Of a stretch of 64,000 nucleotides of DNA, positions 1-64,000 are shown piece after piece. Positions within the stretch are counted from its first letter, which is position 1. Each line of letters begins with the position of its first letter. Source of the stretch: a virus (taxonomy: Duplodnaviria > Caudoviricetes); IMG/VR virus record IMGVR_UViG_3300027819_000006; one strand, written 5' to 3'. The notes below the pieces were generated by a model, which was not told the origin of the DNA, made no database searches, and saw only the letters and a program-made list of their open reading frames with translations. A program made the position numbers and the translations under genes.

Positions 1-283
1 GTCCTTGAGTAATATATTCCATTTTAGAATCATCTTTAAAATGATCTTTTGTAGGAAAATTGACAATGTAGACAAAATCTCTATCTAGATTATGAGTAAC
101 TAGAACTCTACCAGTAGTCAGCTCATCTTCTACACAAGCATCATAATATTCTTTGAAATTATCTGGATATCTGATCCTAAATTGTTTTGCCAGACCTGCT
201 CCCATTACACCTACACAATTTACAGTATTCACAATAGCTTGAGTTCCAGCATCAAAAATGTTACCTTTAGTGTAAGTTATCAT
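1..283 (-). CDS. Macrodomain (DarG/Appr-1-p-like ADP-ribosyl hydrolase), partial at window edge
   Basis: Manual translation from ATG at 283: MITYTKGNIFDAGTQAIVNTVNCVGVMGAGLAKQFR...IVNFPTKDHF; VNCVGVMGxG and NFPTK are macrodomain motifs. Confidence 0.85.
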   Translation of the reverse strand, partial: MITYTKGNIFDAGTQAIVNTVNCVGVMGAGLAKQFRIRYPDNFKEYYDACVEDELTTGRVLVTHNLDRDFVYIVNFPTKDHFKDDSKMEYITQG

Positions 284-391
284 GTTTTGCTCCTTATTTT
301 GTCATAGACATCTGTGAAGCATGAAAATGTACAGTATTCACAAAAATTAATGATTTAATAAACAATAAAAAATTTTAACATAGCAAAAACT

Positions 392-703
392 CTATATTCG
401 TGTTAATATCAGATAGTTTAGTTGCTGATTTGAAATTACTTGATTTGCTAATTTTCTATTTATGACAACATCAGATTTGCCATATCTATTTTTCAGAACT
501 CTGACTCCTCTGTTCAAGAACACAAAAACTACATCATTCATTTCTAAATCTATGTTCTGTTTTATAGCAGCTAAGTTTTGTGCAATGTCTTGTTGATTGT
601 TAGCTCTGTTAACTCTTCGAATTAAATCATTTTCATGAATACAGAGTATTTTCATTTCACAACCTTTCTGCAGTAATCGTACATTGCTATTGCTGAGGCA
701 CAT
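392..703 (-). CDS. hypothetical protein
   Basis: ORF in operon orientation; likely start at MKILCIHEN. Confidence 0.4.
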   Translation of the reverse strand: MCLSNSNVRLLQKGCEMKILCIHENDLIRRVNRANNQQDIAQNLAAIKQNIDLEMNDVVFVFLNRGVRVLKNRYGKSDVVINRKLANQVISNQQLNYLILTRI

Positions 704-1179
704 CCCACGTTAAGAGATCTAATAGACCCCTGCATTCTGATAAAAATTATATCATTACACATGTCTAAAATATCTTTTGAAATTCCCAGCTGTTCTTCTC
801 CAAATAACATTAGAACATGTTTATCTGCTTGCCATTCATAAGTCTCTATGGACTTTGAATTCTCTACATTATCAATCCCAACTGTATAGAATTGTTTGAA
901 AAATGTTTCTAAATCTGTATCTATTGGCAAGTGTACAATCTTTTCATAGTGATTAGTTCCTACACAACCTCTTCTGTCAAATCTTTTGTTGCCATAGATA
1001 AATATTTGTTTAGCTAGAAATGCGTTGCAGTTACGAACGATAGATCCTAAATTGAAATCGTGGTGAATATTTACACAGAATACAGAAAAATTGTGTCTCT
1101 TTGCATCAAGGTCTGAAATTATTTCAGAATGAAGCCAATAATGATAGTAGTTGCAGATATTTCTGGTTTCTTTTTGCAT
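652..1179 (-). CDS. SpoU/TrmH-family RNA 2'-O-methyltransferase
   Basis: FNLGSIVRNCNAF, LFGEEQLGIS and IRMQGSIRSLNVGCASAIAMY match SPOUT motifs 1-3. Confidence 0.85.
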   Translation of the reverse strand: MQKETRNICNYYHYWLHSEIISDLDAKRHNFSVFCVNIHHDFNLGSIVRNCNAFLAKQIFIYGNKRFDRRGCVGTNHYEKIVHLPIDTDLETFFKQFYTVGIDNVENSKSIETYEWQADKHVLMLFGEEQLGISKDILDMCNDIIFIRMQGSIRSLNVGCASAIAMYDYCRKVVK

Positions 1180-1200
1180 TATAAAACCCTTTAGATAAAT

Positions 1201-1506
1201 TTAATCTATATCCTCTTCTGATTCACACATTTCAATGAGCCCAGTGAAAATATCTATCAACTTGTTTGAAAAGTTGTTGATTGCAAAACCAATATCTGTT
1301 GCAACTTTACTTGAGAACTGTTCTACTATCTGTAGCTGCTCAACCTGATGTCTTTTTGTTATTTGGCAAATACGCTTGAGAAAAACTGCTTTCTGTTCAT
1401 CGGTAATAGATTCAATGACAAAATCATCTTCTGGTTCATTGATCATATAGCTCATGATATCAACTCTTTCTCTTAAAAGAAACTGCAGGATAGACCTTGA
1501 CATCAA
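1201..1506 (-). CDS. hypothetical protein
   Basis: 101-aa ORF, operonic. Confidence 0.45.
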   Translation of the reverse strand: MMSRSILQFLLRERVDIMSYMINEPEDDFVIESITDEQKAVFLKRICQITKRHQVEQLQIVEQFSSKVATDIGFAINNFSNKLIDIFTGLIEMCESEEDID

Positions 1507-1831
1507 AAACTTCAGAATTCACTGTATCTGAAACATCTAAATTTTTCTTGAGTTCCTTTGAAATTGAATGAGAAACTTTTGTTTCGACATACTTGCTATA
1601 CATATCACCAAAGAAAGATTTTAAAACATTCTCATCATTACTTTTGAAACTGAAAGACTTCCTCCAGAGAATTTCACAAATTGCAGTATCACCATCAAAA
1701 AGAGCTTTTGTACTATTAGATTTTTCAATCATACAAGATCTAATTTGTCCAAGTCTAAATGACAATTCTGCAATTTGATCTTGAATGTCAATAGCTTCAT
1801 CGATCAATCTTGCAATAGAGTCTGAATTCAT
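1460..1831 (-). CDS. hypothetical protein
   Basis: 123-aa ORF with GGAG RBS. Confidence 0.5.
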   Translation of the reverse strand: MNSDSIARLIDEAIDIQDQIAELSFRLGQIRSCMIEKSNSTKALFDGDTAICEILWRKSFSFKSNDENVLKSFFGDMYSKYVETKVSHSISKELKKNLDVSDTVNSEVFDVKVYPAVSFKRKS

Positions 1832-2054
1832 TTTATAACTCCTTAACGAGAGTCATCCATCATTGCAAAAGCTTGCCCATTTTCCACAATCCACATTCCA
1901 TACTTGTCTTTTGGCAGTTTACGATTCAGATATTCAACCTTGATAGTAGCAGATTTTTCAGAAAGTTCGCTATAAAGAGTTCTGAGATATTGATAATTTC
2001 CATTCTTCATTTGCAAGTAGAGATTGACATCGAAGAGTCTCATTTTTTCTTATC

Positions 2055-2282
2055 CTATGAGATGAGATTCATTACTACATCTTCTCTAAAGCTATAAACA
2101 TTTTTTGGACATATTGGGCTATCATCAGAAGTTATAGCTTTTATAATACCCGTCTTAAAAAGATTTGTAGATAGTACTGTATATTCAACTCCATCAACAT
2201 AAAACTTTTTTCCTAACGGAGAACCCTTACCATTAAAGCGCTTTTCAGTAAGATTTTTAAAATATTCCTCTAGATTGTTCAT
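2055..2282 (-). CDS. hypothetical protein
   Basis: First ORF after the promoter at 2325-2353, GGAG RBS. Confidence 0.5.
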   Translation of the reverse strand: MNNLEEYFKNLTEKRFNGKGSPLGKKFYVDGVEYTVLSTNLFKTGIIKAITSDDSPICPKNVYSFREDVVMNLIS

Positions 2283-2324
2283 TTGAATTCTCCCGTTTAA
2301 GTTATAACCATTTTGTAATGTTTA

Positions 2325-2353
2325 AATATAAACAATCTATGAACGAATGTAAA
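2325..2353 (-). promoter_or_regulatory. sigma70-type early promoter (class I)
   Basis: TTTACA-N17-TATATT with conserved spacer ATAGATTGTT; one of 12 copies. Confidence 0.75.
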
Positions 2354-2424
2354 CAAAAAAGATTAAACTCCGACAAAATAATTCATCAGAGCTTTTAATT
2401 TTCTACCTTATTCACAGATAAAAT

Positions 2425-2862
2425 CTATCTCAAAACAATTTCTCTGATCTTTTGCTTAACTTCTTCTCTATTAAGATTTATATCATGCTCCCAAAATCTT
2501 AGCAATTGAAACCCTCTCTTTCTAGCTAACCAATTTTTGACAACATCATTTCTTTTATTCTTCAATTGCATATAATTCTTATTTTCATTCATCTCATCAG
2601 AACCATGCCAATAATCTCCATCAACTTCTATAAGGATGTTTTTGCTCAGAATTCTAAAGTCATATACTTTCCAGCTATTGATGAAATTTATTGGATACTC
2701 AATTTCAAATTCTATTCCAAGCTCTGTTAAAATGCAAGACATCTCTTCTTCTGGAGCAGTTCTTTTTCTATTCTTTCTTTGTGGTTCTCTAAAAGTAACT
2801 CTGCCTTCTTTTCTCTTGTTTTTCAGAAATTTTACAAATGTCTTCTTAAAGCCTCTCTTCAA
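2425..2862 (-). CDS. DUF559/Vsr-like endonuclease
   Basis: EEEMSCIL...YDFRIL..NILIEVDGDYWHG...GFQLLRFWEHDI. Confidence 0.75.
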   Translation of the reverse strand: MKRGFKKTFVKFLKNKRKEGRVTFREPQRKNRKRTAPEEEMSCILTELGIEFEIEYPINFINSWKVYDFRILSKNILIEVDGDYWHGSDEMNENKNYMQLKNKRNDVVKNWLARKRGFQLLRFWEHDINLNREEVKQKIREIVLR

Positions 2863-2871
2863 GCATAATCT

Positions 2872-3300
2872 CTATTTTGATCCCTCAGGAGATTCATCAG
2901 GATCTATGATCTTACCTAAATTTTCAGAAACATGATTTGATGCATTCTGTATCATGTCATTTATCATGGCATTTCCGCCTCCAGGAACTTGTTCTGCTAT
3001 CAGACTAAGTTTGGTTTCTACATCTTGTCTAGCTATAAATCTCTGTAATACCTCAAATAAATATACTTGAGCTTCACAGAAATTAGCTTGTGCACTCTTG
3101 ATTCTCTTACACTGTTCAAGAATTTCCATTGGATCAGTTAAATCTAAAAATTCTCTTTTTGTAGATAGTAATTGTAGAGCTGCATATACGTTGTCTAATT
3201 GGTTTTTGACACTGTCATATATTTGAGTTACAGAACTGATTGTTAGATTAACATCTAATCTTTGTTCTTTATTTACATTTTTACCATTGCTTTTTTTCAT
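2872..3300 (-). CDS. hypothetical coiled-coil protein
   Basis: 142-aa ORF. Confidence 0.45.
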   Translation of the reverse strand: MKKSNGKNVNKEQRLDVNLTISSVTQIYDSVKNQLDNVYAALQLLSTKREFLDLTDPMEILEQCKRIKSAQANFCEAQVYLFEVLQRFIARQDVETKLSLIAEQVPGGGNAMINDMIQNASNHVSENLGKIIDPDESPEGSK

Positions 3301-3318
3301 TATATAGCTTTCTATTTG

Positions 3319-3912
3319 CTAAAATTGTTTAATATATGTGAATGATGCTCTTCTAAGTACTTTGTCAGCATAATTTGTAGTGCTAAATTTGTTTCCTTTA
3401 TTGTATCTCTCTAATGCTCTTACTAGATTATTGTTTTCTATTTTCAGACACCACTCTAAATGATTGATACCTGCTTTCAGATTTTCTTTTGTATTGTACA
3501 GATCATAACCTCTTACTCCATATATTTCAGCTGTAGCAGGTTTTACTTGCATCAGACCACGAGCATTTTTATTAGATTTACTATTTGTATTGAAATCTGA
3601 TTCTATGCTGATAATGCTGAAAACTATTGCAGGATTGATTTTCTTGTTTGTAGACATAAAATAGATGTATATAGCAAGAGTAGTATCAATTTTAAATTCT
3701 TTGGCATAAAGTTTAGATTTATTTATATGTTGTTCGAGTATTTTTGTTCTATGTTCTATGTCCTGTATTTTAGAGTTCAGTTCTGATATCTTTGTATTAT
3801 TTTTATCGATAATTTCTAATTTCTTTATGTAGCTCAAGCTACACACCATAAAGACAAAAATAATAAATACAGATAGAGAAATCTTTATAGTGAATAGAGC
3901 TTTAAACAGCAT
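3319..3912 (-). CDS. Lytic transglycosylase (SLT domain) with N-terminal membrane anchor
   Basis: IISIESDFN (catalytic E), ARGLMQVKPATA, NLKAGINHL, ALERYNKG. Confidence 0.85.
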   Translation of the reverse strand: MLFKALFTIKISLSVFIIFVFMVCSLSYIKKLEIIDKNNTKISELNSKIQDIEHRTKILEQHINKSKLYAKEFKIDTTLAIYIYFMSTNKKINPAIVFSIISIESDFNTNSKSNKNARGLMQVKPATAEIYGVRGYDLYNTKENLKAGINHLEWCLKIENNNLVRALERYNKGNKFSTTNYADKVLRRASFTYIKQF

Positions 3913-4648
3913 TTTCTAGAGTAATAAAAAAATCTTTTTCTAAATTTAAATTAGAAGCATGACAAATTCCAGAGCCATTAACAATAGCTAAACGTCTAGC
4001 CTTTACATCAGAAATCCATTTAGGATTTGCAGTTTCTGCTCTTTTAATAGCTATTATAGTAAGTTTTTGAACTTCATCAGTTATATTCTGTTTTACAAAA
4101 GTTTGCAATATATCTAATTTCATTGTATCAGAAATTCCACCTTGCTGTGTTCTCAAATCGAAGAACATCGCTGCCGCTCTTTGAGACTTAACCTGGTATA
4201 TTGGCATCATAGCCAAAGCTTTATCAAATACATTTTTAGCAACTTTCAACTGAATTTGTTGCATTTCATTAGTCTGACCTAATTTATAGAATCTATCTTT
4301 CCATTCTGGTAATATTTTATTATTTGTTTGTATTGCAGCTGACCAAGCTACTTGTGATTGTATATCTGTTTTATTCAACATCTCTTTAAAAGTAGCCGAA
4401 CCATTGCCAAAAATATTATCTACTATAGCACTATGACTCTGAATCATTTCTTTTAAAAGTGGTTGTAATGATCCTTGTCCTAAACAAAATTGTAAACATC
4501 CAAATGAAAAACCTTGTCCGTCAAAATTTCCACTCATGCCACTATAACTTTCAAGTGGCATTTTACCTGTCTCTATAAAACTTGTAAGAGCTACACACTT
4601 CTCTAATAATGTAGAGTCTTTATTTAATCTATTCATATAATTCTCCAA
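3902..4648 (-). CDS. Putative endolysin (lysozyme/chitosanase-like fold); likely start 4636
   Basis: FIETG...SGNFDGQGFSFGCLQFCLGQGSLQPLL resembles phage/Firmicute peptidoglycan hydrolases; adjacent to SLT. Confidence 0.6.
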   Translation of the reverse strand: MENYMNRLNKDSTLLEKCVALTSFIETGKMPLESYSGMSGNFDGQGFSFGCLQFCLGQGSLQPLLKEMIQSHSAIVDNIFGNGSATFKEMLNKTDIQSQVAWSAAIQTNNKILPEWKDRFYKLGQTNEMQQIQLKVAKNVFDKALAMMPIYQVKSQRAAAMFFDLRTQQGGISDTMKLDILQTFVKQNITDEVQKLTIIAIKRAETANPKWISDVKARRLAIVNGSGICHASNLNLEKDFFITLENAV

Positions 4649-5477
4649 AGTTTATTAACATCACTTTCCCATATTCTAACTAATTTATAACCATATTTTT
4701 TAGCTAATTCATTTTTTAATTGATCTATTTCTATTTTTATTTTCTGAAATTCGTTTACTGGTCCATTTGGATAATATTCAGGATTACAATGATGATAATT
4801 GCCGTCTACTTCTACTAGTATATTAAAATCTTGTAAATAAAAATCATAATATCTGTTTTCGATCTTGAATTGATTTTCATACCTAATATTACTTTCTATA
4901 TTTTTTCTACTGATTCTTCTACTTTTGAAGTTCTTCTATGCCAATCTTTAGCTACTTTTTCTTTCCACATTTTTTCAGCTATTTCTATACCAAAACTTTT
5001 AGCCCAAAAATCTTTGACTGTTTTGCCATACATCACATTCTTTGAACCTTTTTTATCATCTGACATTTTTAGCAATCTATCATCTGTATTCTTATTTAAC
5101 CCGTCATTCCAGTTTTTACCACCATTTTCATAAAATAAAATCATGCCTGCAGAAGTTTTATTTCCATGTATTTTTACTCTCTCATCTGTTTCTTTTGTAA
5201 GACCTTTATTCCAAGCACCCGATTTGACAAAACCAATTTTTAAAATGCTATTACGACATCCATAACATCTATTATTAGGTCCTTTCACTTCTTTATTACA
5301 GTCATTTTCTATACATTTATATTTATCTAATTTCAGAATTTCAAACCAATATTTTTTAGAATTTACCTTATGTTTTGCTCCAACATGACCAAATAAAGCA
5401 TTATAGCTTTTGAAAACTTTCTTGCAAATAAAACATGATGGTAGTGGATTATTACTTTTATATTCACTTATATTCAA
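4633..5477 (-). pseudogene. Homing-type endonuclease (Zn finger + NUMOD3-like + DUF559), one frameshift near 4896
   Basis: AWNKGLTKETDERV repeats; other frame continues NIRYENQFKIENRYYDFYLQDFNILVEVDGNYHH...VRIWESDVNKLWRII*; stop overlaps lysin ATG. Confidence 0.75.
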
Positions 5478-5497
5478 TCTATTTCTCCTATAATAAA

Positions 5498-5614
5498 AGC
5501 CAAGCAATTGTAATCTACAATAGACTATGAATCTAGTAGTTGCTTGGCTCAAACTATTGGTTAAGTTTATTGTAGATTACAATATAAATATATTTATAAG
5601 AGAAATAAATGCAA
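5498..5614 (-). promoter_or_regulatory. Class II promoter plus interleaved inverted-repeat leader (X-Y-X'-Y')
   Basis: ttgtaatctacaata 5508-5522 / 5568-5582 and agccaagcaa 5498-5507 / 5540-5549; TTGCAT...TATATTTATATT upstream. Confidence 0.75.
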
Positions 5615-5619
5615 ATCAC

Positions 5620-5769
5620 TCACTGCTGGATAGGGCCATACGAAATTCCCATGAGATCGAAATTTCCAGAAATGCAGCTGTAACACTCGGGTGGCATCTT
5701 ACTGTTTTCAATAAATCCAGTGAGACAGACTACCTTTTCTAATAGAGATGAATCTTTAGTTAATTTCAA
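5620..5769 (-). pseudogene. Displaced N-terminal stub of the lysin at 3902-4648
   Basis: TTG start with GGAG RBS; MKLTKDSSLLEKVVCLTGFIENSKMPPECYSCISGNFDLMGISYGPIQQ*; 29/46 identical to the lysin N-terminus by hand alignment. Confidence 0.85.
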
Positions 5770-5815
5770 ATTAACTCTCCATATTAATTGTTCAATATAA
5801 ATATATAATGCTAAT

Positions 5816-6115
5816 CTATAATGTCAGAACAGTATAGTCTCTTAACATTTGTCTGAACGGTGAAACTTTCTTTTTAGGATACAACTCTTCATCAGCTTTC
5901 ACAAAATCTTCATATTGTAGAGTAACAATATTCATATATTCGACATAGTCCATATCTTCTTTATTAACTTTCAGTTGTTTTACTCTTTCATTTTTAATCT
6001 GTACAGCTCTTTCTGCTATTTTTACTCTTTTAGCATAAACTGCGTTATCAAAATGAGCCACAATTGTTGGCATAAAAGCTATCAATATGAAAAGAACAAT
6101 GCAAGCTATGATCAT
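5816..6115 (-). CDS. hypothetical membrane-anchored protein
   Basis: N-terminal hydrophobic segment. Confidence 0.45.
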   Translation of the reverse strand: MIIACIVLFILIAFMPTIVAHFDNAVYAKRVKIAERAVQIKNERVKQLKVNKEDMDYVEYMNIVTLQYEDFVKADEELYPKKKVSPFRQMLRDYTVLTL

Positions 6116-6132
6116 TTCTATACTCCTCTTAT

Positions 6133-6173
6133 GTGAACTAATTCCACCTAAAGGTTGGAATCTTTCTTTTTGA
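6133..6173 (-). mobile_element. 41-bp IS200/IS605-type remnant (fused left/right end hairpin)
   Basis: gtgaactaattccacctaaagg matches the right end at 27599; ggaatctttctttttga matches the left end at 28972-28988. Confidence 0.65.
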
Positions 6174-6177
6174 AATT

Positions 6178-6558
6178 TTATGTAAAATAAGCAATTGCTA
6201 AATAGTTACACAACAAATGAAATGTATTATCTGTAACAATGTAGACTAACCACTTAATAGATTCTATTCTGTCTGATCTCAGACCAGTGATTTCACAAAC
6301 TTTATGTTCATCAATACAATCTACATACATGTTTCTGAATTTGCAGAAAAATTTAGCCAATGAAAATCTATCTAGAATGAAATGACTGCTGAAAATTAGC
6401 AATACAGAAGCATAAGATAGATGTAGAAAATAAGCAAATGGAAGACTATATGTTATACAGTGAGTAATACAGATAAGAGAATCTTTAGACTTGTTTAAAG
6501 CCATTCTCTCAGTTTGCAACAGATAGTCTCCAACTAGATGACAGAGTAATTGTAACAT
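6178..6558 (-). CDS. DUF3307-like membrane protein
   Basis: HLVGDYLLQ...HCITY...HFILDRF...DNTFHL. Confidence 0.65.
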   Translation of the reverse strand: MLQLLCHLVGDYLLQTERMALNKSKDSLICITHCITYSLPFAYFLHLSYASVLLIFSSHFILDRFSLAKFFCKFRNMYVDCIDEHKVCEITGLRSDRIESIKWLVYIVTDNTFHLLCNYLAIAYFT

Positions 6559-6756
6559 TTAATCTCTCTTCTTGATTATTGTTATATCTAGTGCAGTTTT
6601 CAAATAAAACATGACTGCAGGAATTGGTCCAATTACTAGAGAAATCAATATAGTAAAAATTATATCAAACAACGTTAAATCATACTTTTTTGAATCAGAT
6701 ATGATATTGAATGCAATTCCAGATATAGCCCATATAATATAAAGTAAGATTGACAT
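6559..6756 (-). CDS. small membrane protein
   Basis: Two hydrophobic segments; abuts neighbours. Confidence 0.45.
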   Translation of the reverse strand: MSILLYIIWAISGIAFNIISDSKKYDLTLFDIIFTILISLVIGPIPAVMFYLKTALDITIIKKRD

Positions 6757-7640
6757 TTATCCATTCTCCTGTAAATAATCATTTGTGATTTCTACTAATA
6801 GTTTGTCTATGGCTTTATCATTTGGTGAATACGGCAGATCACTAGTTTCATACAGCTCTTCCATTTCTTTATCATATTTCTCAGCAATTTCTATGATCTC
6901 TTCATATGTATATTTACCATTTCTAATAGCTAACAGTTCTTCTCTGTCATGCTCTCTGTAAGTAATAACTTGTTTATCTCTGTATTTCTATACCCATTCT
7001 CATGAGTCTGAAAAGATGAACACAGTGTTTTGTATCTACTTTATATTTTTCCTCTAACTCTGCTCTTTCTTTATTTCTGTTTTGCTTCCAATGCTCATAC
7101 TGTTCATATTTCTTTTTAGCATTCTCATATGCATCTTTATCAAAATAGTATCCGCCATTTTTAGTATATTCTTTTGGAATATCAAACATATTTGTTTCTA
7201 GCTTTTTCAGGTATTTCTCTGGTTCTGGCTTTGGCGGAGGATTATCTATCCAAACTTTATGCCCTTTTACTCTCTTAAGTTGACTATATGCGTAACCTGC
7301 GAAGCGGTGACGTGCTAATTTTGATAAAAATATATCTCTATTGTCAACCAATCTTTGTCCATTTGTCGCAGAATAGAATATTTTTAGGGTGTGAAAATAA
7401 AAGTTCTAAAACATTGGGATTGCAGTCTCTTGCAAGCTGAACAAACTTGTTTATAGAATATATTACAGTATCTGGCTCTTTATATTCTTGTTGCTCAAAT
7501 TTGTGCAGTCCATAGTAGAATTCTCGAGGTGCTATGCAAATCCCACGTATGTCTTCATCTGACAAAGAAGTAGAAATTCCATAGCCTATGCTGCCAGATA
7601 TACATTTGAAAATAGTTCTTTTTTCAATCCAATCAAACAT
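6757..7640 (-). pseudogene. Nucleotidyltransferase (RlaP / Pol-beta superfamily), two frameshifts
   Basis: SGSIGYG...SDEDIRG, NPNVLELLF, FAGYAYSQL, KHCVHLFRLMRMG; shifts near 7347 and 6975; third piece REHDREELLAIRNGKY...ENG*. Confidence 0.75.
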
Positions 7641-7842
7641 TTTTAATCCTTGTCATAAAATCTACAACAGCTACAGAAATATTTTGTAACAATTCTAATA
7701 GTTGTGTTTTAATTTTATCGTTGAAATCTTTAGAATCAAAAATGTAAGCGTTCATTTTCTTTATTTCATCTGGAATAGTTATAAGATTCTCAGACATAGC
7801 TGACTCCTTTGAAAGTTTTTAGCAACCATTTTGTAATGTTTA

Positions 7843-7871
7843 AATATAAACAATTTGCTATGAAAAGTAAA
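7843..7871 (-). promoter_or_regulatory. sigma70-type promoter (class I)
   Basis: TTTACT-N17-TATATT. Confidence 0.7.
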
Positions 7872-7880
7872 CAGATATTT

Positions 7881-8048
7881 TTAAACATCAATTATGGACT
7901 CTAAATAGTAATTTGGTAACATATCTTTGTTCATTTTCAAAATATTGTTAAAACATGAATCTAAAATGTAAGTATTTGCATAATCTGTATCATTTCTTAT
8001 AGATCTACCGCAGCCTTGAAGTATCTCGACGATCGTCTTCCACTGATA
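7881..8048 (-). pseudogene. Duplicate (displaced) C-terminal 55 codons of the DinG-like helicase; predicted TnpB guide source
   Basis: YQWKTIVEILQGCGRSIRNDTDYANTYILDSCFNNILKMNKDMLPNYYLESIIDV*; 36/55 identical to helicase 9364-9531; same length (168 nt). Confidence 0.9.
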
Positions 8049-8052
8049 ATTG

Positions 8053-9237
8053 CTATTTGCAGCTGCTTTCTTTGTCAGAGGGATTATAAACTCCTCTGTG
8101 CAGAATGTTTAAAGCAGCATTATAGTCTGCATCTAAACTTAGACCGCATTCCAGACATAAAAATTTATCTAATTTCCTATTTTCTTTATGTTTGAATCCA
8201 CATGAAGAACATTCCTGACTAGTATAGAAAGAAGAAACTTTCTTCAACTCTATACCCTGTTCTTCACACATCGACTGTAATTTTGAAATAGTTTTTGTAT
8301 AAGACCAATATTGCATTTTATTATTCATTTTCTTAGAATATTTTGATTTGTGTTTTACATTTTTCAAATCTTCTAAAACAACAATGGAGTTATTATAAAA
8401 ATCAATTTTATTGCATATTTCATTGATCTTATTATCTTTAAAAATAAGATATTGCTTATAATTTATAGACCCTCGTTTCATATTTGATAATTTAGTATAC
8501 AATTGTTTCATTTCTACACCATAGACATCATTGTTTGAAGAAACTAGAAGCTTATCATACCCGATGTCAAAAGCAACAGCAGCTTGCTGTTGTTTCAGCA
8601 TTATTTCTTTTTCATAAATAAATGTAATATAAAAATTACCATGTATTTTTCTTAGCAATATCGTATTTTTTCTATTCCAATTTTTGTATTTTAAAGATTG
8701 TTTATGTTGTTTGATAGGTAGATTAATTTTAAAAGCTCTTCTTTTGCTTTTTAAATATGGTAATTTTATGCCTATAAATTCATCAAAATGAGATGAAGAT
8801 TTATCATAACTTATAATTCTATAATCCATATTTATGCATATGTTTTTTATATTGATTCGTATTCTTGAAAATATATGATTTAATCGAAGCTCTGAAAATC
8901 TTTTACTCAGAAATTTTAACTGTCTATTATTTTTAGCGAAATATTTATAGCATTTTTTATATCTACTATATCTTTTATTTCTAGCATATCTAATATTAGA
9001 GCGTATTATTTCAGAAGCTTGTTTATGTATTATCTGTTTCCATCTTGAGTGTATTATTATGTTTGAGCTAACAGATTCAAAAAATTTAGCACTATTTAAG
9101 TCTGGTTTTTGCTTCAATATTTGTTCTATATAAAATATAAGATCTGTTTTATAGTCTTCAAAAACTTGCTCTAGCTGCTCTATCTTATTCTTATTAGAAA
9201 ATTTTAAAATGTGAGTGCTGCTTCTTTTTATAATCAA
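8053..9237 (-). CDS. tnpB: TnpB-family RNA-guided nuclease (RuvC triad apparently intact)
   Basis: AVAFDIG (RuvC-I), VVLEDL (II), SQECSSCG...CLECG Zn ribbon, DADYNAALNI (III). Confidence 0.9.
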   Translation of the reverse strand: MIIKRSSTHILKFSNKNKIEQLEQVFEDYKTDLIFYIEQILKQKPDLNSAKFFESVSSNIIIHSRWKQIIHKQASEIIRSNIRYARNKRYSRYKKCYKYFAKNNRQLKFLSKRFSELRLNHIFSRIRINIKNICINMDYRIISYDKSSSHFDEFIGIKLPYLKSKRRAFKINLPIKQHKQSLKYKNWNRKNTILLRKIHGNFYITFIYEKEIMLKQQQAAVAFDIGYDKLLVSSNNDVYGVEMKQLYTKLSNMKRGSINYKQYLIFKDNKINEICNKIDFYNNSIVVLEDLKNVKHKSKYSKKMNNKMQYWSYTKTISKLQSMCEEQGIELKKVSSFYTSQECSSCGFKHKENRKLDKFLCLECGLSLDADYNAALNILHRGVYNPSDKESSCK

Positions 9238-9257
9238 GTATATATCTCAAATAAAAA

Positions 9258-9361
9258 TGCCAAGTATTGGATCTTAAAAGACTATATGTCTAAAGATACT
9301 TGGCAGTTGATGTCAAGCCTTTTAAGATCCAATAATAAATATGAAATATAGAATAATGCAA
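9258..9361 (-). promoter_or_regulatory. Class II promoter plus X-Y-X'-Y' leader of tnpB
   Basis: ttggatcttaaaag 9267-9280 / 9319-9332; tgccaagta 9258-9266 / 9297-9305. Confidence 0.75.
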
Positions 9362-9363
9362 TA

Positions 9364-10977
9364 CTAAGCATCTATTATGGCATCTAAAAAATATTTTGGA
9401 AATAAATTTTTGTTCATTTTTAGCATATTATCGAAACAGGAGTCTAGAATGTAAGTTTTAGCATAATCATTTTCACTCCTTATAGATCTACCATAAGACT
9501 GTAATATTTCTGCTACAGATTTCCATTGATACCAGTCAGGCATAGTTTTCAATCTTTTCTTTACTTTTGGTGATGCTAAATTTGGAAATGGCACTTTGAC
9601 TATAATCTGAAATCTAGACAAGTCGTCTTTCAAATCTATACCATTTGTCATAGACGGAGATACAATCACTGAAGCATTTGTTGATTCATAATGCTCTTGT
9701 AGCTTGTCTTCTCTGTCATCTATATCGTGAAATATCAATCTATCATTATCAATACTGTGCATAATGATATTAGATATTTCGTAGCTATTAGTATGAATTA
9801 TGCCTTTTTCATTTTTGTGCTTATTCAAAATTGTATTTATAACTTGAGGTAAGTCTTTATAAGTATCATGTTTCTCTCTGTATGACAGCTTACCGATATC
9901 TAAATTGTACACCAATCTATTCTTGACTTCAAATGGAGAATCTAGACTCATATATGCTACATCTTGTTTTAGACCCATGTAATTTTTGAAGAAATTTTTA
10001 TTAAGAATAGTACCAGACATGAATATTACATGATCATAGTTCTTCCATATCATTTCTAGATGATCTTTGCCCCAGACTAATTCTGTTTTCAACACAGTCA
10101 AACCATCTTTATCTTTCTCTTTATAAAATACCCATTTTTCTGTATTATCTTCAGATTCATTTATAAATCTGTTAAATTTACAAATTACTTTATCTAAAAA
10201 TGAATAATCTTTTAATATTTTCAATTTTACATTTTGCACTGCAGCTAACTTGCATTGTTCTTTCAATTCTTTGTATCTAATATTTAAAACTGGTATTAGA
10301 TCATCAGTTACAAATTTAATATAAGTTTCTATTGATCCAATTCTATCAAGCTTAGACAGAAGTCTTGCATTTTTTATACCCCATCTGTTCATAGAACTTC
10401 TAGATATTGTGGAAGAAATGAATTCACAGAACACTTCTTCAAATGAATGTGCTTCATCTACGAATAGAACATTAGAACATCTTTTTTCTATAAATGTTGG
10501 AACATATATTAAATATGATAAGTAGACATGAAAATTTGCTAAACCCACTTTAGCATTTAAAAATTCTTCATATGCAGCTTTAGATGGACAGAAACTGCAT
10601 TCTGTTTTATTGAGCTTGTTTAAATCTTGTCCATCATCACAAGTCAGATTCCATTTTTCGCAGTTATAGTTATTCTTACCTTTGATACTTCTGATGAAAT
10701 CAAAATCAGCAGTATATTGATTTTGTAGAATTTTAGTATTAGTTAGAATATCAAATTTAGCATTTTTATCTATATTCTCAACATACCACTTCATTGCCAT
10801 GACAGCAAAATAACTCTTACCACACCCTACAGAAACGTCTAATAATAAAAATTTCTTCTTAGAATTGATTGACTCTTTGAAGAAATTTAACATCTGGTCT
10901 TGTTGCTGTCTTGGATTATGCTTTAGAGTGATCATAGAAAATAAATGAATGCACCTATTATAGGAATTTTGCTCCAT
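9364..10977 (-). CDS. DinG/Rad3-like SF2 helicase
   Basis: VGCGKS Walker A, FVDEAH, MSGT, IIHTNSY, SPSMTNGIDL, QSYGRSIR motif VI. Confidence 0.9.
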   Translation of the reverse strand: MEQNSYNRCIHLFSMITLKHNPRQQQDQMLNFFKESINSKKKFLLLDVSVGCGKSYFAVMAMKWYVENIDKNAKFDILTNTKILQNQYTADFDFIRSIKGKNNYNCEKWNLTCDDGQDLNKLNKTECSFCPSKAAYEEFLNAKVGLANFHVYLSYLIYVPTFIEKRCSNVLFVDEAHSFEEVFCEFISSTISRSSMNRWGIKNARLLSKLDRIGSIETYIKFVTDDLIPVLNIRYKELKEQCKLAAVQNVKLKILKDYSFLDKVICKFNRFINESEDNTEKWVFYKEKDKDGLTVLKTELVWGKDHLEMIWKNYDHVIFMSGTILNKNFFKNYMGLKQDVAYMSLDSPFEVKNRLVYNLDIGKLSYREKHDTYKDLPQVINTILNKHKNEKGIIHTNSYEISNIIMHSIDNDRLIFHDIDDREDKLQEHYESTNASVIVSPSMTNGIDLKDDLSRFQIIVKVPFPNLASPKVKKRLKTMPDWYQWKSVAEILQSYGRSIRSENDYAKTYILDSCFDNMLKMNKNLFPKYFLDAIIDA

Positions 10978-11291
10978 TTATCAACAAATCTATCTTTCCA
11001 ATCTATTTCATTAGCTCGAATATAAATTCTATTTTCATCTTTTTCATCATACTCTATGTGATACAAATCAGTTTTAAAATATGCTTTACTTTCGCATAAC
11101 TTTATAATATGTTTTGCATCATCTACACATTCAATAGATATTTTTATATACTTTTTATCTCGCACTTTATCAAGCTCACGTAATCTTGAAAAATCAAAAT
11201 AGACGACTTTTTTTTCAGCATATTTTGCATTTTTCAATTGATTCAATTTATCTATGATTGAATCTACTATATCTTCTATACTTTCTGACAT
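10932..11291 (-). CDS. hypothetical protein
   Basis: 119-aa ORF. Confidence 0.45.
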   Translation of the reverse strand: MSESIEDIVDSIIDKLNQLKNAKYAEKKVVYFDFSRLRELDKVRDKKYIKISIECVDDAKHIIKLCESKAYFKTDLYHIEYDEKDENRIYIRANEIDWKDRFVDKWSKIPIIGAFIYFL

Positions 11292-11486
11292 TTATTCCTC
11301 TCTATTGTAATGAGACAAGTCTTTTATCAAATCTAAGTTTTTACCGCCTCTTCTTATATAATCTAATCCGCCGTCTGTAAATGTTTTATTTTCACATTTG
11401 CACATTTTAAAATCATGTCTATGCTTTGATTCTAAAATTTCTCCACAAGACAAACATTCACAGATATTTCTATACTGTTTTTGCAT
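11292..11486 (-). CDS. small Cys-rich phage protein
   Basis: CLSCGEILESKHRHDFKMCKC...DGGLDYIRR, a common phage motif. Confidence 0.6.
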   Translation of the reverse strand: MQKQYRNICECLSCGEILESKHRHDFKMCKCENKTFTDGGLDYIRRGGKNLDLIKDLSHYNREE

Positions 11487-11948
11487 TTACTTATCTCCAT
11501 AAATCCACACAATTGGCCACAAAAATCCAACTTTTCTTATTTCAATATCTCTTTTAGCATCTACTACAGCACATCTTGCATTTGCCAAATCTTTATTTGC
11601 TTGTGCTAATTGATCTACAATAGTTCTAATTGGAGAATCAGCATTTGCTACTACGAGTAGATTGCCATTATCTATATTTTTATTATCTTTGATTAGTCCA
11701 GATAGTTCTTTGACTCTGTTATCAAGAATCTGAATTCTTTCAAATTGTGTCCTGAGAGTTGCTAAGTTTTTAAAATGGCTATCTGAATTTACAGCAAATA
11801 TCAGCGAAGAAAATAAAAATAGTACTATAGAAAAGAATGCATAAATTCCAGTTTCAAAATGCTCATTATCACTATTTGTTTCATTTCTTCTAATATATGC
11901 TAAACTTGCAAATAATAAGCATATAGAATATAAAAATATGAATAACAT
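11487..11948 (-). CDS. membrane protein with coiled coil
   Basis: Two N-terminal TM segments. Confidence 0.5.
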   Translation of the reverse strand: MLFIFLYSICLLFASLAYIRRNETNSDNEHFETGIYAFFSIVLFLFSSLIFAVNSDSHFKNLATLRTQFERIQILDNRVKELSGLIKDNKNIDNGNLLVVANADSPIRTIVDQLAQANKDLANARCAVVDAKRDIEIRKVGFLWPIVWIYGDK

Positions 11949-11961
11949 TTCTATCTCCCTT

Positions 11962-12252
11962 TTAATTTCCAGATGACAGCATCAAAGTTTCTACAGAACC
12001 TAAAATTCTACTAATCATTCTTTTGTGATTTTCACAAGTTCTGATTTTATGTCTTATAAGAGATAGTTCTCCTCTTTGCTTATTTTCTAATGCTTCTGAC
12101 ATTTCATTGTGCAGAACAGAAATGTTCAAAGACTCTCCATCGTACTTCTTCCTTAATTGTAGCAGAATTTGCTCATAAGTAATATTATCTTCAGTATGAT
12201 TCATATGTAGTAGTGTCTTATAAAAGCTGTGCATTAGTGATATCTGAGCCAT
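11962..12252 (-). CDS. hypothetical protein
   Basis: 96-aa ORF. Confidence 0.4.
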   Translation of the reverse strand: MAQISLMHSFYKTLLHMNHTEDNITYEQILLQLRKKYDGESLNISVLHNEMSEALENKQRGELSLIRHKIRTCENHKRMISRILGSVETLMLSSGN

Positions 12253-13333
12253 CTTTTGTCTCAGAAAATATGATCTTGTTCAATCCAGTCTCTACTTTTG
12301 TGATTCTTTCTAAATTCTCTAAAAATCTCTGTGGTGTTCTGTAAGTCTTCAATTCTCTGTTAAATACAAATCTATACGGATTCAGTTCTATTTCTCTTGG
12401 TATCTGCCTTAGCACATCCATTTTATTGAATATTACATGAGTGCCTCCAATAGATTTAACAGCATGAATAATCTTGTCTAGATTCATTACACCAATTTTT
12501 CTTGGTCTACCAGTAGTTTCACCAACTTCTTGACCGATGTCTCTGATTAGAGATTCCATTCCTTTTTTAAAGATATATTCAAATGGTTGTTCTTTGAAGC
12601 CAGAATAAGTAGAATATACTTTACAAACTGCATATACATTTCTCAATAAGCTAACTGGCATGTTAAAAGTAGTAAAAAAATGTCCGGGATGCAAATGTGA
12701 GCTAGTGCAATATGGATAGGAGTCAGAATCTATAGAAATTTGCATCCCTTGACTCCCTTCTAGCAAACAGTTACCAGAAAACTTAGTACATTTATTGTGG
12801 TAGAAATCATCTTGTTCCATGTATACATCTTTTATTGTAAATCTGTCATTATACTGTTCTGATTTACCTGATTCAAATTCTTGATCTTTTATATCTTTTA
12901 ATCTAATTCCTGTTCTATTATATTTGTCGACATAGCATGGACCAATGCCTTGTCTAGTAGTTCCTATTTTTATATCTTTTCCATCATCCTCCAAATTCTT
13001 ATCAGTTATAATATGACACTTTGAAGATATAAACATTCTATCTTTTAGATCAAATATATTATAAAATTTATCATATTCATCAAAAAATTTCTTCAAATTT
13101 ATACAGCAGCCGGGTCCAATGATCACGTTTGTGCTCTTATTATATATTCCCGAAGATAGAAGATGGGTTACATATTTCTGCCCATCTGCATATACAGAAT
13201 GTCCAGCATTGCTCCCACCTGAATATCGGATACAATTTTTATAGTTTTCTGTATCGATGAGTCTTTTAGAAATCTTTCCCTTCGATTCGTCGCCTTTGTC
13301 TATTCCTATAACTGCATCTACAAATTTTATCAT
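12218..13333 (-). CDS. purA: Adenylosuccinate synthetase
   Basis: GDESKGK, GGSNAGH, IGTTRQGIGPCY, EGSQG, GETTGRPR, NKMD. Confidence 0.9.
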   Translation of the reverse strand: MIKFVDAVIGIDKGDESKGKISKRLIDTENYKNCIRYSGGSNAGHSVYADGQKYVTHLLSSGIYNKSTNVIIGPGCCINLKKFFDEYDKFYNIFDLKDRMFISSKCHIITDKNLEDDGKDIKIGTTRQGIGPCYVDKYNRTGIRLKDIKDQEFESGKSEQYNDRFTIKDVYMEQDDFYHNKCTKFSGNCLLEGSQGMQISIDSDSYPYCTSSHLHPGHFFTTFNMPVSLLRNVYAVCKVYSTYSGFKEQPFEYIFKKGMESLIRDIGQEVGETTGRPRKIGVMNLDKIIHAVKSIGGTHVIFNKMDVLRQIPREIELNPYRFVFNRELKTYRTPQRFLENLERITKVETGLNKIIFSETKDGSDITNAQLL

Positions 13334-14320
13334 AAAATCTTCAATTCTTTTAATTTATTTTTATCCCATAGTTCGATTGGAATTTTGATACACTCCTGTA
13401 ATAGTGCAGGATATTTTTCACTACCATCAAACCATCCTTTAACCTCTATTATTTTTAATATTTCCTTCTATATCATAAACTATAAAATCTGGTAAATAAC
13501 TTCTATCTCTTATTATACATATTCTAAATTGTTCATATTTCCAAATAATGTTATTATTGTCGAAATATTTAGCGACTTTTGCTTCCCAAGTAGATTTAAA
13601 ACATATACCATTATAATATATTTTCTTTCCATGAGCTCTTGGTTTGCCAAATCTGGGATTTTTAATCCCTTTGGCCACTCCCTTTGATTTTCTTGTATTG
13701 GAAACACTATTTGCTAATTTTATCAGCCTAACATCTGTTTCTTTAGTTAGCCCTTTTTGCCAAGATGTCCAGCCATTAGCTACTAATTCTTTTTTTCTAT
13801 CAGACATTCTTTTTTTAGTTTCTTCAGAATGATTTCTACCATAAAAAGAAGCATTCTCGCCTGTACAGGAACCTGTCAATATTTTAGTCATGCATCCTTT
13901 TTCATGCCATTCTCTAAATTTTTCATCTGTATCTTTAGTCTTTCCTTTTTGCCAATTCACTATATTTCCTAAAGCATACCCCTCTTTTATAACTTTCGAC
14001 ATATTGCTTCTATATTCTTCAGAAAATATTCGATGAGAATTTCTACAACCATAACACATATTGCACTCTGCTTTAACTTCATTAAGACATCCTTGAACAG
14101 CGCAATAATATGTTAAAGAAGCTACACATTCAGAGCATCTATCTCCTCTATATCCAGTTACTTTGCTTAATATATCTCCACAAGTAGTGCATCTTTTTCT
14201 GTTTTTATTATATTCTGCTGCTTCACATTCTTTGCAAAATTTACTTTTTCTTCTACCATCATAAATATTGTTGCATATATCAAAATTTGAACATTTCGTT
14301 ACTCTCATCTTCTTCTCCAA
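13330..14320 (-). pseudogene. Homing-type endonuclease (Cys-rich + NUMOD3 + PD-(D/E)xK), frameshift near 13450
   Basis: SFYGRNHSEETKKRMS, KSTWEAKVAKY...YLPDF; other frame continues IIEVKGWFDG...LKIL*, whose stop overlaps the purA ATG. Confidence 0.75.
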
Positions 14321-14321
14321 C

Positions 14322-14448
14322 TAGTAAAGCCGATTAGTATCATCCTGATAGGGTATCCTACTGGCTAATCGGCTTTACTACAAAGTATATTTATGATTAA
14401 CCTATCAGAATGATAATATAAATATACTCTTGGAGAAAAATAGTACAT
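14322..14448 (-). promoter_or_regulatory. Class II promoter plus X-Y-X'-Y' leader
   Basis: tagtaaagccgattag 14322-14337 / 14365-14380; (at)ctgatagg 14342-14352 / 14401-14411. Confidence 0.7.
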
Positions 14449-14461
14449 TTTAAGGTTGTAA

Positions 14462-14508
14462 CTTTGCCTCATCGCCTGCCTCCCCTCATAGACGCAATCT
14501 ACATACAT
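14462..14508 (-). pseudogene. Probable displaced N-terminal stub of purA
   Basis: ATG 4 nt after upstream stop; with one restored base reads MYVDCVYGGEAGDEAK vs intact FVDAVIGIDKGDESK. Confidence 0.6.
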
Positions 14509-14512
14509 GCTT

Positions 14513-14818
14513 CTATTTCCTTTCTAACAATCCTTTTCTCAACTTTGCAATGAAATAATCTACACAATCTACTAAATCGTCAGAATCACTGTATTTATCT
14601 GCATAGTAATTCACAATCTTTGTTATCTGTTCACAGTTAAAATTCAGCATTCTAAATGCTTCATTTTTATCATGCTCTTTGATAACTTCTGGATAGTTAT
14701 CTGTTATAAATTTCTTACATTTTGCCATAGCTTCATCACATGCAGTAGATCTATCTGGCCACATTCTAGTTGCATATTCTACTTCTAGTATGTTCTCATA
14801 TAGCTCTAAAATGTTCAT
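14513..14818 (-). CDS. hypothetical protein
   Basis: 101-aa ORF. Confidence 0.45.
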   Translation of the reverse strand: MNILELYENILEVEYATRMWPDRSTACDEAMAKCKKFITDNYPEVIKEHDKNEAFRMLNFNCEQITKIVNYYADKYSDSDDLVDCVDYFIAKLRKGLLERK

Positions 14819-15000
14819 TATTCCTCCGCTACTGATATTTCAAAAATTTCATAGCCAAAGTTCTTAGCATAGAAATGCTCTTTCATTTCTTCATCTGCAT
14901 CTTCATAGCTATCATATAGTTTAACTTCATCATTCTCTTCTTCTATGGGTATTATTTTAGTGCCCTTCTGGTTGAACATCATCACGAAGAACATAGTTTT

Positions 15001-16713
15001 TCACTTTCTAATTGAGAATTCATACAGTTTATTTTCAGAGTAGACTACTACTTTCTGTCCATTATTGCTAATTATCATATTGTCTAGCAGCTTGCTGTCT
15101 TTTATGACTATGTTTCTATCATCTGACATGGCAGAATAGAATATTTCTATTGCTTTATCTTCTATTTGAGAAATAGCTATTCCAGTATCGAGTACAGTGA
15201 AATTAACATCTTCAAAATCAATGTCTTCTACTAACTGAGATTTATATGTTTTGAATTCTTCATTGAATTTTACTGTCAGTTTATATTTAATTCCATCCTT
15301 GAACATTATAAACATAATAATATTCTTACATTTTTTAGCATTCAATATCTTATAACCATCTAATTCTTTGACATGCAAAATAGAGCAGCTAGATCTATTA
15401 TTGAAATAGTACGGAATACTCAAATGTATTCTGCCAAATATATCTGTAGCGCAGAATTCACTATAGATAGTTGTAGCATTTTCTAATATATCCCAACTAT
15501 TCTTCACATTTGGAATGATTCTTCCATTTATTTCTTTGAACTGTATTTCTGATAATTTTCCAGCACTTATAGCATATAGTCTGTTTTCAGATACAAATTT
15601 CTTGTTCACTGCAATAAATACATTGTTTAGCATTTTCTTTTTGTTGCAGTTAAATTCTAATAGTCTATTCTTTACGCTAACAGCAATCCATACATCTTCA
15701 TCTAAAAATATTATATGATCATCTTTATTGCAGTTTGTAGTTATATGATTGAACAGAAATTTGTCTGACATGAATACAGCATCTCTGTTAAAAACATTTT
15801 TATAGAATGTAATATCTGATCCATATGTTTTTAATAGCTTGAATTCAAATTTATCACTACCAGTAATTACTTGAGTTGAAGATCTAACCACTGTAAATGC
15901 ACCGGTTACATATGGAGGCGCTAATCTTTCTCCTTTTTCAAATATTTTTAGAAACCATTCTTTGTAGTCTCCAGGAATGTGTGAAAAATTTCTAACATTT
16001 GCAGGTACAGATACATCTTTATTGAAGACAGAGATATTAGACTTCATTCTGCCCTCTAAATCTTTTTTCTGAAATTTTGGATGTGTTCCTTTATATGGAT
16101 GAATGCCTACAAACATCTGACAAGATATGATTCCAAAGCTGAACCAGTCAGATTCAGCATTGAATTGTTTAGCATGCCAGTCTCTGATAGATGGCATAAT
16201 TACAGTAGCAGGATAATGTGGAGTCTGATATGAATCTACATCTATGAAATATGGAATTTTAAATTTTTCATCTACTAAAAAATTGAAATCATTACAATCT
16301 ACAATCAGACATTTCTTGTCATGAATGAATTGAATAGTAGATTGCATCTCTTTTGTAAGTTCTAATATAATATTGGCATTTATACTATTCTGTGTCCAAA
16401 ATGAATTAGCAAATAGCTTGCACAGAGGCAGAGTATTTTCTACATAATCCATAGTAAAGCCAATATATTTGCTTTTTGAATCAAATATTTGATCTTTAGG
16501 GATTAGAACATTATTTTTATTTAAGCTTTTTAATTCTTGTATTTTATCAATAGCTATAGCATGTTTAGCATCTTGATATATTTTATAGACTACTCCATTC
16601 TTAGAATATAAATCTGCCTCTCCCCCAGCTCCAAGGAAATCGTTTTGAGAAAGAATAGTTTTAATTCCAGCTACAGAAACACTTAATTTGCTATTCATCT
16701 CTATTCTCCACAA
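15001..16713 (-). CDS. Ser/Thr kinase-like protein (TerY-P triad type)
   Basis: GAGGEADLY, VYKIY, IVDCNDFNFLV, FIDVDSYQ, DWFSFGII, GIHPYKG. Confidence 0.8.
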   Translation of the reverse strand: MWRIEMNSKLSVSVAGIKTILSQNDFLGAGGEADLYSKNGVVYKIYQDAKHAIAIDKIQELKSLNKNNVLIPKDQIFDSKSKYIGFTMDYVENTLPLCKLFANSFWTQNSINANIILELTKEMQSTIQFIHDKKCLIVDCNDFNFLVDEKFKIPYFIDVDSYQTPHYPATVIMPSIRDWHAKQFNAESDWFSFGIISCQMFVGIHPYKGTHPKFQKKDLEGRMKSNISVFNKDVSVPANVRNFSHIPGDYKEWFLKIFEKGERLAPPYVTGAFTVVRSSTQVITGSDKFEFKLLKTYGSDITFYKNVFNRDAVFMSDKFLFNHITTNCNKDDHIIFLDEDVWIAVSVKNRLLEFNCNKKKMLNNVFIAVNKKFVSENRLYAISAGKLSEIQFKEINGRIIPNVKNSWDILENATTIYSEFCATDIFGRIHLSIPYYFNNRSSCSILHVKELDGYKILNAKKCKNIIMFIMFKDGIKYKLTVKFNEEFKTYKSQLVEDIDFEDVNFTVLDTGIAISQIEDKAIEIFYSAMSDDRNIVIKDSKLLDNMIISNNGQKVVVYSENKLYEFSIRK

Positions 16714-17501
16714 TAAATAGCTGCTACAGACACATCGTCATAGTTGACAATTCCTTCTTTTTCATAATCTTTCATCAGTTTATACATTCGTCTTTTGACA
16801 AATTCACCAGTGTGATTCTTGAATGCTATAACATCTTTTACTACTCTGTCTATTGGAATATTTTCACCAGTGCTTTTGTTGAAGAAAGAAGATAATCCAT
16901 CAGAAGCAATGCAGACATATTTCAGATTTTTATATTGATGATCTCTAATCGTAAAAGTATAATCAAACGCATCGTTAAAATATTTGATCTCTTCTTCTAT
17001 TTTGTTATTGAAATATAGTTTTTCACTTTTTATAGAAACACTAGTTAACGAAGCTATATACTGATTTTGTCTATCTATATCGAAATAGTAACTTAAATAG
17101 AATGGAGCATTGTTAGAATATTTCAGTTCATAATGATATGTTTCATCATTTCCGTAACAAAATATTAGATTACCATCGCCAAAAATTTTTACATCTACAA
17201 GATCATCATTTACCTTACAAATTATTAGCGTTGCATCTAAACTTTCTTGCTCTAATCCTAATCTATCAATTGTTTCTTTACAATGTTCAAATACAGATAT
17301 ATCAAAATCATCATCTCTAACATGTCTTAGTACTTCTTTTTTAAAATGTTGTAACAACACTCTTGCTCCAATATCTGTATTTGGAGAAGATGAACAACCA
17401 TCTCCAATCATTACAAAAGGAAATGGTTTCATTACAGATAGAGCATAATCTTGACAGATGTGATGTTGTCTAGTTCCTGTGAAGAAACAGTCAGAGTTCA
17501 T
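16701..17501 (-). CDS. PP2C-like protein phosphatase
   Basis: TGTRQHHICQDYA, IGDGCSSS, FGDG, IASDGL, NYDDVS. Confidence 0.85.
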   Translation of the reverse strand: MNSDCFFTGTRQHHICQDYALSVMKPFPFVMIGDGCSSSPNTDIGARVLLQHFKKEVLRHVRDDDFDISVFEHCKETIDRLGLEQESLDATLIICKVNDDLVDVKIFGDGNLIFCYGNDETYHYELKYSNNAPFYLSYYFDIDRQNQYIASLTSVSIKSEKLYFNNKIEEEIKYFNDAFDYTFTIRDHQYKNLKYVCIASDGLSSFFNKSTGENIPIDRVVKDVIAFKNHTGEFVKRRMYKLMKDYEKEGIVNYDDVSVAAIYCGE

Positions 17502-17503
17502 AG

Positions 17504-17851
17504 TTAATATGTTTCTTTATAGAGATAGCTCATAACATCAAGTAAAGAATGAATGACACCTCTTAATCTGTCAATTTCATTTTCTAATTCTCTATCAGAT
17601 CCATACATCATATCTTGAAGATTGTTTCTATCTCTTTCTACTGTCTCAATAATATCTACTAACTCTTCTTTCAATATATTATCTAACTGTGTTCTGTCTA
17701 TATTGATTCTTAGATGCTCTGTTTTATGCTTATCGACAATATTTTTGAAAGTTCTTTTTCTATTTCTTTTTTCATAGTCTTTTTCATTTTCTCTTGGAGC
17801 AGTAGCAGCTAATAGAGCATCTATTTCATCTTGACTTAGAATATCTGGCAT
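17504..17851 (-). CDS. hypothetical protein with FliM-like N-terminal CheY-binding peptide
   Basis: Starts MPDILSQDEIDALLA. Confidence 0.55.
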   Translation of the reverse strand: MPDILSQDEIDALLAATAPRENEKDYEKRNRKRTFKNIVDKHKTEHLRINIDRTQLDNILKEELVDIIETVERDRNNLQDMMYGSDRELENEIDRLRGVIHSLLDVMSYLYKETY

Positions 17852-17860
17852 TCAATGCTC

Positions 17861-19034
17861 CTAAAATGTTAATTGCTGTGATTTGTTGTTTATAATACAA
17901 TTTAAATCTTCTTTAAATAAAATATGATATATTTTAGATTCTTTTTCATATAAACGCAAAAAATTTGCTATTTTTACTTTGCTGTTTTCATATGTATAAA
18001 TTGATTTAACTTCTTCTATTCTTATCAAATTATCATTTTCGTCATATATGAAAAAATCGGGAGTATATGTAGTTCCATCTAGTTTATAAGTTATTTCTTC
18101 ATATTTTGATATAGAATCTAAAAATTGAGCTCTTTCTAGTTCATAAGATGATTTTAAATATGTTTTGTTATATATTTTGTCCATCTATCAGTATTAGTGT
18201 ATTTATCATGCCACATTAATAAAGCTGTTTTCAAACCATATTTTTCAATCCAAACATCGAAAACAGATTTACCATACATTCCATTATTTTTACCATAAGT
18301 TGGGCAAGTTTCGCCTGTCAGACCTAATCTGTACGGAATAATTTCTCCTGAAGCATATTTTATTTTTAATGCGTCAGAAATATTTTTTTACATTCATCTG
18401 ATAGAGGAATTCCAAAACTGTGTGATAATTCTCCAGTAAGACCTTTATTCCACTGAATTCTGCCATTAGCAAATTGATCTTTTAACGTTATAGATACATT
18501 TTCTGACTGTTTTCTAACTCCGTCGCTAGTTTCTTTAGTGAGACCAGTATTCCACTGAATTCTTTCATTGGCAAACTGATATTTTAAAGTTTCTGAAATC
18601 TGCTGCTTCTCTTCTTCAGTGTGTAATCTTCCAAAATTATGGCATAGTTCTCCAGTCAATCCATAATTCCATGCATTTTCTCCTCTAGTTTTTTCATTTC
18701 TGTCTTCCCATCTCCCACTTCCTTCTTCTTCTCCATATTTTTCTATTATTACATTTTTTATTCCTCTACAAAAGACACTATGTTCTGACATATATTCAGA
18801 TAATTTGTAGTTATTACACTTCCGACATAGTTCTGCACTTCTGTTCTTTTTGTTTCCACATTTGCAAAATTTTAAAGATAGATAATACGATAAATTAGTG
18901 TTATTTTTTATTTCGATACTGAGATCTTCTATTTTATTAATGTTTTTATCTATTTTATAGTCACATTCTTTACAAACATTAGTAATATTGTTGAGCGATA
19001 ATTTGTTTGTGTTGCATATGCTGCATAATTTCAA
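17861..19034 (-). pseudogene. Homing-type endonuclease (Cys-rich, WNxGLT repeats, PD-(D/E)xK), multiple frameshifts
   Basis: Pieces 18366-19034, about 18184-18365 and 17861-18184 (KSSYELE...YTPDFFIY...IEEVKS). Confidence 0.7.
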
Positions 19035-19047
19035 GTTATTTCTCCAA

Positions 19048-19157
19048 ATAATAAAGCCTATAGTAATTGGTACAGAAATAATATTGCTATTAAGTCTTCA
19101 CTATAGGCTTTATTATTTCTGTACCAATATAAATATATTAAGAAAATTAAAATACAA
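19048..19157 (-). promoter_or_regulatory. Class II promoter plus X-Y-X'-Y' leader
   Basis: attggtacagaaataat 19066-19082 / 19112-19128; ataataaagcctatagt 19048-19064 / 19100-19116. Confidence 0.75.
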
Positions 19158-19908
19158 GCTGTTGCGATTTATTAGGATTTCCCAAGCTTGTACTTGTACT
19201 TGAGATACTGCGAGAAATGAATGCACACAATTTAGCCAATTTACCAGGACTAGCCTCACCAACATCAATGTACTGAGTCAAATTAGCTTCATCTTTAAAC
19301 TTATTCAGCACGTAACTACAAATTCCATCTTGAGTGTTAATTCCTACTAGAACTGTGATCATTGACTCAAGCTTCTCTTCTTTTGTCACTTTTGCAACCT
19401 GATCTCTAATCATAGATGGAGTAACTCTTGAAGCATTATCTACACCATCAGTGATAATAAACATAATAGCATTTACAGTATAGTCTTGATCAGATAGCAA
19501 CTGTCCATATTTTACAGTGGAAGCTACTGCATCAAATGTGGCATCATATAGAGAAGTCATTCCTCCGCAGTTGAAAGGAAGATAATCTTTATCTACATCA
19601 ATTTCATTTAAATTCTTGAATCCATGAATCTCCTTTACTCCAATTCCAGAATTGAATTGGAGAGCTCGTACAAGAATATTTTCAGACTTTGGTGCTTTCT
19701 TGCAAGAATTGACTGCACTTTTAAGTGCATCTAAAAGATTGTTTGCAAATGGTTCTACTGAACCTGTAATATCTGTTACGATTGATACAAGAGTATATTC
19801 TGTTTCTGTTAGAGCATCAGGTCTGACAGCAGAGAATGTAAATGATCCATCTGCAGCTGTGAAATTCTGCATGCTACCATCTGCATTTTGATTAAGGAAC
19901 TTAGGCAT
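19147..19908 (-). CDS. vWA-domain protein (TerY-like)
   Basis: VTDITGSV MIDAS-like motif, GMTSLYDA, FIITDGVDNAS. Confidence 0.8.
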   Translation of the reverse strand: MPKFLNQNADGSMQNFTAADGSFTFSAVRPDALTETEYTLVSIVTDITGSVEPFANNLLDALKSAVNSCKKAPKSENILVRALQFNSGIGVKEIHGFKNLNEIDVDKDYLPFNCGGMTSLYDATFDAVASTVKYGQLLSDQDYTVNAIMFIITDGVDNASRVTPSMIRDQVAKVTKEEKLESMITVLVGINTQDGICSYVLNKFKDEANLTQYIDVGEASPGKLAKLCAFISRSISSTSTSLGNPNKSQQLVF

Positions 19909-20284
19909 TTTGTTCTTCTCCTTTTTGTTTATCTGCTAGTTCAATAGCTTTTAAATAGCGGTTAATAGCTTTATCTGAGTCTAATAAATATGAAGTATGT
20001 GAATCTTTGTCATATTGAATAGACACCGCTTCTACTTCATATTTATTAACTTTTACTGCTCCATCATTCGATGAATAATCATTTAAATTCTTATTCAAGA
20101 CTGTCATAGCATACAAATTCAAAGGATCTAGTCTACCATTTTTATTTGTAAATGTTCCAACTAGTAGTTTTTCATGTTTAGGATCAAGATTTTGTGGAAG
20201 TCTGTCATCCCTAACATCTTCTAGAAACTTGATCACCTTATTCCAATTCTTGTGTAAATTCTTTACTTTCATTTTTAGCTCCAA
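19901..20284 (-). CDS. hypothetical protein (paralog of 20275-20607)
   Basis: EKLLVGTFTNKNGRLDPLNLY...YLLDSDKAINRYLKAI. Confidence 0.55.
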   Translation of the reverse strand: MELKMKVKNLHKNWNKVIKFLEDVRDDRLPQNLDPKHEKLLVGTFTNKNGRLDPLNLYAMTVLNKNLNDYSSNDGAVKVNKYEVEAVSIQYDKDSHTSYLLDSDKAINRYLKAIELADKQKGEEQNA

Positions 20285-20607
20285 TCATTTTTAAAAGAAT
20301 CTATTACTTTTAACATTCTCTTGATAGCTTTTTCTCTTGGTAATAGATAGGGCATCTTTGTCATACCATCATAATCATGGAACATACTTGAAAAATCAAA
20401 TTCAAAATCTACTATATGAAATGATTCATTTCTAATGTCTTCATAACTATATCTCATCTTTTCATGAAGAAATAGACCAATTGGATCTACTTTATTGTTT
20501 TTATTGCACCATGTCCCTACAAGAAGTTTTTCTGGCATAGAATCATCATTCTGAACTTTTACAAGAAAATTTCTGAATTGCTTTAGAGTTACTCTTTTAG
20601 ATTTCAT
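20275..20607 (-). CDS. hypothetical protein (paralog of 19901-20284)
   Basis: EKLLVGTWCNKNNKVDPIGLF...YLLPREKAIKRMLKVI. Confidence 0.55.
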   Translation of the reverse strand: MKSKRVTLKQFRNFLVKVQNDDSMPEKLLVGTWCNKNNKVDPIGLFLHEKMRYSYEDIRNESFHIVDFEFDFSSMFHDYDGMTKMPYLLPREKAIKRMLKVIDSFKNDWS

Positions 20608-20619
20608 TTTTGTATCTTT

Positions 20620-21423
20620 CTATTTTAGAAATTTATCATGAGTAGTTAAATTAAGTCCTCTTTTTACTAGTGAATCTAAAACTTTATTTGTATTATCCTC
20701 AAATCCAGGAATAATAGAACAACAATCTTTCACTAGATGTATTTTTTGAATATTCTCTTCTCCAAAATTGGCACAAATGTCGATCAAACTATACAATACG
20801 CAATGTGATAAAGCTTCGCCATAGAACCCAATTACATCGGCTCTCTGTAAAGTCTCAATTAATCTAACATTTAATTGAGTTGAGGGATCGTTTGAGTCAG
20901 GGACATCTGCAACCAACACACCAAAATGTTCCGTCGTGTAGTTGCTCCCCTTGGTAACGTAATCTACCATAGCAACTCCTTTTTCCCATTCAAGAAGCTG
21001 TTCTGCTACTGGAGAGATAACTGTAGCTCCGACGGACCCTATGAGGCAATGCGGTGGCCAAATACAAAGTTTATATCTGCCATTCTTTGCCAATGTCTCA
21101 GTATATGTTAGCATCTTTTGTGTTTCAGCAGGATTTGAAGGTTTCCATACTCCATTTTTTACATCTTCATAAGAAATAATAGTAAATGGATTCGGATGAT
21201 TTCCTTTTGAGTCTACCCAGAAAATAGGATGTGCTACGTCGTAGAAATGATGAGTATCTAGCGTTACATGGTAGTCATCTACTCTGTCTCGAATTCTTTC
21301 CATCATTTTAACCATTCTCAAAACATCTTGATCAGCACCAGGAACAAATAGCTCTCCACTTGGTGAACAAAATGATACCTGTGTGTCGATCATTAAACAT
21401 TCTATTTTCATATTAGTCTCCAT
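20620..21423 (-). CDS. Nicotinamidase / isochorismatase-family hydrolase; likely start 21411
   Basis: MIDTQVSFC, TLDTHH, WPPHCLIGS, KGSN..TEHFG, GEALSHCV. Confidence 0.85.
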   Translation of the reverse strand: METNMKIECLMIDTQVSFCSPSGELFVPGADQDVLRMVKMMERIRDRVDDYHVTLDTHHFYDVAHPIFWVDSKGNHPNPFTIISYEDVKNGVWKPSNPAETQKMLTYTETLAKNGRYKLCIWPPHCLIGSVGATVISPVAEQLLEWEKGVAMVDYVTKGSNYTTEHFGVLVADVPDSNDPSTQLNVRLIETLQRADVIGFYGEALSHCVLYSLIDICANFGEENIQKIHLVKDCCSIIPGFEDNTNKVLDSLVKRGLNLTTHDKFLK

Positions 21424-22337
21424 ATTAATTTAACTTCATCTTCCCAGACTCTAACTATTCTATCTATAACCATTGTTTTTAGCAACATTATTTTTATTAT
21501 GATCACTGGCAATTCTCTCTTTCCAGTTAAATGGTTTTTATATCCCTCTCTACAATGCCAATAATTTCCATCTACTTCTATAAGTATATTATAATCAATT
21601 AATAAAAAATCATAAACACTATACCTATTAGTGATTTCATCTAATATAAAGAATTGTTTTTTAAAATTTATGTTACACTCTATAAGCAGCTGCTCCATTT
21701 CTAATTCACATTTAGTAGTTTGATATTTTCGATTGCATAAAGATTTAGCAGCAGATAAAGATCTTTTAGCTTTTTCTTCTTCACCCATTACTCTACCTTT
21801 AGTTGTAATACCTCCATCTTGATAAAATTTTTTCAAACCCTCTGATATTTTATTTTTTGTTTCATCAGAACTAATTCTTTCAAAATTCCAGTGTAATTCA
21901 CCAGTTAACCCTTTATTAAATTGTGTTTCAGATATCTTATTGTTTCTTTCTATCCACATCTGCTCAGCTATTTCTATTCCATGTTTTAGAATCCAAATAT
22001 CTAAAACAGATTTTTCAAAAGTTCCATTTCTAGATCCAGAACTTGCACACTTTCTACATCTTACTCCTGCACTCTTTACTTGATTTTCACAATTTTCTTC
22101 TATACAATAATATATACGATGTTTAGGACATTTAAATTCTCCTTTTAAAATTGATTTTTGATATACTCTAGAAGTGCAGTTTTCTTCTGAACAATACGTG
22201 CTATTTACTGCTGAATGATATCCACAAGTGTTTTGGCCTTTTTCAACAGCACGTACACTAGCTTCATTATTGCATTTATCAACGACACATTTCACTTTTC
22301 TTCTCCATAAATAAATATGCCAAGCTGTGTACTCCAA
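21408..22337 (-). CDS. Homing-type endonuclease (Cys-rich + NUMOD3-like + DUF559); likely GTG start near 22295
   Basis: TKCELEM...VYDFLL..ILIEVDGNYWH...VRVWEDE. Confidence 0.75.
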   Translation of the reverse strand: MEYTAWHIYLWRRKVKCVVDKCNNEASVRAVEKGQNTCGYHSAVNSTYCSEENCTSRVYQKSILKGEFKCPKHRIYYCIEENCENQVKSAGVRCRKCASSGSRNGTFEKSVLDIWILKHGIEIAEQMWIERNNKISETQFNKGLTGELHWNFERISSDETKNKISEGLKKFYQDGGITTKGRVMGEEEKAKRSLSAAKSLCNRKYQTTKCELEMEQLLIECNINFKKQFFILDEITNRYSVYDFLLIDYNILIEVDGNYWHCREGYKNHLTGKRELPVIIIKIMLLKTMVIDRIVRVWEDEVKLIWRLI

Positions 22338-22431
22338 AATAGACTGTTAAGTCTAAAGGCAGCTTGGCAATAGATTTATGAATCTATTTTGGAGTACAAT
22401 ATAAATATATTTGACAGAGAAGAAAAGACAC
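22318..22431 (-). promoter_or_regulatory. Class II promoter plus X-Y-X'-Y' leader
   Basis: tgtactccaaaatag 22328-22342 / 22384-22398; tgccaagctg 22318-22327 / 22360-22369. Confidence 0.75.
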
Positions 22432-22518
22432 TACATTGTAAAACTCCTTTTATTTGGTTGGTTGTTTTGATCTGTCTATTCTATATAATATTTGAGTATA
22501 GTTTTATAAACTCTATTT

Positions 22519-23763
22519 TTACAAAACCCTCTTAAGATTAGAGTTTGGTCTTGGACCTCTACCAACTTTATGGACTTCTGTCATAGTATCAATTGTATCT
22601 CCTACAGCTACAACATCCGCGCCGGCCATTCTCATATGCTCATCCCATGAACATTCTCCGCAGCCAATCCCGTCAAATAGCTTCCAGTCTTCTCCCCAGA
22701 ATTCCTGGCACAATTTCTCATATTCTAAAAATGCTTTTACTTTTTCTATATTGCCAAAACCTGAAGATAGCAAAATCTTTACATGTGGGAATCCACTGAA
22801 ATTTAGAGTATTTCTCAATCTATGAACTCCAATTGCTGCAACTCCTTTGCATAGATAGAATTTATTGTAGTCATTCACATCATCAAATGGCAAGAATCCA
22901 TTATCATACAAAATACCTTGCATGAAATTTTCACCACAAGTATCTACTCTTACATAGTCTAAATTGCTTCCTACTTTATCTAAACATTTAGCAGTATCCA
23001 GTGAGTCTGAATATTCATGATTGTTATAATCTATTAGAGCAATTCTTGGTACAGATTTATCAATGTGCTTATCAAATGCTAGAGTTGAATTTACTACAGC
23101 ATTTTCCATTCCATATTTCCAAGCATAAATATTTTCTAGTGCATGTGGAATAGTTCCTACTCCCAACTTATTTTCATCTGCTGCACCAATATCTGTAGAA
23201 CAATCATCTGCTCCACCATCAAATGCAGCCTTTGCAATTTCAGCATCCAATTCCCAGCCCCAATGTCTAGCACCCATGTAGATGAGTTTTCTATCTTTGC
23301 CAATAAGCTCTCTAATTTCTGAGAATGTCTGAAAAGTATTATCTAATATATGTTTTTCTACATATTTCTTATGCTCATCATAATGAGCTTGCTGAATATC
23401 ACTATTTATAGCATGCAGATAATTGCATGAAGCATGTAGAGTAGTTTCTCTTGAAATTACTCCAAGGTACATTGTTTCCAACTCAATAATATCTTGAATT
23501 TTAGCTTCAATGATCATGCAAGTTTCTTTTGGAGCATAATTATCTCCTTCAGATAAAGAATATATTCTTGCATCTGTCAGCTTTGAATATTTTTGTAGAA
23601 TTTCAAGAGCTTCATTTAAGCCATGTATCTGGTTATTGTTAGATTTTCTCACAAATACTTGCATTCTGACAAATGGATTGAGATTATCAGCTTTTAGAAT
23701 CTCATTTGATCTGAGAAAATATTTGTCTGTATATGGACGATGATCAATTTGCAAATTGAACAT
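22519..23763 (-). CDS. Nicotinate phosphoribosyltransferase-like (PncB/NadC fold)
   Basis: YTDKYF, ELETMYLG, MGARH, GTIPHAL, ALIDY, VRVDT, SSGFG. Confidence 0.8.
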   Translation of the reverse strand: MFNLQIDHRPYTDKYFLRSNEILKADNLNPFVRMQVFVRKSNNNQIHGLNEALEILQKYSKLTDARIYSLSEGDNYAPKETCMIIEAKIQDIIELETMYLGVISRETTLHASCNYLHAINSDIQQAHYDEHKKYVEKHILDNTFQTFSEIRELIGKDRKLIYMGARHWGWELDAEIAKAAFDGGADDCSTDIGAADENKLGVGTIPHALENIYAWKYGMENAVVNSTLAFDKHIDKSVPRIALIDYNNHEYSDSLDTAKCLDKVGSNLDYVRVDTCGENFMQGILYDNGFLPFDDVNDYNKFYLCKGVAAIGVHRLRNTLNFSGFPHVKILLSSGFGNIEKVKAFLEYEKLCQEFWGEDWKLFDGIGCGECSWDEHMRMAGADVVAVGDTIDTMTEVHKVGRGPRPNSNLKRVL

Positions 23764-23965
23764 TGGAACTCCTTTCTAACTTTTTATGCATGAAATCTAA
23801 AAAGTTTAAATATAGCGCCATAAACATTTCTCTTTCACTTAAATTTTTTAGAAAATCATTATTAGTTAATGAAAGAGTTTTAGAGAATTCATCTGCATAT
23901 AGAGTTAAATTTTTTAGATAATTTTCTACGAAAACATTTGGTTGTTCTTTTGGTGTTGAGTGCAT
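23744..23965 (-). CDS. hypothetical protein
   Basis: 73-aa ORF after promoter. Confidence 0.4.
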   Translation of the reverse strand: MHSTPKEQPNVFVENYLKNLTLYADEFSKTLSLTNNDFLKNLSEREMFMALYLNFLDFMHKKLERSSNVQFAN

Positions 23966-23982
23966 TAGTTTACTCTATAGTT

Positions 23983-24011
23983 AATATAACAAATTAGACA
24001 TCGAAAGTAAA
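23983..24011 (-). promoter_or_regulatory. sigma70-type promoter (class I)
   Basis: TTTACT-N17-TATATT. Confidence 0.65.
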
Positions 24012-24058
24012 CAGATATTTCGTAAATAATCAAAATTATTGTATTTATTTACTTTGAC

Positions 24059-25312
24059 ATGTATATTTATAATATGGAAACAAAAATGCTAATAGTAGAG
24101 AAACATATAATAGATAAAAATCATAAACAATGGAAAACTATTGATAATTTATGCTTGTTATCTAAAAATCTATATAATCGAGCTCTGTTTCTTATAAATG
24201 AACACTATGAAAAAGAATGTAAATTTTTAAGATACAGCAAGTTAGATAAATATATTAGAGAAACTGACAAAGAACTGTATTGTGCTCTGCCAAACAACAC
24301 ATCTCAAAGAATAATAATCAAACTAGATCAGAATTTCTTAAATTTCTTTGCTGCTTTAAGATCTTGGAAAAAAGATAAGTCAAAATTTTTAGGATGCCCA
24401 AGACCTCCAAAATATAAAGAGAAAAATGGTAGAAATTTACTTATATTTACTACTAGACAAGCCAAAATTAAAGAAGGATATATTCATTTTCCTAAAAGGA
24501 CTGGTTTGCAGCCCATTAAAACAAATGTGAAAAAACTCTGTCTAGTCGAAATCGTACCTCAAGCATCTTGCTATATAGTGAGTATAATGTATGAAAAAGA
24601 AATTTTAGATCATAAATTGAATAAAGATAATTACTTAGGAGTAGACTTAGGAATAAATAATTTAGCAACAATTACTTCAAATCAGCCTGGATTAAGTCCA
24701 ATTCTGGTTAATGGTAGAATTTTAAAATCTATCAATAGTTACTACAATAAGAAAAAAGCTAAACTTCAGTCTAGTTTAGAGAAGAATCATAAAAAAAAGA
24801 CTAGTAATAGAATTAAAAAATTAGCTCTAAAAAGAAATAATAAAATAGAATATTATATGCATCATGTTTCAAAATTTATTGTTACTCACTGTATACAAAA
24901 CGATATTAGCAATATAGTTATAGGTTATAATGAGGGTTGGAAACAAGAAGTGAATATGAGTAGAAAAAATAATCAAAATTTTACAATGATTCCATTCTTA
25001 AAGCTAATAAATCAGATCAAATATAAAGCTAAATTAAACTCTATTGAAGTTATAGAAATGGAAGAATCTTATACTTCTAAATGCTCAGCATTAGATTTAG
25101 AATCTATTGAGAGACATGAAGAATATATTGGAAAAAGAGTAAAAAGAGGTCTGTTCCAATATTCAAAAGGTCTCATTAATGCTGACGTCAATGGTTCTCT
25201 AAACATTCTCAGAAAAGTAATTGGCAATGATTTTATAAATCTAGTCAATATAGGCTGTGTTAGTCAACCAGTGAAGATCGATTTTTCACAAACAAGAGCA
25301 ATCTTGAGCTAA
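24059..25312 (+). CDS. tnpB: TnpB-family RNA-guided nuclease (IS1341-like), the only long plus-strand gene
   Basis: SKNLYN, LGVDLGINNLA, EESYTSKCS, INADVNGSLNILRK, QPVKI. Confidence 0.9.
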   Translation: MYIYNMETKMLIVEKHIIDKNHKQWKTIDNLCLLSKNLYNRALFLINEHYEKECKFLRYSKLDKYIRETDKELYCALPNNTSQRIIIKLDQNFLNFFAALRSWKKDKSKFLGCPRPPKYKEKNGRNLLIFTTRQAKIKEGYIHFPKRTGLQPIKTNVKKLCLVEIVPQASCYIVSIMYEKEILDHKLNKDNYLGVDLGINNLATITSNQPGLSPILVNGRILKSINSYYNKKKAKLQSSLEKNHKKKTSNRIKKLALKRNNKIEYYMHHVSKFIVTHCIQNDISNIVIGYNEGWKQEVNMSRKNNQNFTMIPFLKLINQIKYKAKLNSIEVIEMEESYTSKCSALDLESIERHEEYIGKRVKRGLFQYSKGLINADVNGSLNILRKVIGNDFINLVNIGCVSQPVKIDFSQTRAILS

Positions 25313-25316
25313 AGGT

Positions 25317-26438
25317 TTATTTTGAAACTTTAATAGCAATAACTCTATCATCCCATATACCCCCTCTAACTTCTTCTATAGTTTTAGAGTTCAAGTATGA
25401 TAAGCAGCTTCGAAGCCCATTGCTGAACCTATGAACTACATCTACAACAGATTCTCCAGTATATGGAACTAATGTTTCTTTACCTTCGACAAATAGATTC
25501 TCTTTATTGCCATCCCATAGATCATATTCTTCAACTACTTCTTTTGAAGCCATACCTCTAAATTTTTTGAATTTACCAGTAATATGTTCCCCTGGTGGTA
25601 ATCTATTATAATCAGCCTGAGCTTCTATTCGCGTTCTTCCACTTAAATATTGAATTTTATCAAATATTTCTCCTGGTGTTTCTTTACATCCTGCAAATAT
25701 TCCACCACAAATTACAGCATCAGCACCAGCAACAATTGCTTTTGTCAAATCTCCAGGTTCTCTGATTCCGCCATCTAAAAGTATAGATGGACGACCGGGG
25801 TTCTGTCTAATATCATCTTGAGCCAATTGCCAGTTTCTAACAGCTTTCCAAGCATAATGTAGAGCAGTTACTGGAGGGCATCCGATTCCCGTAGTAGAAG
25901 AAGTAAGACAAGCGCTGCCCGTGCCCACAGAATGTCTAACCGAATCTGCACCTATAGATATAGCTCTTGATACAGATTCTTTTGTTAAAGTATTTCCAAT
26001 TGTTACATCTGTATGTGGATAATTTTCTTTAAACCAAATTGTGAAATCTCTAACCTTGTCCATTAATCCATTAGCACAATCTAAAACAAATAGATTAGGT
26101 GTGCAAACTGACCATAGAGCAGATATTCTCTTTTCATAATCTTTCAGCCCAATTGCTACATAGCATTTACCAGACTGTTTCTTTATTTGCTCTGCTTTAT
26201 CTACTTGCTCTTCTATAGGCATGAATCTGTGTAAAATACCTGCAGCTCCCATACTATTCATTGCCACACAAGACTCTACACTAGAAACTGTATCCATTGG
26301 AGACAGAATTAATGGATAGTCTATTTCTATATTTCTAGAAAGTTTTGTTTTCAGAGATACTTCTTTTCTAGAATTTATAGAAGAGAAGCGAGGTAGAATC
26401 TGGATATCTGAGAATCTCAGTCCTTCATATATGCTCAT
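25317..26438 (-). CDS. guaB: IMP dehydrogenase / GMP reductase (no CBS domain)
   Basis: SPMDTV, LDCANG, VGTGSACLT (catalytic Cys), LDGGIR, FRGMAS, EG. Confidence 0.85.
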   Translation of the reverse strand: MSIYEGLRFSDIQILPRFSSINSRKEVSLKTKLSRNIEIDYPLILSPMDTVSSVESCVAMNSMGAAGILHRFMPIEEQVDKAEQIKKQSGKCYVAIGLKDYEKRISALWSVCTPNLFVLDCANGLMDKVRDFTIWFKENYPHTDVTIGNTLTKESVSRAISIGADSVRHSVGTGSACLTSSTTGIGCPPVTALHYAWKAVRNWQLAQDDIRQNPGRPSILLDGGIREPGDLTKAIVAGADAVICGGIFAGCKETPGEIFDKIQYLSGRTRIEAQADYNRLPPGEHITGKFKKFRGMASKEVVEEYDLWDGNKENLFVEGKETLVPYTGESVVDVVHRFSNGLRSCLSYLNSKTIEEVRGGIWDDRVIAIKVSK

Positions 26439-26460
26439 TTAATTCGCCTATAAAAAATTG

Positions 26461-26790
26461 TTAAAAAAAGTGTTTCACTAACATGAAAAATGAAGTGAAT
26501 ATAGATATTAATATGATAGATGCTAAAAGAAATACTATACCCCACTTAAACAGAAACAGAAATATTCTGAACAAGATAGGAATCCAAAACATTAAATGCA
26601 AAGTAATTATAGACCAAAAAGCTATACATATCGCTTGCCACTCTAAACTTCGAACAGCTTCTATTCCATGAGCAGGAACTTTAAAGACATATTCAAGAAT
26701 ACCCTCTGCAATCAGAAAAAATATAATGAATATAAAAATCTGTACTATTACTGAAACTATAGTCAGGAATTCTAAAATTTTTCTTATCAT
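26461..26790 (-). CDS. membrane protein
   Basis: Three hydrophobic segments. Confidence 0.5.
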   Translation of the reverse strand: MIRKILEFLTIVSVIVQIFIFIIFFLIAEGILEYVFKVPAHGIEAVRSLEWQAICIAFWSIITLHLMFWIPILFRIFLFLFKWGIVFLLASIILISIFTSFFMLVKHFF

Positions 26791-26832
26791 ATCAGTAACC
26801 CTTTGTTATAGATTGTTTAGTTCTTATAGTTA

Positions 26833-26861
26833 AATATAAACAATCTATGTTCAAATGTAAA
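26833..26861 (-). promoter_or_regulatory. sigma70-type promoter (class I)
   Basis: TTTACA-N17-TATATT, spacer ATAGATTGTT. Confidence 0.75.
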
Positions 26862-27028
26862 TAAAAATTTTAGTCTGTATCATGTATTACGTACACTCCT
26901 AAAACCCAAGCAACTATGGATAAGAAAAGCCAACTATCAGAATGTTGAACATACAGAATCAATTTGCACAATACTGGCCATCCTAACATCCATAGAACTA
27001 GAGCAATCTTTTTCATTTTATCTCCGTT

Positions 27029-27445
27029 TCACTCTACATATAGCATTCCAAATCCATCCTCTAAACTATAAAATACTTTCTTTATCCCTATCTGCTTAAT
27101 CAGCTTCTGACAAATCTTACAAGGTTTTGCATTCTTCATGATTCTATTTCTGTCCTCTCTATATGTATAGAGCACAGCCTTTGAAGACAGGTCACCAAAT
27201 CGAAATGAATTATATGAACAGACTACATCTGCCTCTGCATGTGTTCCATTACAATAAGAGGGATAAATCTTGTTTATTGTATGGGTTTTATATCCATTGC
27301 ATGCTGCAATTATCTTATTCTTTGCAATGACTAGACAAGCTCCAACTCTTGTCTGATGATCTGAATTGAGCATAATCTCACGAGCAATGTTGAAGTACTT
27401 ATTTTTGAGAACAATTTCTTTTGACATTTGCGTGTGGGGCTCCAT
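27029..27445 (-). CDS. Cytidine/dCMP deaminase-like Zn protein
   Basis: HAEADVV and KPCKICQ. Confidence 0.8.
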   Translation of the reverse strand: MEPHTQMSKEIVLKNKYFNIAREIMLNSDHQTRVGACLVIAKNKIIAACNGYKTHTINKIYPSYCNGTHAEADVVCSYNSFRFGDLSSKAVLYTYREDRNRIMKNAKPCKICQKLIKQIGIKKVFYSLEDGFGMLYVE

Positions 27446-27598
27446 ATTAAAAAACCTTAGTTATAGATATGCTTTGCAATGAGAGGCTTATTAATTTCTG
27501 AAATATGAAGAGGACAATTTGCAAATTTAGCTAAAACTGATGCATACTCAAAAGCATCTTGAGGATATGGCCCTTCTGAAGATTTGCTATCATAAGTA

Positions 27599-28988
27599 GT
27601 GAATTAATTCCACCTAAAGGATGGAATCTTCCTGCTTCATAGAAGCTGACTTATTTTTGATACTTAAAGTATCATCAGCAGAGGTCAATTTCTCCACAGG
27701 CTTAAAGTCCCTATGTTCCATAGGTATATAAGATTGATTATTTTTACCAACCAATAAAATTGTTTTTGCAGCTTTTATATCTCTATCTTCTTCGAAATTA
27801 CATACATCACATTTGAAAATTCTATCTTTAAGAGTTAAATTTTCATTTATTACACCACATTTATAGCACATCTTTGTAGTAGGGAACCATTTGTCTACAA
27901 TATAAACATTATTAGATGATTTTAATTTAGATTTTATTTTTCCAAGATAACTATGCTGTACTTGTTTCCCAAATAAACCTTTATGCCAACCTCTTAAATT
28001 CTCATCTTGCATAAAGACTCTTAAGTGATTTGTTAGAAGATAGTTTACTAATTTATTGGCAGCATCATTTTTTTTATTTGTTATTTTCTCATACTCTTTC
28101 TGAATTTTAATTCTCAGCTTATATCTATTGTTTGAGTTCTTTTTTGATTTTGCAAGTTTTCTTTGCAATCTTTTAAGATGCTCAGATTCTTCAATAAAGC
28201 AGTTGAAAATTTCACCCTCAGAAGTAGTAACATTGTTTTTGATACCAAAATCAAGACCTAAATCTTGTTTATTACAACAACTATTTAGTTTTTCAAATGT
28301 TACAAATTCAAAACATGTTAATTTTATATAATAACCAGAAGCTTTTTTTACTAGTTTAGCATTTGCTAAATCATAATTATCTTTAATTTGTTCTAATCCA
28401 TGAACTTTTAGAGGTTTCTTTATATTGAAAATCTTAATTTTATTTTTATTTATTATCTTATGTGTATTACCATATTGCGACAGTTCAATAGAGTTATATT
28501 CTCTTTTAAATTTAAGTTTACCGATTTTATGACCATTTCTTTTTAAAACAGATAAAGATTTTATATTTTGATAAACGAGTTTTATCAAATCTTGTTTACA
28601 TTTTGATGGCAGATATTTTAATTCTTTTTCAATGAACTTGTCTTTATATTTTACTAGTATGTTTTTTATTTTGTAGTTTACATCTGATATATTATCTTGA
28701 GCAAGAATATAATTGTACAACCATTTAGCTTCTACAAACCACATTTTTAATTGCTCTTCTTGTTGTTTGTTTAAAGATGATTGATCAATTTTAAGCTCAA
28801 AAACTTTGCATCGCTGAGATTGTCTTTTAATTCTTGTCTTTCTAAGAGATTCTTTGATTTTATTTCTTTTTGACTCATTCATATAGTTTAAATCTTATAT
28901 AGTTTTGTTTATATAAATATACATGAGAAAAATTAAAAAACATTCAAAAATTCATATTCCACATAAATGTCGGAATCTTTCTTTTTGA
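27599..28988 (-). mobile_element. Non-autonomous IS200/IS605-family element (tnpB only)
   Basis: Subterminal hairpins ttccacctaaaggatggaa (right end, ending TTCAC) and ttccacataaatgtcggaa (left end); no tnpA in window. Confidence 0.75.
27614..28882 (-). CDS. tnpB: TnpB-family nuclease
   Basis: LGLDFGIK, FMQDENL, PTTKMCYKCG...CDVC, DRDIKAA. Confidence 0.9.
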   Translation of the reverse strand: MNESKRNKIKESLRKTRIKRQSQRCKVFELKIDQSSLNKQQEEQLKMWFVEAKWLYNYILAQDNISDVNYKIKNILVKYKDKFIEKELKYLPSKCKQDLIKLVYQNIKSLSVLKRNGHKIGKLKFKREYNSIELSQYGNTHKIINKNKIKIFNIKKPLKVHGLEQIKDNYDLANAKLVKKASGYYIKLTCFEFVTFEKLNSCCNKQDLGLDFGIKNNVTTSEGEIFNCFIEESEHLKRLQRKLAKSKKNSNNRYKLRIKIQKEYEKITNKKNDAANKLVNYLLTNHLRVFMQDENLRGWHKGLFGKQVQHSYLGKIKSKLKSSNNVYIVDKWFPTTKMCYKCGVINENLTLKDRIFKCDVCNFEEDRDIKAAKTILLVGKNNQSYIPMEHRDFKPVEKLTSADDTLSIKNKSASMKQEDSIL

Positions 28989-29126
28989 GAATTACGTAAG
29001 ATAAGTCATGATATGACCATCATCGATCAAAAGATGAACCTTTTCTCTTGTGTCGAAACTAATAATTACTCTATTTAAATTCTTCATTGCAATCTCCTTG
29101 TTTAATTTTATAACCATTTTGTAATA

Positions 29127-29155
29127 AATATAAACAATCTATACTTAAAAGTAAA
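29127..29155 (-). promoter_or_regulatory. sigma70-type promoter (class I)
   Basis: TTTACT-N17-TATATT. Confidence 0.75.
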
Positions 29156-29235
29156 CAATTTTGTTCAAATTCCAAAAATAAATGCTGTACTAAAAATTAA
29201 TTAGCACAGCATTTACATTCAACTTCTAACAATCT

Positions 29236-29445
29236 CTAAACTCCAAACAATCCCTTTCTTGAAAGAGATCCAAACAATTGTAACAATGTAACAAGATCTG
29301 GACTATTAAACAATTTCACCCATTGTATTCTATTCTGAGATAATGTCTGAATTTCTTTTAAAGCTTTATCCATTCTTTCATTATCTGCTTTTAGTCTTTC
29401 ATATTCAGCAAAAACGTCTACATTTACAGCATCACCTTGTGCCAT
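29236..29445 (-). CDS. hypothetical protein
   Basis: 69-aa ORF with AGGAG RBS. Confidence 0.45.
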   Translation of the reverse strand: MAQGDAVNVDVFAEYERLKADNERMDKALKEIQTLSQNRIQWVKLFNSPDLVTLLQLFGSLSRKGLFGV

Positions 29446-29460
29446 GAATTCTCCTTTCTC

Positions 29461-30624
29461 TTAAACATCTACTGCTTCTGTTGAAGTCAATTCTTCTACT
29501 AGAACATCTTCATCTCTTTTTGATGGATCTTGCTCAACAAATAAAACATCTTTAATTCTTGTTCTTAAAAATTCATTGATTTCTTTGTTTTCTTCTTTTC
29601 TTATAAAATCTGAAAATTCTTTATTTTTGAACTCTATAATTTGACCATTGAAATCAATAGAGGATTTTTGTTTACTTATTTCTTTAACAACCTGTAACTC
29701 TCTTAGCATATCTAACCATGTTTCTTCTTCTATAATCCCTCTATTATAATACATATTTAATAAACATTCTCTGAATGGTGGCCCCAATTTATTTTTTTGT
29801 ACTCTTACTTTTATAGAAGCACCAATCGTATCTGTACCAATCTTAATTTTTCCAGCACTATATAATCTTAATCTGACAGAAGCATGAAAAGGAATAGCAA
29901 GTCCTCCAGATTCTGTGAACGGATCGACGAAAGCTGGTGCACCAATTTTACATCTAAGTTGATTGAGAAATACCAATGCTATTCTTTCTCTACCAATATA
30001 TCTAATAATCTTTCTAAGACCTTGTCCAATTAATCTAGCTTGAAGACCCATTGTAGATTCTCCATATTCATTCTCTAATTCTTTTCTTGTTGATGTTGCA
30101 GCTACAGAATCCCAAACTATACAGCATAATTTATCCTTATAATCTGTTCTAATTTTTTTTATTATAGCTTCCATTGCTATAAAAACATCTTCTGTAGAAT
30201 CTACTTGAATATATATCATCTCTCTTTTCTCTGGATCTAATCCTATCATTTTTAGAAAAGAAAAATCAGCTGTATTCTCTGTATCAATTAAAACTGGAAT
30301 ACCACCTCTATCTTTGCAATTTTTAAGTATCATATAACCCAGTAGACTTTTTCCAGTTGCGCTTTCTCCTGCACATGTACTCAAACGACCGACAGGAACT
30401 CCACCATGCTCTCTGTTGTTCGATATAATTGTATCTAATATTACAGATCCAGTAGATATAAACTCTTTTACCTCAGATGGAATGTCCTCATCACCAAGAA
30501 CATATGCAACATTTCCTAATTGTTTATTCAGAGAACTTACTATATCTTCAAATGCTGCTGATGGGGCACTTCCTGTGTTCCCATCTTCAGTATAATTTTG
30601 TTTTAATAATGATTTTCTTCCCAT
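29461..30624 (-). CDS. recA: RecA/UvsX recombinase
   Basis: ISTGS, GESATGKS, IDTE, VWDSVA, FLNQLR, GGLAIPFHASVRL, KNKLGPPF. Confidence 0.9.
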   Translation of the reverse strand: MGRKSLLKQNYTEDGNTGSAPSAAFEDIVSSLNKQLGNVAYVLGDEDIPSEVKEFISTGSVILDTIISNNREHGGVPVGRLSTCAGESATGKSLLGYMILKNCKDRGGIPVLIDTENTADFSFLKMIGLDPEKREMIYIQVDSTEDVFIAMEAIIKKIRTDYKDKLCCIVWDSVAATSTRKELENEYGESTMGLQARLIGQGLRKIIRYIGRERIALVFLNQLRCKIGAPAFVDPFTESGGLAIPFHASVRLRLYSAGKIKIGTDTIGASIKVRVQKNKLGPPFRECLLNMYYNRGIIEEETWLDMLRELQVVKEISKQKSSIDFNGQIIEFKNKEFSDFIRKEENKEINEFLRTRIKDVLFVEQDPSKRDEDVLVEELTSTEAVDV

Positions 30625-31544
30625 TATTTCTTCTTCCCTTTGGCCATCAGTTCTTCAAATTGCTTTTCAATATCATCTTCTACTTTTGTACCATCTAAAA
30701 CTTCTTCATCAGAATCTTCTTTTGCAGGAGACGAGTCTTCTACAACTGTCTTTTCAGTAGAGAAATTCTTGATAGTCCCCTCTTTGACATCTGTATTTGT
30801 ATCTTTAAATTCCAATGATGGATCTAGATAAGTATCAAGTGCTTTCTTCATATCTTCTCTAGACTTGAATTTAAATATTTCATATAGATCTGGAACTGTT
30901 TCTAACATTGTCTTTACTTCTTCAGTTGAAGCTGCTAATGAAGAATCAGCAAATGCTAACTTGATATCTGTCTTACCATAGGGAGGATTTATAACTTTTG
31001 AAATTGCTTCATACTTGAAATCTCTACCTTTTCTTAGATCAAGAATATCAATATTAGACTGTGCTGCATCTTTGATATTTTTTAAAATATCTACGTATAC
31101 AGTTTTACTTAGACCCAACCATCTGACTCCTTGATCTTCTTCTCCTCTAACTACTATTGGTGTGTAAATTCTTAATGAAGATGCAATTTTCTTGAATAGA
31201 TCTAATTTTTCTTTTGCATCTTCACCTTGCTTATCTTTTGCATAATCTTGCCAGATTGTAGTTGCAAACTCACACATGATACAATCTTCACTTTTCATTC
31301 TAGCTGGGCACAAAAAATTCCCATTGATTCCATAATGGAAGTACATTTCAATGAACGGAAGCTCATCAGACTTTCCAGGAATTGGGACTATTCTAATCTC
31401 ATAGCTTCTTTTTGTTTTACCAGCATCAGGTTTCCATAACCTATTTTTTTGCTGAGAATCATCTCCTTGCGTTTTTTGTTTTGGTTCAAGCCTCTCTAAA
31501 GCTGCATTAATTTTCTTCATGTCTATCATGTTACTAAATTTCAC
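30624..31544 (-). CDS. gp32-like single-stranded DNA-binding protein
   Basis: IRIVP..PFIEMYFHY..FLCP..CIMCE, acidic C-tail, adjacent to recA. Confidence 0.75.
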   Translation of the reverse strand: MKFSNMIDMKKINAALERLEPKQKTQGDDSQQKNRLWKPDAGKTKRSYEIRIVPIPGKSDELPFIEMYFHYGINGNFLCPARMKSEDCIMCEFATTIWQDYAKDKQGEDAKEKLDLFKKIASSLRIYTPIVVRGEEDQGVRWLGLSKTVYVDILKNIKDAAQSNIDILDLRKGRDFKYEAISKVINPPYGKTDIKLAFADSSLAASTEEVKTMLETVPDLYEIFKFKSREDMKKALDTYLDPSLEFKDTNTDVKEGTIKNFSTEKTVVEDSSPAKEDSDEEVLDGTKVEDDIEKQFEELMAKGKKK

Positions 31545-31762
31545 TCCTAAATTGATTGTTTGTTTTTGTTGTTGTTGTTTTGCTTCTATTTTTGAACCTA
31601 ACCACTTCTACTTCTTGTTACATTTGCTCCTGACTATTTTTAAAATTATTATGCTGCTGTTAATCACCTCTTTTCTGTTTGATAAAAATGAAAAGCTCAC
31701 TATGGTTTGTGCAAATTATAGCAACCATTAATGAGCTTATTGTTGTATCTGTTTTTAAAACT

Positions 31763-31984
31763 TTATCTGTTCAGTTTAAACTTTGGTTTAACAAAAATTC
31801 TTTTAATCATTCTGAACAGAATTTGTATCTGCATTAGAAACCATAGTATAGCTATTAGAATTAGGACTGCAACAAAAAATAGAATTATACATCCAATAAA
31901 TATAAGTGGAATTGCTACAGTTAATCCAACATATGCTGCTACTGCATAGATTAACCATTTTAGAGGAAGAATCAGTTCTGACAT
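31763..31984 (-). CDS. small membrane protein
   Basis: Long hydrophobic stretch. Confidence 0.45.
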   Translation of the reverse strand: MSELILPLKWLIYAVAAYVGLTVAIPLIFIGCIILFFVAVLILIAILWFLMQIQILFRMIKRIFVKPKFKLNR

Positions 31985-32006
31985 TTTTGATTCTTTCTAT
32001 TTTATT

Positions 32007-32093
32007 TGGCGGAAGAGTGAATAGTCGAAATCCCGGCTTTCACCGCCATATCAGTATTCAAAGCTGATGGCTCTCCACAGAGCGTACTCTTCC
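32007..32093 (-). tRNA. tRNA-Ser(TGA) with tRNA-Sec-like / allo-tRNA 8/4 architecture
   Basis: 8-bp acceptor GGAAGAGT/ACTCTTCC, 5-bp D-stem with 4-nt loop, loop TTTGAAT, long variable arm, 4-bp T-stem, G73-CCA. Confidence 0.75.
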
Positions 32094-32095
32094 TT

Positions 32096-32350
32096 TTAAG
32101 GATTTAGTTTATTAAAATTTCCAATATATATAATTTTATCATTATAGCAAGATACTCTAAAAACATTTCCATTAACATTGTCTACTATAGCAATATTTGC
32201 GCCATAATTAATATTAACCAATGAATATCGTTGTGCATACATTATTTGAGGACTCACTTCTGTATGAGTTTTTATAGAGAACACTAATAATAGAAATACT
32301 ATAATAGATGCTATTACTAAAATTGTTTTTTTGCTAATGTTGATTATCAT
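32096..32350 (-). CDS. hypothetical exported protein
   Basis: Signal-like N-terminus. Confidence 0.45.
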   Translation of the reverse strand: MIINISKKTILVIASIIVFLLLVFSIKTHTEVSPQIMYAQRYSLVNINYGANIAIVDNVNGNVFRVSCYNDKIIYIGNFNKLNP

Positions 32351-32366
32351 TTTAATCCTTTCATAT

Positions 32367-32397
32367 TTGGCTGCCCTAGATCGATTTAAACGATCAA
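32367..32397 (-). pseudogene. tRNA 3'-half remnant
   Basis: GATCG-TTTAAAT-CGATC-TAGGGCA-G-CCA with no 5' half. Confidence 0.5.
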
Positions 32398-32405
32398 TAA
32401 AGTGA

Positions 32406-32478
32406 TTACCAGTGAAAGAGTTGAACTCTCATGACAAGGTTCAAAGCCTTGTATCTTAAACCATTAGATGAACTGGCA
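32406..32478 (-). tRNA. tRNA-Gln(TTG), CCA not encoded
   Basis: CAAGG-CTTTGAA-CCTTG; acceptor TGCCAGT/ACTGGTA. Confidence 0.8.
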
Positions 32479-32539
32479 TTTTAGATTTTAAAAACATATT
32501 TTCTGACTTCATCGACAAAAGACAAAGAGACTGTATTAT

Positions 32540-32618
32540 TTTGCTCAAGAACTTGGAGTTACACCAATATTTTCTCATTAGATAAATGAGCGCTTTGATC
32601 AATTTGAATTACAAGAGC
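32540..32618 (-). pseudogene. Degenerate tRNA-like sequence
   Basis: Acceptor GCTCTTG/CTTGAGC with two mismatches; CTCAT/ATGAG anticodon stem. Confidence 0.35.
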
Positions 32619-32627
32619 TTTTAATAT

Positions 32628-32855
32628 TTACCAACTTTCTAAATTGATTTCATGATATATTCCACATTCACAGTATAGTATTTCTACATATATACTGCCA
32701 TGAGAACCACATAACTCACATTCTCCAGAATTAGATCTTATGAATATTCTATCTGTTGTCATTTCTTTATTTAATTTAGGACAGATGTATTTTAAACAAA
32801 GAAGTTTAGCATCTTTATATTTCTTTATTCTTTTCATCTGTTTCATATGTTTCAT
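32628..32855 (-). CDS. small Cys-rich protein
   Basis: CELCGSH, CECGIYH. Confidence 0.45.
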   Translation of the reverse strand: MKHMKQMKRIKKYKDAKLLCLKYICPKLNKEMTTDRIFIRSNSGECELCGSHGSIYVEILYCECGIYHEINLESW

Positions 32856-32873
32856 ATAGCTTTACTTTCAATT

Positions 32874-32951
32874 TGGAGGGATGAAGCGGATTTGAACCGC
32901 AATCTGCTTGTTTCACATACAAGCGCTTTACTCGCTTAAGCTATCATCCCC
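32874..32951 (-). tRNA. tRNA-His(GTG)
   Basis: CTTGT-ATGTGAA-ACAAG, G-1, CCA. Confidence 0.85.
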
Positions 32952-32958
32952 AATTGTT

Positions 32959-33034
32959 TGGAGACTCCAGTTGGAATTTCACCAACACAAAGCAATTTTG
33001 CAGATTGTTCTCTTGAATATTAGAGCATGGAGTC
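32959..33034 (-). tRNA. tRNA-Cys(GCA)
   Basis: Loop CTGCAAA; acceptor GACTCCA/TGGAGTC; T-CCA. Confidence 0.8.
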
Positions 33035-33045
33035 TTATTTTATAT

Positions 33046-33137
33046 TGGTCGGTAAGGAGAGATTTGAACTCTAAAGATGTTTTTATCAACATCTGACAGT
33101 TTAGCAAACTGTTTGGTTCACTATACCAGATCTTCCA
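33046..33137 (-). tRNA. tRNA-Ser(GCT), 5' acceptor strand imperfect
   Basis: ACAGT-TTGCTAA-ACTGT, long variable arm, CCA. Confidence 0.6.
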
Positions 33138-33145
33138 TATAGTTT

Positions 33146-33244
33146 AATCTACACCAGAAATGCAGATAAAATATCTTGTGCACAGATAGATTAACATCAT
33201 TTCTTATGCTCTCAACCTGGATATCAGGAGTTGCAGTGTAGATT
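33146..33244 (-). ncRNA. candidate tRNA-sized structured RNA
   Basis: Closing stem AATCTACAC/GTGTAGATT with internal hairpins; no tRNA consensus. Confidence 0.35.
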
Positions 33245-33251
33245 TTTATGT

Positions 33252-33326
33252 TGGTCGAGCAAGAAAGAGTTGAACTTTCATCGACTGGTTCCCAAAACCA
33301 GGGCTATTACATTAAGCTATTGCTCG
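33252..33326 (-). tRNA. tRNA-Pro(TGG)
   Basis: CTGGT-TTTGGGA-ACCAG, CCA. Confidence 0.85.
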
Positions 33327-33337
33327 ATATTTTAATT

Positions 33338-33412
33338 TGGTGACCCGTGAGATAGTTGAAATCTCCTCTAGAGTTTGAAAGACTCTGATACTTTCCGCTG
33401 TACGAACGGGTC
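33338..33412 (-). tRNA. tRNA-Glu(TTC)
   Basis: AGAGT-CTTTCAA-ACTCT, CCA. Confidence 0.85.
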
Positions 33413-33423
33413 ATTTTATATTT

Positions 33424-33501
33424 TGGTGGCTCTAACAGGATTCCAACCTGTGGCTTCCTCTTTAGAAGAGAGGCACTCTATGCGGGCTGAGTTATAGAGC
33501 C
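33424..33501 (-). tRNA. tRNA-Arg(TCT)
   Basis: CCTCT-CTTCTAA-AGAGG, CCA. Confidence 0.85.
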
Positions 33502-33701
33502 ATTTAAATTTTATATCGTCATATTAGTATTTTTCTAATATTGTATTCTTCTTCAGATTGCAACCTCTTTAAAAAATCATTTTATCTGGACAAGAGTGAC
33601 GTACCAGACAAGCATCATTGAGCCACCATCAGAGGAACTTTCGTTACTCCTCCACCGCTACTTTTTTCACAAGAAAGTAGTAAAACTCTTTCATATTTAA
33701 G

Positions 33702-33785
33702 TGGCCCTAGAAGGATTTGAACCTTCACCCAGATTAACTGGACTAGTTCTTAAAACTAGCGTGGCTGCCGTTACACCATAGAGCC
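33702..33785 (-). tRNA. tRNA-Leu(TAA), CCA not encoded
   Basis: CTAGT-TTTAAGA-ACTAG, long variable arm. Confidence 0.85.
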
Positions 33786-33811
33786 ATTACTTATCCATCT
33801 TCTTACAAATA

Positions 33812-34033
33812 TCAATTCAGCTTATCAAACAGAAGTGCATAAAAAACTATAATTGCCATGACTACACAAAATACTGCATCAAATTTACCTTTATCTAATG
33901 TTCTCAGATGTTCCATTGGAGCATAACAGATAAACATTAATAGTAAGAGTCCATAGATTGCTCGAAACATTTTAGTAACCTTTCTTATAGACTGTTTATT
34001 TTGTATAGTATAATATAAACAATCTATAAACAA
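33812..34033 (-). CDS. small membrane protein (likely start MFRAIYG)
   Basis: Hydrophobic ORF after promoter. Confidence 0.4.
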   Translation of the reverse strand: MFIDCLYYTIQNKQSIRKVTKMFRAIYGLLLLMFICYAPMEHLRTLDKGKFDAVFCVVMAIIVFYALLFDKLN

Positions 34034-34040
34034 AAGTAAA
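34012..34040 (-). promoter_or_regulatory. sigma70-type promoter (class I)
   Basis: TTTACT-N17-TATATT. Confidence 0.7.
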
Positions 34041-34057
34041 GGAGTATTTTAAAATTA

Positions 34058-34149
34058 TTAGACTTGCCACAATCAACCAAAGCTGATTGTTCGCCACGTA
34101 ATTTGTCTAACTCTGAATCTGCAAGAGTGCAGATTCAGCAGTAGTCTAA
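34058..34149 (-). ncRNA. candidate tRNA-sized structured RNA
   Basis: Closing TTAGACT/AGTCTAA; hairpins CTGAATCTGCA/TGCAGATTCAG and ACAATCAGC/GTTGATTGT. Confidence 0.45.
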
Positions 34150-34160
34150 TTTTTATTAGT

Positions 34161-34183
34161 TGGTAGCCTGGGAGCGATTTGCA
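34161..34183 (-). pseudogene. 3' fragment of a split tRNA
   Basis: TGCAAAT-CGCTC-CCAGGCT-A-CCA; partner 5' fragment at 35333-35357. Confidence 0.6.
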
Positions 34184-34215
34184 GGCTATGTAATAAATTT
34201 ATTATATGGACTTTG

Positions 34216-34289
34216 TACGGGATGAGGGAGTCAAACCCTCCATCTTGGCTTTATAAGAACCAGGCATTCATCAGGTATGCTAATCCCGT
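34216..34289 (-). tRNA. tRNA-Ile(TAT), CCA not encoded, within a 20-bp perfect inverted repeat
   Basis: TGGTT-CTTATAA-AGCCA; repeat 34204-34223 / 34283-34302. Confidence 0.75.
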
Positions 34290-34339
34290 ACAAAGTCCAT
34301 ATTTCTATTTAAAATTATTAGCTTAAAAGTAAAAATACA

Positions 34340-35227
34340 TTATGCAAGAGCTAATTGTTTCATGAATATGTCGAATTCAACTTCTACAAATAACTCGTTA
34401 TGTTTGCCCATGTCTTTTATAATATAAACTTTATAGCCAGCTCTTTCTATTTCTTTTATTTTTATCTTTTCTCTACTCTGTACTTGTTCGACTGAATGTT
34501 TATCTGCTACTTTCTTATAATGCCAAATACCATTCCATAAAATTGCAGTTTTAATATCTTCTATTATTACATCTGCATCCCAACCATTAAAAATAGCTTC
34601 ATTATGCAGTACGTTTTTAAATTTTCTGCAACACAGTTCATAAAAATATATTTCATTCTTGCTTCTTCTTCTTAATCTCTGAGAATTAGCAGATTTTTTA
34701 CCAGCTTCTCTTGCTTTAGCTAAATATTCAGCAGAAGATCTTGTACATGTTTCACAGCAATATTTTTTATTTGAATCTATTCTTTTCAAAAACATTTTTT
34801 GACAATTGATGCTATTACATGTTACTTCTATTCTTTCTATTTTATGAATATTTACTATTCTGCCGCTTACATAACCTGATTTAATAGTATTTGATACTTT
34901 TTTTCGAGTTTCTTCACTGTGTGTTCGCGCATGCGAACATTTATCAGAACAGCATTTATGAGATAGAGCATTATCTCTAATTCTTATTTGAGTTTCGAAC
35001 CATTTGTTACATCTATCACATTTGTGAAAAACTTCAACCCATAAAATCTTTTTAGCTTTCGACTTTATACTTTTAGATAATTTCTGTAATGATTCTTCTG
35101 AAAACTTTCTTCCATAAAAGGGATTATTAGACCCTTTTAAATTTATTCCAGTGTTGCAGAATCTTTTGTGAGATGTTACTGCTCTTTTAGATTTAAAATA
35201 TCTATCGCATGTATCACATTTTATCAT
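34340..35227 (-). CDS. Homing-type endonuclease (Zn finger, NUMOD3, Vsr/DUF559-like)
   Basis: NPFYGRKFSEE, HSEETRKKVS, RSKNEIYF...WDADV...LWNGIWH. Confidence 0.75.
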   Translation of the reverse strand: MIKCDTCDRYFKSKRAVTSHKRFCNTGINLKGSNNPFYGRKFSEESLQKLSKSIKSKAKKILWVEVFHKCDRCNKWFETQIRIRDNALSHKCCSDKCSHARTHSEETRKKVSNTIKSGYVSGRIVNIHKIERIEVTCNSINCQKMFLKRIDSNKKYCCETCTRSSAEYLAKAREAGKKSANSQRLRRRSKNEIYFYELCCRKFKNVLHNEAIFNGWDADVIIEDIKTAILWNGIWHYKKVADKHSVEQVQSREKIKIKEIERAGYKVYIIKDMGKHNELFVEVEFDIFMKQLALA

Positions 35228-35332
35228 TGAACTATCTCCTCAGTGTTTATACTATAATAAATATAAACATCAAAGAGAAAAGTTCAACTACATATTACCC
35301 CAATCAATACTGTTTATTGAAGCAATATTTCT

Positions 35333-35357
35333 ACCGTCCTGGATCGGTCTGCAGGCT
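35333..35357 (-). pseudogene. 5' fragment of a split tRNA
   Basis: AGCCTGC acceptor strand plus D-arm ACCG/CGGT. Confidence 0.5.
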
Positions 35358-35366
35358 ATTTAAAAT

Positions 35367-35834
35367 TTACTTCTTCACAAGATTTGGATCAACAATTTCC
35401 GGATTGATAATTGTAACCTTGATGTCATCCATTTCGTACTTGTACTTTCCATAAGTATTTTCAAGATATGGTCTGATTGCATCTGGTGTGAAGCAGAAAA
35501 CTGATCCATCAATATCGACCAGAACTGGCATCTTCCTTCTACTAACTTTCAATCCGATAATCTTTGCATTCTTGCTATCATAAGTGAATGGCTTATTAAT
35601 CCATTCAGGATTGAGTTGATACCACTGAGCTTCTTCAATATAGTCTCTATAGAACTGCGTAATCACAACTCCATCTTCTGCAACTGCTGAACATTCAAGC
35701 TTCATACTGAAAGATGAATCATTAAACTTGATACAGCCCTGACTGAACTTGACATTATACTTTGTTTCAACAACTTTAAGAGCATTTTCAATTTCTCTAC
35801 GGATATTCTTGAGGTTGCTCTTATCAAAAACCAT
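35367..35834 (-). CDS. hypothetical protein
   Basis: 155-aa ORF with GGAG RBS. Confidence 0.55.
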   Translation of the reverse strand: MVFDKSNLKNIRREIENALKVVETKYNVKFSQGCIKFNDSSFSMKLECSAVAEDGVVITQFYRDYIEEAQWYQLNPEWINKPFTYDSKNAKIIGLKVSRRKMPVLVDIDGSVFCFTPDAIRPYLENTYGKYKYEMDDIKVTIINPEIVDPNLVKK

Positions 35835-35886
35835 TTTGATTTAATCTCCGTTTGAGAAGTTGTTGTATAACCATTTTGTACGGTTA

Positions 35887-35911
35887 AATATAAACTGAAT
35901 GCAAATGTAAA
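35887..35911 (-). promoter_or_regulatory. degenerate class I promoter (13-nt spacer)
   Basis: TTTACA...TATATT with ACAAAATGGTT downstream, as in other copies. Confidence 0.45.
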
Positions 35912-35917
35912 CAATTT

Positions 35918-36376
35918 TTATTCAATTGTCAAATTATTATCTAACCATTCTTCACACTGCTCTTGAGACTTTATATTACCAAGATTGTTCCTAAAATAGA
36001 ATAGTTTCACGTTCAAAATATTTTTAAATGCTTTAATTTTCAATTTAGATATAGTGACGTGTCTTCCTCTTCTAGAGCCCTTTATTTCTATCCATAGATT
36101 ACAATCTGGTATGAAAAAATCAGGAACATATTGCATCCCATCATCTGAAGTTCCATTGCTGATAGTGAATTTTTCAGCATTTTTAATCCAATAGATGTTT
36201 CTACTATTCAGTATATCTGCAAAAGCTAATTCATACAACCCATTCATTTCAAACTGTTCACCTTTTATATTTGCAAATTGTCTATTCTTTGTAAGCTCTT
36301 TTTGAGATTCATGGTTCAAATCAATCATGATATCTCCATTAATTGGTAACCATTTTATATGATTAAATATAAACAA
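35918..36376 (-). CDS. PD-(D/E)xK nuclease-like protein
   Basis: YELAFA...YVPDFFIPDCNLWIEIKG. Confidence 0.6.
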   Translation of the reverse strand: MFIFNHIKWLPINGDIMIDLNHESQKELTKNRQFANIKGEQFEMNGLYELAFADILNSRNIYWIKNAEKFTISNGTSDDGMQYVPDFFIPDCNLWIEIKGSRRGRHVTISKLKIKAFKNILNVKLFYFRNNLGNIKSQEQCEEWLDNNLTIE

Positions 36377-36394
36377 TTTAACCTAAAAGTAAAC
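36366..36394 (-). promoter_or_regulatory. sigma70-type promoter (class I)
   Basis: TTTACT-N17-TATATT. Confidence 0.65.
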
Positions 36395-36410
36395 AACTGT
36401 TTTATTTTGT

Positions 36411-36485
36411 AGCATCTACTCAGATTTAAACTGAGACCCTTTGCTTGGAAGGCAAACATGCTAAATCGTTAAACACTATAGATAC
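36411..36485 (-). tRNA. tRNA-Gly(TCC), CCA not encoded
   Basis: TTTGC-CTTCCAA-GCAAA. Confidence 0.8.
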
Positions 36486-36503
36486 TTATTTTTATATATA
36501 GAG

Positions 36504-36586
36504 TGCCAGAGGAGAGATTTGAACTCTCAGTAGGATTTCTCCAGATTGCTTCTAAAGCAATTTCGTATGCATTCCGACACTCTGGC
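36504..36586 (-). tRNA. tRNA-Leu(TAG), CCA not encoded
   Basis: ATTGC-TTTAGAA-GCAAT, long variable arm. Confidence 0.8.
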
Positions 36587-36836
36587 TCTTTTGTAATCTT
36601 TCTATTCTATCAAGTTCTTTTTGCATTTTTAAAATTTCTAATTCTGTATATATTAACAAAATTCTTAAAGAATCTAATTTTGTATTTGCAAATAAAAATG
36701 GGTTATTAAGATTTTTCATTATTGTTTTTACTAAAGCAGTATCTACAGGAACTGTTGCAGATTTTGTAGATACTGCAAACAATAAAATACAAGCTAAAAT
36801 TAATGCCATAACTTTCATTTTATCTCATTTTAAAAT

Positions 36837-36919
36837 TGGTAGCCCTACTCAGATTTGAACTGAGACGGCATAAATGCCACTGCTTTTGAAGCAGTTGAGT
36901 AGACATTCCTCTATAGGGC
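36837..36919 (-). tRNA. tRNA-Leu(CAA)
   Basis: ACTGC-TTCAAAA-GCAGT, CCA. Confidence 0.85.
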
Positions 36920-36945
36920 TATTGTTATTCTTCATCATTTATTAG

Positions 36946-37029
36946 TAGCTCTGGAGGGATTTCAACCCTCACTCCATTTAAGGAACATATTCTTGAAATA
37001 TGCGAGTCTAGCAATTTCTCCACAGAGCT
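36946..37029 (-). tRNA. tRNA-Leu(CAA), second copy, CCA not encoded
   Basis: CATAT-TTCAAGA-ATATG. Confidence 0.8.
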
Positions 37030-37036
37030 ATATTTT

Positions 37037-37110
37037 TGGTGGACTGAGATGGAATCGCACATCTACCACTAGTTTTTCAAGCTAGCACTCTTCTCCTGAG
37101 TTATCAGTCC
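37037..37110 (-). tRNA. tRNA-Phe(GAA)
   Basis: Loop TTGAAAA; acceptor GGACTGA/TCAGTCC; CCA. Confidence 0.8.
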
Positions 37111-37118
37111 CTATTTAT

Positions 37119-37146
37119 TGGTGCACTTGATAGGATTCGAACATAT
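37119..37146 (-). pseudogene. 3' fragment of a split tRNA
   Basis: GTTCGAATCCTAT-CAAGTGC-A-CCA; complementary 5' GCACTTG at 37872-37878. Confidence 0.7.
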
Positions 37147-37159
37147 ATGAGATTTTTAT

Positions 37160-37237
37160 TGGTGGGTCTGGCAGGAATTGCACCCGCATTTTTCTCCTTA
37201 AAAGGGAGCTACAAAAGCTAATTTTTGTTACAGACCC
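37160..37237 (-). tRNA. tRNA-Lys(TTT) with a 6-bp D-stem
   Basis: Loop CTTTTAA; ACAAAA/TTTTGT D-stem; 5' end overlaps the last codons of the upstream nuclease ORF. Confidence 0.75.
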
Positions 37238-37821
37238 ATTAAAATCTTTAATTCATTTATGCATTTTAAAACATTTTCTTTAACATCTTGAGCTTCAAAT
37301 CTTATAACTTTCCAACCATTTTCTATACTAAATTTATCTCTTCTTTCATCTATTAATTTAACTTTTGGTAAATTATGTGTAGACCCATCAATTTCAACAT
37401 CAATTTTTAAATCTATAAAAGCAAAATCATAACAATATATACTATGCTGATAATTGTATATCCATCCTTCAATGTTTGAATATTCTAAAGCATTTTTGAA
37501 TATTTTTTCTGGATAACTCATTTTAGAGCAATGATTTAGTTTGTATGGAACTTTTTCTGGATGTTCCATTAAATATTTTATTCGATGTAAAGATAATTTG
37601 TTTCTAGTTTCTTCAGTGTGATGTCTGCCTGTCCAATATATTCTTGCTGATTCTGATCTTTTCTTCCTCAATATTTCACTTTTATCATTATCAAGACAAA
37701 ACATTACATGAGAAGTCATTTTTTGTGGTATATCAAAACAAAATTCTTTTTTACAATGTTTGCATACATATATTTTCATTATGATCCTCCAATTATATAA
37801 TAAATATAACTGTCGAATCAT
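37228..37821 (-). CDS. Homing-type endonuclease (NUMOD3 + DUF559)
   Basis: WTGRHHTEETRNKLS, SYPEKIF...YDFAF..IDVEIDGSTH...GWKVIRF. Confidence 0.8.
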   Translation of the reverse strand: MIRQLYLLYNWRIIMKIYVCKHCKKEFCFDIPQKMTSHVMFCLDNDKSEILRKKRSESARIYWTGRHHTEETRNKLSLHRIKYLMEHPEKVPYKLNHCSKMSYPEKIFKNALEYSNIEGWIYNYQHSIYCYDFAFIDLKIDVEIDGSTHNLPKVKLIDERRDKFSIENGWKVIRFEAQDVKENVLKCINELKILMGL

Positions 37822-37842
37822 AAAAGACTTATGTAAAAAATA

Positions 37843-37878
37843 TTTAATAAGCTAGTTCCAGTCATGGTGTACAAGTGC
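37843..37878 (-). pseudogene. 5' fragment of a split tRNA (possibly Lys)
   Basis: GCACTTG-TA-...-CTAG-CTTATTAA. Confidence 0.55.
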
Positions 37879-37896
37879 TTTTAATATTCAATATTT

Positions 37897-38007
37897 TGGC
37901 TGGCATGGTGGGTACCGCCCCCACATAATCTCCGTTAATTTTACATCTCTTAGGTTTAGCCTAATTGATGGGACAGCGGAGCGCAATTGCTTGTCTGCCA
38001 CATGCCA
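37897..38007 (-). tRNA. tRNA-Asn(GTT) with a 35-nt insertion inside the anticodon
   Basis: CTCCG-CTGT[35 nt]TAA-CGGAG; removal gives a 76-nt cloverleaf with G73-CCA. Confidence 0.75.
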
Positions 38008-38048
38008 GTATTTAAATTAGATTGTCTGCAACAATTTTTGTATAGTTT

Positions 38049-38077
38049 AATATAAACAATCTATGATCAAATGTAAA
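38049..38077 (-). promoter_or_regulatory. sigma70-type promoter driving the tRNA array
   Basis: TTTACA-N17-TATATT. Confidence 0.75.
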
Positions 38078-38088
38078 CAACTATTTTA

Positions 38089-38129
38089 ACAAAAACAAAA
38101 AAGAGATAAAACTTGAATGTCTTATCTCT
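38089..38129 (-). terminator. intrinsic terminator with competing upstream stem
   Basis: AGAGATAA/TTATCTCT plus U-tract; alternative 12-bp stem 38114-38125 / 38148-38159. Confidence 0.55.
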
Positions 38130-38336
38130 GTGAAAGCTGTACTGCATATAAGACATTCATTCTAAGTCACTGTAGGTCTATTTTCATGATTATAGCTTTT
38201 AAAACTATTAATAGACAAACTATCTGAACATTGCAGATAGTTATCTGATAATAAGTTATGTCTTTGCTGTATGGTCATATGATTAATCTCTTTAGTTGTT
38301 GCTAATATAAATATATCTTAATCATAGCAAAATGCA

Positions 38337-38993
38337 TTAAAAATCAGCAGTCTGTTCTTTGTTTGCCCAAGTATTTGTTGCTATATACTGTATCCTCTTT
38401 TCATTGACAATCTTAACTGCTTCTTCTTTACTTTTAGCCCAGATTGTACAGTATAGCACATGCTCATCTTGCAACAGACTATTTTTGAAATTAGAACTGT
38501 CATCAGAATTAAATAGATAAGGATAGAATCTTTCTTTCTTTTCAAACCATTCACATCTAGGGTCGTAGTTTTTGTCTCCATGGTTCAAATCTTCTACTGG
38601 ATCCTGGCTATAGTCTGACTCAACAATAGAATCACCATTTTCTCTCATATATACTACATAAGTTTTGTAGCCATTATTTATGAATGTCAGAGCTTTGTTT
38701 ATGTTGTCTATTCTGTTGTTCAGTTTAAATGATTCTGTAGAATATTCGCAATCTTGTTGTTCTACTAATCTATTTAATTTTTCTTTGTGATCATCTGTGA
38801 AAACTCCAATTGTCTGCATTCCTGAATATTCACCTTCATATAGAACATGAACAGTTTCTTCATTTTTCATAGATAAAATGAATCTTTCTAATAGTTCTAT
38901 ATTAACTATACCTACTAAATTCATTAATCTTCTTAGCAGATCTTGTTGTTCATAATTCAGATCATATTTTAGAACCAACTCTAATGTTTTCAT
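38337..38993 (-). CDS. hypothetical protein
   Basis: 218-aa ORF. Confidence 0.5.
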   Translation of the reverse strand: MKTLELVLKYDLNYEQQDLLRRLMNLVGIVNIELLERFILSMKNEETVHVLYEGEYSGMQTIGVFTDDHKEKLNRLVEQQDCEYSTESFKLNNRIDNINKALTFINNGYKTYVVYMRENGDSIVESDYSQDPVEDLNHGDKNYDPRCEWFEKKERFYPYLFNSDDSSNFKNSLLQDEHVLYCTIWAKSKEEAVKIVNEKRIQYIATNTWANKEQTADF

Positions 38994-39262
38994 AGTATGC
39001 TTGGATGATCCTTTAAAAAAGACAATACATCATTTATGCCACAGTTGCAAGTTTTTCTAACTTCTATTGGAACTTGATAGTTGCAAAATAGAGAATGTGG
39101 AGCTAATTCATGTCCAACAGCATTTTCAATCTTTTTAAGAATAGCATACATTTCTTTGCACATTTTTCTGTACATATCTCTGTCAGCTATAGCAGCATCA
39201 AAAAAATCTCTAGATACTTTATCTTCATCTGTATCATGAGTGTCTAAATTTAAAAGGCTCAT
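38990..39262 (-). CDS. hypothetical protein
   Basis: 90-aa ORF. Confidence 0.45.
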   Translation of the reverse strand: MSLLNLDTHDTDEDKVSRDFFDAAIADRDMYRKMCKEMYAILKKIENAVGHELAPHSLFCNYQVPIEVRKTCNCGINDVLSFLKDHPSIL

Positions 39263-39271
39263 ATTGAGCTC

Positions 39272-39559
39272 CTAAAAATCATTTGGATGTCTCAATCTGT
39301 CATCCCAGAATTCATCTACATTAGGTTTATTTGCTATATAGTTTTTGATGTTCAGCCCTACTTTTTGTAATGCTTCAAATGCATCTTGCAAAGCTTGTCC
39401 ACTTCTTAGTGTCCATAGATAGACTTCTGCTCCAGCTTCTATTTCTTTCTTAATAGCATTTATTACATCCCATTTTGGCTCACCAATAGCTAGATAGTTA
39501 CTCTGAGGATCTGTGAAAGTAGTTCCATCAAAATCCAAAGCTATATGTTTTGTCATCAA
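39272..39559 (-). CDS. small HAD-like protein
   Basis: IALDFDGT, LWTLR, KPNVDEFWDDR. Confidence 0.65.
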   Translation of the reverse strand: MMTKHIALDFDGTTFTDPQSNYLAIGEPKWDVINAIKKEIEAGAEVYLWTLRSGQALQDAFEALQKVGLNIKNYIANKPNVDEFWDDRLRHPNDF

Positions 39560-40593
39560 ACTGCCATTTCTGCTGTTAATTTAGGATGGAATTGATAATT
39601 CTCTAATTCAAAATCTGTCATCACAAAATCTTCTAATTTAGTCTGTCCTCTATCTTTTATTTTTAATTTTGATTTTGGTATTTGATATGGAATTCTCTGC
39701 AGCTGTTCTTTAACTATATCTATATGATTCAAATATATATGAGTATCTCCCCCGACAAATATTAATTCGTGCGGAACAGTATTTGTAAGTTTAGCCAATA
39801 TAGATAGTAGAAATGCATATGATGAAATATTCGAGCAGAGTCCTAAAAAACTATCCACACTCCTCTGATACCATTGCAGTGACAATTTCAATTCTGGAAT
39901 TTCTATTTTTGATAATATCTGATCTAATTTTGTTGATTCTTCAAACATTCCAGTAGAAGACTCTACATCTATTTTAAGCACTTTCATTATATCATCATAT
40001 AATACAGGACTGTTATTATTTAAATAGATTAGTTTGTCAAAATTATTCATTTTTGAACAATATAGCTGTATAAGAACATGGCATGGGGGCAATGCGCATT
40101 TATCTGAACTTACTTCTGCGGGATTCCAAGCTGTAACAAGTATTCTTCTGTCATTGGGATTTTTCTTGATTGTGTCTATAACGTTTTGAAGCTGATCTAT
40201 TTCATGTTTGTATATTTCTGTTTCTACAAAATTAGCTTCTTCTTTTTCTATAAATTCCCATTTCCGCCATTGTTTGCCATAGAGTTTGCCACAATCACCA
40301 TCATCTTCATAGTTATTTCTTTTTATATAATCTGCATAGTTTCCATCCCAGAATTTATTTTTAGCATATATTTTCTTTAGATCATTGATATTGGATGAAC
40401 CAGATATGAACCATAGTAATTCTGATAATATTGAAAGAACTGGCATTTGTCGTGTAGTAATTATTGGAAATCCTTCATATATAGAAAATCTAAGCGTAGT
40501 TCCAAAGATAGATTTAGTGTCTACACCAGTTCTGTCAGATTTAGTTTCTCCATTATCTAAAATATTTTGCAATAAGTCTAAATAGTTTCTCAA
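39556..40593 (-). CDS. thyA: Thymidylate synthase
   Basis: DRTGVDT, YGKQWR, PNDRRILV, ALPPCH, QRSVD, DTHIYLNH. Confidence 0.95.
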   Translation of the reverse strand: MRNYLDLLQNILDNGETKSDRTGVDTKSIFGTTLRFSIYEGFPIITTRQMPVLSILSELLWFISGSSNINDLKKIYAKNKFWDGNYADYIKRNNYEDDGDCGKLYGKQWRKWEFIEKEEANFVETEIYKHEIDQLQNVIDTIKKNPNDRRILVTAWNPAEVSSDKCALPPCHVLIQLYCSKMNNFDKLIYLNNNSPVLYDDIMKVLKIDVESSTGMFEESTKLDQILSKIEIPELKLSLQWYQRSVDSFLGLCSNISSYAFLLSILAKLTNTVPHELIFVGGDTHIYLNHIDIVKEQLQRIPYQIPKSKLKIKDRGQTKLEDFVMTDFELENYQFHPKLTAEMAV

Positions 40594-41053
40594 AGTTTAG
40601 CATACTCCTTGTCAGAAATTTCTTGAGTAATTTCTACAATGTATGTAATTTTGTGTTTATCATTTTTAAGAGTGAATCTAAACTTTCCATCTACATAGTT
40701 CACATCAGAAGATTTAATTTTAGCATTAAATTTCTTTTCTTTATCTGATTTGACTAATGGATATATCAAAGAATCTGAAAATCTTGTTAGCAAATTGTAC
40801 AGGAAATTCTTATATGCTTTTCTGTTTTTATAAGTCATTAACATTAGATATCCTCCTTTATGATAAATTTTTCGCCATTCTTGCCTGCTTCATAAGCTTT
40901 CTTTAGTAGATCTGGTATCTCTGTCATGAAAGCTAAATCTCTTCCAAGTATCATGTCTTCTGGTGAATCACATTCATCTGAAGCAGAGCAGAAATGATGT
41001 CCATTTATTTTTAAACTATAGTAACTATCTGATGATTCAATTTCTATTTTCAT
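40590..41053 (-). CDS. two small hypothetical ORFs (40590-40844, 40844-41053)
   Basis: Coupled start/stop codons. Confidence 0.4.
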
Positions 41054-41655
41054 AGAACCTCTCTAACAAATAGTGCAACTTCTATTTTTTCTCCGCATTT
41101 CATTGATAGGTCCGATAGTAATTGTTTAATAATAACTTTATCGTTTTTGATAAACTTTTGCTCTGATAGACAAACTTCTTTGAACCATTTATTCAGCTTT
41201 CCATCTACAATTTTCTGTAATAGCTCTTGTTTATCTGTTTTAAATCCTCCTTTTTCTGTCATTTCTTTCATAGTCACAATAGATAATAGATTCTGCTGAC
41301 TATTCAGCTCTCTTTCAGAAATATCTTCTTTAGAGACATACAGTGGATTTTCAGAAGCTATCTGCAGACATAGATCGTTTCCAAGAACATTAAACTCATC
41401 AGTTTTGGCCACAAAATCAGTTTGACATTTTAGTTTTAACAGAACTCCAATTTTCTTGTTAGCATGTACATATGTGAAAATTCTACCTTCAGAAGTAGTT
41501 GCATTGTTGTTTGTCAGAATCTGAATACTCTGTTCTTGCAGCCATCTGATAGCTAGTTCTATATCATTCTCTGTTTTTTCTAATGCTTCTTTACATTTTG
41601 CAACAGACACATTAGTTCTCTGTCTGAATTCTTTTATGATGTCAAGATTGTTCAT
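41050..41655 (-). CDS. tsf: Translation elongation factor Ts (short form)
   Basis: IKEFRQRTNVSVAKCKEAL...DIELAI, SEGRI, CQTDFVAK, LQIA, IVDGKLNKWFKEVCLSEQKF. Confidence 0.85.
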   Translation of the reverse strand: MNNLDIIKEFRQRTNVSVAKCKEALEKTENDIELAIRWLQEQSIQILTNNNATTSEGRIFTYVHANKKIGVLLKLKCQTDFVAKTDEFNVLGNDLCLQIASENPLYVSKEDISERELNSQQNLLSIVTMKEMTEKGGFKTDKQELLQKIVDGKLNKWFKEVCLSEQKFIKNDKVIIKQLLSDLSMKCGEKIEVALFVREVL

Positions 41656-42716
41656 TTTAGTCCTGCTTGTTTATTCAAATATTTCATGAACCAAATTCTA
41701 GCTGCTGTGCTAGCATCTCTTGTCATATCTTTTGGCTCTAAATTATTTGACTGTAATGTGTCCATTTCCTCTTTAATAATATCATTTACAACCCATTTTA
41801 GAAATGCACCAGTTCCTTTTACGTCTGGCTCAAGTGAATTTTGAGTAAAAACATATTCTATACCCTGTAAAAGTCTAGAATCTGTCACAGTATATGCAAT
41901 AAATTCATTAATAGAATTCATCTTTTCTGTATCTACTTCAGCAAGCTTTTTAACTTTAGAAGAAGAATGTTTCATCCCTTTACTTTTAAATGTAATTCTT
42001 CCAGTTTTGTTACTGTAGTTGCAAAAAACGATTCCTTCTCCTATTCCCTCTTTGCCAAAATATTTACCTACAGGACAGCAAGCTTCTACTTCTTCTGTCA
42101 TTTTCACAATTTCATTCTGCGATCTTTCAGGATAGTTAAAATCAATATCTATTGAATATGTTTTAAATTGATGAACATTATAAATTCTATTTTCATTGCT
42201 ATGAATATTTTTATATTGATCATCTGTTAGCCAATAAGCAAATACAGACTCTTCTTCTATAGCACTCATTGGAGTAATTTTAACTCCAAAAATTAAAAAC
42301 ATTTTTTCAAGTCCAGATATTGCTACTCCACCCTGAATGTTAGACCCTGCCCACTCTCCATAGATTGTAATAATGTCATCTTGTAAACTTTTAGTATCTT
42401 CATCTATTTGTTTGAACAATTTTAAAAAAACATCTTCATTAGATTTTACAAAAAATGCAAATCCAGCATTGTCATGTTCTACAGATACATTATGATTTCT
42501 TGCCTGTGCCCATATTTCTGTACCGTCGAAGGATACAGCTGCATGTGTCCCGTGAATTTTGCAAGTTCCAGTAAATGTAAGAGTTGGCAGCATTACAGAT
42601 GGATCATAGATCGCATCTCCATTTTCATCCTTACCTTTATATCTATAAGATAGCTGCACTCCTTTAATTACATTTCTGAACTGCTCAATTTCAGGAAATT
42701 TAATGAATTTTTTCAT
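41652..42716 (-). CDS. RNA ligase (Rnl2-like)
   Basis: KIHGTHAA (motif I), YGEWAG, GEGIVF, FKSKG. Confidence 0.8.
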   Translation of the reverse strand: MKKFIKFPEIEQFRNVIKGVQLSYRYKGKDENGDAIYDPSVMLPTLTFTGTCKIHGTHAAVSFDGTEIWAQARNHNVSVEHDNAGFAFFVKSNEDVFLKLFKQIDEDTKSLQDDIITIYGEWAGSNIQGGVAISGLEKMFLIFGVKITPMSAIEEESVFAYWLTDDQYKNIHSNENRIYNVHQFKTYSIDIDFNYPERSQNEIVKMTEEVEACCPVGKYFGKEGIGEGIVFCNYSNKTGRITFKSKGMKHSSSKVKKLAEVDTEKMNSINEFIAYTVTDSRLLQGIEYVFTQNSLEPDVKGTGAFLKWVVNDIIKEEMDTLQSNNLEPKDMTRDASTAARIWFMKYLNKQAGLK

Positions 42717-43173
42717 TTAGTTTCTTCTCTCTTGCATAATCTTTCATTGCTGCTTCTTTAGTTTTAAACGGACCACAAGATTGAGAATAACCATTGAACC
42801 CATCCTTAGGAGGGTAATAGACTATCCAACTCCAAGTGTTCCAATATGTGCATTTATAATAAGCTACAGTTCTTTGAGTTCTGATTTTTGTTTTCATTTA
42901 TTATAAAAAATTGTTTATCATAGTTTAGAATATTTTATAATTCTATATTTTATTACAAGATTTCTATATTTTATATGATCATTGCATATCAACATTTTAA
43001 TATATGATCTTGCTTTTTTTCTAGTATGGAATGACGCTATTATAAGTGAATTGTCAATATCATAGTCTTCTATTATATAAGATCTAAAAATAGATTCTGA
43101 GATGTTGCAATATTTATATTCTACAACCCATACATTTTTCATATATTGTATCTTCTATTTAATAGTGATTATT

Positions 43174-43752
43174 TCAATTATCTGAATCATTGTCATCCAA
43201 AACCTGAATACCCTTCATGTATGTCCGATATGTTCCATTGAACGTATAAGTCCAATTGCACTCATCCACAAGATCATTCATCCAAGCTGATACTTCAGCT
43301 TGAGTTACAAAATATCCGTCATTTCTCAAACTTTTCTTGACATCAAATGTTGTAGTGCTACCATTATTTTCGATAAAAGTTTCTGCAACTGTTTTGACAT
43401 CATCTCTTGTAACATTTGGCTTGCTCATGACTGGAACTCCTTGTGGAATTGGTTGAGTATTTACTACAGAAACTACTCTACTTCCATTAAACATGTCAAG
43501 CAAATCATTTTCATAATACTTTAATACTTCATTTGCAACTTTTAAACTGTTAAAATATACAGTCATAAAACTTCTATACATTGGAGCTCTGACAGCATAT
43601 ACTCGATTCATTTCAGTATTATATTTGATGATATATCTTTTTTCTTGTGAATTGTTCCAATCAGGCTGCCAATCATTCTCCACAACCTGCTGTTCATCTG
43701 AAATTGCTTCCAATAATCTGAGTTTAGCATCATTAAATTTTGACACTTTCAT
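43174..43752 (-). CDS. hypothetical two-domain protein
   Basis: 192-aa ORF. Confidence 0.5.
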   Translation of the reverse strand: MKVSKFNDAKLRLLEAISDEQQVVENDWQPDWNNSQEKRYIIKYNTEMNRVYAVRAPMYRSFMTVYFNSLKVANEVLKYYENDLLDMFNGSRVVSVVNTQPIPQGVPVMSKPNVTRDDVKTVAETFIENNGSTTTFDVKKSLRNDGYFVTQAEVSAWMNDLVDECNWTYTFNGTYRTYMKGIQVLDDNDSDN

Positions 43753-43846
43753 TTCCTTTCTATATTATAAAGTTTGAAACCCTAAACATAAAATATGCAA
43801 TAAACAAATGACGAAAATTGCATACAATAAAAATCTAATCAATTTC

Positions 43847-44425
43847 TTAAACACTTTTTTCTCCATGGTGATCTATTGGTTTAAACATTTTCTTATTCAT
43901 TGTCTCTTTTACTTGGTCAAAATGTAGTGGTGTAAAATTGTGGCAATCTACTCCAACATCAAAACTTAAAGAATTAGGATCATCTAGTAAAGAACCATGA
44001 CTATGTCCATATAAATGCCAAGTTCCATAGTGAGATTTATGCCATTTTTTCATAGCATAATGGCAAAGTGTGATTTCCCGTCCATTTACTTTGATCTTCT
44101 TATAGTTTTCTGTAATTGAACCAAAATATTTGTAACAATCTTTCTTGTGCTTATCTATATATCTGTCATGATCTCCAGTAATCAGATGAATAATTCCATT
44201 CAGCTTTTCTGTAAGCAGTTCTAATTCTGTAGCGCTATTTATAAAAGCAAAGTCTCCTAAATGATAAACAGTATCAGCTGGGTTGACTACAGCATTCCAA
44301 TTTTCAATCATTGTGATATTCATCTCTTGCACAGAATTGAATGGACGGTTGCAATATTCGATTATTCTAGCATGCTGGAAATGGCTATCGCTCGTGAAGT
44401 ATGCCTCAGACATTTTCTTTCTCAT
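43847..44425 (-). CDS. Calcineurin-like metallophosphoesterase
   Basis: TSDSHFQH, HLGDFA, GDHD, LCHY, YGHSH. Confidence 0.9.
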   Translation of the reverse strand: MRKKMSEAYFTSDSHFQHARIIEYCNRPFNSVQEMNITMIENWNAVVNPADTVYHLGDFAFINSATELELLTEKLNGIIHLITGDHDRYIDKHKKDCYKYFGSITENYKKIKVNGREITLCHYAMKKWHKSHYGTWHLYGHSHGSLLDDPNSLSFDVGVDCHNFTPLHFDQVKETMNKKMFKPIDHHGEKSV

Positions 44426-44795
44426 ATTTAGCTTTTAATAGAGCTAATGTTCTCTTTTCTCTCAACTCTTCTTGTCTCTTCTGTTCTGCTAATTTTTCAG
44501 CATTTAATCTATCTCTTACAAATTGAGCTTTGTTTATTCTTTCTGTCTCCAATTCTACTATCTCAGCATCTGGTTTATTAAAATATAATAATGGTATATC
44601 TTCATATGCATTATCATCAGAATATCTGTGATGACTTAGATAGTACCTGATCTTGTTTCCATCTAATTCTATATCGTTTACATAGTAGTCAATATTTTTA
44701 GTTTCTAGAGCTAAAATTAATAGTGCTATCCTACCTGATTCTTTTGTTAGCTCTTGATATTCGTTATATGTTTTAGCTACATCAGTAGATTTCAT
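44406..44795 (-). CDS. hypothetical protein
   Basis: 129-aa ORF. Confidence 0.45.
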   Translation of the reverse strand: MKSTDVAKTYNEYQELTKESGRIALLILALETKNIDYYVNDIELDGNKIRYYLSHHRYSDDNAYEDIPLLYFNKPDAEIVELETERINKAQFVRDRLNAEKLAEQKRQEELREKRTLALLKAKYEKENV

Positions 44796-46025
44796 CTAAA
44801 CCTCGACTATATATTTAATTGTTGTCTGTGCAACGTTATAAACCATAAATTCATCATTTCTCAAATCTGCTCCCCTAAGAGCAAAAACAGAATCGTAGTT
44901 TCCCTTTGCTTTCAAATTTTTCTCATTAAGATTATAGCAATCAGAAGAATGCTTTTGAATCTTATACTGATTTCCAACATGCACATCATAAAGAGAAAGA
45001 AGTCCAGTATCTGCAGTTCCACCAGTCCAACAACTTCCTCTTTTAGAAGTATAACCTAAACTCTTCTGAAATTTATTTGCAAAGTAGATTGAATTCCCAA
45101 ACATCGCACCAGTAGATACTGCATTTGATGGCCGAATCAAAAGTCCTGTGTCCAAAATATTCCACCAATTTTCATTTCTACTTCCATGCCAGAATGTCTG
45201 AACATCTTTATTTGCAGCTTTTTCAATCCATTCATTAAATCTCTTCTGAGTCTTCACATTCTCAACTCTGAAAGCAGATATAAACGTGTTGGCATTATCT
45301 TGCATCTTCATTCTGATAGAGTTAACTTCATTCTGTTCAACTGTGTACATTTTGACTCCAATTGAATCAAGAATTGTCATTCCCTTTGACTCAATAGAAG
45401 TAGAATCATCTTTGATAGAAACCTGTCCTTTCATAACATCAAGAGTATCTTGTTCTGAACTAACAAGTCTTCTAACTGTTTCAATATTCTGATCTGTAAT
45501 GACAGGAAAATTGAATATGAAATTCTGAACCTTGTTCATCTTCCTTGGGATTACAGTATAGAGATTGAGCAGTTTTGTATTTACGGGCTGTGTAACATTT
45601 CCAATTGCGAGCATGTTTGAAATTTCATCAACAATTCTCTGTGCTTCATCTACTTGTTGCATTGTAACATTAGATACTGCAACTGTATAGTTGTCTGAAA
45701 TGCTTCTCTTTGCAAATGCTTGAAGCTTGTTGATGAATGTTTTAATCAGCGGATTTGTAATATCTATGAATCCATTAGGAGACTGAACAGTTTCTGCAAA
45801 AAGAGTGGTCACATCTTTGTAACCCTTCTTGATCTTTGACTTGTAGAGAGGTTCCCATTTTTCAATCGGATAGTTTTCTTCAGTAAATCTGCCTCCCACG
45901 CGGCCATAATTAACTTTAAAACTACCAGTGCCAGAGTCAAACATCTGATATTCTTTGTTATTGTTTTGATCCGTCACCATTATGAGCTTTACAACTTTCT
46001 TGAACTCTTTTGATTCTTCACTCAT
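44796..46025 (-). CDS. PARP-family ADP-ribosyltransferase with WGR and helical domains
   Basis: YGRVG, LYTVIPR, FWHGSR (H), GAMFGNSIYFA..KSLGY (Y), DEFMVY (E). Confidence 0.85.
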   Translation of the reverse strand: MSEESKEFKKVVKLIMVTDQNNNKEYQMFDSGTGSFKVNYGRVGGRFTEENYPIEKWEPLYKSKIKKGYKDVTTLFAETVQSPNGFIDITNPLIKTFINKLQAFAKRSISDNYTVAVSNVTMQQVDEAQRIVDEISNMLAIGNVTQPVNTKLLNLYTVIPRKMNKVQNFIFNFPVITDQNIETVRRLVSSEQDTLDVMKGQVSIKDDSTSIESKGMTILDSIGVKMYTVEQNEVNSIRMKMQDNANTFISAFRVENVKTQKRFNEWIEKAANKDVQTFWHGSRNENWWNILDTGLLIRPSNAVSTGAMFGNSIYFANKFQKSLGYTSKRGSCWTGGTADTGLLSLYDVHVGNQYKIQKHSSDCYNLNEKNLKAKGNYDSVFALRGADLRNDEFMVYNVAQTTIKYIVEV

Positions 46026-46070
46026 TTTGTATCCTCATGAATGATGAATTGAAACTATTTTGTATGATTT

Positions 46071-46099
46071 AATATAAACAATCTATGAGCAAAAGTAAA
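46071..46099 (-). promoter_or_regulatory. sigma70-type promoter (class I) upstream of PARP
   Basis: TTTACT-N17-TATATT. Confidence 0.75.
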
Positions 46100-46103
46100 C
46101 AGT

Positions 46104-46625
46104 TTATTTAGATTTTTTCATCAATTCCACATAAATTTTTTTACATGCTTCTGTACCATTCATCGCTGAATGAGGCTTATTCTCTCGTTTATGCCCAAAA
46201 TGTTCTAAAATGCAATCCAAAGAGTAATATTTTAATCTCAATGGCCAAGCCAAAGATATTGTATCTATCCAAGTGTATGAAGTAATCTCTACTCCATATT
46301 GTCTAGATGAATATGTTATAAAACTTCTGTCAAATGATGAATTATGAGCTACAAATGCAGATCCTTTTGTTATTGATTCAAATTCTTCCCAGAATGCTTT
46401 TGTTTGCAGCTGAGCAGACTTTTTCCATTCTGTCAAAACAAATCCATTCACAGCAGAAGCAGAAGGATGCATTCTATGCAGATATACAGGAAGCAATTTT
46501 CTATACCACCTGCAAAGCTCTTTAGAGCAGTCAGCATTAGTTTTTATTAAAGCTATTTCTATAATTTCATTAAATTCTGGTAAGAGACCAGTAGTTTCTA
46601 TATCTATGAAGCAGAGATTTTTCAT
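46104..46625 (-). CDS. DEDDh 3'-5' exonuclease (DnaQ-like)
   Basis: IDIETTG, AHNSSFD, WIDT, HSAMNG. Confidence 0.85.
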   Translation of the reverse strand: MKNLCFIDIETTGLLPEFNEIIEIALIKTNADCSKELCRWYRKLLPVYLHRMHPSASAVNGFVLTEWKKSAQLQTKAFWEEFESITKGSAFVAHNSSFDRSFITYSSRQYGVEITSYTWIDTISLAWPLRLKYYSLDCILEHFGHKRENKPHSAMNGTEACKKIYVELMKKSK

Positions 46626-47004
46626 CAGTTAGCATTCTTATCTTTATGAGCATGTGCAATCTTGTTCATCGCTCTGTCAATTTCATGCATGACTTGTTCT
46701 GTTGGAGCAGATACATATAGAAAATTTTTAATATAACTGAATAGTTCAACAGCTTCATTGTGCACCAGAGTATAGTCTATTGATTGTTTCATTTCTATTT
46801 ATCCAATTTTTGACAAGTTGTGGAGTTATATGAAATAGTTTGTCTTTTTGTTTATCTTCAATGTCATTCCAACTGAATCCACTAATTTCTGATATGCTAG
46901 TTATTATTTTTTGATTTTCTGGAGATTCTATAATGACTGATTTTTAACTATAGAATAACTCCAGATTTTATTTTCTATAGTTACTTTTTTAAGTTTGTTG
47001 CGTC

Positions 47005-47829
47005 TCATTTTGTGTTTTCGGGTATTTCGCAAATTGGTGGCATGTTCATTTTATGAGAATTGCTTGTATGGAATTTAGAATAAATATCTAATACTTCTTT
47101 TGATCTATCATCTAAATCTGCTACAAGATGATTATAATCTTGAATTGTCATAAAATTTTTATGTTCGTTAAAATTCATTGCCCATTCAAGTTCTTCATAT
47201 GAAGCTCCAATATGATCTTCATCAGACCTTCCATCTTCCCAAAGACCATCTGTTGGAGTAACTTCAATAATTCTCTTATCAATATTCATCCATTTTGCAA
47301 GTTCTCTAACTTCTGTTTTTGTAAGTTTTCCAATAGGACTAATATCTACTCCTCCATCTCCATATTTTGTGAAAAATCCCACTCCATAGTCTTCTACATA
47401 GTTTCCAGTTCCTACAACTAAAAGTTTTTCATCTGCTGCAAAATTATAGAGTGCACACATTCTGAGCCGAGACTGTAAATTTGCCATAGCAAGTTTATTC
47501 TGAACTTGATTGATTGGTAATACTCCTTTGAAAGCGTTGAAAACAGTCTCTAAATAAATGATTTTGGGCTCTGCACAATCATAAGTATTTCTAAGCCAAT
47601 ATGCATGAATAGCTGAAAGCTCGTCCGGTTCAATGGGCTTAGTGGGTAATCTAACAACAACAGTTTTCTTACCAGTCATTGCACACAGAGTAGAAACTAC
47701 AGCAGAGTCAATTCCTCCTGAAATTCCTATAATAAAACCATTCATATTAGCTTCGTTACGGTAATCTGATAACCACTGAACAATATGATTTGTAACTTTT
47801 TGACAGTTCATATTTATCCTTTCTATCAT
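47005..47829 (-). CDS. nadE: NH3-dependent NAD+ synthetase
   Basis: GISGGIDSAV, NLQSRLRM, GTGN..E, FTKYGDGG, PTDGLW..GRSDED. Confidence 0.9.
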   Translation of the reverse strand: MIERINMNCQKVTNHIVQWLSDYRNEANMNGFIIGISGGIDSAVVSTLCAMTGKKTVVVRLPTKPIEPDELSAIHAYWLRNTYDCAEPKIIYLETVFNAFKGVLPINQVQNKLAMANLQSRLRMCALYNFAADEKLLVVGTGNYVEDYGVGFFTKYGDGGVDISPIGKLTKTEVRELAKWMNIDKRIIEVTPTDGLWEDGRSDEDHIGASYEELEWAMNFNEHKNFMTIQDYNHLVADLDDRSKEVLDIYSKFHTSNSHKMNMPPICEIPENTK

Positions 47830-47834
47830 TTGCT

Positions 47835-48173
47835 TTATACTCTATTTATGATATAGACTATGGGTTTACCTATAAAACTAAATGCATAATATGTAAACCA
47901 AAACATTATCGCTAAAATTTTATATAATAAGAGTGCTGTATATGGTGCTATGAGCAAAGATATAAACATCATTTCTAACAATTGATCTAGATTTAAGTAC
48001 TCTTCCATCATGTCATACCAAGAAGGCTTATGATAATTATTATCTCTGATAGGAATAGAATCTCCATCATAAAATGCAAATCTACCATCATATTTATATT
48101 TTTGATAAACGATAAGTAAAAGTCTAAACATGAAAAGAGATATAGCTGTTAAAATATAACTGTAGATTGTCAT
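47835..48173 (-). CDS. membrane protein
   Basis: Hydrophobic segments. Confidence 0.45.
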   Translation of the reverse strand: MTIYSYILTAISLFMFRLLLIVYQKYKYDGRFAFYDGDSIPIRDNNYHKPSWYDMMEEYLNLDQLLEMMFISLLIAPYTALLLYKILAIMFWFTYYAFSFIGKPIVYIINRV

Positions 48174-48348
48174 AGATTATCCTTTTCTATTAAAAATGTC
48201 CAAAAATTTATGTTCTCTTATTATTTAAGCAAGTATTTTTTGAGTTTTTAAATTTTTGTTTTGAAGATTTTGTCTCCTTGAATAAATTTTATTAAATTTT
48301 GTTAAAAAATGTTATGTTTTAAAAATATAAATTGGAGAAAAGTAAATG

Positions 48349-49626
48349 TCATCTCCCATCTTCTTTAAATTTCACAAAAACTGGAAAGCGCAATGAATAA
48401 ACTGTTGTATTTTCACTTGTTGTTACATTCTGATATTTAATTTCGACTATTTTACCTATATATTTATCTCTATTGTTCCAAATCATATCTCTATCTTGAT
48501 CACTGAATCCAGATCCACAACTTGATCTGACAAATTTACCCTCGATTTCTCCTTCTACAAAAATATTGCCCAAAGTATTTGAATTTTTGCCATTTCCAAG
48601 AGCAAAGCCCGTAATTTGTAAGTCTTCCTCTTTAAACATTTTAACTTTCAGCAAATTATTATCACGATCCCATGAATAATAATTATCGGGAGATCTTAAC
48701 ATTGCTCCCTCGAACCCAGCTTCAACAAACTTTACACAAATCTTTTCAATCTCTTCTTTTGTATTAGGAATTACAGAATAGTTAATTGGAATTACATATT
48801 CATATTTTTTCCAATTAACTCTTTTCAGAACCATCACCATGTCATTTGTATTCTTGAAATTACTACTTCCTACAGCAAATACATTGAACTTGATCTTCTT
48901 CTTATGATCATCATTTACGTTTCTATAAGACAAAACATATCCCTGAATTGTCTCAAATGGAATGTCTGGTGAATAAAGTTCTCCGTCAATGAATTCAAAA
49001 TCATTGTCTTTGCATATTTCATTAAGCTCTGCAATTACATGATCAAAACCTGTAATTTCTGTAGCACCTCTTGTATAAGCTACTCCAGTTTTGAGATCAT
49101 AATTTATGTCTAGATTGTGTGGATGTTTTGTATTGAATAATGTACATCTCAGCCCATCGTACTTTTTTGAAGCAAACCAATACTTCACTCCATAATCTCT
49201 ACCTTCTTCCCATTTATTTGCAAGCTGAACTTTATATTCTTTGATGAAATCCTTGCCATAGACCTTCTTCAATGAAGTAGAAGAGATTCCAATCTTGAAT
49301 CCTTTTTGCAGAATGCATGTAAAAATTTCTTGAGTTTCTTTTGTACACTCCATCATCAGGTCATCGATTGCATCTTTTGCTGCATTACCAGTCAGCTTTC
49401 TGCTCTTCAACTTTTCTTGTAAGTCATAGAATTCATGCCACTTCTCATGAAATGTATCACATCCGGTAACAGATGTTTTGATTTTATTGACATTAAAAAT
49501 TTCAAATGGATCATAACAGAGTCTAAAAGCTTCTCTGATTTCTGTATCAGATGAATACTTGCAGAGAATGGCCAACTTTTCATTTGTTCCAGTAGAAGCT
49601 TTGATCTCTGAGATTAGTTTTTCCAT
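48349..49626 (-). CDS. ATP-dependent DNA ligase
   Basis: KKYDGLRC, DGELY, EGAMLR, LLKVK, SLRFPVF. Confidence 0.9.
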   Translation of the reverse strand: MEKLISEIKASTGTNEKLAILCKYSSDTEIREAFRLCYDPFEIFNVNKIKTSVTGCDTFHEKWHEFYDLQEKLKSRKLTGNAAKDAIDDLMMECTKETQEIFTCILQKGFKIGISSTSLKKVYGKDFIKEYKVQLANKWEEGRDYGVKYWFASKKYDGLRCTLFNTKHPHNLDINYDLKTGVAYTRGATEITGFDHVIAELNEICKDNDFEFIDGELYSPDIPFETIQGYVLSYRNVNDDHKKKIKFNVFAVGSSNFKNTNDMVMVLKRVNWKKYEYVIPINYSVIPNTKEEIEKICVKFVEAGFEGAMLRSPDNYYSWDRDNNLLKVKMFKEEDLQITGFALGNGKNSNTLGNIFVEGEIEGKFVRSSCGSGFSDQDRDMIWNNRDKYIGKIVEIKYQNVTTSENTTVYSLRFPVFVKFKEDGR

Positions 49627-49667
49627 TTTTGCTTCCTATAGTTTATATGATTATTTTTGTATAGTTA

Positions 49668-49696
49668 AATATAAACAATCTACACTTAAAAGTAAA
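49668..49696 (-). promoter_or_regulatory. sigma70-type promoter (class I)
   Basis: TTTACT-N17-TATATT. Confidence 0.75.
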
Positions 49697-49809
49697 CAGT
49701 TATATTGACATATCCTTCAATAAATTGATCCAAGCTACAGCTACAATAGAAACACAAATAACTACTACAATCCACACTAGTGCTTCTGGCCACCTCATGA
49801 TAAAACTCC

Positions 49810-50282
49810 TTATGTAAAGAAAGTCAATGAATCTTCTTCTATGATGATTCCACACCGTTTCAGCTCTATAATCTGATCTTCTGTTATGACTTCTGCTAAT
49901 TCTTCTAAATTGATGTTCAGATAAAATATATCATGCTCAGCAGCTGCAATCATGTCAGAATCTTCTGATTGCAGCTCACTCAAAAGTAACATAGCATGAA
50001 GGTCTGGTCTATTACTTCTTTTATTTTCTATTTTATGAAACTCTAGATATTCTTCATCATGCTTATCAAACAATTCCAGCATTTCTGATAGATCCATATC
50101 TACTCATCTCCTTCTTCAATTTTAGAATCGAATTCTTCAGCATCTTTTAAATCTTTGATCTGCCTAAGATTTCTTCTGAGCTCTTGTCTAAATCTTCTAT
50201 TGTGATTCTTTTTATTTTTTTCAACTACATAGTCTGCACTATTAGAATCACTATTATTAAAACCCTGTTTTTGCTTCCTCAA
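49810..50282 (-). CDS. two small hypothetical ORFs (49810-50097, 50100-50282)
   Basis: Operonic ORFs. Confidence 0.45.
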
Positions 50283-50283
50283 C

Positions 50284-50721
50284 TCATTTCTCCTTCTTGA
50301 AATTTAATTTTAGTATTTTCTGTAGCCTTAAACTTGTTATATTGACAATAAATTTTTGCCATTTTCTACCAATTTCAGTAAATTCTTTTTCAGTCAACCA
50401 TTTTGTATCTTTTGTTTCATAGTGAGGCTCATCAAAATCATCTATATTGTGAACACTGCAAGCATATACAGTCATTGGATTGAATTTGCCTATTTTATGT
50501 ATATTTTCTATATTTGTTTCTTTTAATCCTAATTCTTCTTTTCCTTCTCTAATAGCAGCATCTAATTCTGTTTCTCCGTCATCTATCATTCCTTTTGCTA
50601 TCTGATATTCTAACGATCCAAAATTTTGATCACTCGGTCTCATGAACAGAAAATGAAACTCATCATCTTTTATATAAAATGGAATCATTGCAGCTCTATT
50701 TTTCTTTTCATCTACAGACAT
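50284..50721 (-). CDS. NUDIX hydrolase
   Basis: KGMIDDGETELDAAIREGKEELGL Nudix box. Confidence 0.9.
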   Translation of the reverse strand: MSVDEKKNRAAMIPFYIKDDEFHFLFMRPSDQNFGSLEYQIAKGMIDDGETELDAAIREGKEELGLKETNIENIHKIGKFNPMTVYACSVHNIDDFDEPHYETKDTKWLTEKEFTEIGRKWQKFIVNITSLRLQKILKLNFKKEK

Positions 50722-51427
50722 TCGATTAAATCCTCTTTTGGAATTTTAACTCCATACACTTTGCCAATACCGAATAAATTGCAACAATATAGACCATTTG
50801 GCTGAGAAGTGATTTCATCTAAAGAATTAACAGCAAGAGTCTTCTTAATATCTGGTCCATAATGAACAGGATATGTTCTATTAGAATGTTTTAGTTTAAA
50901 CTTTTTCATCTTCAGATTCCTCCTCGCCTACAAATAGATTATCATTTTTAAAAATGTGCAACTGATAAGAATCTGTATTTTTTGAAAATAGCTTTGACCA
51001 CATGCTTTTCTTAGCTATGACTGCAACATATTCTTTGTCTAATTTTAATCTCAATTCCTCAGTAATATGTTCATCGCAAGCAAGACGTAATAAAACAGCA
51101 GATTTCACTTTGTTAAATTCTTCTTGCATTTGCTCTAAATCTAATGACCATATACTAGGCATACTAAATCTCCTTAGATGACTCATGTTTAGATGTTAGA
51201 TCTTCATCTGGAATTTCAATGTTGAAAACCATTCTGTCTGATCTGTGCAGAGTGAATAGATTTGTATTTTCTTTGAGTAATACATCTTTTCTGTTAAGTT
51301 CAATTTGTCCCACAATAGACTTATTTTTATAGTTTCTATTCTTAACATCATAACCAGAAACATGATAGAAATTATATGTCTTAGATTCTTTAACTCTGTG
51401 AATGGTTCCAGTGATGTAGTAGCTCAT
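50712..51427 (-). CDS. three small hypothetical ORFs (50712-50909, 50896-51186, 51164-51427)
   Basis: Overlapping operonic ORFs after promoter. Confidence 0.4.
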
Positions 51428-51464
51428 ATTGTCCTTTCAGTATTTTGTTATTTATAATATTTTA

Positions 51465-51493
51465 AATATAAACAATCTATACTCAAATGTAAA
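51465..51493 (-). promoter_or_regulatory. sigma70-type promoter (class I)
   Basis: TTTACA-N17-TATATT. Confidence 0.75.
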
Positions 51494-51910
51494 CAACTAT
51501 TTTTAGAAAATATTAAAAGCTACACATAGATATTATCTATACATAACTTTTTTAACTCATTTTATTGTTGCATCAAAACACCCTTTTAAGCAGTTTCAAC
51601 GGCTTCATTCATTGAACTCATTACTGCTGCTCCACATCCAGAACAGAATTTATTTGAGCTTTCATTTAAAGCATCAGTTAGTTTAATATTGAGCAAATTT
51701 ATATCTTGAAAATCAGATTGCCATATTTTTACAAATTTACATTTTAAAATATTTATTATATTTTGTTCTCTAATGTTGTCTCTTTCTATCTATTCATTAT
51801 TGAATAGATGTTAATTGCGGGAACATTCAGATTTTAACTGAAATTACCAGGGTTTGGAATCCTGCATTTTGTCTTTTAAACTATGTTCCCATGTTTCATT
51901 TTAATACAAA

Positions 51911-52528
51911 CTATACAAATTTTAAAAAATAGTTCCAATCTTCTCTATTTTTCAGATCAACAACCTTTTGAAATTTATTGATCCATTGTGGTTTAGATGG
52001 CTTTTTTAACAGCTTAAAACCAACTTCTTCTAAACTTTTGTTGCCTTTGTATTCATTGCAGTTTTTACAACATGCAACACAATTAGAAAAACTGCTACTT
52101 CCACCAGAAGCTTTCGGAATTATATGATCAATTGTTAGCATATCTATATTATATTTTTTATAACAGAATTGACAAGTATAAGAATCTCTCTGCAGTATAG
52201 ATGCTCGACTATACTTGACAAAATAACTTGGTAATTCATCTGTTCTATGAACTATAACAGAAGGAGCTAAATGTTTATATTTTGGAGAATGAACTATATG
52301 ATATTTATCTTCTGGCAATCTATCTGATATTCTCACTAATTCGTCATAATCAATAGCTGAAAGTTTTGATCCTACTAAATTGTTAAACTTGTCATATACA
52401 TCTTCTGTAAGAACCATTTTAGCATAATTCTTATATATTAGTCCGAAAGCTGTTCTTACATCTGTAATGTTCAGAGCAATCCAGCTCCTGTTAATACAGA
52501 GAGTTTCCCTATTCAATAAAGAACTCAT
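51911..52528 (-). CDS. HNH endonuclease (McrA-like family)
   Basis: ILQRDSYTCQFC...TIDHIIP..GG...NCVACCKNCNEYKG. Confidence 0.9.
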   Translation of the reverse strand: MSSLLNRETLCINRSWIALNITDVRTAFGLIYKNYAKMVLTEDVYDKFNNLVGSKLSAIDYDELVRISDRLPEDKYHIVHSPKYKHLAPSVIVHRTDELPSYFVKYSRASILQRDSYTCQFCYKKYNIDMLTIDHIIPKASGGSSSFSNCVACCKNCNEYKGNKSLEEVGFKLLKKPSKPQWINKFQKVVDLKNREDWNYFLKFV

Positions 52529-52532
52529 TTTA

Positions 52533-52796
52533 TCAATCCCAATTTAAAAAATCTGAATGCTCTAAACAGACGCATCTATCATATTTAGCACTGCCAAGCA
52601 TAGATTGATTAATGATGCCTAAGTCTAAACATGCTTGACAAGGAATAACTTTATAGCAAAATGCACAAATTATTCCTTTTTTTTCAGCAGTTCTAATAAC
52701 TGGACATTTACAATTGCACTTTTCGCTGTATACATAACTGAAAATATGACTAAATGCTAATTTTATTCTTTCATTTTTAGCAGTACTATAACTCAT
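52533..52796 (-). CDS. small Cys-rich protein
   Basis: Several CxxC motifs. Confidence 0.45.
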   Translation of the reverse strand: MSYSTAKNERIKLAFSHIFSYVYSEKCNCKCPVIRTAEKKGIICAFCYKVIPCQACLDLGIINQSMLGSAKYDRCVCLEHSDFLNWD

Positions 52797-53470
52797 TTTG
52801 CTGTTTTCTTTCTATTAGCAGAACTAGTTTTTTTATCCCAACTTTTTCTATTTCTATATGTAAATTTTGGTTCGATAATCTCATCCACCCAGCCATATTC
52901 TAGAGCTTGCTCGCTAGAAATGTACCATTCACGCTCTTCGTTAATTTTAGCTTCTATTTCTTTTTCAGACAAATTTGACTGTTCGCTTAAAAGTTTTAGA
53001 ATTCTTCTCCATAGATCTTCTAAATTTTTAGCATGGCTTAATGTAGATTTAGCATCTGCATCAACTATTCCAGCACTGATATTATGCATCATCAAAGTTG
53101 TATTTTTATAGCAATATCTTTTTAGACCAGAAACTAGAATTATAAATGCTCCAGAGCAACATTCTCCAATACCAATGGTTCTTACAGCACAAGTACCAGA
53201 TCTTATATAGTCAGATATGAACATTGATACTTGAGCATCACCACCTGGGGAATTTATGTATAGATCAATAGGTTCTTTCTCTTCTTTAATTTTTAACAAT
53301 TCACATTGTAACCATACTGTCTCTATAGCATTTTCTGTGATCAGACCATTCATTATTACATATCGGTTATCTAAAGCTGCTTTTTTGCATTCATATATGA
53401 GACTATTATCTGGATCATCAAATTTTTCATCAGCTTCAAGATCATATTGCATGCTCTTCACCACAGTCAA
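52793..53470 (-). CDS. clpP: ClpP-like protease subunit
   Basis: LYINSPGG, GECCSGAF, LMMHN, EQALEYGWVDEI. Confidence 0.8.
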   Translation of the reverse strand: MTVVKSMQYDLEADEKFDDPDNSLIYECKKAALDNRYVIMNGLITENAIETVWLQCELLKIKEEKEPIDLYINSPGGDAQVSMFISDYIRSGTCAVRTIGIGECCSGAFIILVSGLKRYCYKNTTLMMHNISAGIVDADAKSTLSHAKNLEDLWRRILKLLSEQSNLSEKEIEAKINEEREWYISSEQALEYGWVDEIIEPKFTYRNRKSWDKKTSSANRKKTAK

Positions 53471-53541
53471 CGTCTCCTAAAATTAATGGGCAGAAAATTT
53501 AATCTCTGCCCATTTTTACATCTTTTAGCATTACATATATT

Positions 53542-54177
53542 CTACAGATTAAATCCTACAGCTATTCTTTGAAGTTTTGAATCTCTGATATCTTCAAAAT
53601 TATACGCTACATAAACATGTTTTGTCATGTTTAGAGAAACTACTCCAACATTGTCAAACTTATGAACATCTAAAGTTCTGTCAACATTCCAAGAAGTCTT
53701 CCAGAATAGTTTTAGATCTCTGTTAGCATAATTAAATGTTGCCCACGATACTAATATTTTATGATCTACTTTGGCAAAATTCTGATCTAAATCTTGTTTA
53801 TATCCTAAATTTGCAGAAAAATATTTTGTTACATTTGCACCAACACCAAGTACATACTCGTGATACTTTACTGTATCATATGTATATTTGTATGAACCAG
53901 ATAGATTTACTAGAGATACTCTTCTTGATAAGTCTACTGTTCCATTTGCTCTGTATTTTTTACCATTGATATGCACATATTTGCCATAAATTGCTACTGC
54001 AACTTTATTGACATTCAGATTATGATTTACAAACAAGCTTTTTTGATCAACTGAATTATCTTTCATCCAAGAAAAATCAGCATTCAAAGCATGAGCAAAC
54101 TTAGGTAAAGCTATTAATGACAGTGTAATTGCTAAAATTGTTGCGAATATTTTCATATATTGTACTCCTCTATTCAA
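53542..54177 (-). CDS. Putative outer-membrane beta-barrel protein
   Basis: Signal peptide ending AHA, alternating aromatic beta-strands, C-terminal VGFNL. Confidence 0.6.
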   Translation of the reverse strand: MNRGVQYMKIFATILAITLSLIALPKFAHALNADFSWMKDNSVDQKSLFVNHNLNVNKVAVAIYGKYVHINGKKYRANGTVDLSRRVSLVNLSGSYKYTYDTVKYHEYVLGVGANVTKYFSANLGYKQDLDQNFAKVDHKILVSWATFNYANRDLKLFWKTSWNVDRTLDVHKFDNVGVVSLNMTKHVYVAYNFEDIRDSKLQRIAVGFNL

Positions 54178-54646
54178 TGATTTCTAAAATTGTGAATTTT
54201 TTGCTTATGGGAACTGTGTATACCAAACTACTTGTCAGCATGATATCTTTAAAATAGTCATTATTTTCATCTAGAAATTCTAAATCAAATATCACCTCCT
54301 TAGGATTTATTTCTTCTCTTATCACTATTCCAAATTGATTTGCTGAGTCTTCTTTCTTTAAAGCATTCTTTCTTGCTGTATTGACATCTTTGTACCATTC
54401 AAAGATAGTTGTTTCTATATTTTTTTTCTGCTTCATGTCATTAAAATTAGCATATGAATTGCTGTTTCTGTTATCAGAAAGTATTAATCCTTTGTAGAGA
54501 ATATAGCTGTCTGAATCGACAAATTCTTGTATCCTACCTGACATATTTATAACTTCATTAATATTTTTTTGCTTTCTAGTTAACCATTTCAAAATTCTAT
54601 AATATTCTAGAGTTTTGTTTTCTACTATTATATCAGATAAGTTCAT
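54170..54646 (-). CDS. hypothetical protein
   Basis: 158-aa ORF. Confidence 0.45.
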   Translation of the reverse strand: MNLSDIIVENKTLEYYRILKWLTRKQKNINEVINMSGRIQEFVDSDSYILYKGLILSDNRNSNSYANFNDMKQKKNIETTIFEWYKDVNTARKNALKKEDSANQFGIVIREEINPKEVIFDLEFLDENNDYFKDIMLTSSLVYTVPISKKFTILEIIE

Positions 54647-54797
54647 ATGTTTAAATTTTATACAACTAAGTGTTTATATTTTATACAGTTATAGTCTTTT
54701 AAATTTAATTTGTTCAATCGTAGAAATTTAAATCATAAAATTTGTACATCCACTATTCAGCTAATATTAAATATTAGTGAGCTTTTAAACTTGTACC

Positions 54798-56111
54798 TTA
54801 ATATGTTTTACCAAAACTTGTAACAAACGTAAAAAAGTCATTAATGTTTACTGCTTTGTCATCATTAAAATCTCCACGAAGATCTGAATCAGACCAGTAT
54901 TCTTGAAAAATCCAAAAGTCTTGCAGTGTTACAACTCCATCTGCATCAAGATCTGGAATTGGTGCTGCAACTTTCAAACTTTCTTTAACATCTGTAAACT
55001 TGCCTACAAGAATATTTGGAAGTTTAGTATTTGCATTCTTTCCATTTACATATAGAATATTTCTCATTTCTAAACTATTTAGGGGTTCTCTTCCCAATGA
55101 TTTTCTTGCAGAACTTATATTTGTTGCTATAGCTCCTGCAAATGCTCCTGCAACAGAGGTTCCTCCAAAACTACTTGTATACCATCTATTTTTATTTGTA
55201 CTATTTACAAGATCTCCTCTACCACAAGTTGTGATATCTACTCCTGGACAGCATATATCAACCCTTGAACCATATGAAGTAATACCAGAAGGGCCTATAT
55301 AATCATCTTTTATATAAGCTGCCGCAACAAAAATAGCACCAGAATCTCTAAAATTTCTATCAAATTTTCTTCCAAATTTTAGATCATCTAAATCTGTATT
55401 TGTATTCCCGACTGGTTCTATTACAATTATTCCTTTATCAATACAATATTTTATTCCATCATATACATAATCTGCATATTCAACTGGAACATGTTCATTA
55501 TTAAATTGTAAAGCACATTCAAAAAATATTACATCACCTTTACTTAATTTATCTCCTGCAGTTAATAAAGAATCCAATAAATTATATGTGCTAGCAAAGC
55601 TTATTTCTGCATCTTGACACAACCCATTTATGCCAAATTTATTATTTTGTGCAGCTAATATCCCAAGAACTTCCGTACCATGATCTGTATAGCTGTCTCC
55701 ATCTATCATAGGTCCATTTATAAAACCAACATGTTTCCATATTAAATCTTCATGTAAAAAATTACAATTACCATCTATTATACAGACTTTAATTCCAGAA
55801 CCAGATAAATCTTTTCTCCATAGAGGATAATTCAAAGATTTGATTATTTGTGCCCAATAAGAAGTTAAATCTGGAGTTACATCATTCTCTTTCAAGTCCA
55901 TGATTACTGCTGTACTAACTTTTGTTGGTTCTTCATGATAGCTATCTATATATTGTGAATTTTTTGTAATTTGATCTAAAGAATCTACTGAAAAATAACA
56001 TTTTAGACTATCAGAAACATTTCTATGCTCATATGGAAAATAGAAATCCTCTGATTTTAATTTTAGTATCAATTCTTTTGTATATTGTTTTAACTTTCCT
56101 ATATAGCGCAT
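54798..56111 (-). CDS. S8 subtilisin-like peptidase with C-terminal dockerin/EF-hand-like repeats
   Basis: CIIDG (D), DHGTEVLG (H), GGTSVAG (S); DLDADGVVTLQDF and DFNDDKAVNINDF. Confidence 0.85.
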   Translation of the reverse strand: MRYIGKLKQYTKELILKLKSEDFYFPYEHRNVSDSLKCYFSVDSLDQITKNSQYIDSYHEEPTKVSTAVIMDLKENDVTPDLTSYWAQIIKSLNYPLWRKDLSGSGIKVCIIDGNCNFLHEDLIWKHVGFINGPMIDGDSYTDHGTEVLGILAAQNNKFGINGLCQDAEISFASTYNLLDSLLTAGDKLSKGDVIFFECALQFNNEHVPVEYADYVYDGIKYCIDKGIIVIEPVGNTNTDLDDLKFGRKFDRNFRDSGAIFVAAAYIKDDYIGPSGITSYGSRVDICCPGVDITTCGRGDLVNSTNKNRWYTSSFGGTSVAGAFAGAIATNISSARKSLGREPLNSLEMRNILYVNGKNANTKLPNILVGKFTDVKESLKVAAPIPDLDADGVVTLQDFWIFQEYWSDSDLRGDFNDDKAVNINDFFTFVTSFGKTY

Positions 56112-56297
56112 TTAATTTCTCTATAATGTTTTGTTTTCTAGTGCTAATTGTAATTCTGTTAAAAACAAGTCAGACACACATGCAATCTGACATAGCAAGA
56201 TTCATTTTCGAGATGTGAAATTTCTACTGCATCTCTTTTAAGTATATTTCTGCCAAGAGTTCCTTGAATGAATTTCTTGCAAACATCACAAATGTAT

Positions 56298-56657
56298 TTA
56301 GTTTCTTTCATCTGCTGTTTTTCTATTTAGCAATTTTACTTTACTTGGATGAGATAGTTTAAAATCTTCTTCTATATCTTTTTCTACATCTTCTCTATAG
56401 CCAAAATAACCTTTCAGATATCTTTTGCATCTAGCATTGAATTCTATTTCATCATTTTCTTGTAAATTTAGTTTAGCAAACCCTTTTGTATATGAGAACC
56501 ATAGATGATCAGTTAAAATGTTACCTTCAGCATCTTTTACATCTTTCAGAAGTACAGTCTTTTCTGGTCCTCTATAGCCATTTTTAAGTCCAAATCTAGA
56601 AAATGTAGCTGTGAATTTTAATCTTTCTTCTTCTATTTTTTCTAATTGTTCTCTCAT
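56298..56657 (-). CDS. hypothetical protein (conserved phage family)
   Basis: FTATFSRFG...TDHLWF...EFNAR..Y.KGY. Confidence 0.55.
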   Translation of the reverse strand: MREQLEKIEEERLKFTATFSRFGLKNGYRGPEKTVLLKDVKDAEGNILTDHLWFSYTKGFAKLNLQENDEIEFNARCKRYLKGYFGYREDVEKDIEEDFKLSHPSKVKLLNRKTADERN

Positions 56658-56664
56658 TTAAAAA

Positions 56665-57870
56665 CTAAATAAACTCCCAATGTTTTGTTTCTTGTCGAGC
56701 TTTAGGCATTTCTATATTTAATAGATTGTTTTCCCAATTCTGTTTTTGTTCTGAATCTAATTGGTCATATTCTAACTTTAGATTCCAAATACTCTTACAA
56801 CTTTCGTGATTCTTGCATAGCGCAGAGCATCCTGAAAATTTTTCTTTTTCTTCTATTAAATGCATAACTTTCATTCTATTTTCGACATCATTCCAAATAT
56901 CTATAAAACTCCTCTTATAAACATTGCCATATGAATACTTCAGATGCCCACGAGTATTAGGACACACAAAAATTTCTCCTTGAGCACCTATACATGGAGT
57001 TAACTGACTACCATAGCATTTCTTATAGTGTCGACCAAAGTGAATAGGATCATCTATTAAGTCATTCAACTTATATTCGTTGATCTGAAATTTGTCTCCT
57101 AATATTTCTTTTGCTTGCTTTAATAGTGGTTTTATATCAGTTTCCCAGAATTCTACTTTTCTTTGAGTTTCTCCTTCTTTTTCTACACTGATTATTTCTG
57201 GCTTATATTGACAATAATCTACATCATAATTTTTAAACATGTTAGCAAAATCAATTATTTCAGTATAATTGTCAGGAGTTATAACAAATCCAGTACCTAT
57301 TACTGTTTTGCTATTTATTCGCTTTTTAGTTTCTATTAATTTAGACAGATTAGATAGCATTTTATTCCAATCTGTATTCTTGTTAGTAACTCTAATTCTA
57401 TTATATGTTTCTTCTGTTCCTGAATCTATTGAAAATCTGATCCATTCCATATATTTGCACATAGATTCAAATAGATCAAATTTATCTAGCATTACACCTG
57501 CTGTAAATATACCCATTTTAATGTCAGAATTTTGTCCAATATATTCTAGAACGGGTTTAAATGCGGGTGAAATTGTCGATTCTCCACCCCCTGTGAAGTT
57601 TGTGCTGCGTACTCCAATGCTTATAAGATCTTTTGCTATTTCTAATGCTTTTTCTTTTTGCATTATAGATCTGTCAAATGTTTCAGAATTCTTATATTTA
57701 TCGAAATGAATATGCGCTGACAGGCAGAAGAAACACGAGTGCATACAGCTATTTGACAAGTCCCACTCTATAAGCACTGGAGGTGGATGATTTCCTTTTA
57801 TTAGCTCGATTGTTCTATCTATATTAGCTATTATTTTTTGCTGAGGAGAGAAGATTTTTAAATTTTTCAT
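56665..57870 (-). CDS. Radical SAM enzyme with SPASM/twitch domain
   Basis: CMHSCFFC, TGGGES, RFSIDS, C-terminal Cys cluster. Confidence 0.9.
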   Translation of the reverse strand: MKNLKIFSPQQKIIANIDRTIELIKGNHPPPVLIEWDLSNSCMHSCFFCLSAHIHFDKYKNSETFDRSIMQKEKALEIAKDLISIGVRSTNFTGGGESTISPAFKPVLEYIGQNSDIKMGIFTAGVMLDKFDLFESMCKYMEWIRFSIDSGTEETYNRIRVTNKNTDWNKMLSNLSKLIETKKRINSKTVIGTGFVITPDNYTEIIDFANMFKNYDVDYCQYKPEIISVEKEGETQRKVEFWETDIKPLLKQAKEILGDKFQINEYKLNDLIDDPIHFGRHYKKCYGSQLTPCIGAQGEIFVCPNTRGHLKYSYGNVYKRSFIDIWNDVENRMKVMHLIEEKEKFSGCSALCKNHESCKSIWNLKLEYDQLDSEQKQNWENNLLNIEMPKARQETKHWEFI

Positions 57871-58855
57871 ATTAAATTCAATTCTTTCATTTTGCTATTA
57901 TCCCATATCTCTATTGGAACATCTATATTGTTTTTAGCAAAAATGAGTTTATTTTTTGATTTTTCATCCATGTATCCTTTTACTTCTATTATTTTTGTAA
58001 GTAAATTATTTTCGAATATAAAGAAATCTCCTCTATAATGATTGTTTTTATCTTGCACTACATTCATATATTCGTATTTCCATACTATATTATTATCATC
58101 TAAATAGCAACTTTTAGCTCCCAAGACGATCTCATCCAAATATCATTATAATATCCACCTTTGCCAATGCCTGCATTTTTATATGCTGGCTCGCCATAAT
58201 GATGATGATTTTCACCTCTCAAATGATCATTACAATGCTGTTCCCACATTTCTAAAGCTTTTTCTCTACCATATTTATCTGTCCAAATATCCAATATAGA
58301 TATACCATACATAGGATTTCCTTCTCCTACATACAGTATCTTATTCCTTTCACTAGTTTTTATAGATATTGCTTTTAATCTATCATCTGTATCTTTAGTC
58401 AATCCTTTATTCCAATTTGGACTTATTATATTTGAGCAAGACATGCAATATAATTCATTCCTACCTATCTCTTTATAGCAAAAAATACATCTACCTTTGC
58501 AGTCTTTGCATATATAAGTATTATTGTTCCATGACAATTTATTTCCACAATACATGCAAAGTTTATCTATAGTGGGAACATGTCTGCATTCTGGGCACGC
58601 ATCATAATCATATTTTATTGTTAAATAATGTAATACTTTATTACAAAATCTGCATCTTTTTCTATCATTGTCTACACACTCACAGCATCTAGTTCGCTCT
58701 TTTGAAGAATTATTACCTAATTTATTATTACAACTTTCACATCTTCTAATTATAATTAATTTTGATTTCTCCAATAAACAATGTTTGCAAACTCCATGGC
58801 TATTTTTATTACCTAATCTATTACTGCACCCTTCTTCTTTACAAAATCTTATCAC
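57867..58855 (-). pseudogene. Homing-type endonuclease (Cys-rich + NUMOD3-like + PD-(D/E)xK), frameshift near 58100
   Basis: WNKGLTKDTDDRL, MRSSWELKVA, then WKYEY...DFFIF..IIEVKGY in the next frame. Confidence 0.75.
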
Positions 58856-58874
58856 TTTCTCTTCTCCATAAATA

Positions 58875-58996
58875 GAAATAGCTTATAGGTGTCTGAAAAA
58901 TACAAATTACTGTACTTTTTCCTATAAGCTATTTCATTATTTATAGCTTGTATTTTTCAGACAATATAAATATATCTATTATAGAAGAAAAGACAT
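58875..58996 (-). promoter_or_regulatory. Class II promoter plus X-Y-X'-Y' leader
   Basis: tgtctgaaaaatacaa 58890-58905 / 58948-58963; gaaatagcttatagg 58875-58889 / 58921-58935. Confidence 0.75.
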
Positions 58997-59050
58997 TAAA
59001 AACTAATAATTTCTCCTTTTATTAAATCATGAATACAGATTTCATATCTT

Positions 59051-59845
59051 TTAAAGTTGTTGATTACTGTGATATCCGCTTAAATGATCTACATAAAAAT
59101 CAAAATTATTTACACTTTTCAAACATGTTATATTTTCCATATCAAATAAATTATGCCCAGCTATATGTTCTCCTGGCTGCATACTAGAAAATATATATGG
59201 TACTTTTACAAATAGCTCTCTGTGACATAAATGTGCACTTCCATAAGCATTGTCTTTTGTAGTGCATTTATAGAATTTGTTATTGTGTTCATATAGTTGC
59301 ATCTCTTCATCTATATCTAAATGATTACTAAATATATACTTGTTATCATTTTCTTTGAATTTTCCTTTATAATCTACTACTTGTTTAGCTGGTGAATTAT
59401 ATTTTATTAATCTTGCTTCTATTTTATCTATTGGTAATTGTTCTAATCTCTGTGGAGAAAAATAGATATTTGAATCAGTTCTCATTATAAGCTCTATATC
59501 ATCTTTAATGTTTATATAAACAATCTGATCTGCATCATTATAGAAGAAAAATTCATATTTACTAAAATCTGAATCTACCTTATTCTGTACATATTTTACT
59601 ATTTCGTGCCACAGATGATTTGGTGGAACTGTATGTTCATCAAATTTAGCTATATAAAAATCTAATTCAAGACTTGTAAGATCTTTGTAATCTATGTCAT
59701 TTTGTACACCTACAACTATATCTGAAAACTGTTTCATAGATTTATAAGTTTCTATAAAGTAATCTATAGATTTTTCTTTAGGCAGAACTCTTGTATGTGG
59801 ATAGTTATCTTGAGCATAGTATGGTAAAATAGATAGATATTTCAA
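59051..59845 (-). CDS. hypothetical protein, possibly GT-A-like
   Basis: FFYNDADQ (DxD-like) within a modification cluster. Confidence 0.4.
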   Translation of the reverse strand: MKYLSILPYYAQDNYPHTRVLPKEKSIDYFIETYKSMKQFSDIVVGVQNDIDYKDLTSLELDFYIAKFDEHTVPPNHLWHEIVKYVQNKVDSDFSKYEFFFYNDADQIVYINIKDDIELIMRTDSNIYFSPQRLEQLPIDKIEARLIKYNSPAKQVVDYKGKFKENDNKYIFSNHLDIDEEMQLYEHNNKFYKCTTKDNAYGSAHLCHRELFVKVPYIFSSMQPGEHIAGHNLFDMENITCLKSVNNFDFYVDHLSGYHSNQQL

Positions 59846-60220
59846 TTACAGTCTTCCATCTTTAGAGAATCTTTTAGCTTCATCTTCTATTACTTGTTTG
59901 CTCCTATTATAATCTGAAATCATCATTTCATAATCCATAGAATAGTCATTCTTCAACTGATACAAATGATACAATTCATGTCTCAAACTTTCTATTACGC
60001 TTGACAAATATCTTCCATTAACTTTAACATAGATTTGAAATATTCCGTTTACATCTTTTTCTAACAACCCTGAAGCTTTTGTGTTTATATGATCAACTAA
60101 ATTTATGTCTAATTTGATACTTTGTATTTTCAATCTAGCTACTATATTCTTTACTGCTCTTTTAATGTCTTCAGTATAGCTTTTTACTTCTTCATTTTTT
60201 GACTTAATTCTCAGAATCAT
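59846..60220 (-). CDS. small HExxH-containing protein
   Basis: LRHELYHLYQ. Confidence 0.5.
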   Translation of the reverse strand: MILRIKSKNEEVKSYTEDIKRAVKNIVARLKIQSIKLDINLVDHINTKASGLLEKDVNGIFQIYVKVNGRYLSSVIESLRHELYHLYQLKNDYSMDYEMMISDYNRSKQVIEDEAKRFSKDGRL

Positions 60221-60957
60221 GTGTTCATCAGCTTTCTATAAATTTCTTTCATGTCATTGTTGCTATTAACTACATCTAAAATATCTTGATTATCTATTGA
60301 CTTTATGTTTTGACAGACATAGTAGTGATGCAGAGCTTTACCATTAGTTTTGACTCTTGTATATGGATTTTCTGTAAATGAATCTGCATGAGCATGAACA
60401 AATGGTCTGTAGAAAACTATCTTAAAATACATCTGGTTCAAAAATGCTTCGAAATATTTTGGAATGAACAGACCAGGGTAGACAAAAGCATGTTGATGTC
60501 CTTCATAACCAAATTGATGATCAAAATCAGGGATAGAAATATGAACATATCCACCATCTATGCATATATTCTTTATATTAATTAAAGCATGATAAGGCGA
60601 AGATACATGCTCTAGTACTTCATAGATCATTACAAATTCAAATTTATCATACAGTTCAGATTTCTTATCTATTGTATCTTCTACGATATCTAATTTAAAG
60701 AAGTCATCTATTTCTTCTAAACCTTGCAGCTCTGCAAATATTTTTATGCTTTCATCTGAAACATCTGAAGCTGTAACATGATTGTCATATTTTTGTTTTA
60801 TTTCTTTTGCTGTATGTCCGAAACCAGAACCTATTTCTAAAACTTTTTTGTGATGAGGAATGAGCTCTGATGGTAGCTCAAACTGTGTCCAATATTGTGT
60901 TATAAATTTTTCTACTCCTCCCAATAAAGAACTACCATACACATCATGAGCATTCAA
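60217..60957 (-). CDS. Class I SAM-dependent methyltransferase
   Basis: VLEIGSGFG, SDVS, EVLEHV, GGYVHISIP. Confidence 0.85.
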   Translation of the reverse strand: MNAHDVYGSSLLGGVEKFITQYWTQFELPSELIPHHKKVLEIGSGFGHTAKEIKQKYDNHVTASDVSDESIKIFAELQGLEEIDDFFKLDIVEDTIDKKSELYDKFEFVMIYEVLEHVSSPYHALINIKNICIDGGYVHISIPDFDHQFGYEGHQHAFVYPGLFIPKYFEAFLNQMYFKIVFYRPFVHAHADSFTENPYTRVKTNGKALHHYYVCQNIKSIDNQDILDVVNSNNDMKEIYRKLMNT

Positions 60958-60960
60958 ATG

Positions 60961-61305
60961 TTATCTCTTTGAAAGTTCATTGTATGAATCTACTGCATTA
61001 TCTATAGTTATGTCTGCTACCATGCCATGTTTTTTGATCTGTTCATTAGCAATTTGTCTAATCTCTACATCTTTTTTACTAACTTCATAAAGCTGAGCAT
61101 AAAATGATCTTCCACCATGAGACTTGTTTCCAGAAAGTTTAGCATATTCTTTCAATCCCAAAGCTTGTCTAATAGCTCTTAAATCTCTTCCATTCATGTT
61201 ACATTTTTCAGATCCTGAACATCCAAGCAGTCTGCCTAATTGATTTACTGAATTAGCTCTTTTTGCCCAAAATCTGATTTCTGATTTATCTATATTGTAT
61301 AACAT
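60961..61305 (-). CDS. hypothetical protein
   Basis: 114-aa ORF. Confidence 0.45.
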   Translation of the reverse strand: MLYNIDKSEIRFWAKRANSVNQLGRLLGCSGSEKCNMNGRDLRAIRQALGLKEYAKLSGNKSHGGRSFYAQLYEVSKKDVEIRQIANEQIKKHGMVADITIDNAVDSYNELSKR

Positions 61306-61324
61306 TCTGTGAATCCTTTTTATT

Positions 61325-62186
61325 TTATATTAATGATAGTTCTTTCATTTTTTCACCATCCCATACTTCTACAATACAGTGCTCTAGTATTTCTTTTAAT
61401 AATAAAACTTTGAGCATATTTTCCATAGTAACATATCCTTTTACTTCAATTATTTTTATAAGTTCTTTCTTGTTATTATAAATGAAAAAATCTGGTAAGT
61501 ATGAAACATTGTTCCATAAAATATATCTTTTTTCTTCATACTTCCATATTATATTATTGTCGTCTAAATATTTTGCTACTTTTGCTTCCCATGTAGATCT
61601 AAAACATATTTTTTTATATCTAGTTTTTATACCTCTCCCTATTTTGGAACTTAATTTTATAAAACCATTTCTGAAACCATTTTTTCTTGTCTCAGATATC
61701 TTATCTCTTGTTTCTTTACTTACTTCTTTTCCAAACATTGGATTATTTTCGCCTTTGAACTCTTCTCCTTTTCCATATCTTGGATTATTTATTCCTCTGT
61801 AGTGATCATTTAAGTATTGTTCATACATTTCTTCTGCTCTTTCTTGTCCATAATTATCTATCCAAACATCTTTTAAACTTCTATTATATCGAGGATTATT
61901 TTCGCCCTTTAATGATCCATTATCTCTTATTGTTTTAGAAGCTTTTAAAGATATATTTTTGTATATTTCTTTAACTTCGTCTTTATTTCTATTTTTCGTC
62001 CAATGTTCTATTTCTCCACTATCTATTTTTGCTTTTCTAAAACCATTCGATAATTTAGCATTTGGAAATTTTATTTTATATCTTTAATGTCATGTTGTGC
62101 TTTTTAAGATGTGATGCAGTTATAAAAGAAAAAAGCTTATACTCTGTTTTATCTTCTATACATTGTAAGCAATGTATTTTATCCAA
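61325..62186 (-). pseudogene. Homing-type endonuclease (NUMOD3 + PD-(D/E)xK), frameshifted N-terminus
   Basis: TTG start near 62186 (HCLQC...ITASHLKKH); C-terminal part NPMFGKEVSKET, RSTWEAKVA, YLPDFF, IIEVKGY. Confidence 0.7.
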
Positions 62187-62273
62187 TTTATTCTCCAATA
62201 AAAATATTGTCAAACTATATGTTTAATAGATTTTTGATATCTATTAGCGCTCTGTAATAAATTTATGTTAGTA

Positions 62274-62749
62274 TTAAATATAAATATGCTGACTTATAGC
62301 TTTTACAATTCCTGTCTTTACGAATCTGTTAGATGTCTGTATTATTAAGTCTGCTTCTTTGCCATAGTCTATAGCTTCTTTATTAGATATTGAATAGTCA
62401 TAGTATAAGTTTTCATGGTTAACATAAACATAATTTGATTTTTCTGTAACTTTAAATTCTATATTTTTATCATCTAAATCATGTAATCCAAGAATTATTT
62501 GAGAAGTACTAAAACAATACTCAGGAGTACAAACAATTAAGATTTTCATTTATTTCTATAAACTTTTGACCATTTTTCTAATATTTCAAAATGTTCATAA
62601 AGCAATATTCCATCTTTTTTGATTTCTTCTGGACAAGCATATTCATTTTGAATATCTGACATAGCCCTTCCAAGGCAATCTTCTAGCTTGTCATCTTCAT
62701 AGAGTTCTTTATTTATGAAACCAAATTTCTTATAAATATATTCTATCAT
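62274..62749 (-). CDS. two hypothetical ORFs (62274-62549, 62546-62749)
   Basis: 62274-62549 resembles a glycosyltransferase N-terminus (MKILIV) and ends in the nuclease promoter. Confidence 0.4.
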
Positions 62750-62755
62750 GATTTT

Positions 62756-63439
62756 TCAAATTCTTCGTGCAACAAAAATCCACCCCATAGCAAGCTCATG
62801 TCTGCTAATATCTGGTGAAGTTATAAATTCTGCACTAATATCGTTAAATTCTTTATTATCTTTCATGAATCTCTTTATTGCATTATCAACACCAGCTAAA
62901 TTTTTATCATGTAGTATTACATATCCATCTTTAATAACTTTTGGTGTAAATTTATATAATTCCTGTACTACAGATTCTTCTTCATGACTAGAATCTATGA
63001 ACAATAATCCTAAATCTGGTATTTGATCTATATCAACATCTTGAGATTTCATTCTGTGTTTTACAATTAAACGATCAACTTGCCATTTAGTCATATTATC
63101 GTCATACATTTTTCTTAGATCAAGACTATTTTCATTTACTTGTTTTACAAGATTGCCATCATATGCTAAATCTTCGACAGTTAATGGATCTATAGAATGT
63201 AATCTAAGTTTTGTATTTTCTCCAAATCTGTCTTGCATTGATGTAGCTAAAACTACAGACATTGCTCCTACCCATGAACCACACTCTGCAATATTGCTTT
63301 CTGGCATCAATTTTACAGCTTTATTTAATATCTGAGGTTCAAATTCGCATGTCATCGAGACAATTCCTAATGCATCATCTCCTCTTTGATTTGCATCACA
63401 TTTGTTATGGTGAAGCATATATTCATCAAATCTATTCAT
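62756..63439 (-). CDS. Class I SAM methyltransferase (Methyltransf_24-like)
   Basis: AECGSWVGAMS, SIDP, LFIDSSH, GYVILHD. Confidence 0.8.
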   Translation of the reverse strand: MNRFDEYMLHHNKCDANQRGDDALGIVSMTCEFEPQILNKAVKLMPESNIAECGSWVGAMSVVLATSMQDRFGENTKLRLHSIDPLTVEDLAYDGNLVKQVNENSLDLRKMYDDNMTKWQVDRLIVKHRMKSQDVDIDQIPDLGLLFIDSSHEEESVVQELYKFTPKVIKDGYVILHDKNLAGVDNAIKRFMKDNKEFNDISAEFITSPDISRHELAMGWIFVARRI

Positions 63440-64000
63440 TTATTACTCCAGCAAGTTCACATTCTTTTAATAAATAGGACACACGAGCAATTGTTGTATG
63501 ATTCTCAAGAACATATTTAAAACAGTTTGTAGCTACTTTTTCTCTATAATCATCATTATCTAAATTATAAACTGCTTCTAAAAGTGAATCTTCGTCATCA
63601 AAATCTAAGTAATGTTCACCTCTAATAAATGAGTATGGCATATAAATCTTTATTGGTTGAGTGAGAATAAAACATCCATTTGCAAACCCTTCCCACATTC
63701 TTGCAGCGTTACAATTCAGCGACCCATAGCCATCAACACAAATTTTAGAATTGTACAAAGTTTCATAATAGTTAGAATGATCTCTATTACCAGTGTCTAC
63801 TGCAACTTTATTTTTATGATCATACATATTTCCTATAACAGAATTTTCTAACTTTGCATTTTTTAGCGTATTTTCGATCCAGATGCGATCTGGTTTTGTC
63901 TCGTCATGTGGTCCGAACATACATGCTAAATATATATTCTTATTTTTAATGTTATTTAGTATTTCATCATGAGACTTAAAAAAATATCTATTTTCTATAG
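63432..64000 (-). CDS. Glycosyltransferase (CgeB/GT1-like C-terminal domain), partial at window edge
   Basis: Frame stays open to 64000; YNSKICV...ARMWEG..NGCFILT...ENHTTIARV. Confidence 0.7.
   Translation of the reverse strand, partial: IENRYFFKSHDEILNNIKNKNIYLACMFGPHDETKPDRIWIENTLKNAKLENSVIGNMYDHKNKVAVDTGNRDHSNYYETLYNSKICVDGYGSLNCNAARMWEGFANGCFILTQPIKIYMPYSFIRGEHYLDFDDEDSLLEAVYNLDNDDYREKVATNCFKYVLENHTTIARVSYLLKECELAGVINE

Follow-up and report, generated by a model that had tools for sequence, protein, structure and literature searches.

Selfish nuclease genes lie between a working and a leftover copy of gene ends in an uncultured groundwater jumbo phage

The genome of an uncultured groundwater jumbo phage carries selfish nuclease genes at gene ends, each placed between a working copy of the gene end and a leftover one. 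In the window, the whole 64,000-nucleotide stretch of DNA that was analyzed, four protein genes located between 3902 and 37878 have a nuclease cassette, namely those for a lysozyme-like lysin, a DinG-like helicase, PurA, and a 253-aa "vWA-like" protein, and a second, diverged copy of the gene end is found on the far side of the cassette (49, 54, ~16, and 8 codons, respectively). Two additional cases are a topoisomerase IB gene slightly outside the window and a stub reduced to one codon (ATG). Exactly one nuclease cassette separates each stub from its gene, and at the lysin, helicase, PurA, 253-aa protein, and topoisomerase IB genes, the two versions of the terminus surround an endonuclease ORF, with the proximal version in frame with the gene core; there is an ascertainment bias in such cases, as a stub is recognizable only where the junction falls within the same gene. 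The proposal of the first-pass annotation that nuclease cassettes are flanked by two versions of part of a gene therefore holds for these four protein genes but not for one tRNA case discussed below. Three independent assemblies are 100% identical across 7034-20935, a span that takes in the helicase/TnpB, PurA, and vWA-like cassettes and leaves out the lysin and tRNA cassettes; contigs from four runs contained no cassette-free variant.

The lysin locus comprises the following features:

3902..4636, minus strand, functional lysozyme-like lysin (peptidoglycan-binding domains in relatives)
~4487-4636, minus strand, replacement N-terminus ("patch"), part of the functional lysin
4633..5619, minus strand, nuclease cassette N1, with a promoter motif (5580-5591) and an interleaved-hairpin leader
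5552 to 4896, minus strand, zinc-finger/NUMOD3 ORF inside N1
4935 to 4636, minus strand, DUF559 PD-(D/E)xK domain inside N1, frameshifted
5620..5769, minus strand, fossil lysin N-terminus, a 49-codon ORF with a TTG start and its own ribosome-binding site (RBS) and promoter

The predicted two versions of the lysin N-terminus (49 aa) were recovered as a protein match, lysin residues 8-54 aligning with the 49-aa ORF (5769 to 5620) at 62% identity (E 7e-14). The stub ends with ...GPIQ, inside the FDGQGxSFGxLQW motif, the junction lying between LQ and W, and the functional lysin (GFSFGCLQF versus G(I/L)SFGxLQW in the family) departs from the consensus exactly at this junction. The TGA stop of N1 overlaps the lysin ATG, and TGGAGA acts as the RBS. 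A relative phage (L013-L015), which is syntenic and encodes proteins 58-79% identical, provides a cassette-free comparison at the lysin site only, with DNA ~30% diverged. It encodes a single uninterrupted lysin without the N1 cassette, in the order lysin-SLT-orf143-DUF559 with nothing like N1 ahead of the lysin, which amounts to a presence/absence polymorphism for this one site. In a blastn comparison, it aligns collinearly to the stub locus (5804-5621), the match resuming in the lysin at 4486 and continuing onward. The stub carries the native promoter, RBS, and TTG context as in this relative, the TTG start and RBS context being common to both and the 5' context homologous; because the start contexts match, the stub can be read as the native 5' end. 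The comparison shows the cassette to be absent from the relative and, judged from sequence, the stub to stand in native context. It had been asked for in the first-pass annotation, whose claim that the old lysin segment was left as a fossil it supports.

A similar arrangement is found at three further sites:

12218..13333, minus strand, adenylosuccinate synthetase (PurA), with the functional N-terminus
13330..14461, minus strand, nuclease cassette N3, with a promoter and hairpin leader
14320 to 13439, minus strand, zinc-finger/NUMOD3 ORF inside N3
13467 to 13333, minus strand, N3 ExK part, split from PDF by a 2-nt deletion
14462..14508, minus strand, fossil PurA N-terminus (MYVDCVYEG / EAGDEAK, one frameshift)
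19147..19908, minus strand, 253-aa protein, ending NKSQQLVF before its stop
17861..19146, minus strand, nuclease cassette N4, a leader and three frameshifted pieces (19034 to 18366, 18387 to 18157, 18184 to 17861)
17864-17887, minus strand, fossil tail NKSQQLTF with its stop, into which the last N4 piece continues in frame
21408..22436, minus strand, one-codon case, a native RBS and ATG followed directly by TAG (22436-22431)
22337 to 21408, minus strand, intact NUMOD3/DUF559 nuclease of 309 aa, after the ATG-TAG stub

The end of the PurA stub falls within the P-loop GDExK. Searching the window on both strands located the block V-D-x-V ... G-D-E-x-K just twice, at 14502 to 14462 and at the start of PurA, and 200 Markov randomizations yielded none, which confirms the suggested ~16-aa duplication, and the TGA of N3 overlaps the PurA ATG. 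For the 253-aa protein, called "vWA" in the first-pass annotation, no Pfam vWA match was found, so this label is unverified, whereas the 8-aa pair itself (NKSQQLVF/NKSQQLTF, each followed by a stop) was found as described; tails agreeing at 7/8 positions account for 2 of 46,056 ORF-tail pairs, the second pair being presumed nuclease C-terminal tails. The gene that follows has its RBS at the stop of the N4 fossil tail. In the one-codon case, the following gene (21411 to 20620) receives a new RBS and start codon ATG from the ...TGGAGACTAATATGA of the 309-aa nuclease. Overlaps of the ATGA type, also noted earlier, are present at the lysin, PurA, a pncA-like gene, and a radical SAM gene, and TGGAGA indeed serves as RBS in two nucleases. 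Elsewhere in the window, a stub-like ORF (62274-62549) corresponds to a glycosyltransferase N-terminus with a nuclease after it, but no complete glycosyltransferase follows, which counts against the homing-endonuclease explanation given below.

At the helicase gene, the cassette carries a TnpB:

9364..10977, minus strand, DinG/Rad3-like helicase; the functional version of the duplicated segment is its C-terminal 55 codons (9364-9531)
8053..9363, minus strand, TnpB cassette encoding a 394-aa TnpB with a Zn ribbon
9238-9363, minus strand, TnpB promoter and A-B-A*-B* leader, inside the cassette
8049..8066, minus strand, 18 nt at the TnpB guide position, GCAGCTGCAAATAGCAAT, not helicase-like and unique in the window
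7881..8048, minus strand, fossil helicase C-terminus, 54 codons with its own stop at the homologous position

That the helicase C-terminus exists in two versions, as first proposed, is borne out by the alignment of residues 483-536 with 8048 to 7884 (67% identity, E 1e-23). The functional version starts just ahead of motif VI, and the first residue of the stub is exactly the Y of P(D/E)WYxWK, next to QxxGRxxR. The new and old ends have derived features in common that are missing in the 38 relatives aligned (of 119 retrieved), which points to a close clade member as the donor of the helicase end.

The two versions of each gene end diverge in the manner of alleles. The helicase ends differ with pS 0.73 and pN 0.17 and the lysin ends with pS 0.94 and pN 0.26, within an overall range of 0.73-0.94 for pS (the 8-codon vWA-like tail being formally above 1) and 0.15-0.26 for pN. 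In the tail of the 253-aa protein, 5 of 7 identical residues use a different codon, and the same codon was observed at 46 identical residues across pairs versus 53.8 expected for independent draws. Because essentially all synonymous sites differ while the protein is conserved, the copies appear to be old alleles rather than local duplications, and these data support their being ancient. Open frames persist in three stubs (49, 54, and 83 codons). Among the longer stubs, four out of five end inside family-invariant catalytic motifs (lysin, between LQ and W; helicase, between P(D/E)W and YxWK; PurA, in GDExK; topoisomerase IB, between TGI and R), in keeping with the earlier remark that their junctions fall at or next to conserved motifs.

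The endonuclease cassettes follow a common plan, in which a promoter (ATATTTATATTG) and an interleaved-hairpin leader are combined with a NUMOD3/zinc-finger DNA-binding part and either of two PD-(D/E)xK nuclease domains. The domains found are of the homing-endonuclease type (NUMOD3, C2H2 or zinc-ribbon parts, and DUF559/Vsr-like or endonuclease-I/resolvase-like PD-(D/E)xK) and reside in free-standing ORFs. The nucleases had been described as unrelated, which is only partly true since the endonucleases share homologous N-terminal DNA-binding regions (NUMOD3/zinc-finger). Together, these features suggest that the cassettes are probably free-standing homing-endonuclease cassettes of one phage-specific design and that the recoded gene end was imported with the cassette. 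Cleavage, its position, protection of the imported end, and the mode of repair are inferred to be as follows. A cassette in a donor phage would lie flush with a gene boundary, overlapping the next ATG or right behind a stop codon; upon co-infection, its nuclease would cleave the corresponding allele, free of the cassette, in a diverged phage, within DNA encoding an invariant protein motif. One broken end would then invade the donor at the conserved stretch, repair would copy the donor version of the gene end plus the cassette, and the second end would be joined without homology. The recipient's own gene end would persist as a stub, starting or stopping at the break, whereas the imported end would keep the gene functional and, differing at nearly all synonymous sites, would offer no target. 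Frameshift decay of many nucleases may have followed fixation. At the helicase site, TnpB looks like a secondary occupant; it most probably took the place of an earlier endonuclease or landed in the scar of one.

Other explanations can account for parts of this pattern. A donor might have given a complete gene, perhaps with neighbors, plus the cassette, through one distant crossover in homologous DNA and an illegitimate join falling by chance inside the recipient's copy; a discrete patch would then not exist, and junction and cut site could differ. This account, possible but rather doubtful, benefits from the fact that the imported lysin tract cannot be delimited: the nucleotide identity of the relative to the stub (0.64) and to the patch (0.60) does not discriminate between them, and the value for the patch, against 0.70 overall, is matched or undercut by 8.7% of 139-nt windows. 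Survivorship would also favor junctions within a gene supplied intact, and saturation of dS makes a homology-driven crossover within the gene hard. On the other hand, random joins would not place the ends of four out of five longer stubs in the best-conserved motif of the respective family, and the lysin remainder is as close to the relative (0.64-0.79) as the flanking native genes. AT-rich phage DNA often contains short duplications, and the stubs might be local tandem duplications or independently decayed paralogs unrelated to nuclease mobility, but nothing specific favors this, and the saturated synonymous sites with conserved proteins and open frames, the single cassette between every stub and its gene, and the native promoter, RBS, and TTG context of the lysin stub make it highly improbable.

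It is also conceivable, although unlikely, that TnpB itself made and maintains the helicase arrangement, a guide RNA derived from DNA past its right end directing the cutting of cassette-free helicase alleles and repair copying the recoded C-terminus together with tnpB, in an RNA-guided, non-restorative homing between phages. TnpB cuts ~15-21 nt from its TAM, and the helicase stub starts 18 nt past the conserved right end (last letters ...CTCTGACAAAGAAA, ~8067), about that distance. The protein matches Pfam Cas12f1-like_TNB (6.7e-20) and aligns to Cas12f/TnpB structures over residues 285-383, a region that contains LED, the CxxC pairs, and DADYNAA; the RuvC residues FDIG, VLEDL, and DADYNAA were read by eye and appear intact, so that a RuvC D-E-D triad and zinc ribbon are recognized with the RuvC-I Asp (FDIG) lying outside the structure alignment. 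Other TnpB copies adjoin 3' ends of conserved genes, and homing of this RNA-guided type has been discussed (PMC13565253). However, the 18 nt at the guide position do not match the vacant helicase site; read in frame with the helicase, they give AAANSN in place of the P(D/E)W that is invariant in the family. The left end of the cassette resembles by eye that of the lysin and topoisomerase endonuclease cassettes and may be of this type; its similarity to N1 did not pass a shuffle test at p<=0.02, the only pairings to pass being N1/topoisomerase and TnpB/TnpB. A different left end is found on two further TnpB copies (67% and 66% identical), the other copies lack a stub, and the same type of TnpB merely truncates a DUF3307 gene elsewhere in L013-L015. 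The suggestion that TnpB has joined the same niche is weakened by the conserved right end being followed by 18 nt of non-helicase sequence. A guide read from this position would be GCAGCUGCAAAUAGCAAU.

Guide RNA-associated TnpB proteins are known from the IS200/IS605 family (Karvelis et al. 2021, PMC8612924; PMC10690162). The phage TnpB has the same architecture, its copies adjoin conserved genes, and three copies end with ...CTCTG(A/T)CAAAGAAA and diverge beyond, as expected of a fixed 3' scaffold boundary followed by a locus-specific flank. Unlike that family, no TnpA was found among the scanned ORFs, IS ends were not recognized, the flank occupying the guide position is unlike the neighboring helicase sequence, and the promoter and the hairpins 5' of tnpB form the chassis shared with the endonuclease cassettes.

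The homing-endonuclease reading is not new in kind, the layout being established for fungal mitochondrial mobile ORFs (mORFs), which create gene hybrids in Glomus atp6, atp9, cox2, and nad3 (Beaudet et al. 2013, PMC3630166) and, as cited there, in Allomyces atp6 (Paquin et al. 1994). Both systems combine a gene core, an inserted foreign terminus, an endonuclease ORF, and the native terminus as a remnant, with termini low in DNA identity but conserved in protein, and the mORF endonuclease sometimes shares the reading frame of the native end, a feature also seen at the 253-aa protein gene. The present case differs in its host, a jumbo phage in place of a mitochondrion, and in its nucleases, which are of the PD-(D/E)xK/NUMOD3 type where the mORFs encode LAGLIDADG/GIY-YIG enzymes. 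Replacement affects both N-termini and C-termini, the cassettes have their own promoter and leader with the next gene translationally coupled (ATGA overlap), and one site holds a TnpB gene. In T4-like phages, the free-standing endonucleases SegF, SegB, and Mob mediate intronless homing and localized marker exclusion (PMC13565253); like the nucleases of the present phage, they are free-standing between conserved genes and present in tRNA clusters (SegB), and they target a conserved gene close by and co-convert donor flanks. T4 achieves clean replacement via two homologous crossovers, whereas here the recipient segment stays as a stub, which suggests one non-homologous junction between far more diverged genomes. 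Gene fragments have already been noted in the HEG islands of ICP1 and other phages, where small HEG-adjacent genes are fragments of essential cargo genes, suggested to be remnants and possible recombination substrates (Barth, Dunham & Seed 2023, PMC10055350). Unlike the present analysis, that work makes no systematic link between fragment boundaries and catalytic motifs, does not describe functional and fossil ends in pairs whose synonymous divergence is saturated, and deals with nucleases of other families (T5orf172, HNH).

Two tRNA sites had also been read as tRNAs split into halves:

35369 to 35336 and 34200 to 34161, minus strand, two collinear versions of a 25-28-nt hairpin element (region 34161..35369)
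35227 to 34340, minus strand, 295-aa NUMOD3 nuclease between the hairpin copies
34289 to 34215, minus strand, tRNA-Ile(UAU) between the hairpin copies
37878 to 37843, minus strand, tRNA 5' fragment (region 37119..37878)
37821 to 37228, minus strand, intact DUF559 nuclease (same region)
37237 to 37160, minus strand, complete tRNA-Lys(UUU) (same region)
37146 to 37119, minus strand, tRNA 3' fragment (T-arm, CAAGTGC, A, CCA)

The 35357/34183 pair, when joined, gave no ARAGORN call at 90% of threshold and was rejected as a split tRNA, being collinear copies of one duplicated hairpin. The joined 37878/37119 halves gave a tRNA call at 90% of threshold, not at 95%, and 7,326 control joins gave none. 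The acceptor strands are complementary at 7/7 positions, and the T-arm is canonical and comes with ACCA; the D and anticodon arms are poor. A split tRNA is plausible at this site.

Comparison of all stop-to-stop frames of the window with one another revealed gene ends that occur twice, once in the functional gene and once as a leftover copy (stub), with a nuclease gene and its leader (cassette) between them, as the first-pass annotation had claimed for lysin, helicase, and PurA.

Duplicated gene ends and interposed genes in the window
5769-5620, minus strand: 49-codon ORF matching lysin residues 8-54 (62% identity, E 7e-14)
5552-4896, minus strand: zinc-finger/NUMOD3 ORF between lysin and its stub
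4935-4636, minus strand: frameshifted DUF559 domain, also between lysin and its stub
9237-8053, minus strand: tnpB (TnpB#1), between the functional and fossil helicase C-termini
8048-7884, minus strand: second copy of helicase residues 483-536, directly after tnpB (67% identity, E 1e-23)
22436-22431, minus strand: TAG directly after a native RBS and ATG, followed by an intact nuclease

The PurA stub lies upstream of the nuclease preceding PurA; its ATG opens MYVDCVYEG, followed by one frameshift and then EAGDEAK, and the underlying DNA pattern V-D-x-V ... G-D-E-x-K is confined to this stub and the true start of PurA (0 of 200 randomized sequences). A 253-aa protein ends in NKSQQLVF* and the last piece of its downstream nuclease in NKSQQLTF*, a 7/8 agreement reached by two among 46,056 pairs of ORF tails; this duplicated 8-codon end stands, but the vWA label first given to the protein finds no support in Pfam. 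Just past the high end of the window (locus L008), a NUMOD3 nuclease separates topoisomerase IB from an 83-codon ORF matching its residues 5-73 (51% identity, E 2e-18). Where a gene start is supplied, the nuclease stop overlaps the next ATG (ATGA), as first described: the lysin ATG is overlapped by the nuclease TGA, with TGGAGA as RBS, and the same overlap occurs at PurA and a radical SAM gene. The nuclease following 22431 ends in ...TGGAGACTAATATGA, from which the next gene regains an RBS and an ATG. Elsewhere, a 91-codon ORF at 62274-62549, directly before the nuclease cassette 62083-61325 (minus strand), is 40% identical to the N-terminus of a glycosyltransferase two genes upstream (about 63436-64404); with no complete glycosyltransferase after the cassette, it is a stub without visible replacement.

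Placing the junctions by alignment with family members bore out the proposal that the longer stubs break at or next to conserved motifs, and added topoisomerase IB to lysin, helicase, and PurA. The lysin stub ends on the Q of the nearly invariant FDGQG(I/L)SFGxLQW; the helicase stub starts at the Y that adjoins the invariant P(D/E)W, with motif VI (QxxGRxxR) ten residues further on; the PurA stub ends within the P-loop GDExK; and the topoisomerase stub ends at TGI, ahead of the Arg of the RVGNE motif, which we take to be catalytic in type IB enzymes. The present lysin reads GFSFGCLQF at the junction, three departures from the family consensus that include the near-invariant W.

The closest lysin homologue (65% identity) belongs to another groundwater phage (contigs L013-L015), which is syntenic with the window at 58-79% protein identity over RlaP, lysin, SLT, orf143, and a DUF559 nuclease. 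This relative has one unbroken lysin and no nuclease ahead of it, so that the cassette is present in one phage and absent from the other. By blastn, L013 1963-2146 matches window 5804-5621, the stub locus, and is then collinear with the lysin from 4486 on; judged from this alignment, the relative's locus is the stub-plus-remainder arrangement. Its RBS and TTG start also resemble the stub context, not the nuclease-supplied ATG. Both observations indicate that the lysin stub is the native 5' end, and the reading of stubs as decayed paralogs was not borne out at this locus. Nucleotide identity of the relative is 0.60 to the putative foreign patch, the first 50 codons of the present lysin, 0.64 to the stub, and 0.70 to the whole 2.2-kb tract, in which 8.7% of sliding windows, compared with this one relative, score no higher than the patch. 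Of the genes shared by the two phages, the stand-alone DUF559 nuclease (window 2425-2862, L013:3701-4189; 79% amino acid identity) is the best conserved, reaching 86% nucleotide identity in one 139-nt window against 70% overall, which suggests recent exchange or strong constraint.

The two versions of a gene end could be local duplicates or alleles brought together from different genomes, and their divergence bears on this choice. The helicase copies differ at pS 0.73 and pN 0.17 and the lysin copies at pS 0.94 and pN 0.26 (Nei-Gojobori), and five of the seven identical residues in the 8-codon tail of the 253-aa protein use a different codon. Where both copies have an identical residue they agree in codon 46 times, and independent draws from genome codon usage would give 53.8; protein constraint alone thus explains the likeness in DNA. 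Nevertheless, the stubs of 49, 54, and 83 codons still have open frames. Duplication in place does not fit divergence limited only by protein constraint together with open stub frames, a combination that fits alleles that had long worked in separate genomes and came to lie side by side only fairly recently. Derived features (YQWK, DYA, and LKMNK...IID-stop) common to the new and old helicase ends are absent in the 38 relatives aligned of 119 retrieved, so the donor would belong to the same clade. Excess synonymous divergence, as expected of deliberate recoding, is not claimed, only lysin falling below expectation (z -2.6; total z -1.7).

The window has a G+C content of 30%, carries nearly all genes on the minus strand, and holds a tRNA array together with genes of huge-phage type, including a DinG-like helicase, PurA, an IMP dehydrogenase/GMP reductase-like protein, RecA, a kinase, PP2C, and a nicotinate-type phosphoribosyltransferase. 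The source contig (~272 kb) comes from groundwater metagenomes, and the records nearest to the window helicase are 634-735-kb "uncultured phage" genomes at 38-40% identity. Over 7034-20935, a span taking in the helicase/TnpB, PurA, and vWA-like cassettes, with the lysin and tRNA cassettes outside it, the window agrees at 100% identity with the ENA, Logan, and JGI assemblies, so that stubs and nuclease frameshifts located there are not assembly errors. Megablast against phage records gave no close relatives of the region, helicase relatives reached at most 49% identity with none syntenic, and the only match to the helicase stub in JGI metagenomes was a 44% relative. Contigs from four groundwater/sediment runs mapped on 3300-23299 represented the same phage, with joints only from paralogous nuclease domains and no cassette-free variants.

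The endonucleases had been described as mutually unrelated, which is contradicted by their homologous N-terminal zinc-finger/NUMOD3 regions (E 4e-12 between the lysin and PurA cassettes); their endonuclease domains belong to one of two PD-(D/E)xK types, DUF559/Vsr-like or endonuclease-I/resolvase-like. About half are broken by small indels, as is expected of homing endonucleases after fixation. Programmed frameshifting was considered for these breaks and rejected, one site being a 2-nt deletion in a T run and another lying in an A run, with no shared slippery site evident across the five frameshift sites inspected. Splicing is not needed to explain the cassettes because each gene has its own complete end, and no Rfam intron hit marking a group I intron was found in 31500-38500. 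All endonucleases share a promoter motif, found 16 times in the window where 3.6 matches would be expected, and a leader of A-B-A*-B* form, and the left ends of the cassettes are of two recurring types, a few bases from the stub or stop codon. Upstream of each nuclease gene, be it for an endonuclease or for TnpB, lie ATATTTATATTG and a pair of interleaved inverted repeats.

Copies of the promoter and leader
9238-9363
5553-5619
14321-14440
19035-19146
22338-22430
58856-58990
L008:4880-5000 (outside the window)
L013:1764-1900 (outside the window)

In this leader, B/B* is a conserved GCCAAG...CTTGGC followed by a T run, and A/A* vary among copies in a compensatory fashion; it could be a terminator/antiterminator switch or a pseudoknot.

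The first-pass annotation had also placed TnpB in the same niche, which holds for the promoter and leader of TnpB#1, the same chassis as in the endonuclease cassettes, but is weakened by the sequence at its guide position. TnpB#1 matches the Zn ribbon, and its RuvC residues look intact by eye. TnpB#1, its paralog in L008 (67% identity), and the copy carried by the relative (L013; 66%) share a conserved right end that terminates in ...CTCTGACAAAGAAA; in the window, 18 nt (GCAGCTGCAAATAGCAAT) follow before the helicase stub. In the helicase frame these encode AAANSN in place of the P(D/E)W of the family, so the sequence at the guide position is not helicase. By eye, the left end of the TnpB#1 cassette is like that found in the lysin and topoisomerase endonuclease cassettes (TGCATT(T)ATT(T)CT), and the other two copies have a different upstream element common to both; in a shuffle test only the lysin/topoisomerase and L008/L013 pairs were significant, the TnpB#1/lysin pair not. 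No stub accompanies the other TnpB copies, and the relative carries this type of TnpB within a truncated DUF3307 gene, in reverse orientation. Given the non-helicase guide position, the likeness of the left end seen by eye, and the stub-less copies, TnpB#1 is read as a later occupant, arrived by cassette swap or insertion into a scar, which probably did not itself bring in the helicase end. Folding of the TnpB 3' region gave no clear signal (z -2.1). A third TnpB (28882-27614, minus strand; window 27460-29117) appears to split a small gene into a 41-codon N-part (29117-28992, minus strand, ending ...MTY) and a 47-codon C-part (27583-27460, minus strand); ACTTAT, which may be its target/TAM, adjoins both, and a replacement copy is absent. 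A plus-strand TnpB (window 24059-25319) ends 4 nt from the stop codon of a convergent IMPDH/GMP-reductase-like gene, which puts its guide position antisense to that gene's 3' end, and a TnpB in another 217-kb phage (L009-L012) is placed likewise against a Rad50/SbcC-like gene.

Two split tRNAs had been proposed, and one of them is plausible. At 37146-37119 (minus strand) lies what is clearly the 3' end of a tRNA (T-arm with TTCGAAT loop, CAAGTGC, A, CCA); the sequence at 37878 complements its acceptor strand exactly over 7 nt, and a DUF559 nuclease and a complete tRNA-Lys lie between the two. The joined halves gave an ARAGORN call only at 90% of threshold, with poor D and anticodon arms, and 7,326 control joins gave none; the pair is accepted as a putative disrupted tRNA gene. 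The pieces at 35357 and 34183, in contrast, align collinearly (ATAGCCTGCAnAnCGnTCC(C)AGG), and brute-force ARAGORN joined nothing at >=90%; instead of 5' and 3' tRNA halves they are, as the alignment indicates, two versions of one small hairpin element flanking a nuclease and tRNA-Ile. This tRNA-Ile(UAU) (in the region 34161-34322) lies within an 11-bp extension of its own acceptor stem, between AAATAG and CCTGCA of the duplicated element with ATAG on either side, and appears inserted, like a small mobile tRNA module. With default settings, ARAGORN missed tRNA-like genes for Ser(UGA), Phe(GAA), Ser(GCU), whose acceptor is mismatched, and Asn(GUU), whose anticodon loop holds an insert of 35 nt. 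Directly after tRNA-Gln lies the orphan 3' half of a tRNA (32395-32367), which had no exact 5' partner and joined weakly only with a pseudo-tRNA at 32618; another fragment is homologous to the 5' two-thirds of tRNA-Ser(UGA).

Missed tRNA-like genes and fragments
32007-32093
33046-33142
37037-37110
37897-38007
32367-32395
34062-34135

The best reading of the duplicated gene ends is one-sided homing between diverged phages. What the sequences show directly is the architecture, the pattern of divergence, junctions in motifs, the native context of the lysin stub, and the cassette's presence in one phage and absence from the other; that the nucleases cut there, that the imported end is immune, and how the break was repaired are inferred. 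A cut within motif-encoding DNA would be followed by invasion of the donor at the conserved stretch and copying of the donor gene end with the cassette, and a non-homologous join on the far side would preserve the recipient's end as a stub. The layout is that of fungal mitochondrial mORFs, where inserted terminus, endonuclease ORF, and native terminus are established (PMC3630166, citing Paquin et al. 1994), essential-gene fragments inside phage HEG islands have been called remnants by Barth et al. (PMC10055350), and T4 offers the classical cases of intronless homing and of HEGs in tRNA clusters (reviewed in PMC13565253). With these elements already known, what is notable here is how many instances one genome holds, that N-termini as well as C-termini are replaced, how precisely the boundaries fall on motifs, and that a TnpB uses the same chassis. 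The mitochondrial mechanism, by which a foreign gene end arrives with a mobile endonuclease and the native one stays as a remnant, would thereby extend to phage, with at least five or six independent instances in this genome at gene starts and gene ends. In this way selfish nucleases would make mosaics of essential genes from phages whose divergence is too great for ordinary recombination. The stub boundaries may be natural footprints of predicted cleavage sites in catalytic-motif DNA, and as such offer concrete biochemical substrates for an uncharacterized NUMOD3/PD-(D/E)xK endonuclease family. TnpB genes on the same regulatory chassis are candidates for inter-phage homing or competition. We regard as rather unlikely the broader idea of a modular chassis (a phage promoter and an interleaved-hairpin leader behind a defined left end, with a right end giving the next gene's RBS and ATG) on which protein-guided PD-(D/E)xK homing endonucleases and RNA-guided TnpB are interchanged, invading conserved catalytic motifs of essential genes and importing a recoded gene end, with TnpB an inter-phage homing/competition nuclease and not a transposon helper. 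For annotation, small ORFs beside phage nucleases are worth checking as gene-end fossils.

A second promoter-like repeat (tgtttac...ttgtttatatt) occurs upstream of unrelated genes and is kept in the relative phage at 77-87% identity.

Copies of the second promoter-like repeat
7830-7886
26815-26877
38037-38080
46059-46101
51448-51496
L013:4240-4295 (relative phage)

Follow-up and report, generated by a model that had tools for sequence, protein, structure and literature searches.

We identified a family of 5' leaders, each built from two interleaved inverted repeats (X-Y-X'-Y'), before nuclease genes of an uncultured groundwater phage. Most likely, these leaders elaborate a trick of phage T4, such that the nuclease genes would be translatable only from their own transcripts. 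The analysis covered a 64,000-nt stretch (the window) of the 272-kb genome (30% GC), which holds six leaders (s1 to s6), and four further copies fetched from the same genome (L7, L001:7640-7757; L4, L001:4075-4192; L11, L011:615-735; L12, L012:2825-2937); all ten copies belong to this one phage genome. We see an even chance that the element acts in cis as an mRNA leader on mobile nuclease cassettes, with expression set by the point at which the transcript starts.

Along the transcript, the order is a segment designated Z, a conserved 12-mer (TATATTTAT(AT/TA)T), X, Y, X', Y', a U-rich tract, the Shine-Dalgarno (SD) sequence and the start codon. All six window leaders proposed in an earlier note are present as described there; they lie on the minus strand, which encodes nearly all genes. 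The note placed the start of X within a few nucleotides of the motif, and X starts -2 to +1 nt relative to the 12-mer end in 10/10 copies; X' and Y' are 0-2 nt apart in the ten copies (0-4 nt had been claimed), and Y', described as ending just before the ribosome site, is 3-12 nt from SD. The X arms are 13-18 nt and the Y arms 8-16 nt long, the linker from X to Y (L1) varies freely between 0 and 20 nt, and that from Y to X' (L2) is 12-17 nt. The arms of the repeats are separated by 27-53 nt, and 91-107 nt lie between the end of the 12-mer and the start codon. The combination of GCCAAG in Y with an AGAC..GTCT mini-hairpin, previously noticed in three copies, is found in s1, s2 and s5, and L7 has it also.

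Leader s1 (5475-5614, minus strand, as are all features described in this paragraph) consists of Z (~5593-5611), 12-mer (5581-5592), X (5568-5582), Y (5540-5548), X' (5508-5522), Y' (5499-5507), SD (5484-5489) and a TTG start (5475-5477), with a Z:SD duplex of -17.7 kcal/mol. It precedes n1 (4896-5477), a Zn-finger/NUMOD3-like HEG-type gene with a Pfam C2H2 finger and a weak PHROG match, which is adjoined by a diverged duplicate of the downstream gene's N-terminus. Leader s2 (9235-9365) has a 12-mer variant, CATATTTATTAT (9332-9343), followed by X (9319-9332), Y (9296-9304), X' (9267-9280), Y' (9259-9266), SD (9245-9248) and the TTG start (9235-9237) of a tnpB gene (n2, 8053-9237; Pfam Cas12f1-like_TNB, E 7e-20). 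Leader s3 (14306-14448) contains Z (~14429-14441), 12-mer (14415-14426), X (14401-14413, with one U.G pair), Y (14365-14380), X' (14340-14352), Y' (14322-14337), SD (14313-14318) and an ATG (14306-14308); its gene, n3 (13439-14308), combines Zn-finger, NUMOD3 and endonuclease-I/DUF1064-like parts. At s4 (19032-19159), the 12-mer (19126-19137) and X (19112-19127) are followed by a Y that abuts X (19100-19111; L1 = 0), X' (19067-19082), Y' (19053-19064), SD (19040-19045) and TTG (19032-19034). The extended Y pairing of s4 is 19 bp and has AAATAAT in common with X, so that its folds truly overlap. Leader s5 (22293-22431) comprises Z (~22407-22428), 12-mer (22398-22409), X (22384-22399), Y (22360-22368), X' (22328-22342), Y' (22319-22327), SD (22301-22306) and GTG (22293-22295), and precedes n5 (21408-22295), a Zn-finger and Vsr/DUF559-like HEG-type gene. 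Leader s6 (58853-58996) comprises Z (~58974-58994), 12-mer (58963-58974), X (58948-58964), Y (58921-58933), X' (58890-58905), Y' (58877-58889), SD (58862-58867) and GTG (58853-58855). The genes behind s4 and s6 are split HEG-like genes whose nuclease domain sits in the next ORF: n4 (17861-19034; DNA-binding ORF 18366-19034, nuclease-domain ORF 17861-18184) and n6 (57867-58855; Cys-rich part 58100-58855, nuclease-domain ORF 57867-58139). The earlier assignment of the genes to the PD-(D/E)xK class suits n3 and n5, whose C-termini are recognisable; for n1 the one weak match is to a PHROG family annotated HNH endonuclease.

A control scan of 102 kb, in which both stems had to be at least 9 bp (G.U allowed) with a gap of -3 to +2 and a summed length of at least 24, returned nine loci on the coding strand, eight of them leaders, and one on the opposite strand. 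Dinucleotide shuffles (n = 12) under the same criteria gave 0-3 loci (mean 1), and shuffled windows yield ~0.1 per 64 kb when perfect stems are required. No ordinary, non-nuclease gene in the 102 kb has the arrangement, a comparison on which the earlier note had made its claim depend. Chance repeats in AT-rich intergenic DNA can be practically dismissed as the source: the genome is indeed AT-rich and weak interleaved pairs are plentiful in low-stringency scans, but 8-10 strong copies stand against ~1 in shuffles, in one register and only before nuclease genes, and the shuffle controls already contradict a chance origin. Not every nuclease gene has the leader: it is missing before the HEG-like genes that start at 35227 and 37779, and before two TnpB genes (24059-25312, plus strand; 27614-28882, minus strand). 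A leader of similar length (90 nt; 62184-62288, minus strand) without interleaved repeats precedes a broken NUMOD3/endonuclease-I-like gene. In an Rfam 15 covariance search of the window, with group I introns, ribozymes and riboswitches among the families, only tRNAs reached the gathering score, and at E values up to 5 the region 4800-24700 gave only spurious miRNA/snoRNA matches. We found no relatives of the leader beyond the phage's own genome.

The first reading of the sequence missed a third predicted pairing: Z is a copy-specific anti-SD segment in the promoter spacer. In all ten copies X is preceded by the 12-mer, a predicted promoter, and any Z lies further upstream, within the promoter spacer. 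A proximal Z is present in 6/10 copies, where it ends -3 to +2 nt from the motif start and forms duplexes with SD of -13 to -19 kcal/mol; of the remaining four, L4 has a weak or distal Z, L12 has distal candidates only, and none was found at s2 and s4. When read-through RNA was folded, SD paired with Z in six of the eight copies folded, and SD was left open in predicted transcripts starting 6 nt past the motif; the predicted mean cost of opening SD is 7.4 kcal/mol on read-through RNA versus 3.5-3.8 on own transcripts. In the model, scrambling Z lowers this cost to 4.4 kcal/mol, with no such drop when X or Y is scrambled. Cognate Z/SD duplexes average -13.1 versus -8.6 kcal/mol for non-cognate ones, and 0/20,000 permutations reach the cognate value. 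Among 63 genes ranked by SD-to-upstream pairing, nuclease genes occupy ranks 1, 2, 5 and 7, the s5 duplex (-18.9 kcal/mol) being the best.

The analogy with T4 drawn in the earlier note holds, both in this predicted SD occlusion and in two plain T4-type hairpins (Z, promoter, SD) without X/Y. One (35227-35300, minus strand; 12-mer 35254-35265) precedes a NUMOD3 gene (34340-35227), with predicted SD opening of 17.5 kcal/mol on read-through RNA versus 1.9 on the own transcript; the other (37779-37850, minus strand; 12-mer 37797-37808) precedes a DUF559 gene (37228-37779), with 15.1 versus 1.0 kcal/mol. The genes flanking the leader cassettes are all on the same strand, and we detected no terminator-like sites on the coding strand between 4800 and 24700.

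The predicted energies of X:X' and Y:Y' are within ~8 kcal/mol of each other in 9/10 copies, and the predicted barrier between the two states is 16-30 kcal/mol. In s4 (L1 = 0) and L11 (L1 = 8 nt for a 31-bp stacked helix) both helices at once are impossible. Because of these linkers, energies and barriers, a mutually exclusive, two-state reading is preferred over a pseudoknot, in line with the earlier suggestion. Predicted nascent RNA contains X:X' in full or nearly so in nine of the ten copies (8/13 pairs in s3). When Z and ~7 nt from the 5' end of X are removed in silico, SD is left open and Y:Y' is favoured by 7-21 kcal/mol; Y:Y' is predicted to win only when the transcript begins inside X. 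The further proposal that X/Y are a translational gate finds no support in the thermodynamic model, where X:X' and Y:Y' leave ribosome-site accessibility unchanged. Y:Y' followed by the U-rich tract looks like a terminator. T content after Y' is 5.7 per 10 nt against a background of 3.3, and the 10-nt stretch across the Y' end contains at least six T in 7/10 copies versus 8% of other genes, although s3 has no U tract, the Y:Y' 'loop' measures 30-45 nt and none of these hairpins is called by a standard (consensus) terminator scan.

Selection on RNA structure, argued previously from retained pairing, is likely. Pairing is kept while sequence changes, as in the compensated Y of L12 (GCTAAG/CTTAGC for GCCAAG/CTTGGC), and the X arms of the TnpB paralogues are wholly different sequences, each self-complementary. 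Among the internal stem mismatches, G.U wobbles are not over-represented. Nothing in them is therefore specific to RNA or to the coding strand, and the perfect repeats might instead have arisen at the DNA level.

We propose that the 12-mer serves as a promoter from which transcription begins a few nucleotides into X, as in T4 late promoters; its identity, strand and start site are inferred from sequence. On read-through RNA from a co-oriented upstream gene, Z would pair with the SD region and X:X' would be the first helix to fold and become kinetically locked. Transcripts from the host operon would thus take the Z and X fold and leave the nuclease silent, and the cassette's own transcripts would take the Y fold and be translatable. 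For the X/Y pair itself, the reading we prefer, though it is less likely than not, is that Y:Y' and the U tract act as a terminator-like attenuator to keep down the nuclease mRNA made at the cassette promoter, or else as a 5' cap; X:X' would block this hairpin on read-through RNA, and the cassette would therefore let transcription run on into downstream phage genes. In most copies a -35-like hexamer precedes the first TATATT by 16 nt (the spacing differs in s2, s4 and s5), and if this element is used the start could be X's first base, leaving X intact and the Y fold unexplained. In the most far-reaching version, which we consider unlikely, X/Y would be a portable bistable sensor of transcript origin: the first helix antiterminates host-operon RNA, making the cassette transcriptionally invisible, and the second terminates most own-promoter transcripts, releasing a leader RNA of ~80-95 nt. 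The X' in the loop of this RNA could act in trans on X of read-through mRNAs, and the module would travel with selfish nucleases of unrelated kinds, homing endonucleases as well as TnpB, and be exchanged between them.

Z alone explains the predicted occlusion, and scrambling X and Y together costs little of it (7.4 to 6.7 kcal/mol). This would suit a role of X/Y solely as a self-folding spacer and 5' cap, which we hold to be improbable: the module would keep Z and SD close, the hairpin at the 5' end of own transcripts would shield them from 5'-end-dependent decay, and the U-rich tract would be a ribosome standby or S1 site, with no termination. The position of X at the motif edge is also compatible with a start site at X's first base, and a canonical terminator is never called. 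Yet one hairpin would do for such a role, and two interleaved, abutting helices are kept in 10/10 copies; the energy balance of the two folds and the two other HEG-like genes that manage with a plain hairpin are likewise left unexplained. The interleaved topology would agree with both helices forming together as a pseudoknot, and in most copies L1, at 12-20 nt, could be long enough to bridge stacked helices; s4 and L11, however, cannot form both, and with 0-2 nt in L3 and 13-18 bp in S1 an H-type pseudoknot is rejected except where L1 is 12-20 nt. The related idea of Y or the mini-hairpin as a platform for a phage protein or the nucleases (operator, RNA cofactor or antitoxin-like) draws on a GCCAAG..CTTT..AGAC..GTCT..CTTGGC core that is more conserved than the coding sequence among TnpB paralogues, and on leader families that partly track nuclease families. 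Pseudoknot or platform, we judge this very unlikely, as the two Y families have no common core, nothing in Rfam matches, and a TnpB gene and a Zn-finger HEG have nearly identical leaders (s2 and L12). For the cofactor or antitoxin role put forward in the earlier note we found no support: unrelated nucleases have the leader in common, and TnpB and HEG homologues elsewhere are without it. Guide RNAs of TnpB lie 3' of tnpB; a leader 5' of tnpB that is common to unrelated Zn-finger nucleases is neither a TnpB omega/reRNA nor an IscB-type 5' guide RNA.

A role or origin at the DNA level, as cassette ends, recombination sites or quasi-palindromes kept by template switching with no RNA role, has a small chance of being correct. 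It would accommodate the lack of a G.U excess, the leaders that remain perfect before broken nuclease genes (n4, n6 and L12) and the duplicated host-gene ends that bound the s1 and s2 cassettes. The 85-nt nearly identical leader before unrelated genes, moreover, implies recombination between leaders. Against it, the 27-53 nt between arms are unfavourable for cruciform extrusion, the window contains no third copy of any X/Y arm, including at the other cassette end (which also rejects IS200/IS605 end hairpins), and the orientation is always that of the gene. That the repeats keep a fixed register with promoter motif, Z, U tract and SD points to a role at the transcript level.

Selfish nuclease genes need to be expressed without harm to the carrier genome, and the textbook answer in T4 is a hairpin with an internal late promoter. 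The phage studied here appears to have this plain device side by side with an elaborate, multi-copy version attached to protein-guided homing endonucleases and RNA-guided TnpB alike. If the two-fold module does separate read-through from own transcripts, it would provide compact, sequence-independent insulation of an inserted gene from its host operon, of interest for mobile-element biology and the design of synthetic gene circuits. The module would, in addition, be a new candidate for an RNA motif, one that sequence-based catalogues miss because topology alone is conserved.

Control of the T4 type is known for homing-endonuclease and late genes (I-TevI, I-TevII, I-TevIII, segB and Aeh1 mobE; also e, soc and 49; PMC2988022). 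As there, the nuclease genes are embedded in co-oriented transcription units, RNA structure is predicted to pair with SD on read-through transcripts, and a putative gene-specific promoter inside the structure would give own transcripts without the inhibitory 5' arm; the genes starting at 35227 and 37779 are predicted to have the exact simple form. Unlike in T4, a module of 80-90 nt with two interleaved, mutually exclusive helices is added between promoter and SD, the Z:SD pairing is long-range (~115 nt), Z is absent from 4/10 copies, the inferred promoter motif is TATATTTAT(AT/TA)T rather than TATAAATA, and the device, known here from sequence alone, is also used by TnpB genes. Intrinsic terminators and RNase E processing sites are found in or near T4 mobE, segF, segB and segG (PMC2988022), which resembles the layered damping of endonuclease transcripts near the gene 5' end proposed here; the T4 terminators, however, are canonical and short-looped, lie within the coding region and have no antiterminator partner. 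Seg43(25) of Aeromonas phage 25 has a very stable hairpin immediately upstream of the ribosome site, excluding it (PMC2988022). This shares with our leaders a hairpin before a free-standing endonuclease gene, but it is single, lacks an interleaved partner and belongs to no multi-copy family.

The leaders can also be compared with terminator/antiterminator attenuators (trp, pyrBI, T-box and riboswitch expression platforms), which have two alternative folds, one of them a stem and U tract just upstream of the gene, and in which the earlier-transcribed helix precludes the terminator-like one, as our models predict here. They differ in that exclusion would be topological, with nucleotides shared between helices in s4 only, in the 30-45 nt 'loop', and in having no evident ligand, leader peptide or tRNA trigger, the proposed selector being the transcript 5' end. 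In an unsystematic look, no tnpA was noticed beside the leader-bearing nuclease genes. Homologues of n2 elsewhere (45-67% identity) lack the leader, and TnpB homologues at 56-66% identity have in its place an upstream AT-rich spacer or an IS607-type tnpA. Within the phage itself, L1 of s3 contains an inverted copy of the promoter motif.

We identified a real, non-random, multi-copy structured leader that is specific to the selfish nuclease cassettes of this phage. At all six sites in the window (leaders s1-s6, upstream of nuclease genes n1-n6), the minus strand reads, in order, a 12-mer (TATATTTATATT; variant CATATTTATTAT in s2), arm X, linker L1, arm Y, linker L2, arms X' and Y', a U-rich tract, a Shine-Dalgarno sequence (SD) of the GGAGAA type and a TTG, GTG or ATG start codon. 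Y' abuts X' directly and is followed by the U-rich tract, which is short, and in many leaders L2 holds a small hairpin. The source contig yielded four further leaders, L7 (L001:7640-7757), L4 (L001:4075-4192), L11 (L011:615-735) and L12 (L012:2825-2937), which lie upstream of one second TnpB gene and three NUMOD3 nucleases. Over the ten copies, the start of X lies between -2 and +1 nt of the end of the 12-mer, in agreement with the earlier claim that it begins near the promoter motif; X spans 13-18 nt, L1 0-20, Y 8-16 and L2 12-17, X' and Y' are 0-2 nt apart, Y' lies 3-12 nt from the SD, and the start codon is 91-107 nt from the motif end.

A scan for interleaved stems along 102 kb of coding strand returned nine loci, eight of them leaders, compared with one locus on the opposite strand and 0-3 in dinucleotide shuffles; under a perfect-stem criterion, shuffled windows gave about 0.1 locus per window. 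The X-Y-X'-Y' arrangement described at six sites in the earlier note is thus borne out, with uniform geometry in all ten copies. Its possible occurrence before ordinary genes, a concern raised in the same place, was not seen anywhere in the scanned 102 kb, consistent with a leader specific to nuclease genes. In the same 102 kb, the coding strand holds 17 copies of the 12-mer, 15 of them upstream of genes that resemble homing-endonuclease genes (HEGs) or encode TnpB. We rejected TATAAATA, seen on the opposite strand, as a general T4-like late promoter, given that its coding-strand occurrences are scattered and mostly intragenic.

Based on folding predictions, the outer layer of the leader is the known T4 logic. 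In read-through RNA, the SD region is predicted to pair with a pyrimidine-rich anti-SD segment, Z, in six of the eight copies first folded; Z overlaps the 12-mer or lies immediately upstream of it, and the folded read-through RNA starts upstream of the motif. RNA starting 6 nt past the motif is predicted to leave the SD open and to form Y:Y'. A duplex search placed the 3' end of Z -3 to +2 nt from the motif start in s1, s3, s5, s6, L7 and L11, with Z:SD duplexes of -13 to -19 kcal/mol; only distal candidates turned up for L12 and L4, and none for s2 and s4. Nuclease genes take ranks 1, 2, 5 and 7 among 63 genes for complementarity of the SD to upstream sequence. Cognate Z/SD combinations averaged -13.1 kcal/mol versus -8.6 for non-cognate ones, and the cognate value was equalled in 0 of 20,000 permutations, which argues that Z co-varies with the SD region copy by copy.

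The predicted mean cost of opening the SD and start codon is 7.4 kcal/mol in read-through RNA versus 3.5-3.8 in own transcripts, which would start from the 12-mer, and scrambling Z would remove most of this difference (4.4 kcal/mol). Two HEG-like genes without X/Y carry a bare form, in which Z, promoter and SD lie within one hairpin, with predicted opening costs of 17.5 and 15.1 kcal/mol in read-through RNA versus 1.9 and 1.0 in own transcripts. An anti-SD/promoter/SD hairpin is the arrangement of T4 I-TevI, I-TevII, I-TevIII and segB and of Aeh1 mobE (PMC2988022), which the predicted Z-promoter-SD arrangement matches. L1 of s3 (14381-14400) and of L4 (L001 about 4108-4122) contains the promoter motif again, inverted, over 11-13 nt; on read-through RNA this copy is predicted to form a fourth pairing, with X and X' in two loops that face each other. 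Near s5 (about 22432-22460), s6 (about 58975-59010) and L12 (L012:2785-2850), a strong AAAGGAG SD precedes either a start-stop or a mini-ORF of 5-16 codons that overlaps Z or X or ends within one of them. Such elements could be left over from host-gene starts that were displaced, or could serve for coupling.

The inner X/Y module appears to be bistable. With X intact, the predicted energies of the X and Y folds lie no more than about 8 kcal/mol apart in nine of ten copies, with barriers of 16-30 kcal/mol between them (findpath). Nascent RNA extending to X' is predicted to form X:X' fully or nearly so in nine of ten copies (in s3, 8 of the 13 pairs form), and loss of the first 7 nt of X would favour Y:Y' by 7-21 kcal/mol. 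In s4, where L1 is 0 nt and the extended Y has 7 nt in common with X, and in L11, where 8 nt of L1 would have to span 31 bp of helix, both helices cannot coexist; the reading common to all copies is two states and not a pseudoknot, in line with the view in the earlier note that a full pseudoknot would be strained. Given that Y:Y' is kept with compensation and forms only when X is incomplete, and that X always sits at the motif edge, we infer that transcription from the 12-mer starts within X.

When Y:Y' forms, the predicted stem runs on through L2 and part of X', giving a long hairpin whose apical loop is small. The 10-nt stretch across the Y' end contains on average 5.7 T, versus 3.3 upstream of other SDs, and at least 6 T in seven of ten copies (including all four without a proximal Z) versus 8% of other genes; the tract is absent from s3. 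Together, the U tract and the stem extension give Y:Y' the look of a terminator that carries an insertion, and it resembles A-tract/stem/U-tract terminator-like hairpins elsewhere in the window. A consensus terminator scan left Y:Y' uncalled.

Our preferred role for X/Y is attenuation and antitermination that would depend on transcript origin; all mechanistic statements on the leader are in silico. A mere structural spacer or 5' cap is a less preferred possibility. Neither scrambling X or Y nor forcing either fold changed the predicted SD occlusion, indicating that the interleaved pair is not itself the gate of the ribosome site. Sequence comparisons bear on what is maintained. Between s2, which precedes TnpB, and L12, which precedes a Zn-finger nuclease, X, L2 and X' are identical, one 12-mer position and 6 of 15 L1 positions differ, and a change of GCCAAG to GCTAAG in Y is compensated by CTTGGC to CTTAGC in Y'. 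Two TnpB paralogues (67% protein identity) keep Y, mini-hairpin, Y' and U tract, and their X arms are wholly different, yet self-complementary. When the five leaders of the GCCAAG type were aligned with MAFFT, 84.5% of cells paired versus 25-54% with slid partners, and the six two-sided pair changes were equalled by 2 of 500 shuffles; X is one column off register in two rows, so that its pairing is understated.

Repeats of DNA-level origin, likewise less preferred, would need no RNA role, and template-switch correction of quasi-palindromes could keep the arms perfect. Internal stem mismatches are few (2 G.U, 2 A.C and 5 other), and wobble pairs carry neither a strand nor an RNA signal; thus, the coding-strand RNA role is argued from register. 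The selection on RNA structure proposed earlier is likely in view of pairing kept under sequence change, with compensation, and gains nothing from wobbles. No source of the X or Y arms, whether target site or other cassette end, was found in the window. The X/Y module is new as far as the searched libraries show.

Relatives of these leaders outside this genome, for which the earlier note had pointed to Rfam and phage genomes, did not emerge. Rfam gave no match, and the GCYAAGYATCTTT..AGACATA core pattern matched only unrelated coding sequence in IMG/VR and JGI metagenome contigs. A 33-mer taken from s1 is absent from IMG/VR, where protein-seeded searches with n3, n5 and TnpB found nothing and a helicase query returned one fragment (30% identity) in a 222-kb contig. 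Upstream gaps of HEG homologues P0002, P0003 and P0006 (0-54 nt) are too short for a leader. None was found upstream of TnpB homologues P0016 (six contigs) and P0014; TnpB homologues elsewhere follow an AT-rich spacer or an IS607-type tnpA. A tblastn search of phages with the L11 nuclease gave only weak SPO1-like matches. Within the searched collections, the leader is to date known from this phage only. An IS607-type serine-recombinase gene overlaps at its end with the closest foreign TnpB (L009:1-129; 66% identity), indicating that the phage TnpB genes derive from IS607-like elements minus tnpA.

Promoter and leader are part of the cassettes. The n2 gene encodes TnpB; n1 and n3-n6 have Cys-rich N-termini in common, together with repeats of NUMOD3-like modules of the WNKGLTKETD type, with an endonuclease-I/DUF1064-like C-terminus in n3 and a Vsr/DUF559-like one in n5. 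The n4 and n6 genes (17861-19034 and 57867-58855, minus strand) are split, since the nuclease domain is a separate next ORF, and the L12 gene (L012:2937-3750) has an internal stop; leader stems are perfect despite these interruptions. Four more nuclease genes have no X/Y leader, namely two HEG-like ones in the tRNA region and two TnpB genes with the same 12-mer type upstream (24059-25312, almost the sole plus-strand gene of the window, and 27614-28882, minus strand). A broken HEG (61325-62186) has a 90-nt leader without interleaved repeats. A diverged duplicate of part of the adjacent host gene precedes each of the s1 and s2 cassettes, which start right behind its stop codon: an N-terminus for s1 (5617-5770 versus about 4490-4633; 47 aligned residues) and the helicase C-terminus for s2 (9364-9531 versus 7881-8048; 54 aligned residues). 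No such duplicates occur within 450 nt of s3-s6.

The source is an uncultured groundwater phage (contig of 271,885 bp) for which megablast with 4800-9400 found no match among GenBank phages. In the sequencing runs (DNA only), contigs represent the same phage, assemblies break at the repeated leader, and there are no variants. The window has 30% GC, ORFs almost all on the minus strand, a helicase, ligase and polymerase, and 14 tRNA genes, 13 of which cluster at 32400-37240 (minus strand) with interspersed HEG-like genes under predicted plain promoter-in-hairpin control. A PurZ-like gene (12218-13333, minus strand; PHROG 1211, E 4e-54) raises the possibility that 2-aminoadenine may replace adenine in the phage DNA. 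A second recurrent motif, GTTTAC, 17 nt and TATATT inside TTGTTTATATT (minus strand, about 7830-7875, 29100-29150 and 38030-38075), is probably a separate promoter class.

Follow-up and report, generated by a model that had tools for sequence, protein, structure and literature searches.

A transposase-less TnpB element within a phage helicase gene resembles an RNA-guided homing gene that carries a spare gene end

Results

Based on the arrangement of a tnpB gene between two diverged copies of a helicase gene end, we propose that a transposase-less, IS607-derived TnpB element acts like a free-standing homing endonuclease gene in an essential gene of a phage, a reading to which we give a probability of roughly 0.6. 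The analysis covered a stretch of 64,000 nt of phage DNA, here called the window. The original prediction had already suggested homing by an RNA-guided TnpB; its architecture was supported, while the start of the guide, the TnpB clade and details of the leader had to be revised.

A tnpB gene between two copies of a helicase gene end

The interrupted gene encodes a Rad3/DinG-like helicase of 537 aa (9364-10977; Pfam Helicase_C_2, 1e-20; ResIII, 1.6e-7). The minus strand carries all genes of the locus, and all features described below are given for that strand. The helicase body (residues 1-482; 9532..10977), delimited by the open reading frame, its translation and Pfam, is the proposed left homology arm. 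Its reading frame is continued by copy A (9364..9531), the last 55 helicase codons and the stop, which is in frame and translated. Copy B (7881..8048), recognized by its homology to A, is a displaced, untranslated helicase end of 55 codons and TAA. A same-length diverged duplicate of the helicase end had been predicted and was recovered: the copies, 168 nt each, align without gaps, with 36/55 aa identical (tblastn, E 6.4e-20) and 79% identity over the last 128 nt (blastn, E 1.5e-25). The 55-codon frame of copy B is uninterrupted and not in phase with that of tnpB; as had been stated, 4 nt (CAAT) lie between the tnpB stop and copy B. The first duplicated residue, Y483, lies just upstream of the Q-x-Y-G-R-S-I-R motif, in agreement with the claim that the duplication begins just before helicase motif VI. 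The next promoter was likewise said to follow copy B, and a repeated promoter-like intergenic motif was found there (7824..7886), serving the next gene (7633-7797). At least 10 more copies of this motif precede genes elsewhere in the window (at 2306, 23983, 26830, 29112, 33998, 36348, 38028, 46053, 49655 and 51451). A sigma-70 promoter scan gave 24 sites vs 15 expected, which is uninformative in DNA of 30% GC.

The two copies are 27% diverged at the DNA level, and because the differences are mostly at silent sites (pS 0.72, pN 0.16, dN/dS ~0.08) A and B look like two formerly working alleles of different lineages. When neutral decay with 44 substitutions was simulated, the frame stayed open in only ~6% of runs. 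Mismatches between A and B are denser in the first 39 nt (17/39 vs 27/126, p 0.007), an enrichment that was tested post hoc and is modest and cut-off-dependent (p 0.15 for the first 24 nt); over these 39 nt, B is the copy nearer the family consensus. Near-invariant family residues that B lacks outside this zone are kept in A (among 119 homologues, Y in 119, A in 118, F in 109 and D in 105). Copy B, with non-conservative changes at four near-invariant positions including the invariant Tyr of the Q-x-Y-G-R motif, is apparently now starting to decay. The helicase has 1891 homologues, the best with 49% identity; its closest relatives reach at most 49% overall and at most 54% over the gene end, and A and B are nearest to each other. 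As to which copy is native, A and B were compared with the 119 homologues, which are too distant to decide.

The TnpB protein and its clade

The tnpB gene (8053-9237; TTG start, stop TAG at 8053-8055) encodes 394 aa that match the Pfam Cas12f1-like TNB domain (PF07282, E 6.7e-20), as do nearly all of the 274 TnpB homologues collected. The RuvC triad (D224, E289, D371) and the zinc-finger cysteines of CxxC...CxxC (C343/C346/C361/C364) show no variation among 28 aligned sequences; by sequence, TnpB is nuclease-competent, with an intact catalytic site. A paralogue 67% identical to TnpB is encoded in the same 272-kb contig; it is intergenic and has no duplication. TldR, a nuclease-dead regulator derived from TnpB, was considered as an identity for the protein and rejected, given the intact D/E/D triad.

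The TnpB clade is of the IS607 type and not of the IS200/IS605 type. There is no serine-recombinase tnpA next to tnpB, only 126 nt separating the stop of A from the tnpB start, and the IS607 TnpA C-terminus used as a tblastn query had no match in the window. As tnpA is missing here and an IS607-type serine recombinase is present at ~15 related loci, the element is judged to be IS607-derived and not an autonomous IS607 member. Regarding the IS607 end structure, the right-end motif is present, and copy A occupies the place of the left end. The original statement that no tnpA flanks this tnpB was thus upheld. The upstream 126 nt do hold two strong interleaved hairpins, but these belong to a leader that a non-TnpB nuclease gene also has, and not to an IS605 end.

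This cassette leader (9238..9363) has a TATATTT-type motif and then two interleaved inverted repeats; a GAGA-type ribosome-binding site and the TTG start of tnpB come next. Stem A spans ~15-19 bp, and a U-run follows stem B (GCCAAGTAT/ATACTTGGC); the predicted fold of the leader RNA has -25 kcal/mol (z -3.1). In the leader of the paralogue L002, stem A covaries and stem B is conserved. The same leader layout precedes an HNH-like ORF (4896-5552), whose cassette has diverged gene-end copies on its flanks. Other cassettes of this phage encode protein endonucleases behind the same leader, and at least one lies between diverged gene-end copies, a genomic setting that favours the homing reading.

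Predicted right end, omega-RNA scaffold and guide

Within the 3' end of tnpB, a conserved hairpin (CAGAGG...CCTCTG; 8076..8098) is presumed to be part of the omega-RNA scaffold. Among 14 relatives, RNAalifold revealed compensatory double changes at 5/9 pairs and no broken pair, and with an intact triad and this covarying 3' hairpin the nuclease appears to be active. A comparison of relatives, made without reference to the duplication, defined the right end of the element. The motif AATTAT (8046..8051), common to relatives, would be the last bases of both the right end and the scaffold: AAYTAT ends the conserved part in L002, L089, L090 and L004, and two L091 copies are identical up to AAYTAT and unrelated beyond it. 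AATTAT extends 3 nt into the A/B homology, and the right end abuts copy B. That a right end defined independently of the duplication adjoins copy B supports the homing reading. Given this junction, the guide most likely starts at 8045 (CAGTGGAAGACGATCG), not at 8048 as originally predicted, that is, 3 nt further in (CAGTGG...). The candidate guide CAGTGGAAGACGATCGTCGA (8026..8045) would be taken from the start of copy B, directly behind the shared TAT. The window and paralogue sequences part already 27 nt before copy B, after CAAAGAAA, so that the placement of the scaffold end depends on a short shared motif.

The two 20-mers that the original prediction compared do differ at 7/20 positions (6, 12, 13, 15, 16, 18 and 20). 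With the revised start, copy A has 6 mismatches in 16 nt to CAGTGGAAGACGATCG, and its mismatches to the guide fall at positions 3, 9, 10, 12, 13, 15, 17 and 18; within 3 mismatches, the guide matches the window only at copy B. In an uninterrupted allele the would-be TAM position 5' of the target, read from the sequence, is CTGGTAT (9529..9535), whose last 3 nt (TAT) also occur in the right end of the element. A point against homing is that TAT is common to the right end (AATTAT) and the predicted target flank (TGGTAT), so that resident copy B would have to escape cutting even so. Multi-copy groups did not yield a TAM, as left boundaries were unclean in L010-L013 and L057; the 20 tnpA-bearing loci included no close IS pairs, and the flanks of the two L091 copies had no consistent TAM motif. 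Rfam families gave no match for the omega-RNA scaffold or other RNAs. The omega-RNA ends, the TAM, cleavage and homing at the helicase locus are inferred.

Cassette-free alleles and similar loci

According to the original prediction, tnpB-free relatives should carry a helicase ending in the 7881-8048 sequence; none was found in IMG/VR, metagenome contigs or four groundwater runs. Single-protein queries returned essentially no close relatives of the helicase or tnpB in IMG/VR. The exact 20-mer of the B start had 0 matches in IMG/VR and, in metagenome contigs, two unrelated chance matches only (36% and 62% GC). No joint skipping the cassette was present in Logan contigs of the four groundwater runs, from which rare variants may escape; these contigs represent the same phage, and their assembly breaks at the repeated promoter and the leader. 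With the nearest helicase relatives at most 49% identical, the absence of a cassette-free B-type allele is uninformative.

Two unrelated phage contigs (L079 and L068) repeat the layout. Both have silent mismatches in the guide seed: at the gp19-like gene of L079, 7 of the first 9 codons differ silently, and the regA-like gene of L068 has four silent mismatches (guide positions 5, 6, 8 and 11). The duplication in L079 and L068 begins at the end of the scaffold common to both elements. No empty sites for the two cassettes were found, and the contigs share none of the genes concerned. Flanking duplications occur in only ~3-6 of roughly 100 phage TnpB loci screened; most phage TnpB relatives are intergenic and without duplications.

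Discussion

Proposed mechanism and alternative explanations

In the proposed mechanism, the mobile unit would consist of copy A, the leader, tnpB and the omega-RNA scaffold, with copy A as a guide-immune replacement end travelling with tnpB. The scaffold would be transcribed with the tnpB 3' end and run into copy B, so that the displaced native helicase end would provide its first 16-20 nt (CAGTGGAAGACGATCG...) as the guide. During co-infection, the TnpB-RNA complex would cut helicase alleles in which the guide sequence is contiguous to the gene body. Repair, using the helicase body as left arm and copy B with the downstream DNA as right arm, would then transfer A, leader and tnpB to the cut allele. 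The helicase gene would remain functional because A completes its reading frame, and A would escape cutting owing to its mismatches to the guide. We speculate that the cassette originated in one illegitimate crossover between the right end of an element and the TAT of codon 483 in the helicase of a related phage.

Several other histories could produce a similar locus. A recombination scar between related phages may have duplicated the helicase end, with TnpB a decayed IS607-type passenger that no longer homes. The resemblance of A and B to alleles of two lineages fits this, as do the intergenic, duplication-free position of most phage TnpB relatives, including the paralogue in the same genome, and the failure to find a target allele in IMG/VR, metagenome contigs or the four groundwater runs. 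Against it, the duplication starts within 3 nt of an independently defined right end, a coincidence of junctions that is met again in L079 and L068; TnpB is moreover intact, and a useless copy B would be expected to decay or be deleted. We consider this explanation unlikely, and the scar scenario also fits as the origin of a homing cassette, in which case it is not an alternative. Rather less probable is that TnpB serves as a weapon of phage against phage, without homing: the guide would destroy the helicase gene of rivals, and the duplication would be the source of the guide and of self-immunity. Its anatomy would be the same as for homing, competitor killing by phage homing endonucleases has been described (PMC13565253), and the DNA divergence between A and B may limit recombination. 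Yet homology arms are already in place, in the form of the helicase body and of copy B with the DNA downstream of it, and a cut homologous genome in a co-infected cell is normally repaired from the uncut partner; the weapon and homing outcomes are also not mutually exclusive.

Cassettes of protein homing endonucleases are common in this genome, and one of this type might have made the duplication, with tnpB later replacing its nuclease gene; the guide would then be irrelevant. The leader shared with the HNH-like ORF and the diverged gene-end copies around that ORF are in line with such an origin, but it leaves the right-end motif within 3 nt of the copy B start unaccounted for, and other phages with different leaders have the same junction; we regard it as very improbable. 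An IStron, in which a self-splicing group I intron contains tnpB and splicing would join the helicase body to copy B, is scarcely credible here. IS607-type IStrons do exist (PMC10690162), but 7400-9900 gave no match to a group I intron (Intron_gpI) with E up to 5, copy A ends the helicase frame with a stop of its own, and in B the invariant Tyr of Q-x-Y-G-R is missing. Homing with a replacement gene end is the reading that we prefer.

Comparison with known systems

The TnpB/omega-RNA systems of IS605 and IS607 elements (ISDra2, Geobacillus IS605, CboIStron) cut empty sites, and recombination restores or spreads the element (PMC8612924, PMC10055086, PMC10690162). For homing without TnpA there is an experimental precedent in a plasmid TnpB 'gene drive' (PMC11870625, as summarised in PMC13565253). 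The phage element is like the IS605/IS607 systems in its protein family with an intact RuvC site, in a guide RNA that would overlap the gene 3' end and take as guide the DNA just past the right end, and in that the presence of the insert tells self from target; its relatives carry an IS607-type serine recombinase. In contrast, it has neither a transposase nor a recognisable left end, and its site is within essential coding sequence of a jumbo phage of lytic type. It also brings a diverged gene-end replacement, by which the interrupted gene stays whole, and it would spread only by recombination between co-infecting genomes.

A closely similar arrangement is known from fungal mitochondrial mORFs, which bring a foreign C-terminal gene segment with them on insertion, the native C*-terminus being left on the downstream side, as in atp6 of Allomyces and atp6, atp9, cox2 and nad3 of Glomus (PMC3630166). 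The order of gene body, inserted diverged end, nuclease gene and native end remnant is identical, most of the divergence is silent, and it is the inserted end that is expressed. However, mORFs encode LAGLIDADG or GIY-YIG proteins that recognise DNA themselves, and their host is an organelle, not a phage; the phage locus would use RNA copied from the displaced end, which would give the remnant a function. Seg and Mob, the free-standing homing endonucleases known from T4-like phages (intronless homing, marker exclusion; reviewed in PMC13565253), also have their gene between conserved genes, cut the allele of a co-infecting relative and are copied in with their flanks, and site differences make the carrier immune; they are protein-guided, however, and do not duplicate the end of the target gene. 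IStrons (group I intron with tnpB; PMC10690162) likewise place a TnpB element inside a gene with the host unharmed, but there the message is repaired by splicing, whereas the phage locus is repaired at the DNA level by a spare gene end. Engineered home-and-rescue (HomeR) drives and related CRISPR drives with recoded rescue (PMC7968924) combine an RNA-guided nuclease in an essential gene with a recoded, cleavage-immune rescue end; these are synthetic, Cas9-based and built in insects, in contrast to the natural, TnpB-based phage locus. The original prediction suggested, pending a literature check, that the combination might be new, and TnpB homing with a spare gene end indeed seems undescribed; TnpB/IS607 homing and mitochondrial endonuclease ORFs with a foreign gene end come nearest.

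Significance

That TnpB protects and spreads its own transposon is established, as is the carriage of spare gene ends by protein homing endonucleases of fungal mitochondria; the two meet at this locus. If homing is confirmed, RNA-guided nucleases would be true homing genes between viruses without a transposase, the 'recoded rescue' design of synthetic gene drives would have arisen naturally, and the displaced gene end would be a functional part, guide and homology arm, instead of junk. As a tentative generalisation, to which we give somewhat less than even odds, IS607-derived phage TnpB elements may repeatedly have become transposase-free, RNA-guided 'home-and-rescue' drives that invade essential phage genes at their conserved ends, with a silently recoded spare end as rescue and immunity and the displaced end as programmable guide and homology arm. 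Retargeting would then need one illegitimate crossover at the right end, and these would be the most easily re-aimed homing elements known. The locus offers a compact, easily testable system, made up of a single small protein, a single RNA and two naturally occurring target alleles (A predicted to be immune, B sensitive). With it one could study how TAMs are used, how far mismatches are tolerated and how recombination drives gene flow in jumbo and T4-like phages, and it may also explain the mosaic gene ends of phage genomes.

Arrangement of the helicase and tnpB genes

The source contig (~272 kb) has phage hallmarks, with huge phages as its nearest DNA matches, and the window has a G+C content of 30%. 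Every gene surrounding the tnpB cassette lies on the minus strand. A Rad3/DinG-like helicase gene (10977 to 9364; 537 aa; Pfam ResIII and Helicase_C_2) is followed by a 126-nt leader (9238-9363), tnpB (9237 to 8053; 394 aa; PF07282), the four bases CAAT, and a repeat of the final 55 helicase codons with their stop (8048 to 7881). We refer to the translated helicase end (9364-9531) as copy A and to the repeat as copy B. A promoter-like motif (7824-7886, minus strand) and then the next gene lie 3' of copy B. This conserved ~60-nt intergenic motif, found before many genes and at least 10 times in the window (other sites at 2306, 23983, 26830, 29112, 33998, 36348, 38028, 46053, 49655 and 51451), probably represents a phage-specific promoter plus 5' UTR. 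The minus strand also carries a cluster of 11 tRNA genes (32406-37237).

The original prediction described the duplicated helicase end correctly: the copies align without gaps, with 36 of 55 residues identical (tblastn E 6e-20) and 79% identity over the last 128 nt. Synonymous differences are near saturation (pS 0.72; pN 0.16), dN/dS is about 0.08 for the whole copy and about 0.18 for nucleotides 40-165, and the frame stays open after 44 random substitutions in about 6% of simulations. These values argue that most of the divergence accumulated when each sequence still encoded a working helicase end in its own lineage, rather than by decay of an in-place duplicate. Comparison with 119 homologues revealed a Tyr to Cys change in copy B, in the Q-x-Y-G-R motif, at a position invariant in all 119; other odd residues occur at near-invariant positions (Ala to Ser, 118; Phe to Tyr, 109; Asp to Asn, 105). 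Within the guide zone, codons 1-8, copy B is nearer the family consensus and the unusual residues are in copy A. Mismatches concentrate towards the start of the copies (17/39 in the first 39 nt vs 27/126, p 0.007); this cut was picked post hoc, and a 24-nt cut gives p 0.15. The pattern fits, without proving, a translated copy A that differs at the guide-binding zone and an untranslated remnant, copy B.

TnpB, putative omega-RNA scaffold and probable guide

In an alignment of the window TnpB with 27 homologues, RuvC residues D224, E289 and D371 and four zinc cysteines are invariant; therefore, it is a nuclease-type TnpB, and the same residues rule out a nuclease-dead TldR-like derivative. The family is common among phage contigs, with several copies in some phages. 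A second tnpB (L002 5001-6173) lies in the same 272-kb genome, outside the window; it is 67% identical and shares the leader and the AATTAT right end, and it sits between genes without a flanking duplication. A serine recombinase gene ends just upstream of tnpB in about fifteen related loci, which assigns the clade to the IS607 type, for which IS605-style end hairpins are not expected. The lack of tnpA noted in the original prediction holds, with none of the serine-recombinase type in the window, and the missing IS200/IS605 hairpins are unsurprising.

Fourteen relatives retain a hairpin within the tnpB 3' end (8076-8098), with compensatory changes in five of nine pairs and none broken, as expected for a putative omega-RNA scaffold. 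The right end of the element was defined from relatives, without reference to the A/B duplication. Two tnpB copies on one 10.6-kb groundwater contig (L091 4618-5952 and 7585-8940; 82% identical, a glycosyltransferase gene between them) have exactly the same right end through ...AGTAATTAT and are unrelated past that point. AAYTAT also closes the conserved part in the L002 paralogue and in relatives L089, L090 and L004. The window motif is at 8051-8046, and the A/B homology opens with its final TAT, which places the guide start most likely at 8045 (CAGTGGAAGACGATCG...), three bases into copy B. The proposal that the guide is drawn from the start of copy B is kept, with its start moved 3 nt inward from 8048. 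Divergence of the window from the L002 paralogue sets in 27 nt before copy B, so the right-end assignment depends on a short shared sequence; in the window, however, upstream coding sequence pairs with part of this 27-nt stretch. Copy A mismatches the inferred guide at positions 3, 9, 10, 12, 13, 15, 17 and 18, and the sole window site with three or fewer mismatches is copy B. A recount of the two 20-mers originally compared gave the same 7/20 mismatches.

The same layout in other phages

We compared DNA upstream and downstream of tnpB in about 100 IMG/VR phage TnpB loci, and most had no such similarity. Two contigs of T4-like phages, L079 and L068, have the same arrangement in different genes; their TnpBs are 85% identical mutually and about 34% identical to the window TnpB. 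Each carries a substitute gene end with silent mismatches on the seed side. In L079 (2325-4185), the final 31 codons of a gp19-like tail tube gene are repeated past the TnpB element; seven of the first nine codons carry differences, every one of them silent, and the remainder is nearly identical. In L068 (2434-4127), a regA-like gene end is repeated after the element, with silent mismatches at four guide positions (5, 6, 8 and 11). The two element 3' ends are alike through ...GGYAAYC and diverge after it, exactly where the duplication starts in each. A further locus, L035, duplicates the 68-aa end of an opposite-strand 968-aa gene (1555-1779 and 4275-4482); about 1.2 kb, holding two other ORFs, separates the duplicate from the tnpB downstream of it, a geometry that misfits a simple guide model.

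Proposed homing and its alternatives

We favor, at a probability of about 0.6, cut-and-repair homing with copy B as the guide source. TnpB, with an RNA guide transcribed from copy B, would cut alleles having B-type sequence after the gene body; copy A, leader, tnpB and scaffold would be copied into related helicase alleles, with the helicase body and copy B plus its downstream DNA as homology arms. Copy A would restore the helicase gene and be immune to cutting. TAT closes both the right end (AATTAT) and the presumed target flank (TGGTAT), which counts against homing in that the resident copy B would have to escape cutting. A single illegitimate crossover at this TAT, between the right end and codon 483, could have created the arrangement. 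The homing reading of the original prediction is partly supported and sharpened, and the observation behind it is real.

A recombination scar with a passenger element is a less probable account, and a weapon against rival phages that acts without homing is unlikely. It is quite improbable that tnpB later replaced the nuclease of a protein-endonuclease cassette. Least credible is an IStron (group I intron plus tnpB), against which stand the lack of any intron found at the locus and the invariant Tyr missing from copy B. The cassette-free helicase allele with a B end that had been predicted was not found: the 20-mer from the start of copy B has no match in IMG/VR and two in metagenomes, both due to chance, contigs of four groundwater runs, which carry the same phage, contain no joint skipping the cassette, and no GenBank phage helicase end exceeds 54% identity to either copy. 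The window helicase shares no more than 49% identity with its nearest homologues, and the missing allele speaks neither for nor against homing.

Known systems and protein-nuclease counterparts

Homing driven by TnpB is an established property of IS605 and IS607 elements (PMC10055086, PMC10690162), and in plasmids it is described as working without TnpA (PMC11870625, as discussed in PMC13565253). That 2026 review regards the spread of TnpB to co-infecting phages as a theoretical matter and is silent on replacement gene ends (PMC13565253). The order of gene body, foreign end, endonuclease and native end is well known from fungal mitochondrial endonuclease ORFs, whose nucleases, however, are protein endonucleases (PMC3630166); engineered home-and-rescue drives follow the logic proposed here (PMC7968924). 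Our literature search, which covered the papers accessible to it, found no earlier description of the combination. The cassette seems to be an undescribed variant joining known kinds.

The fold of the 126-nt leader has two interleaved helices, and a U-run follows the second one (stem B, GCCAAG.../...CTTGGC); in the L002 paralogue, stem B is conserved and stem A shows covariation. The same A-B-A'-B' interleaved double inverted repeat lies ahead of tnpB and of an unrelated gene for an HNH-like nuclease (window 9238-9363 and 5480-5600; L002 4870-5000; L091 about 4620-4720), where it could act as a terminator/antiterminator switch or form a pseudoknot that limits nuclease expression. This HNH-like gene (C2H2 finger; ORF 4896-5552) is flanked by two diverged segments that repeat the beginning of the neighbouring gene 3902-4648 (4490-4630 and 5626-5766; 47 aa, 62% identical), and further endonuclease-like ORFs lie close to it. 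A NUMOD3 endonuclease-like ORF (13439-14320) adjoins an adenylosuccinate-synthetase-like gene (12218-13333), and a simple screen of 12218-14818 detected no flanking duplication. With its flanking copies, ORF 4896-5552 mirrors the TnpB cassette at a gene 5' end, with a protein nuclease in place of TnpB. Given the shared leader and the nearby endonuclease-like ORFs, TnpB sits in a slot like that of the phage's protein homing endonucleases.
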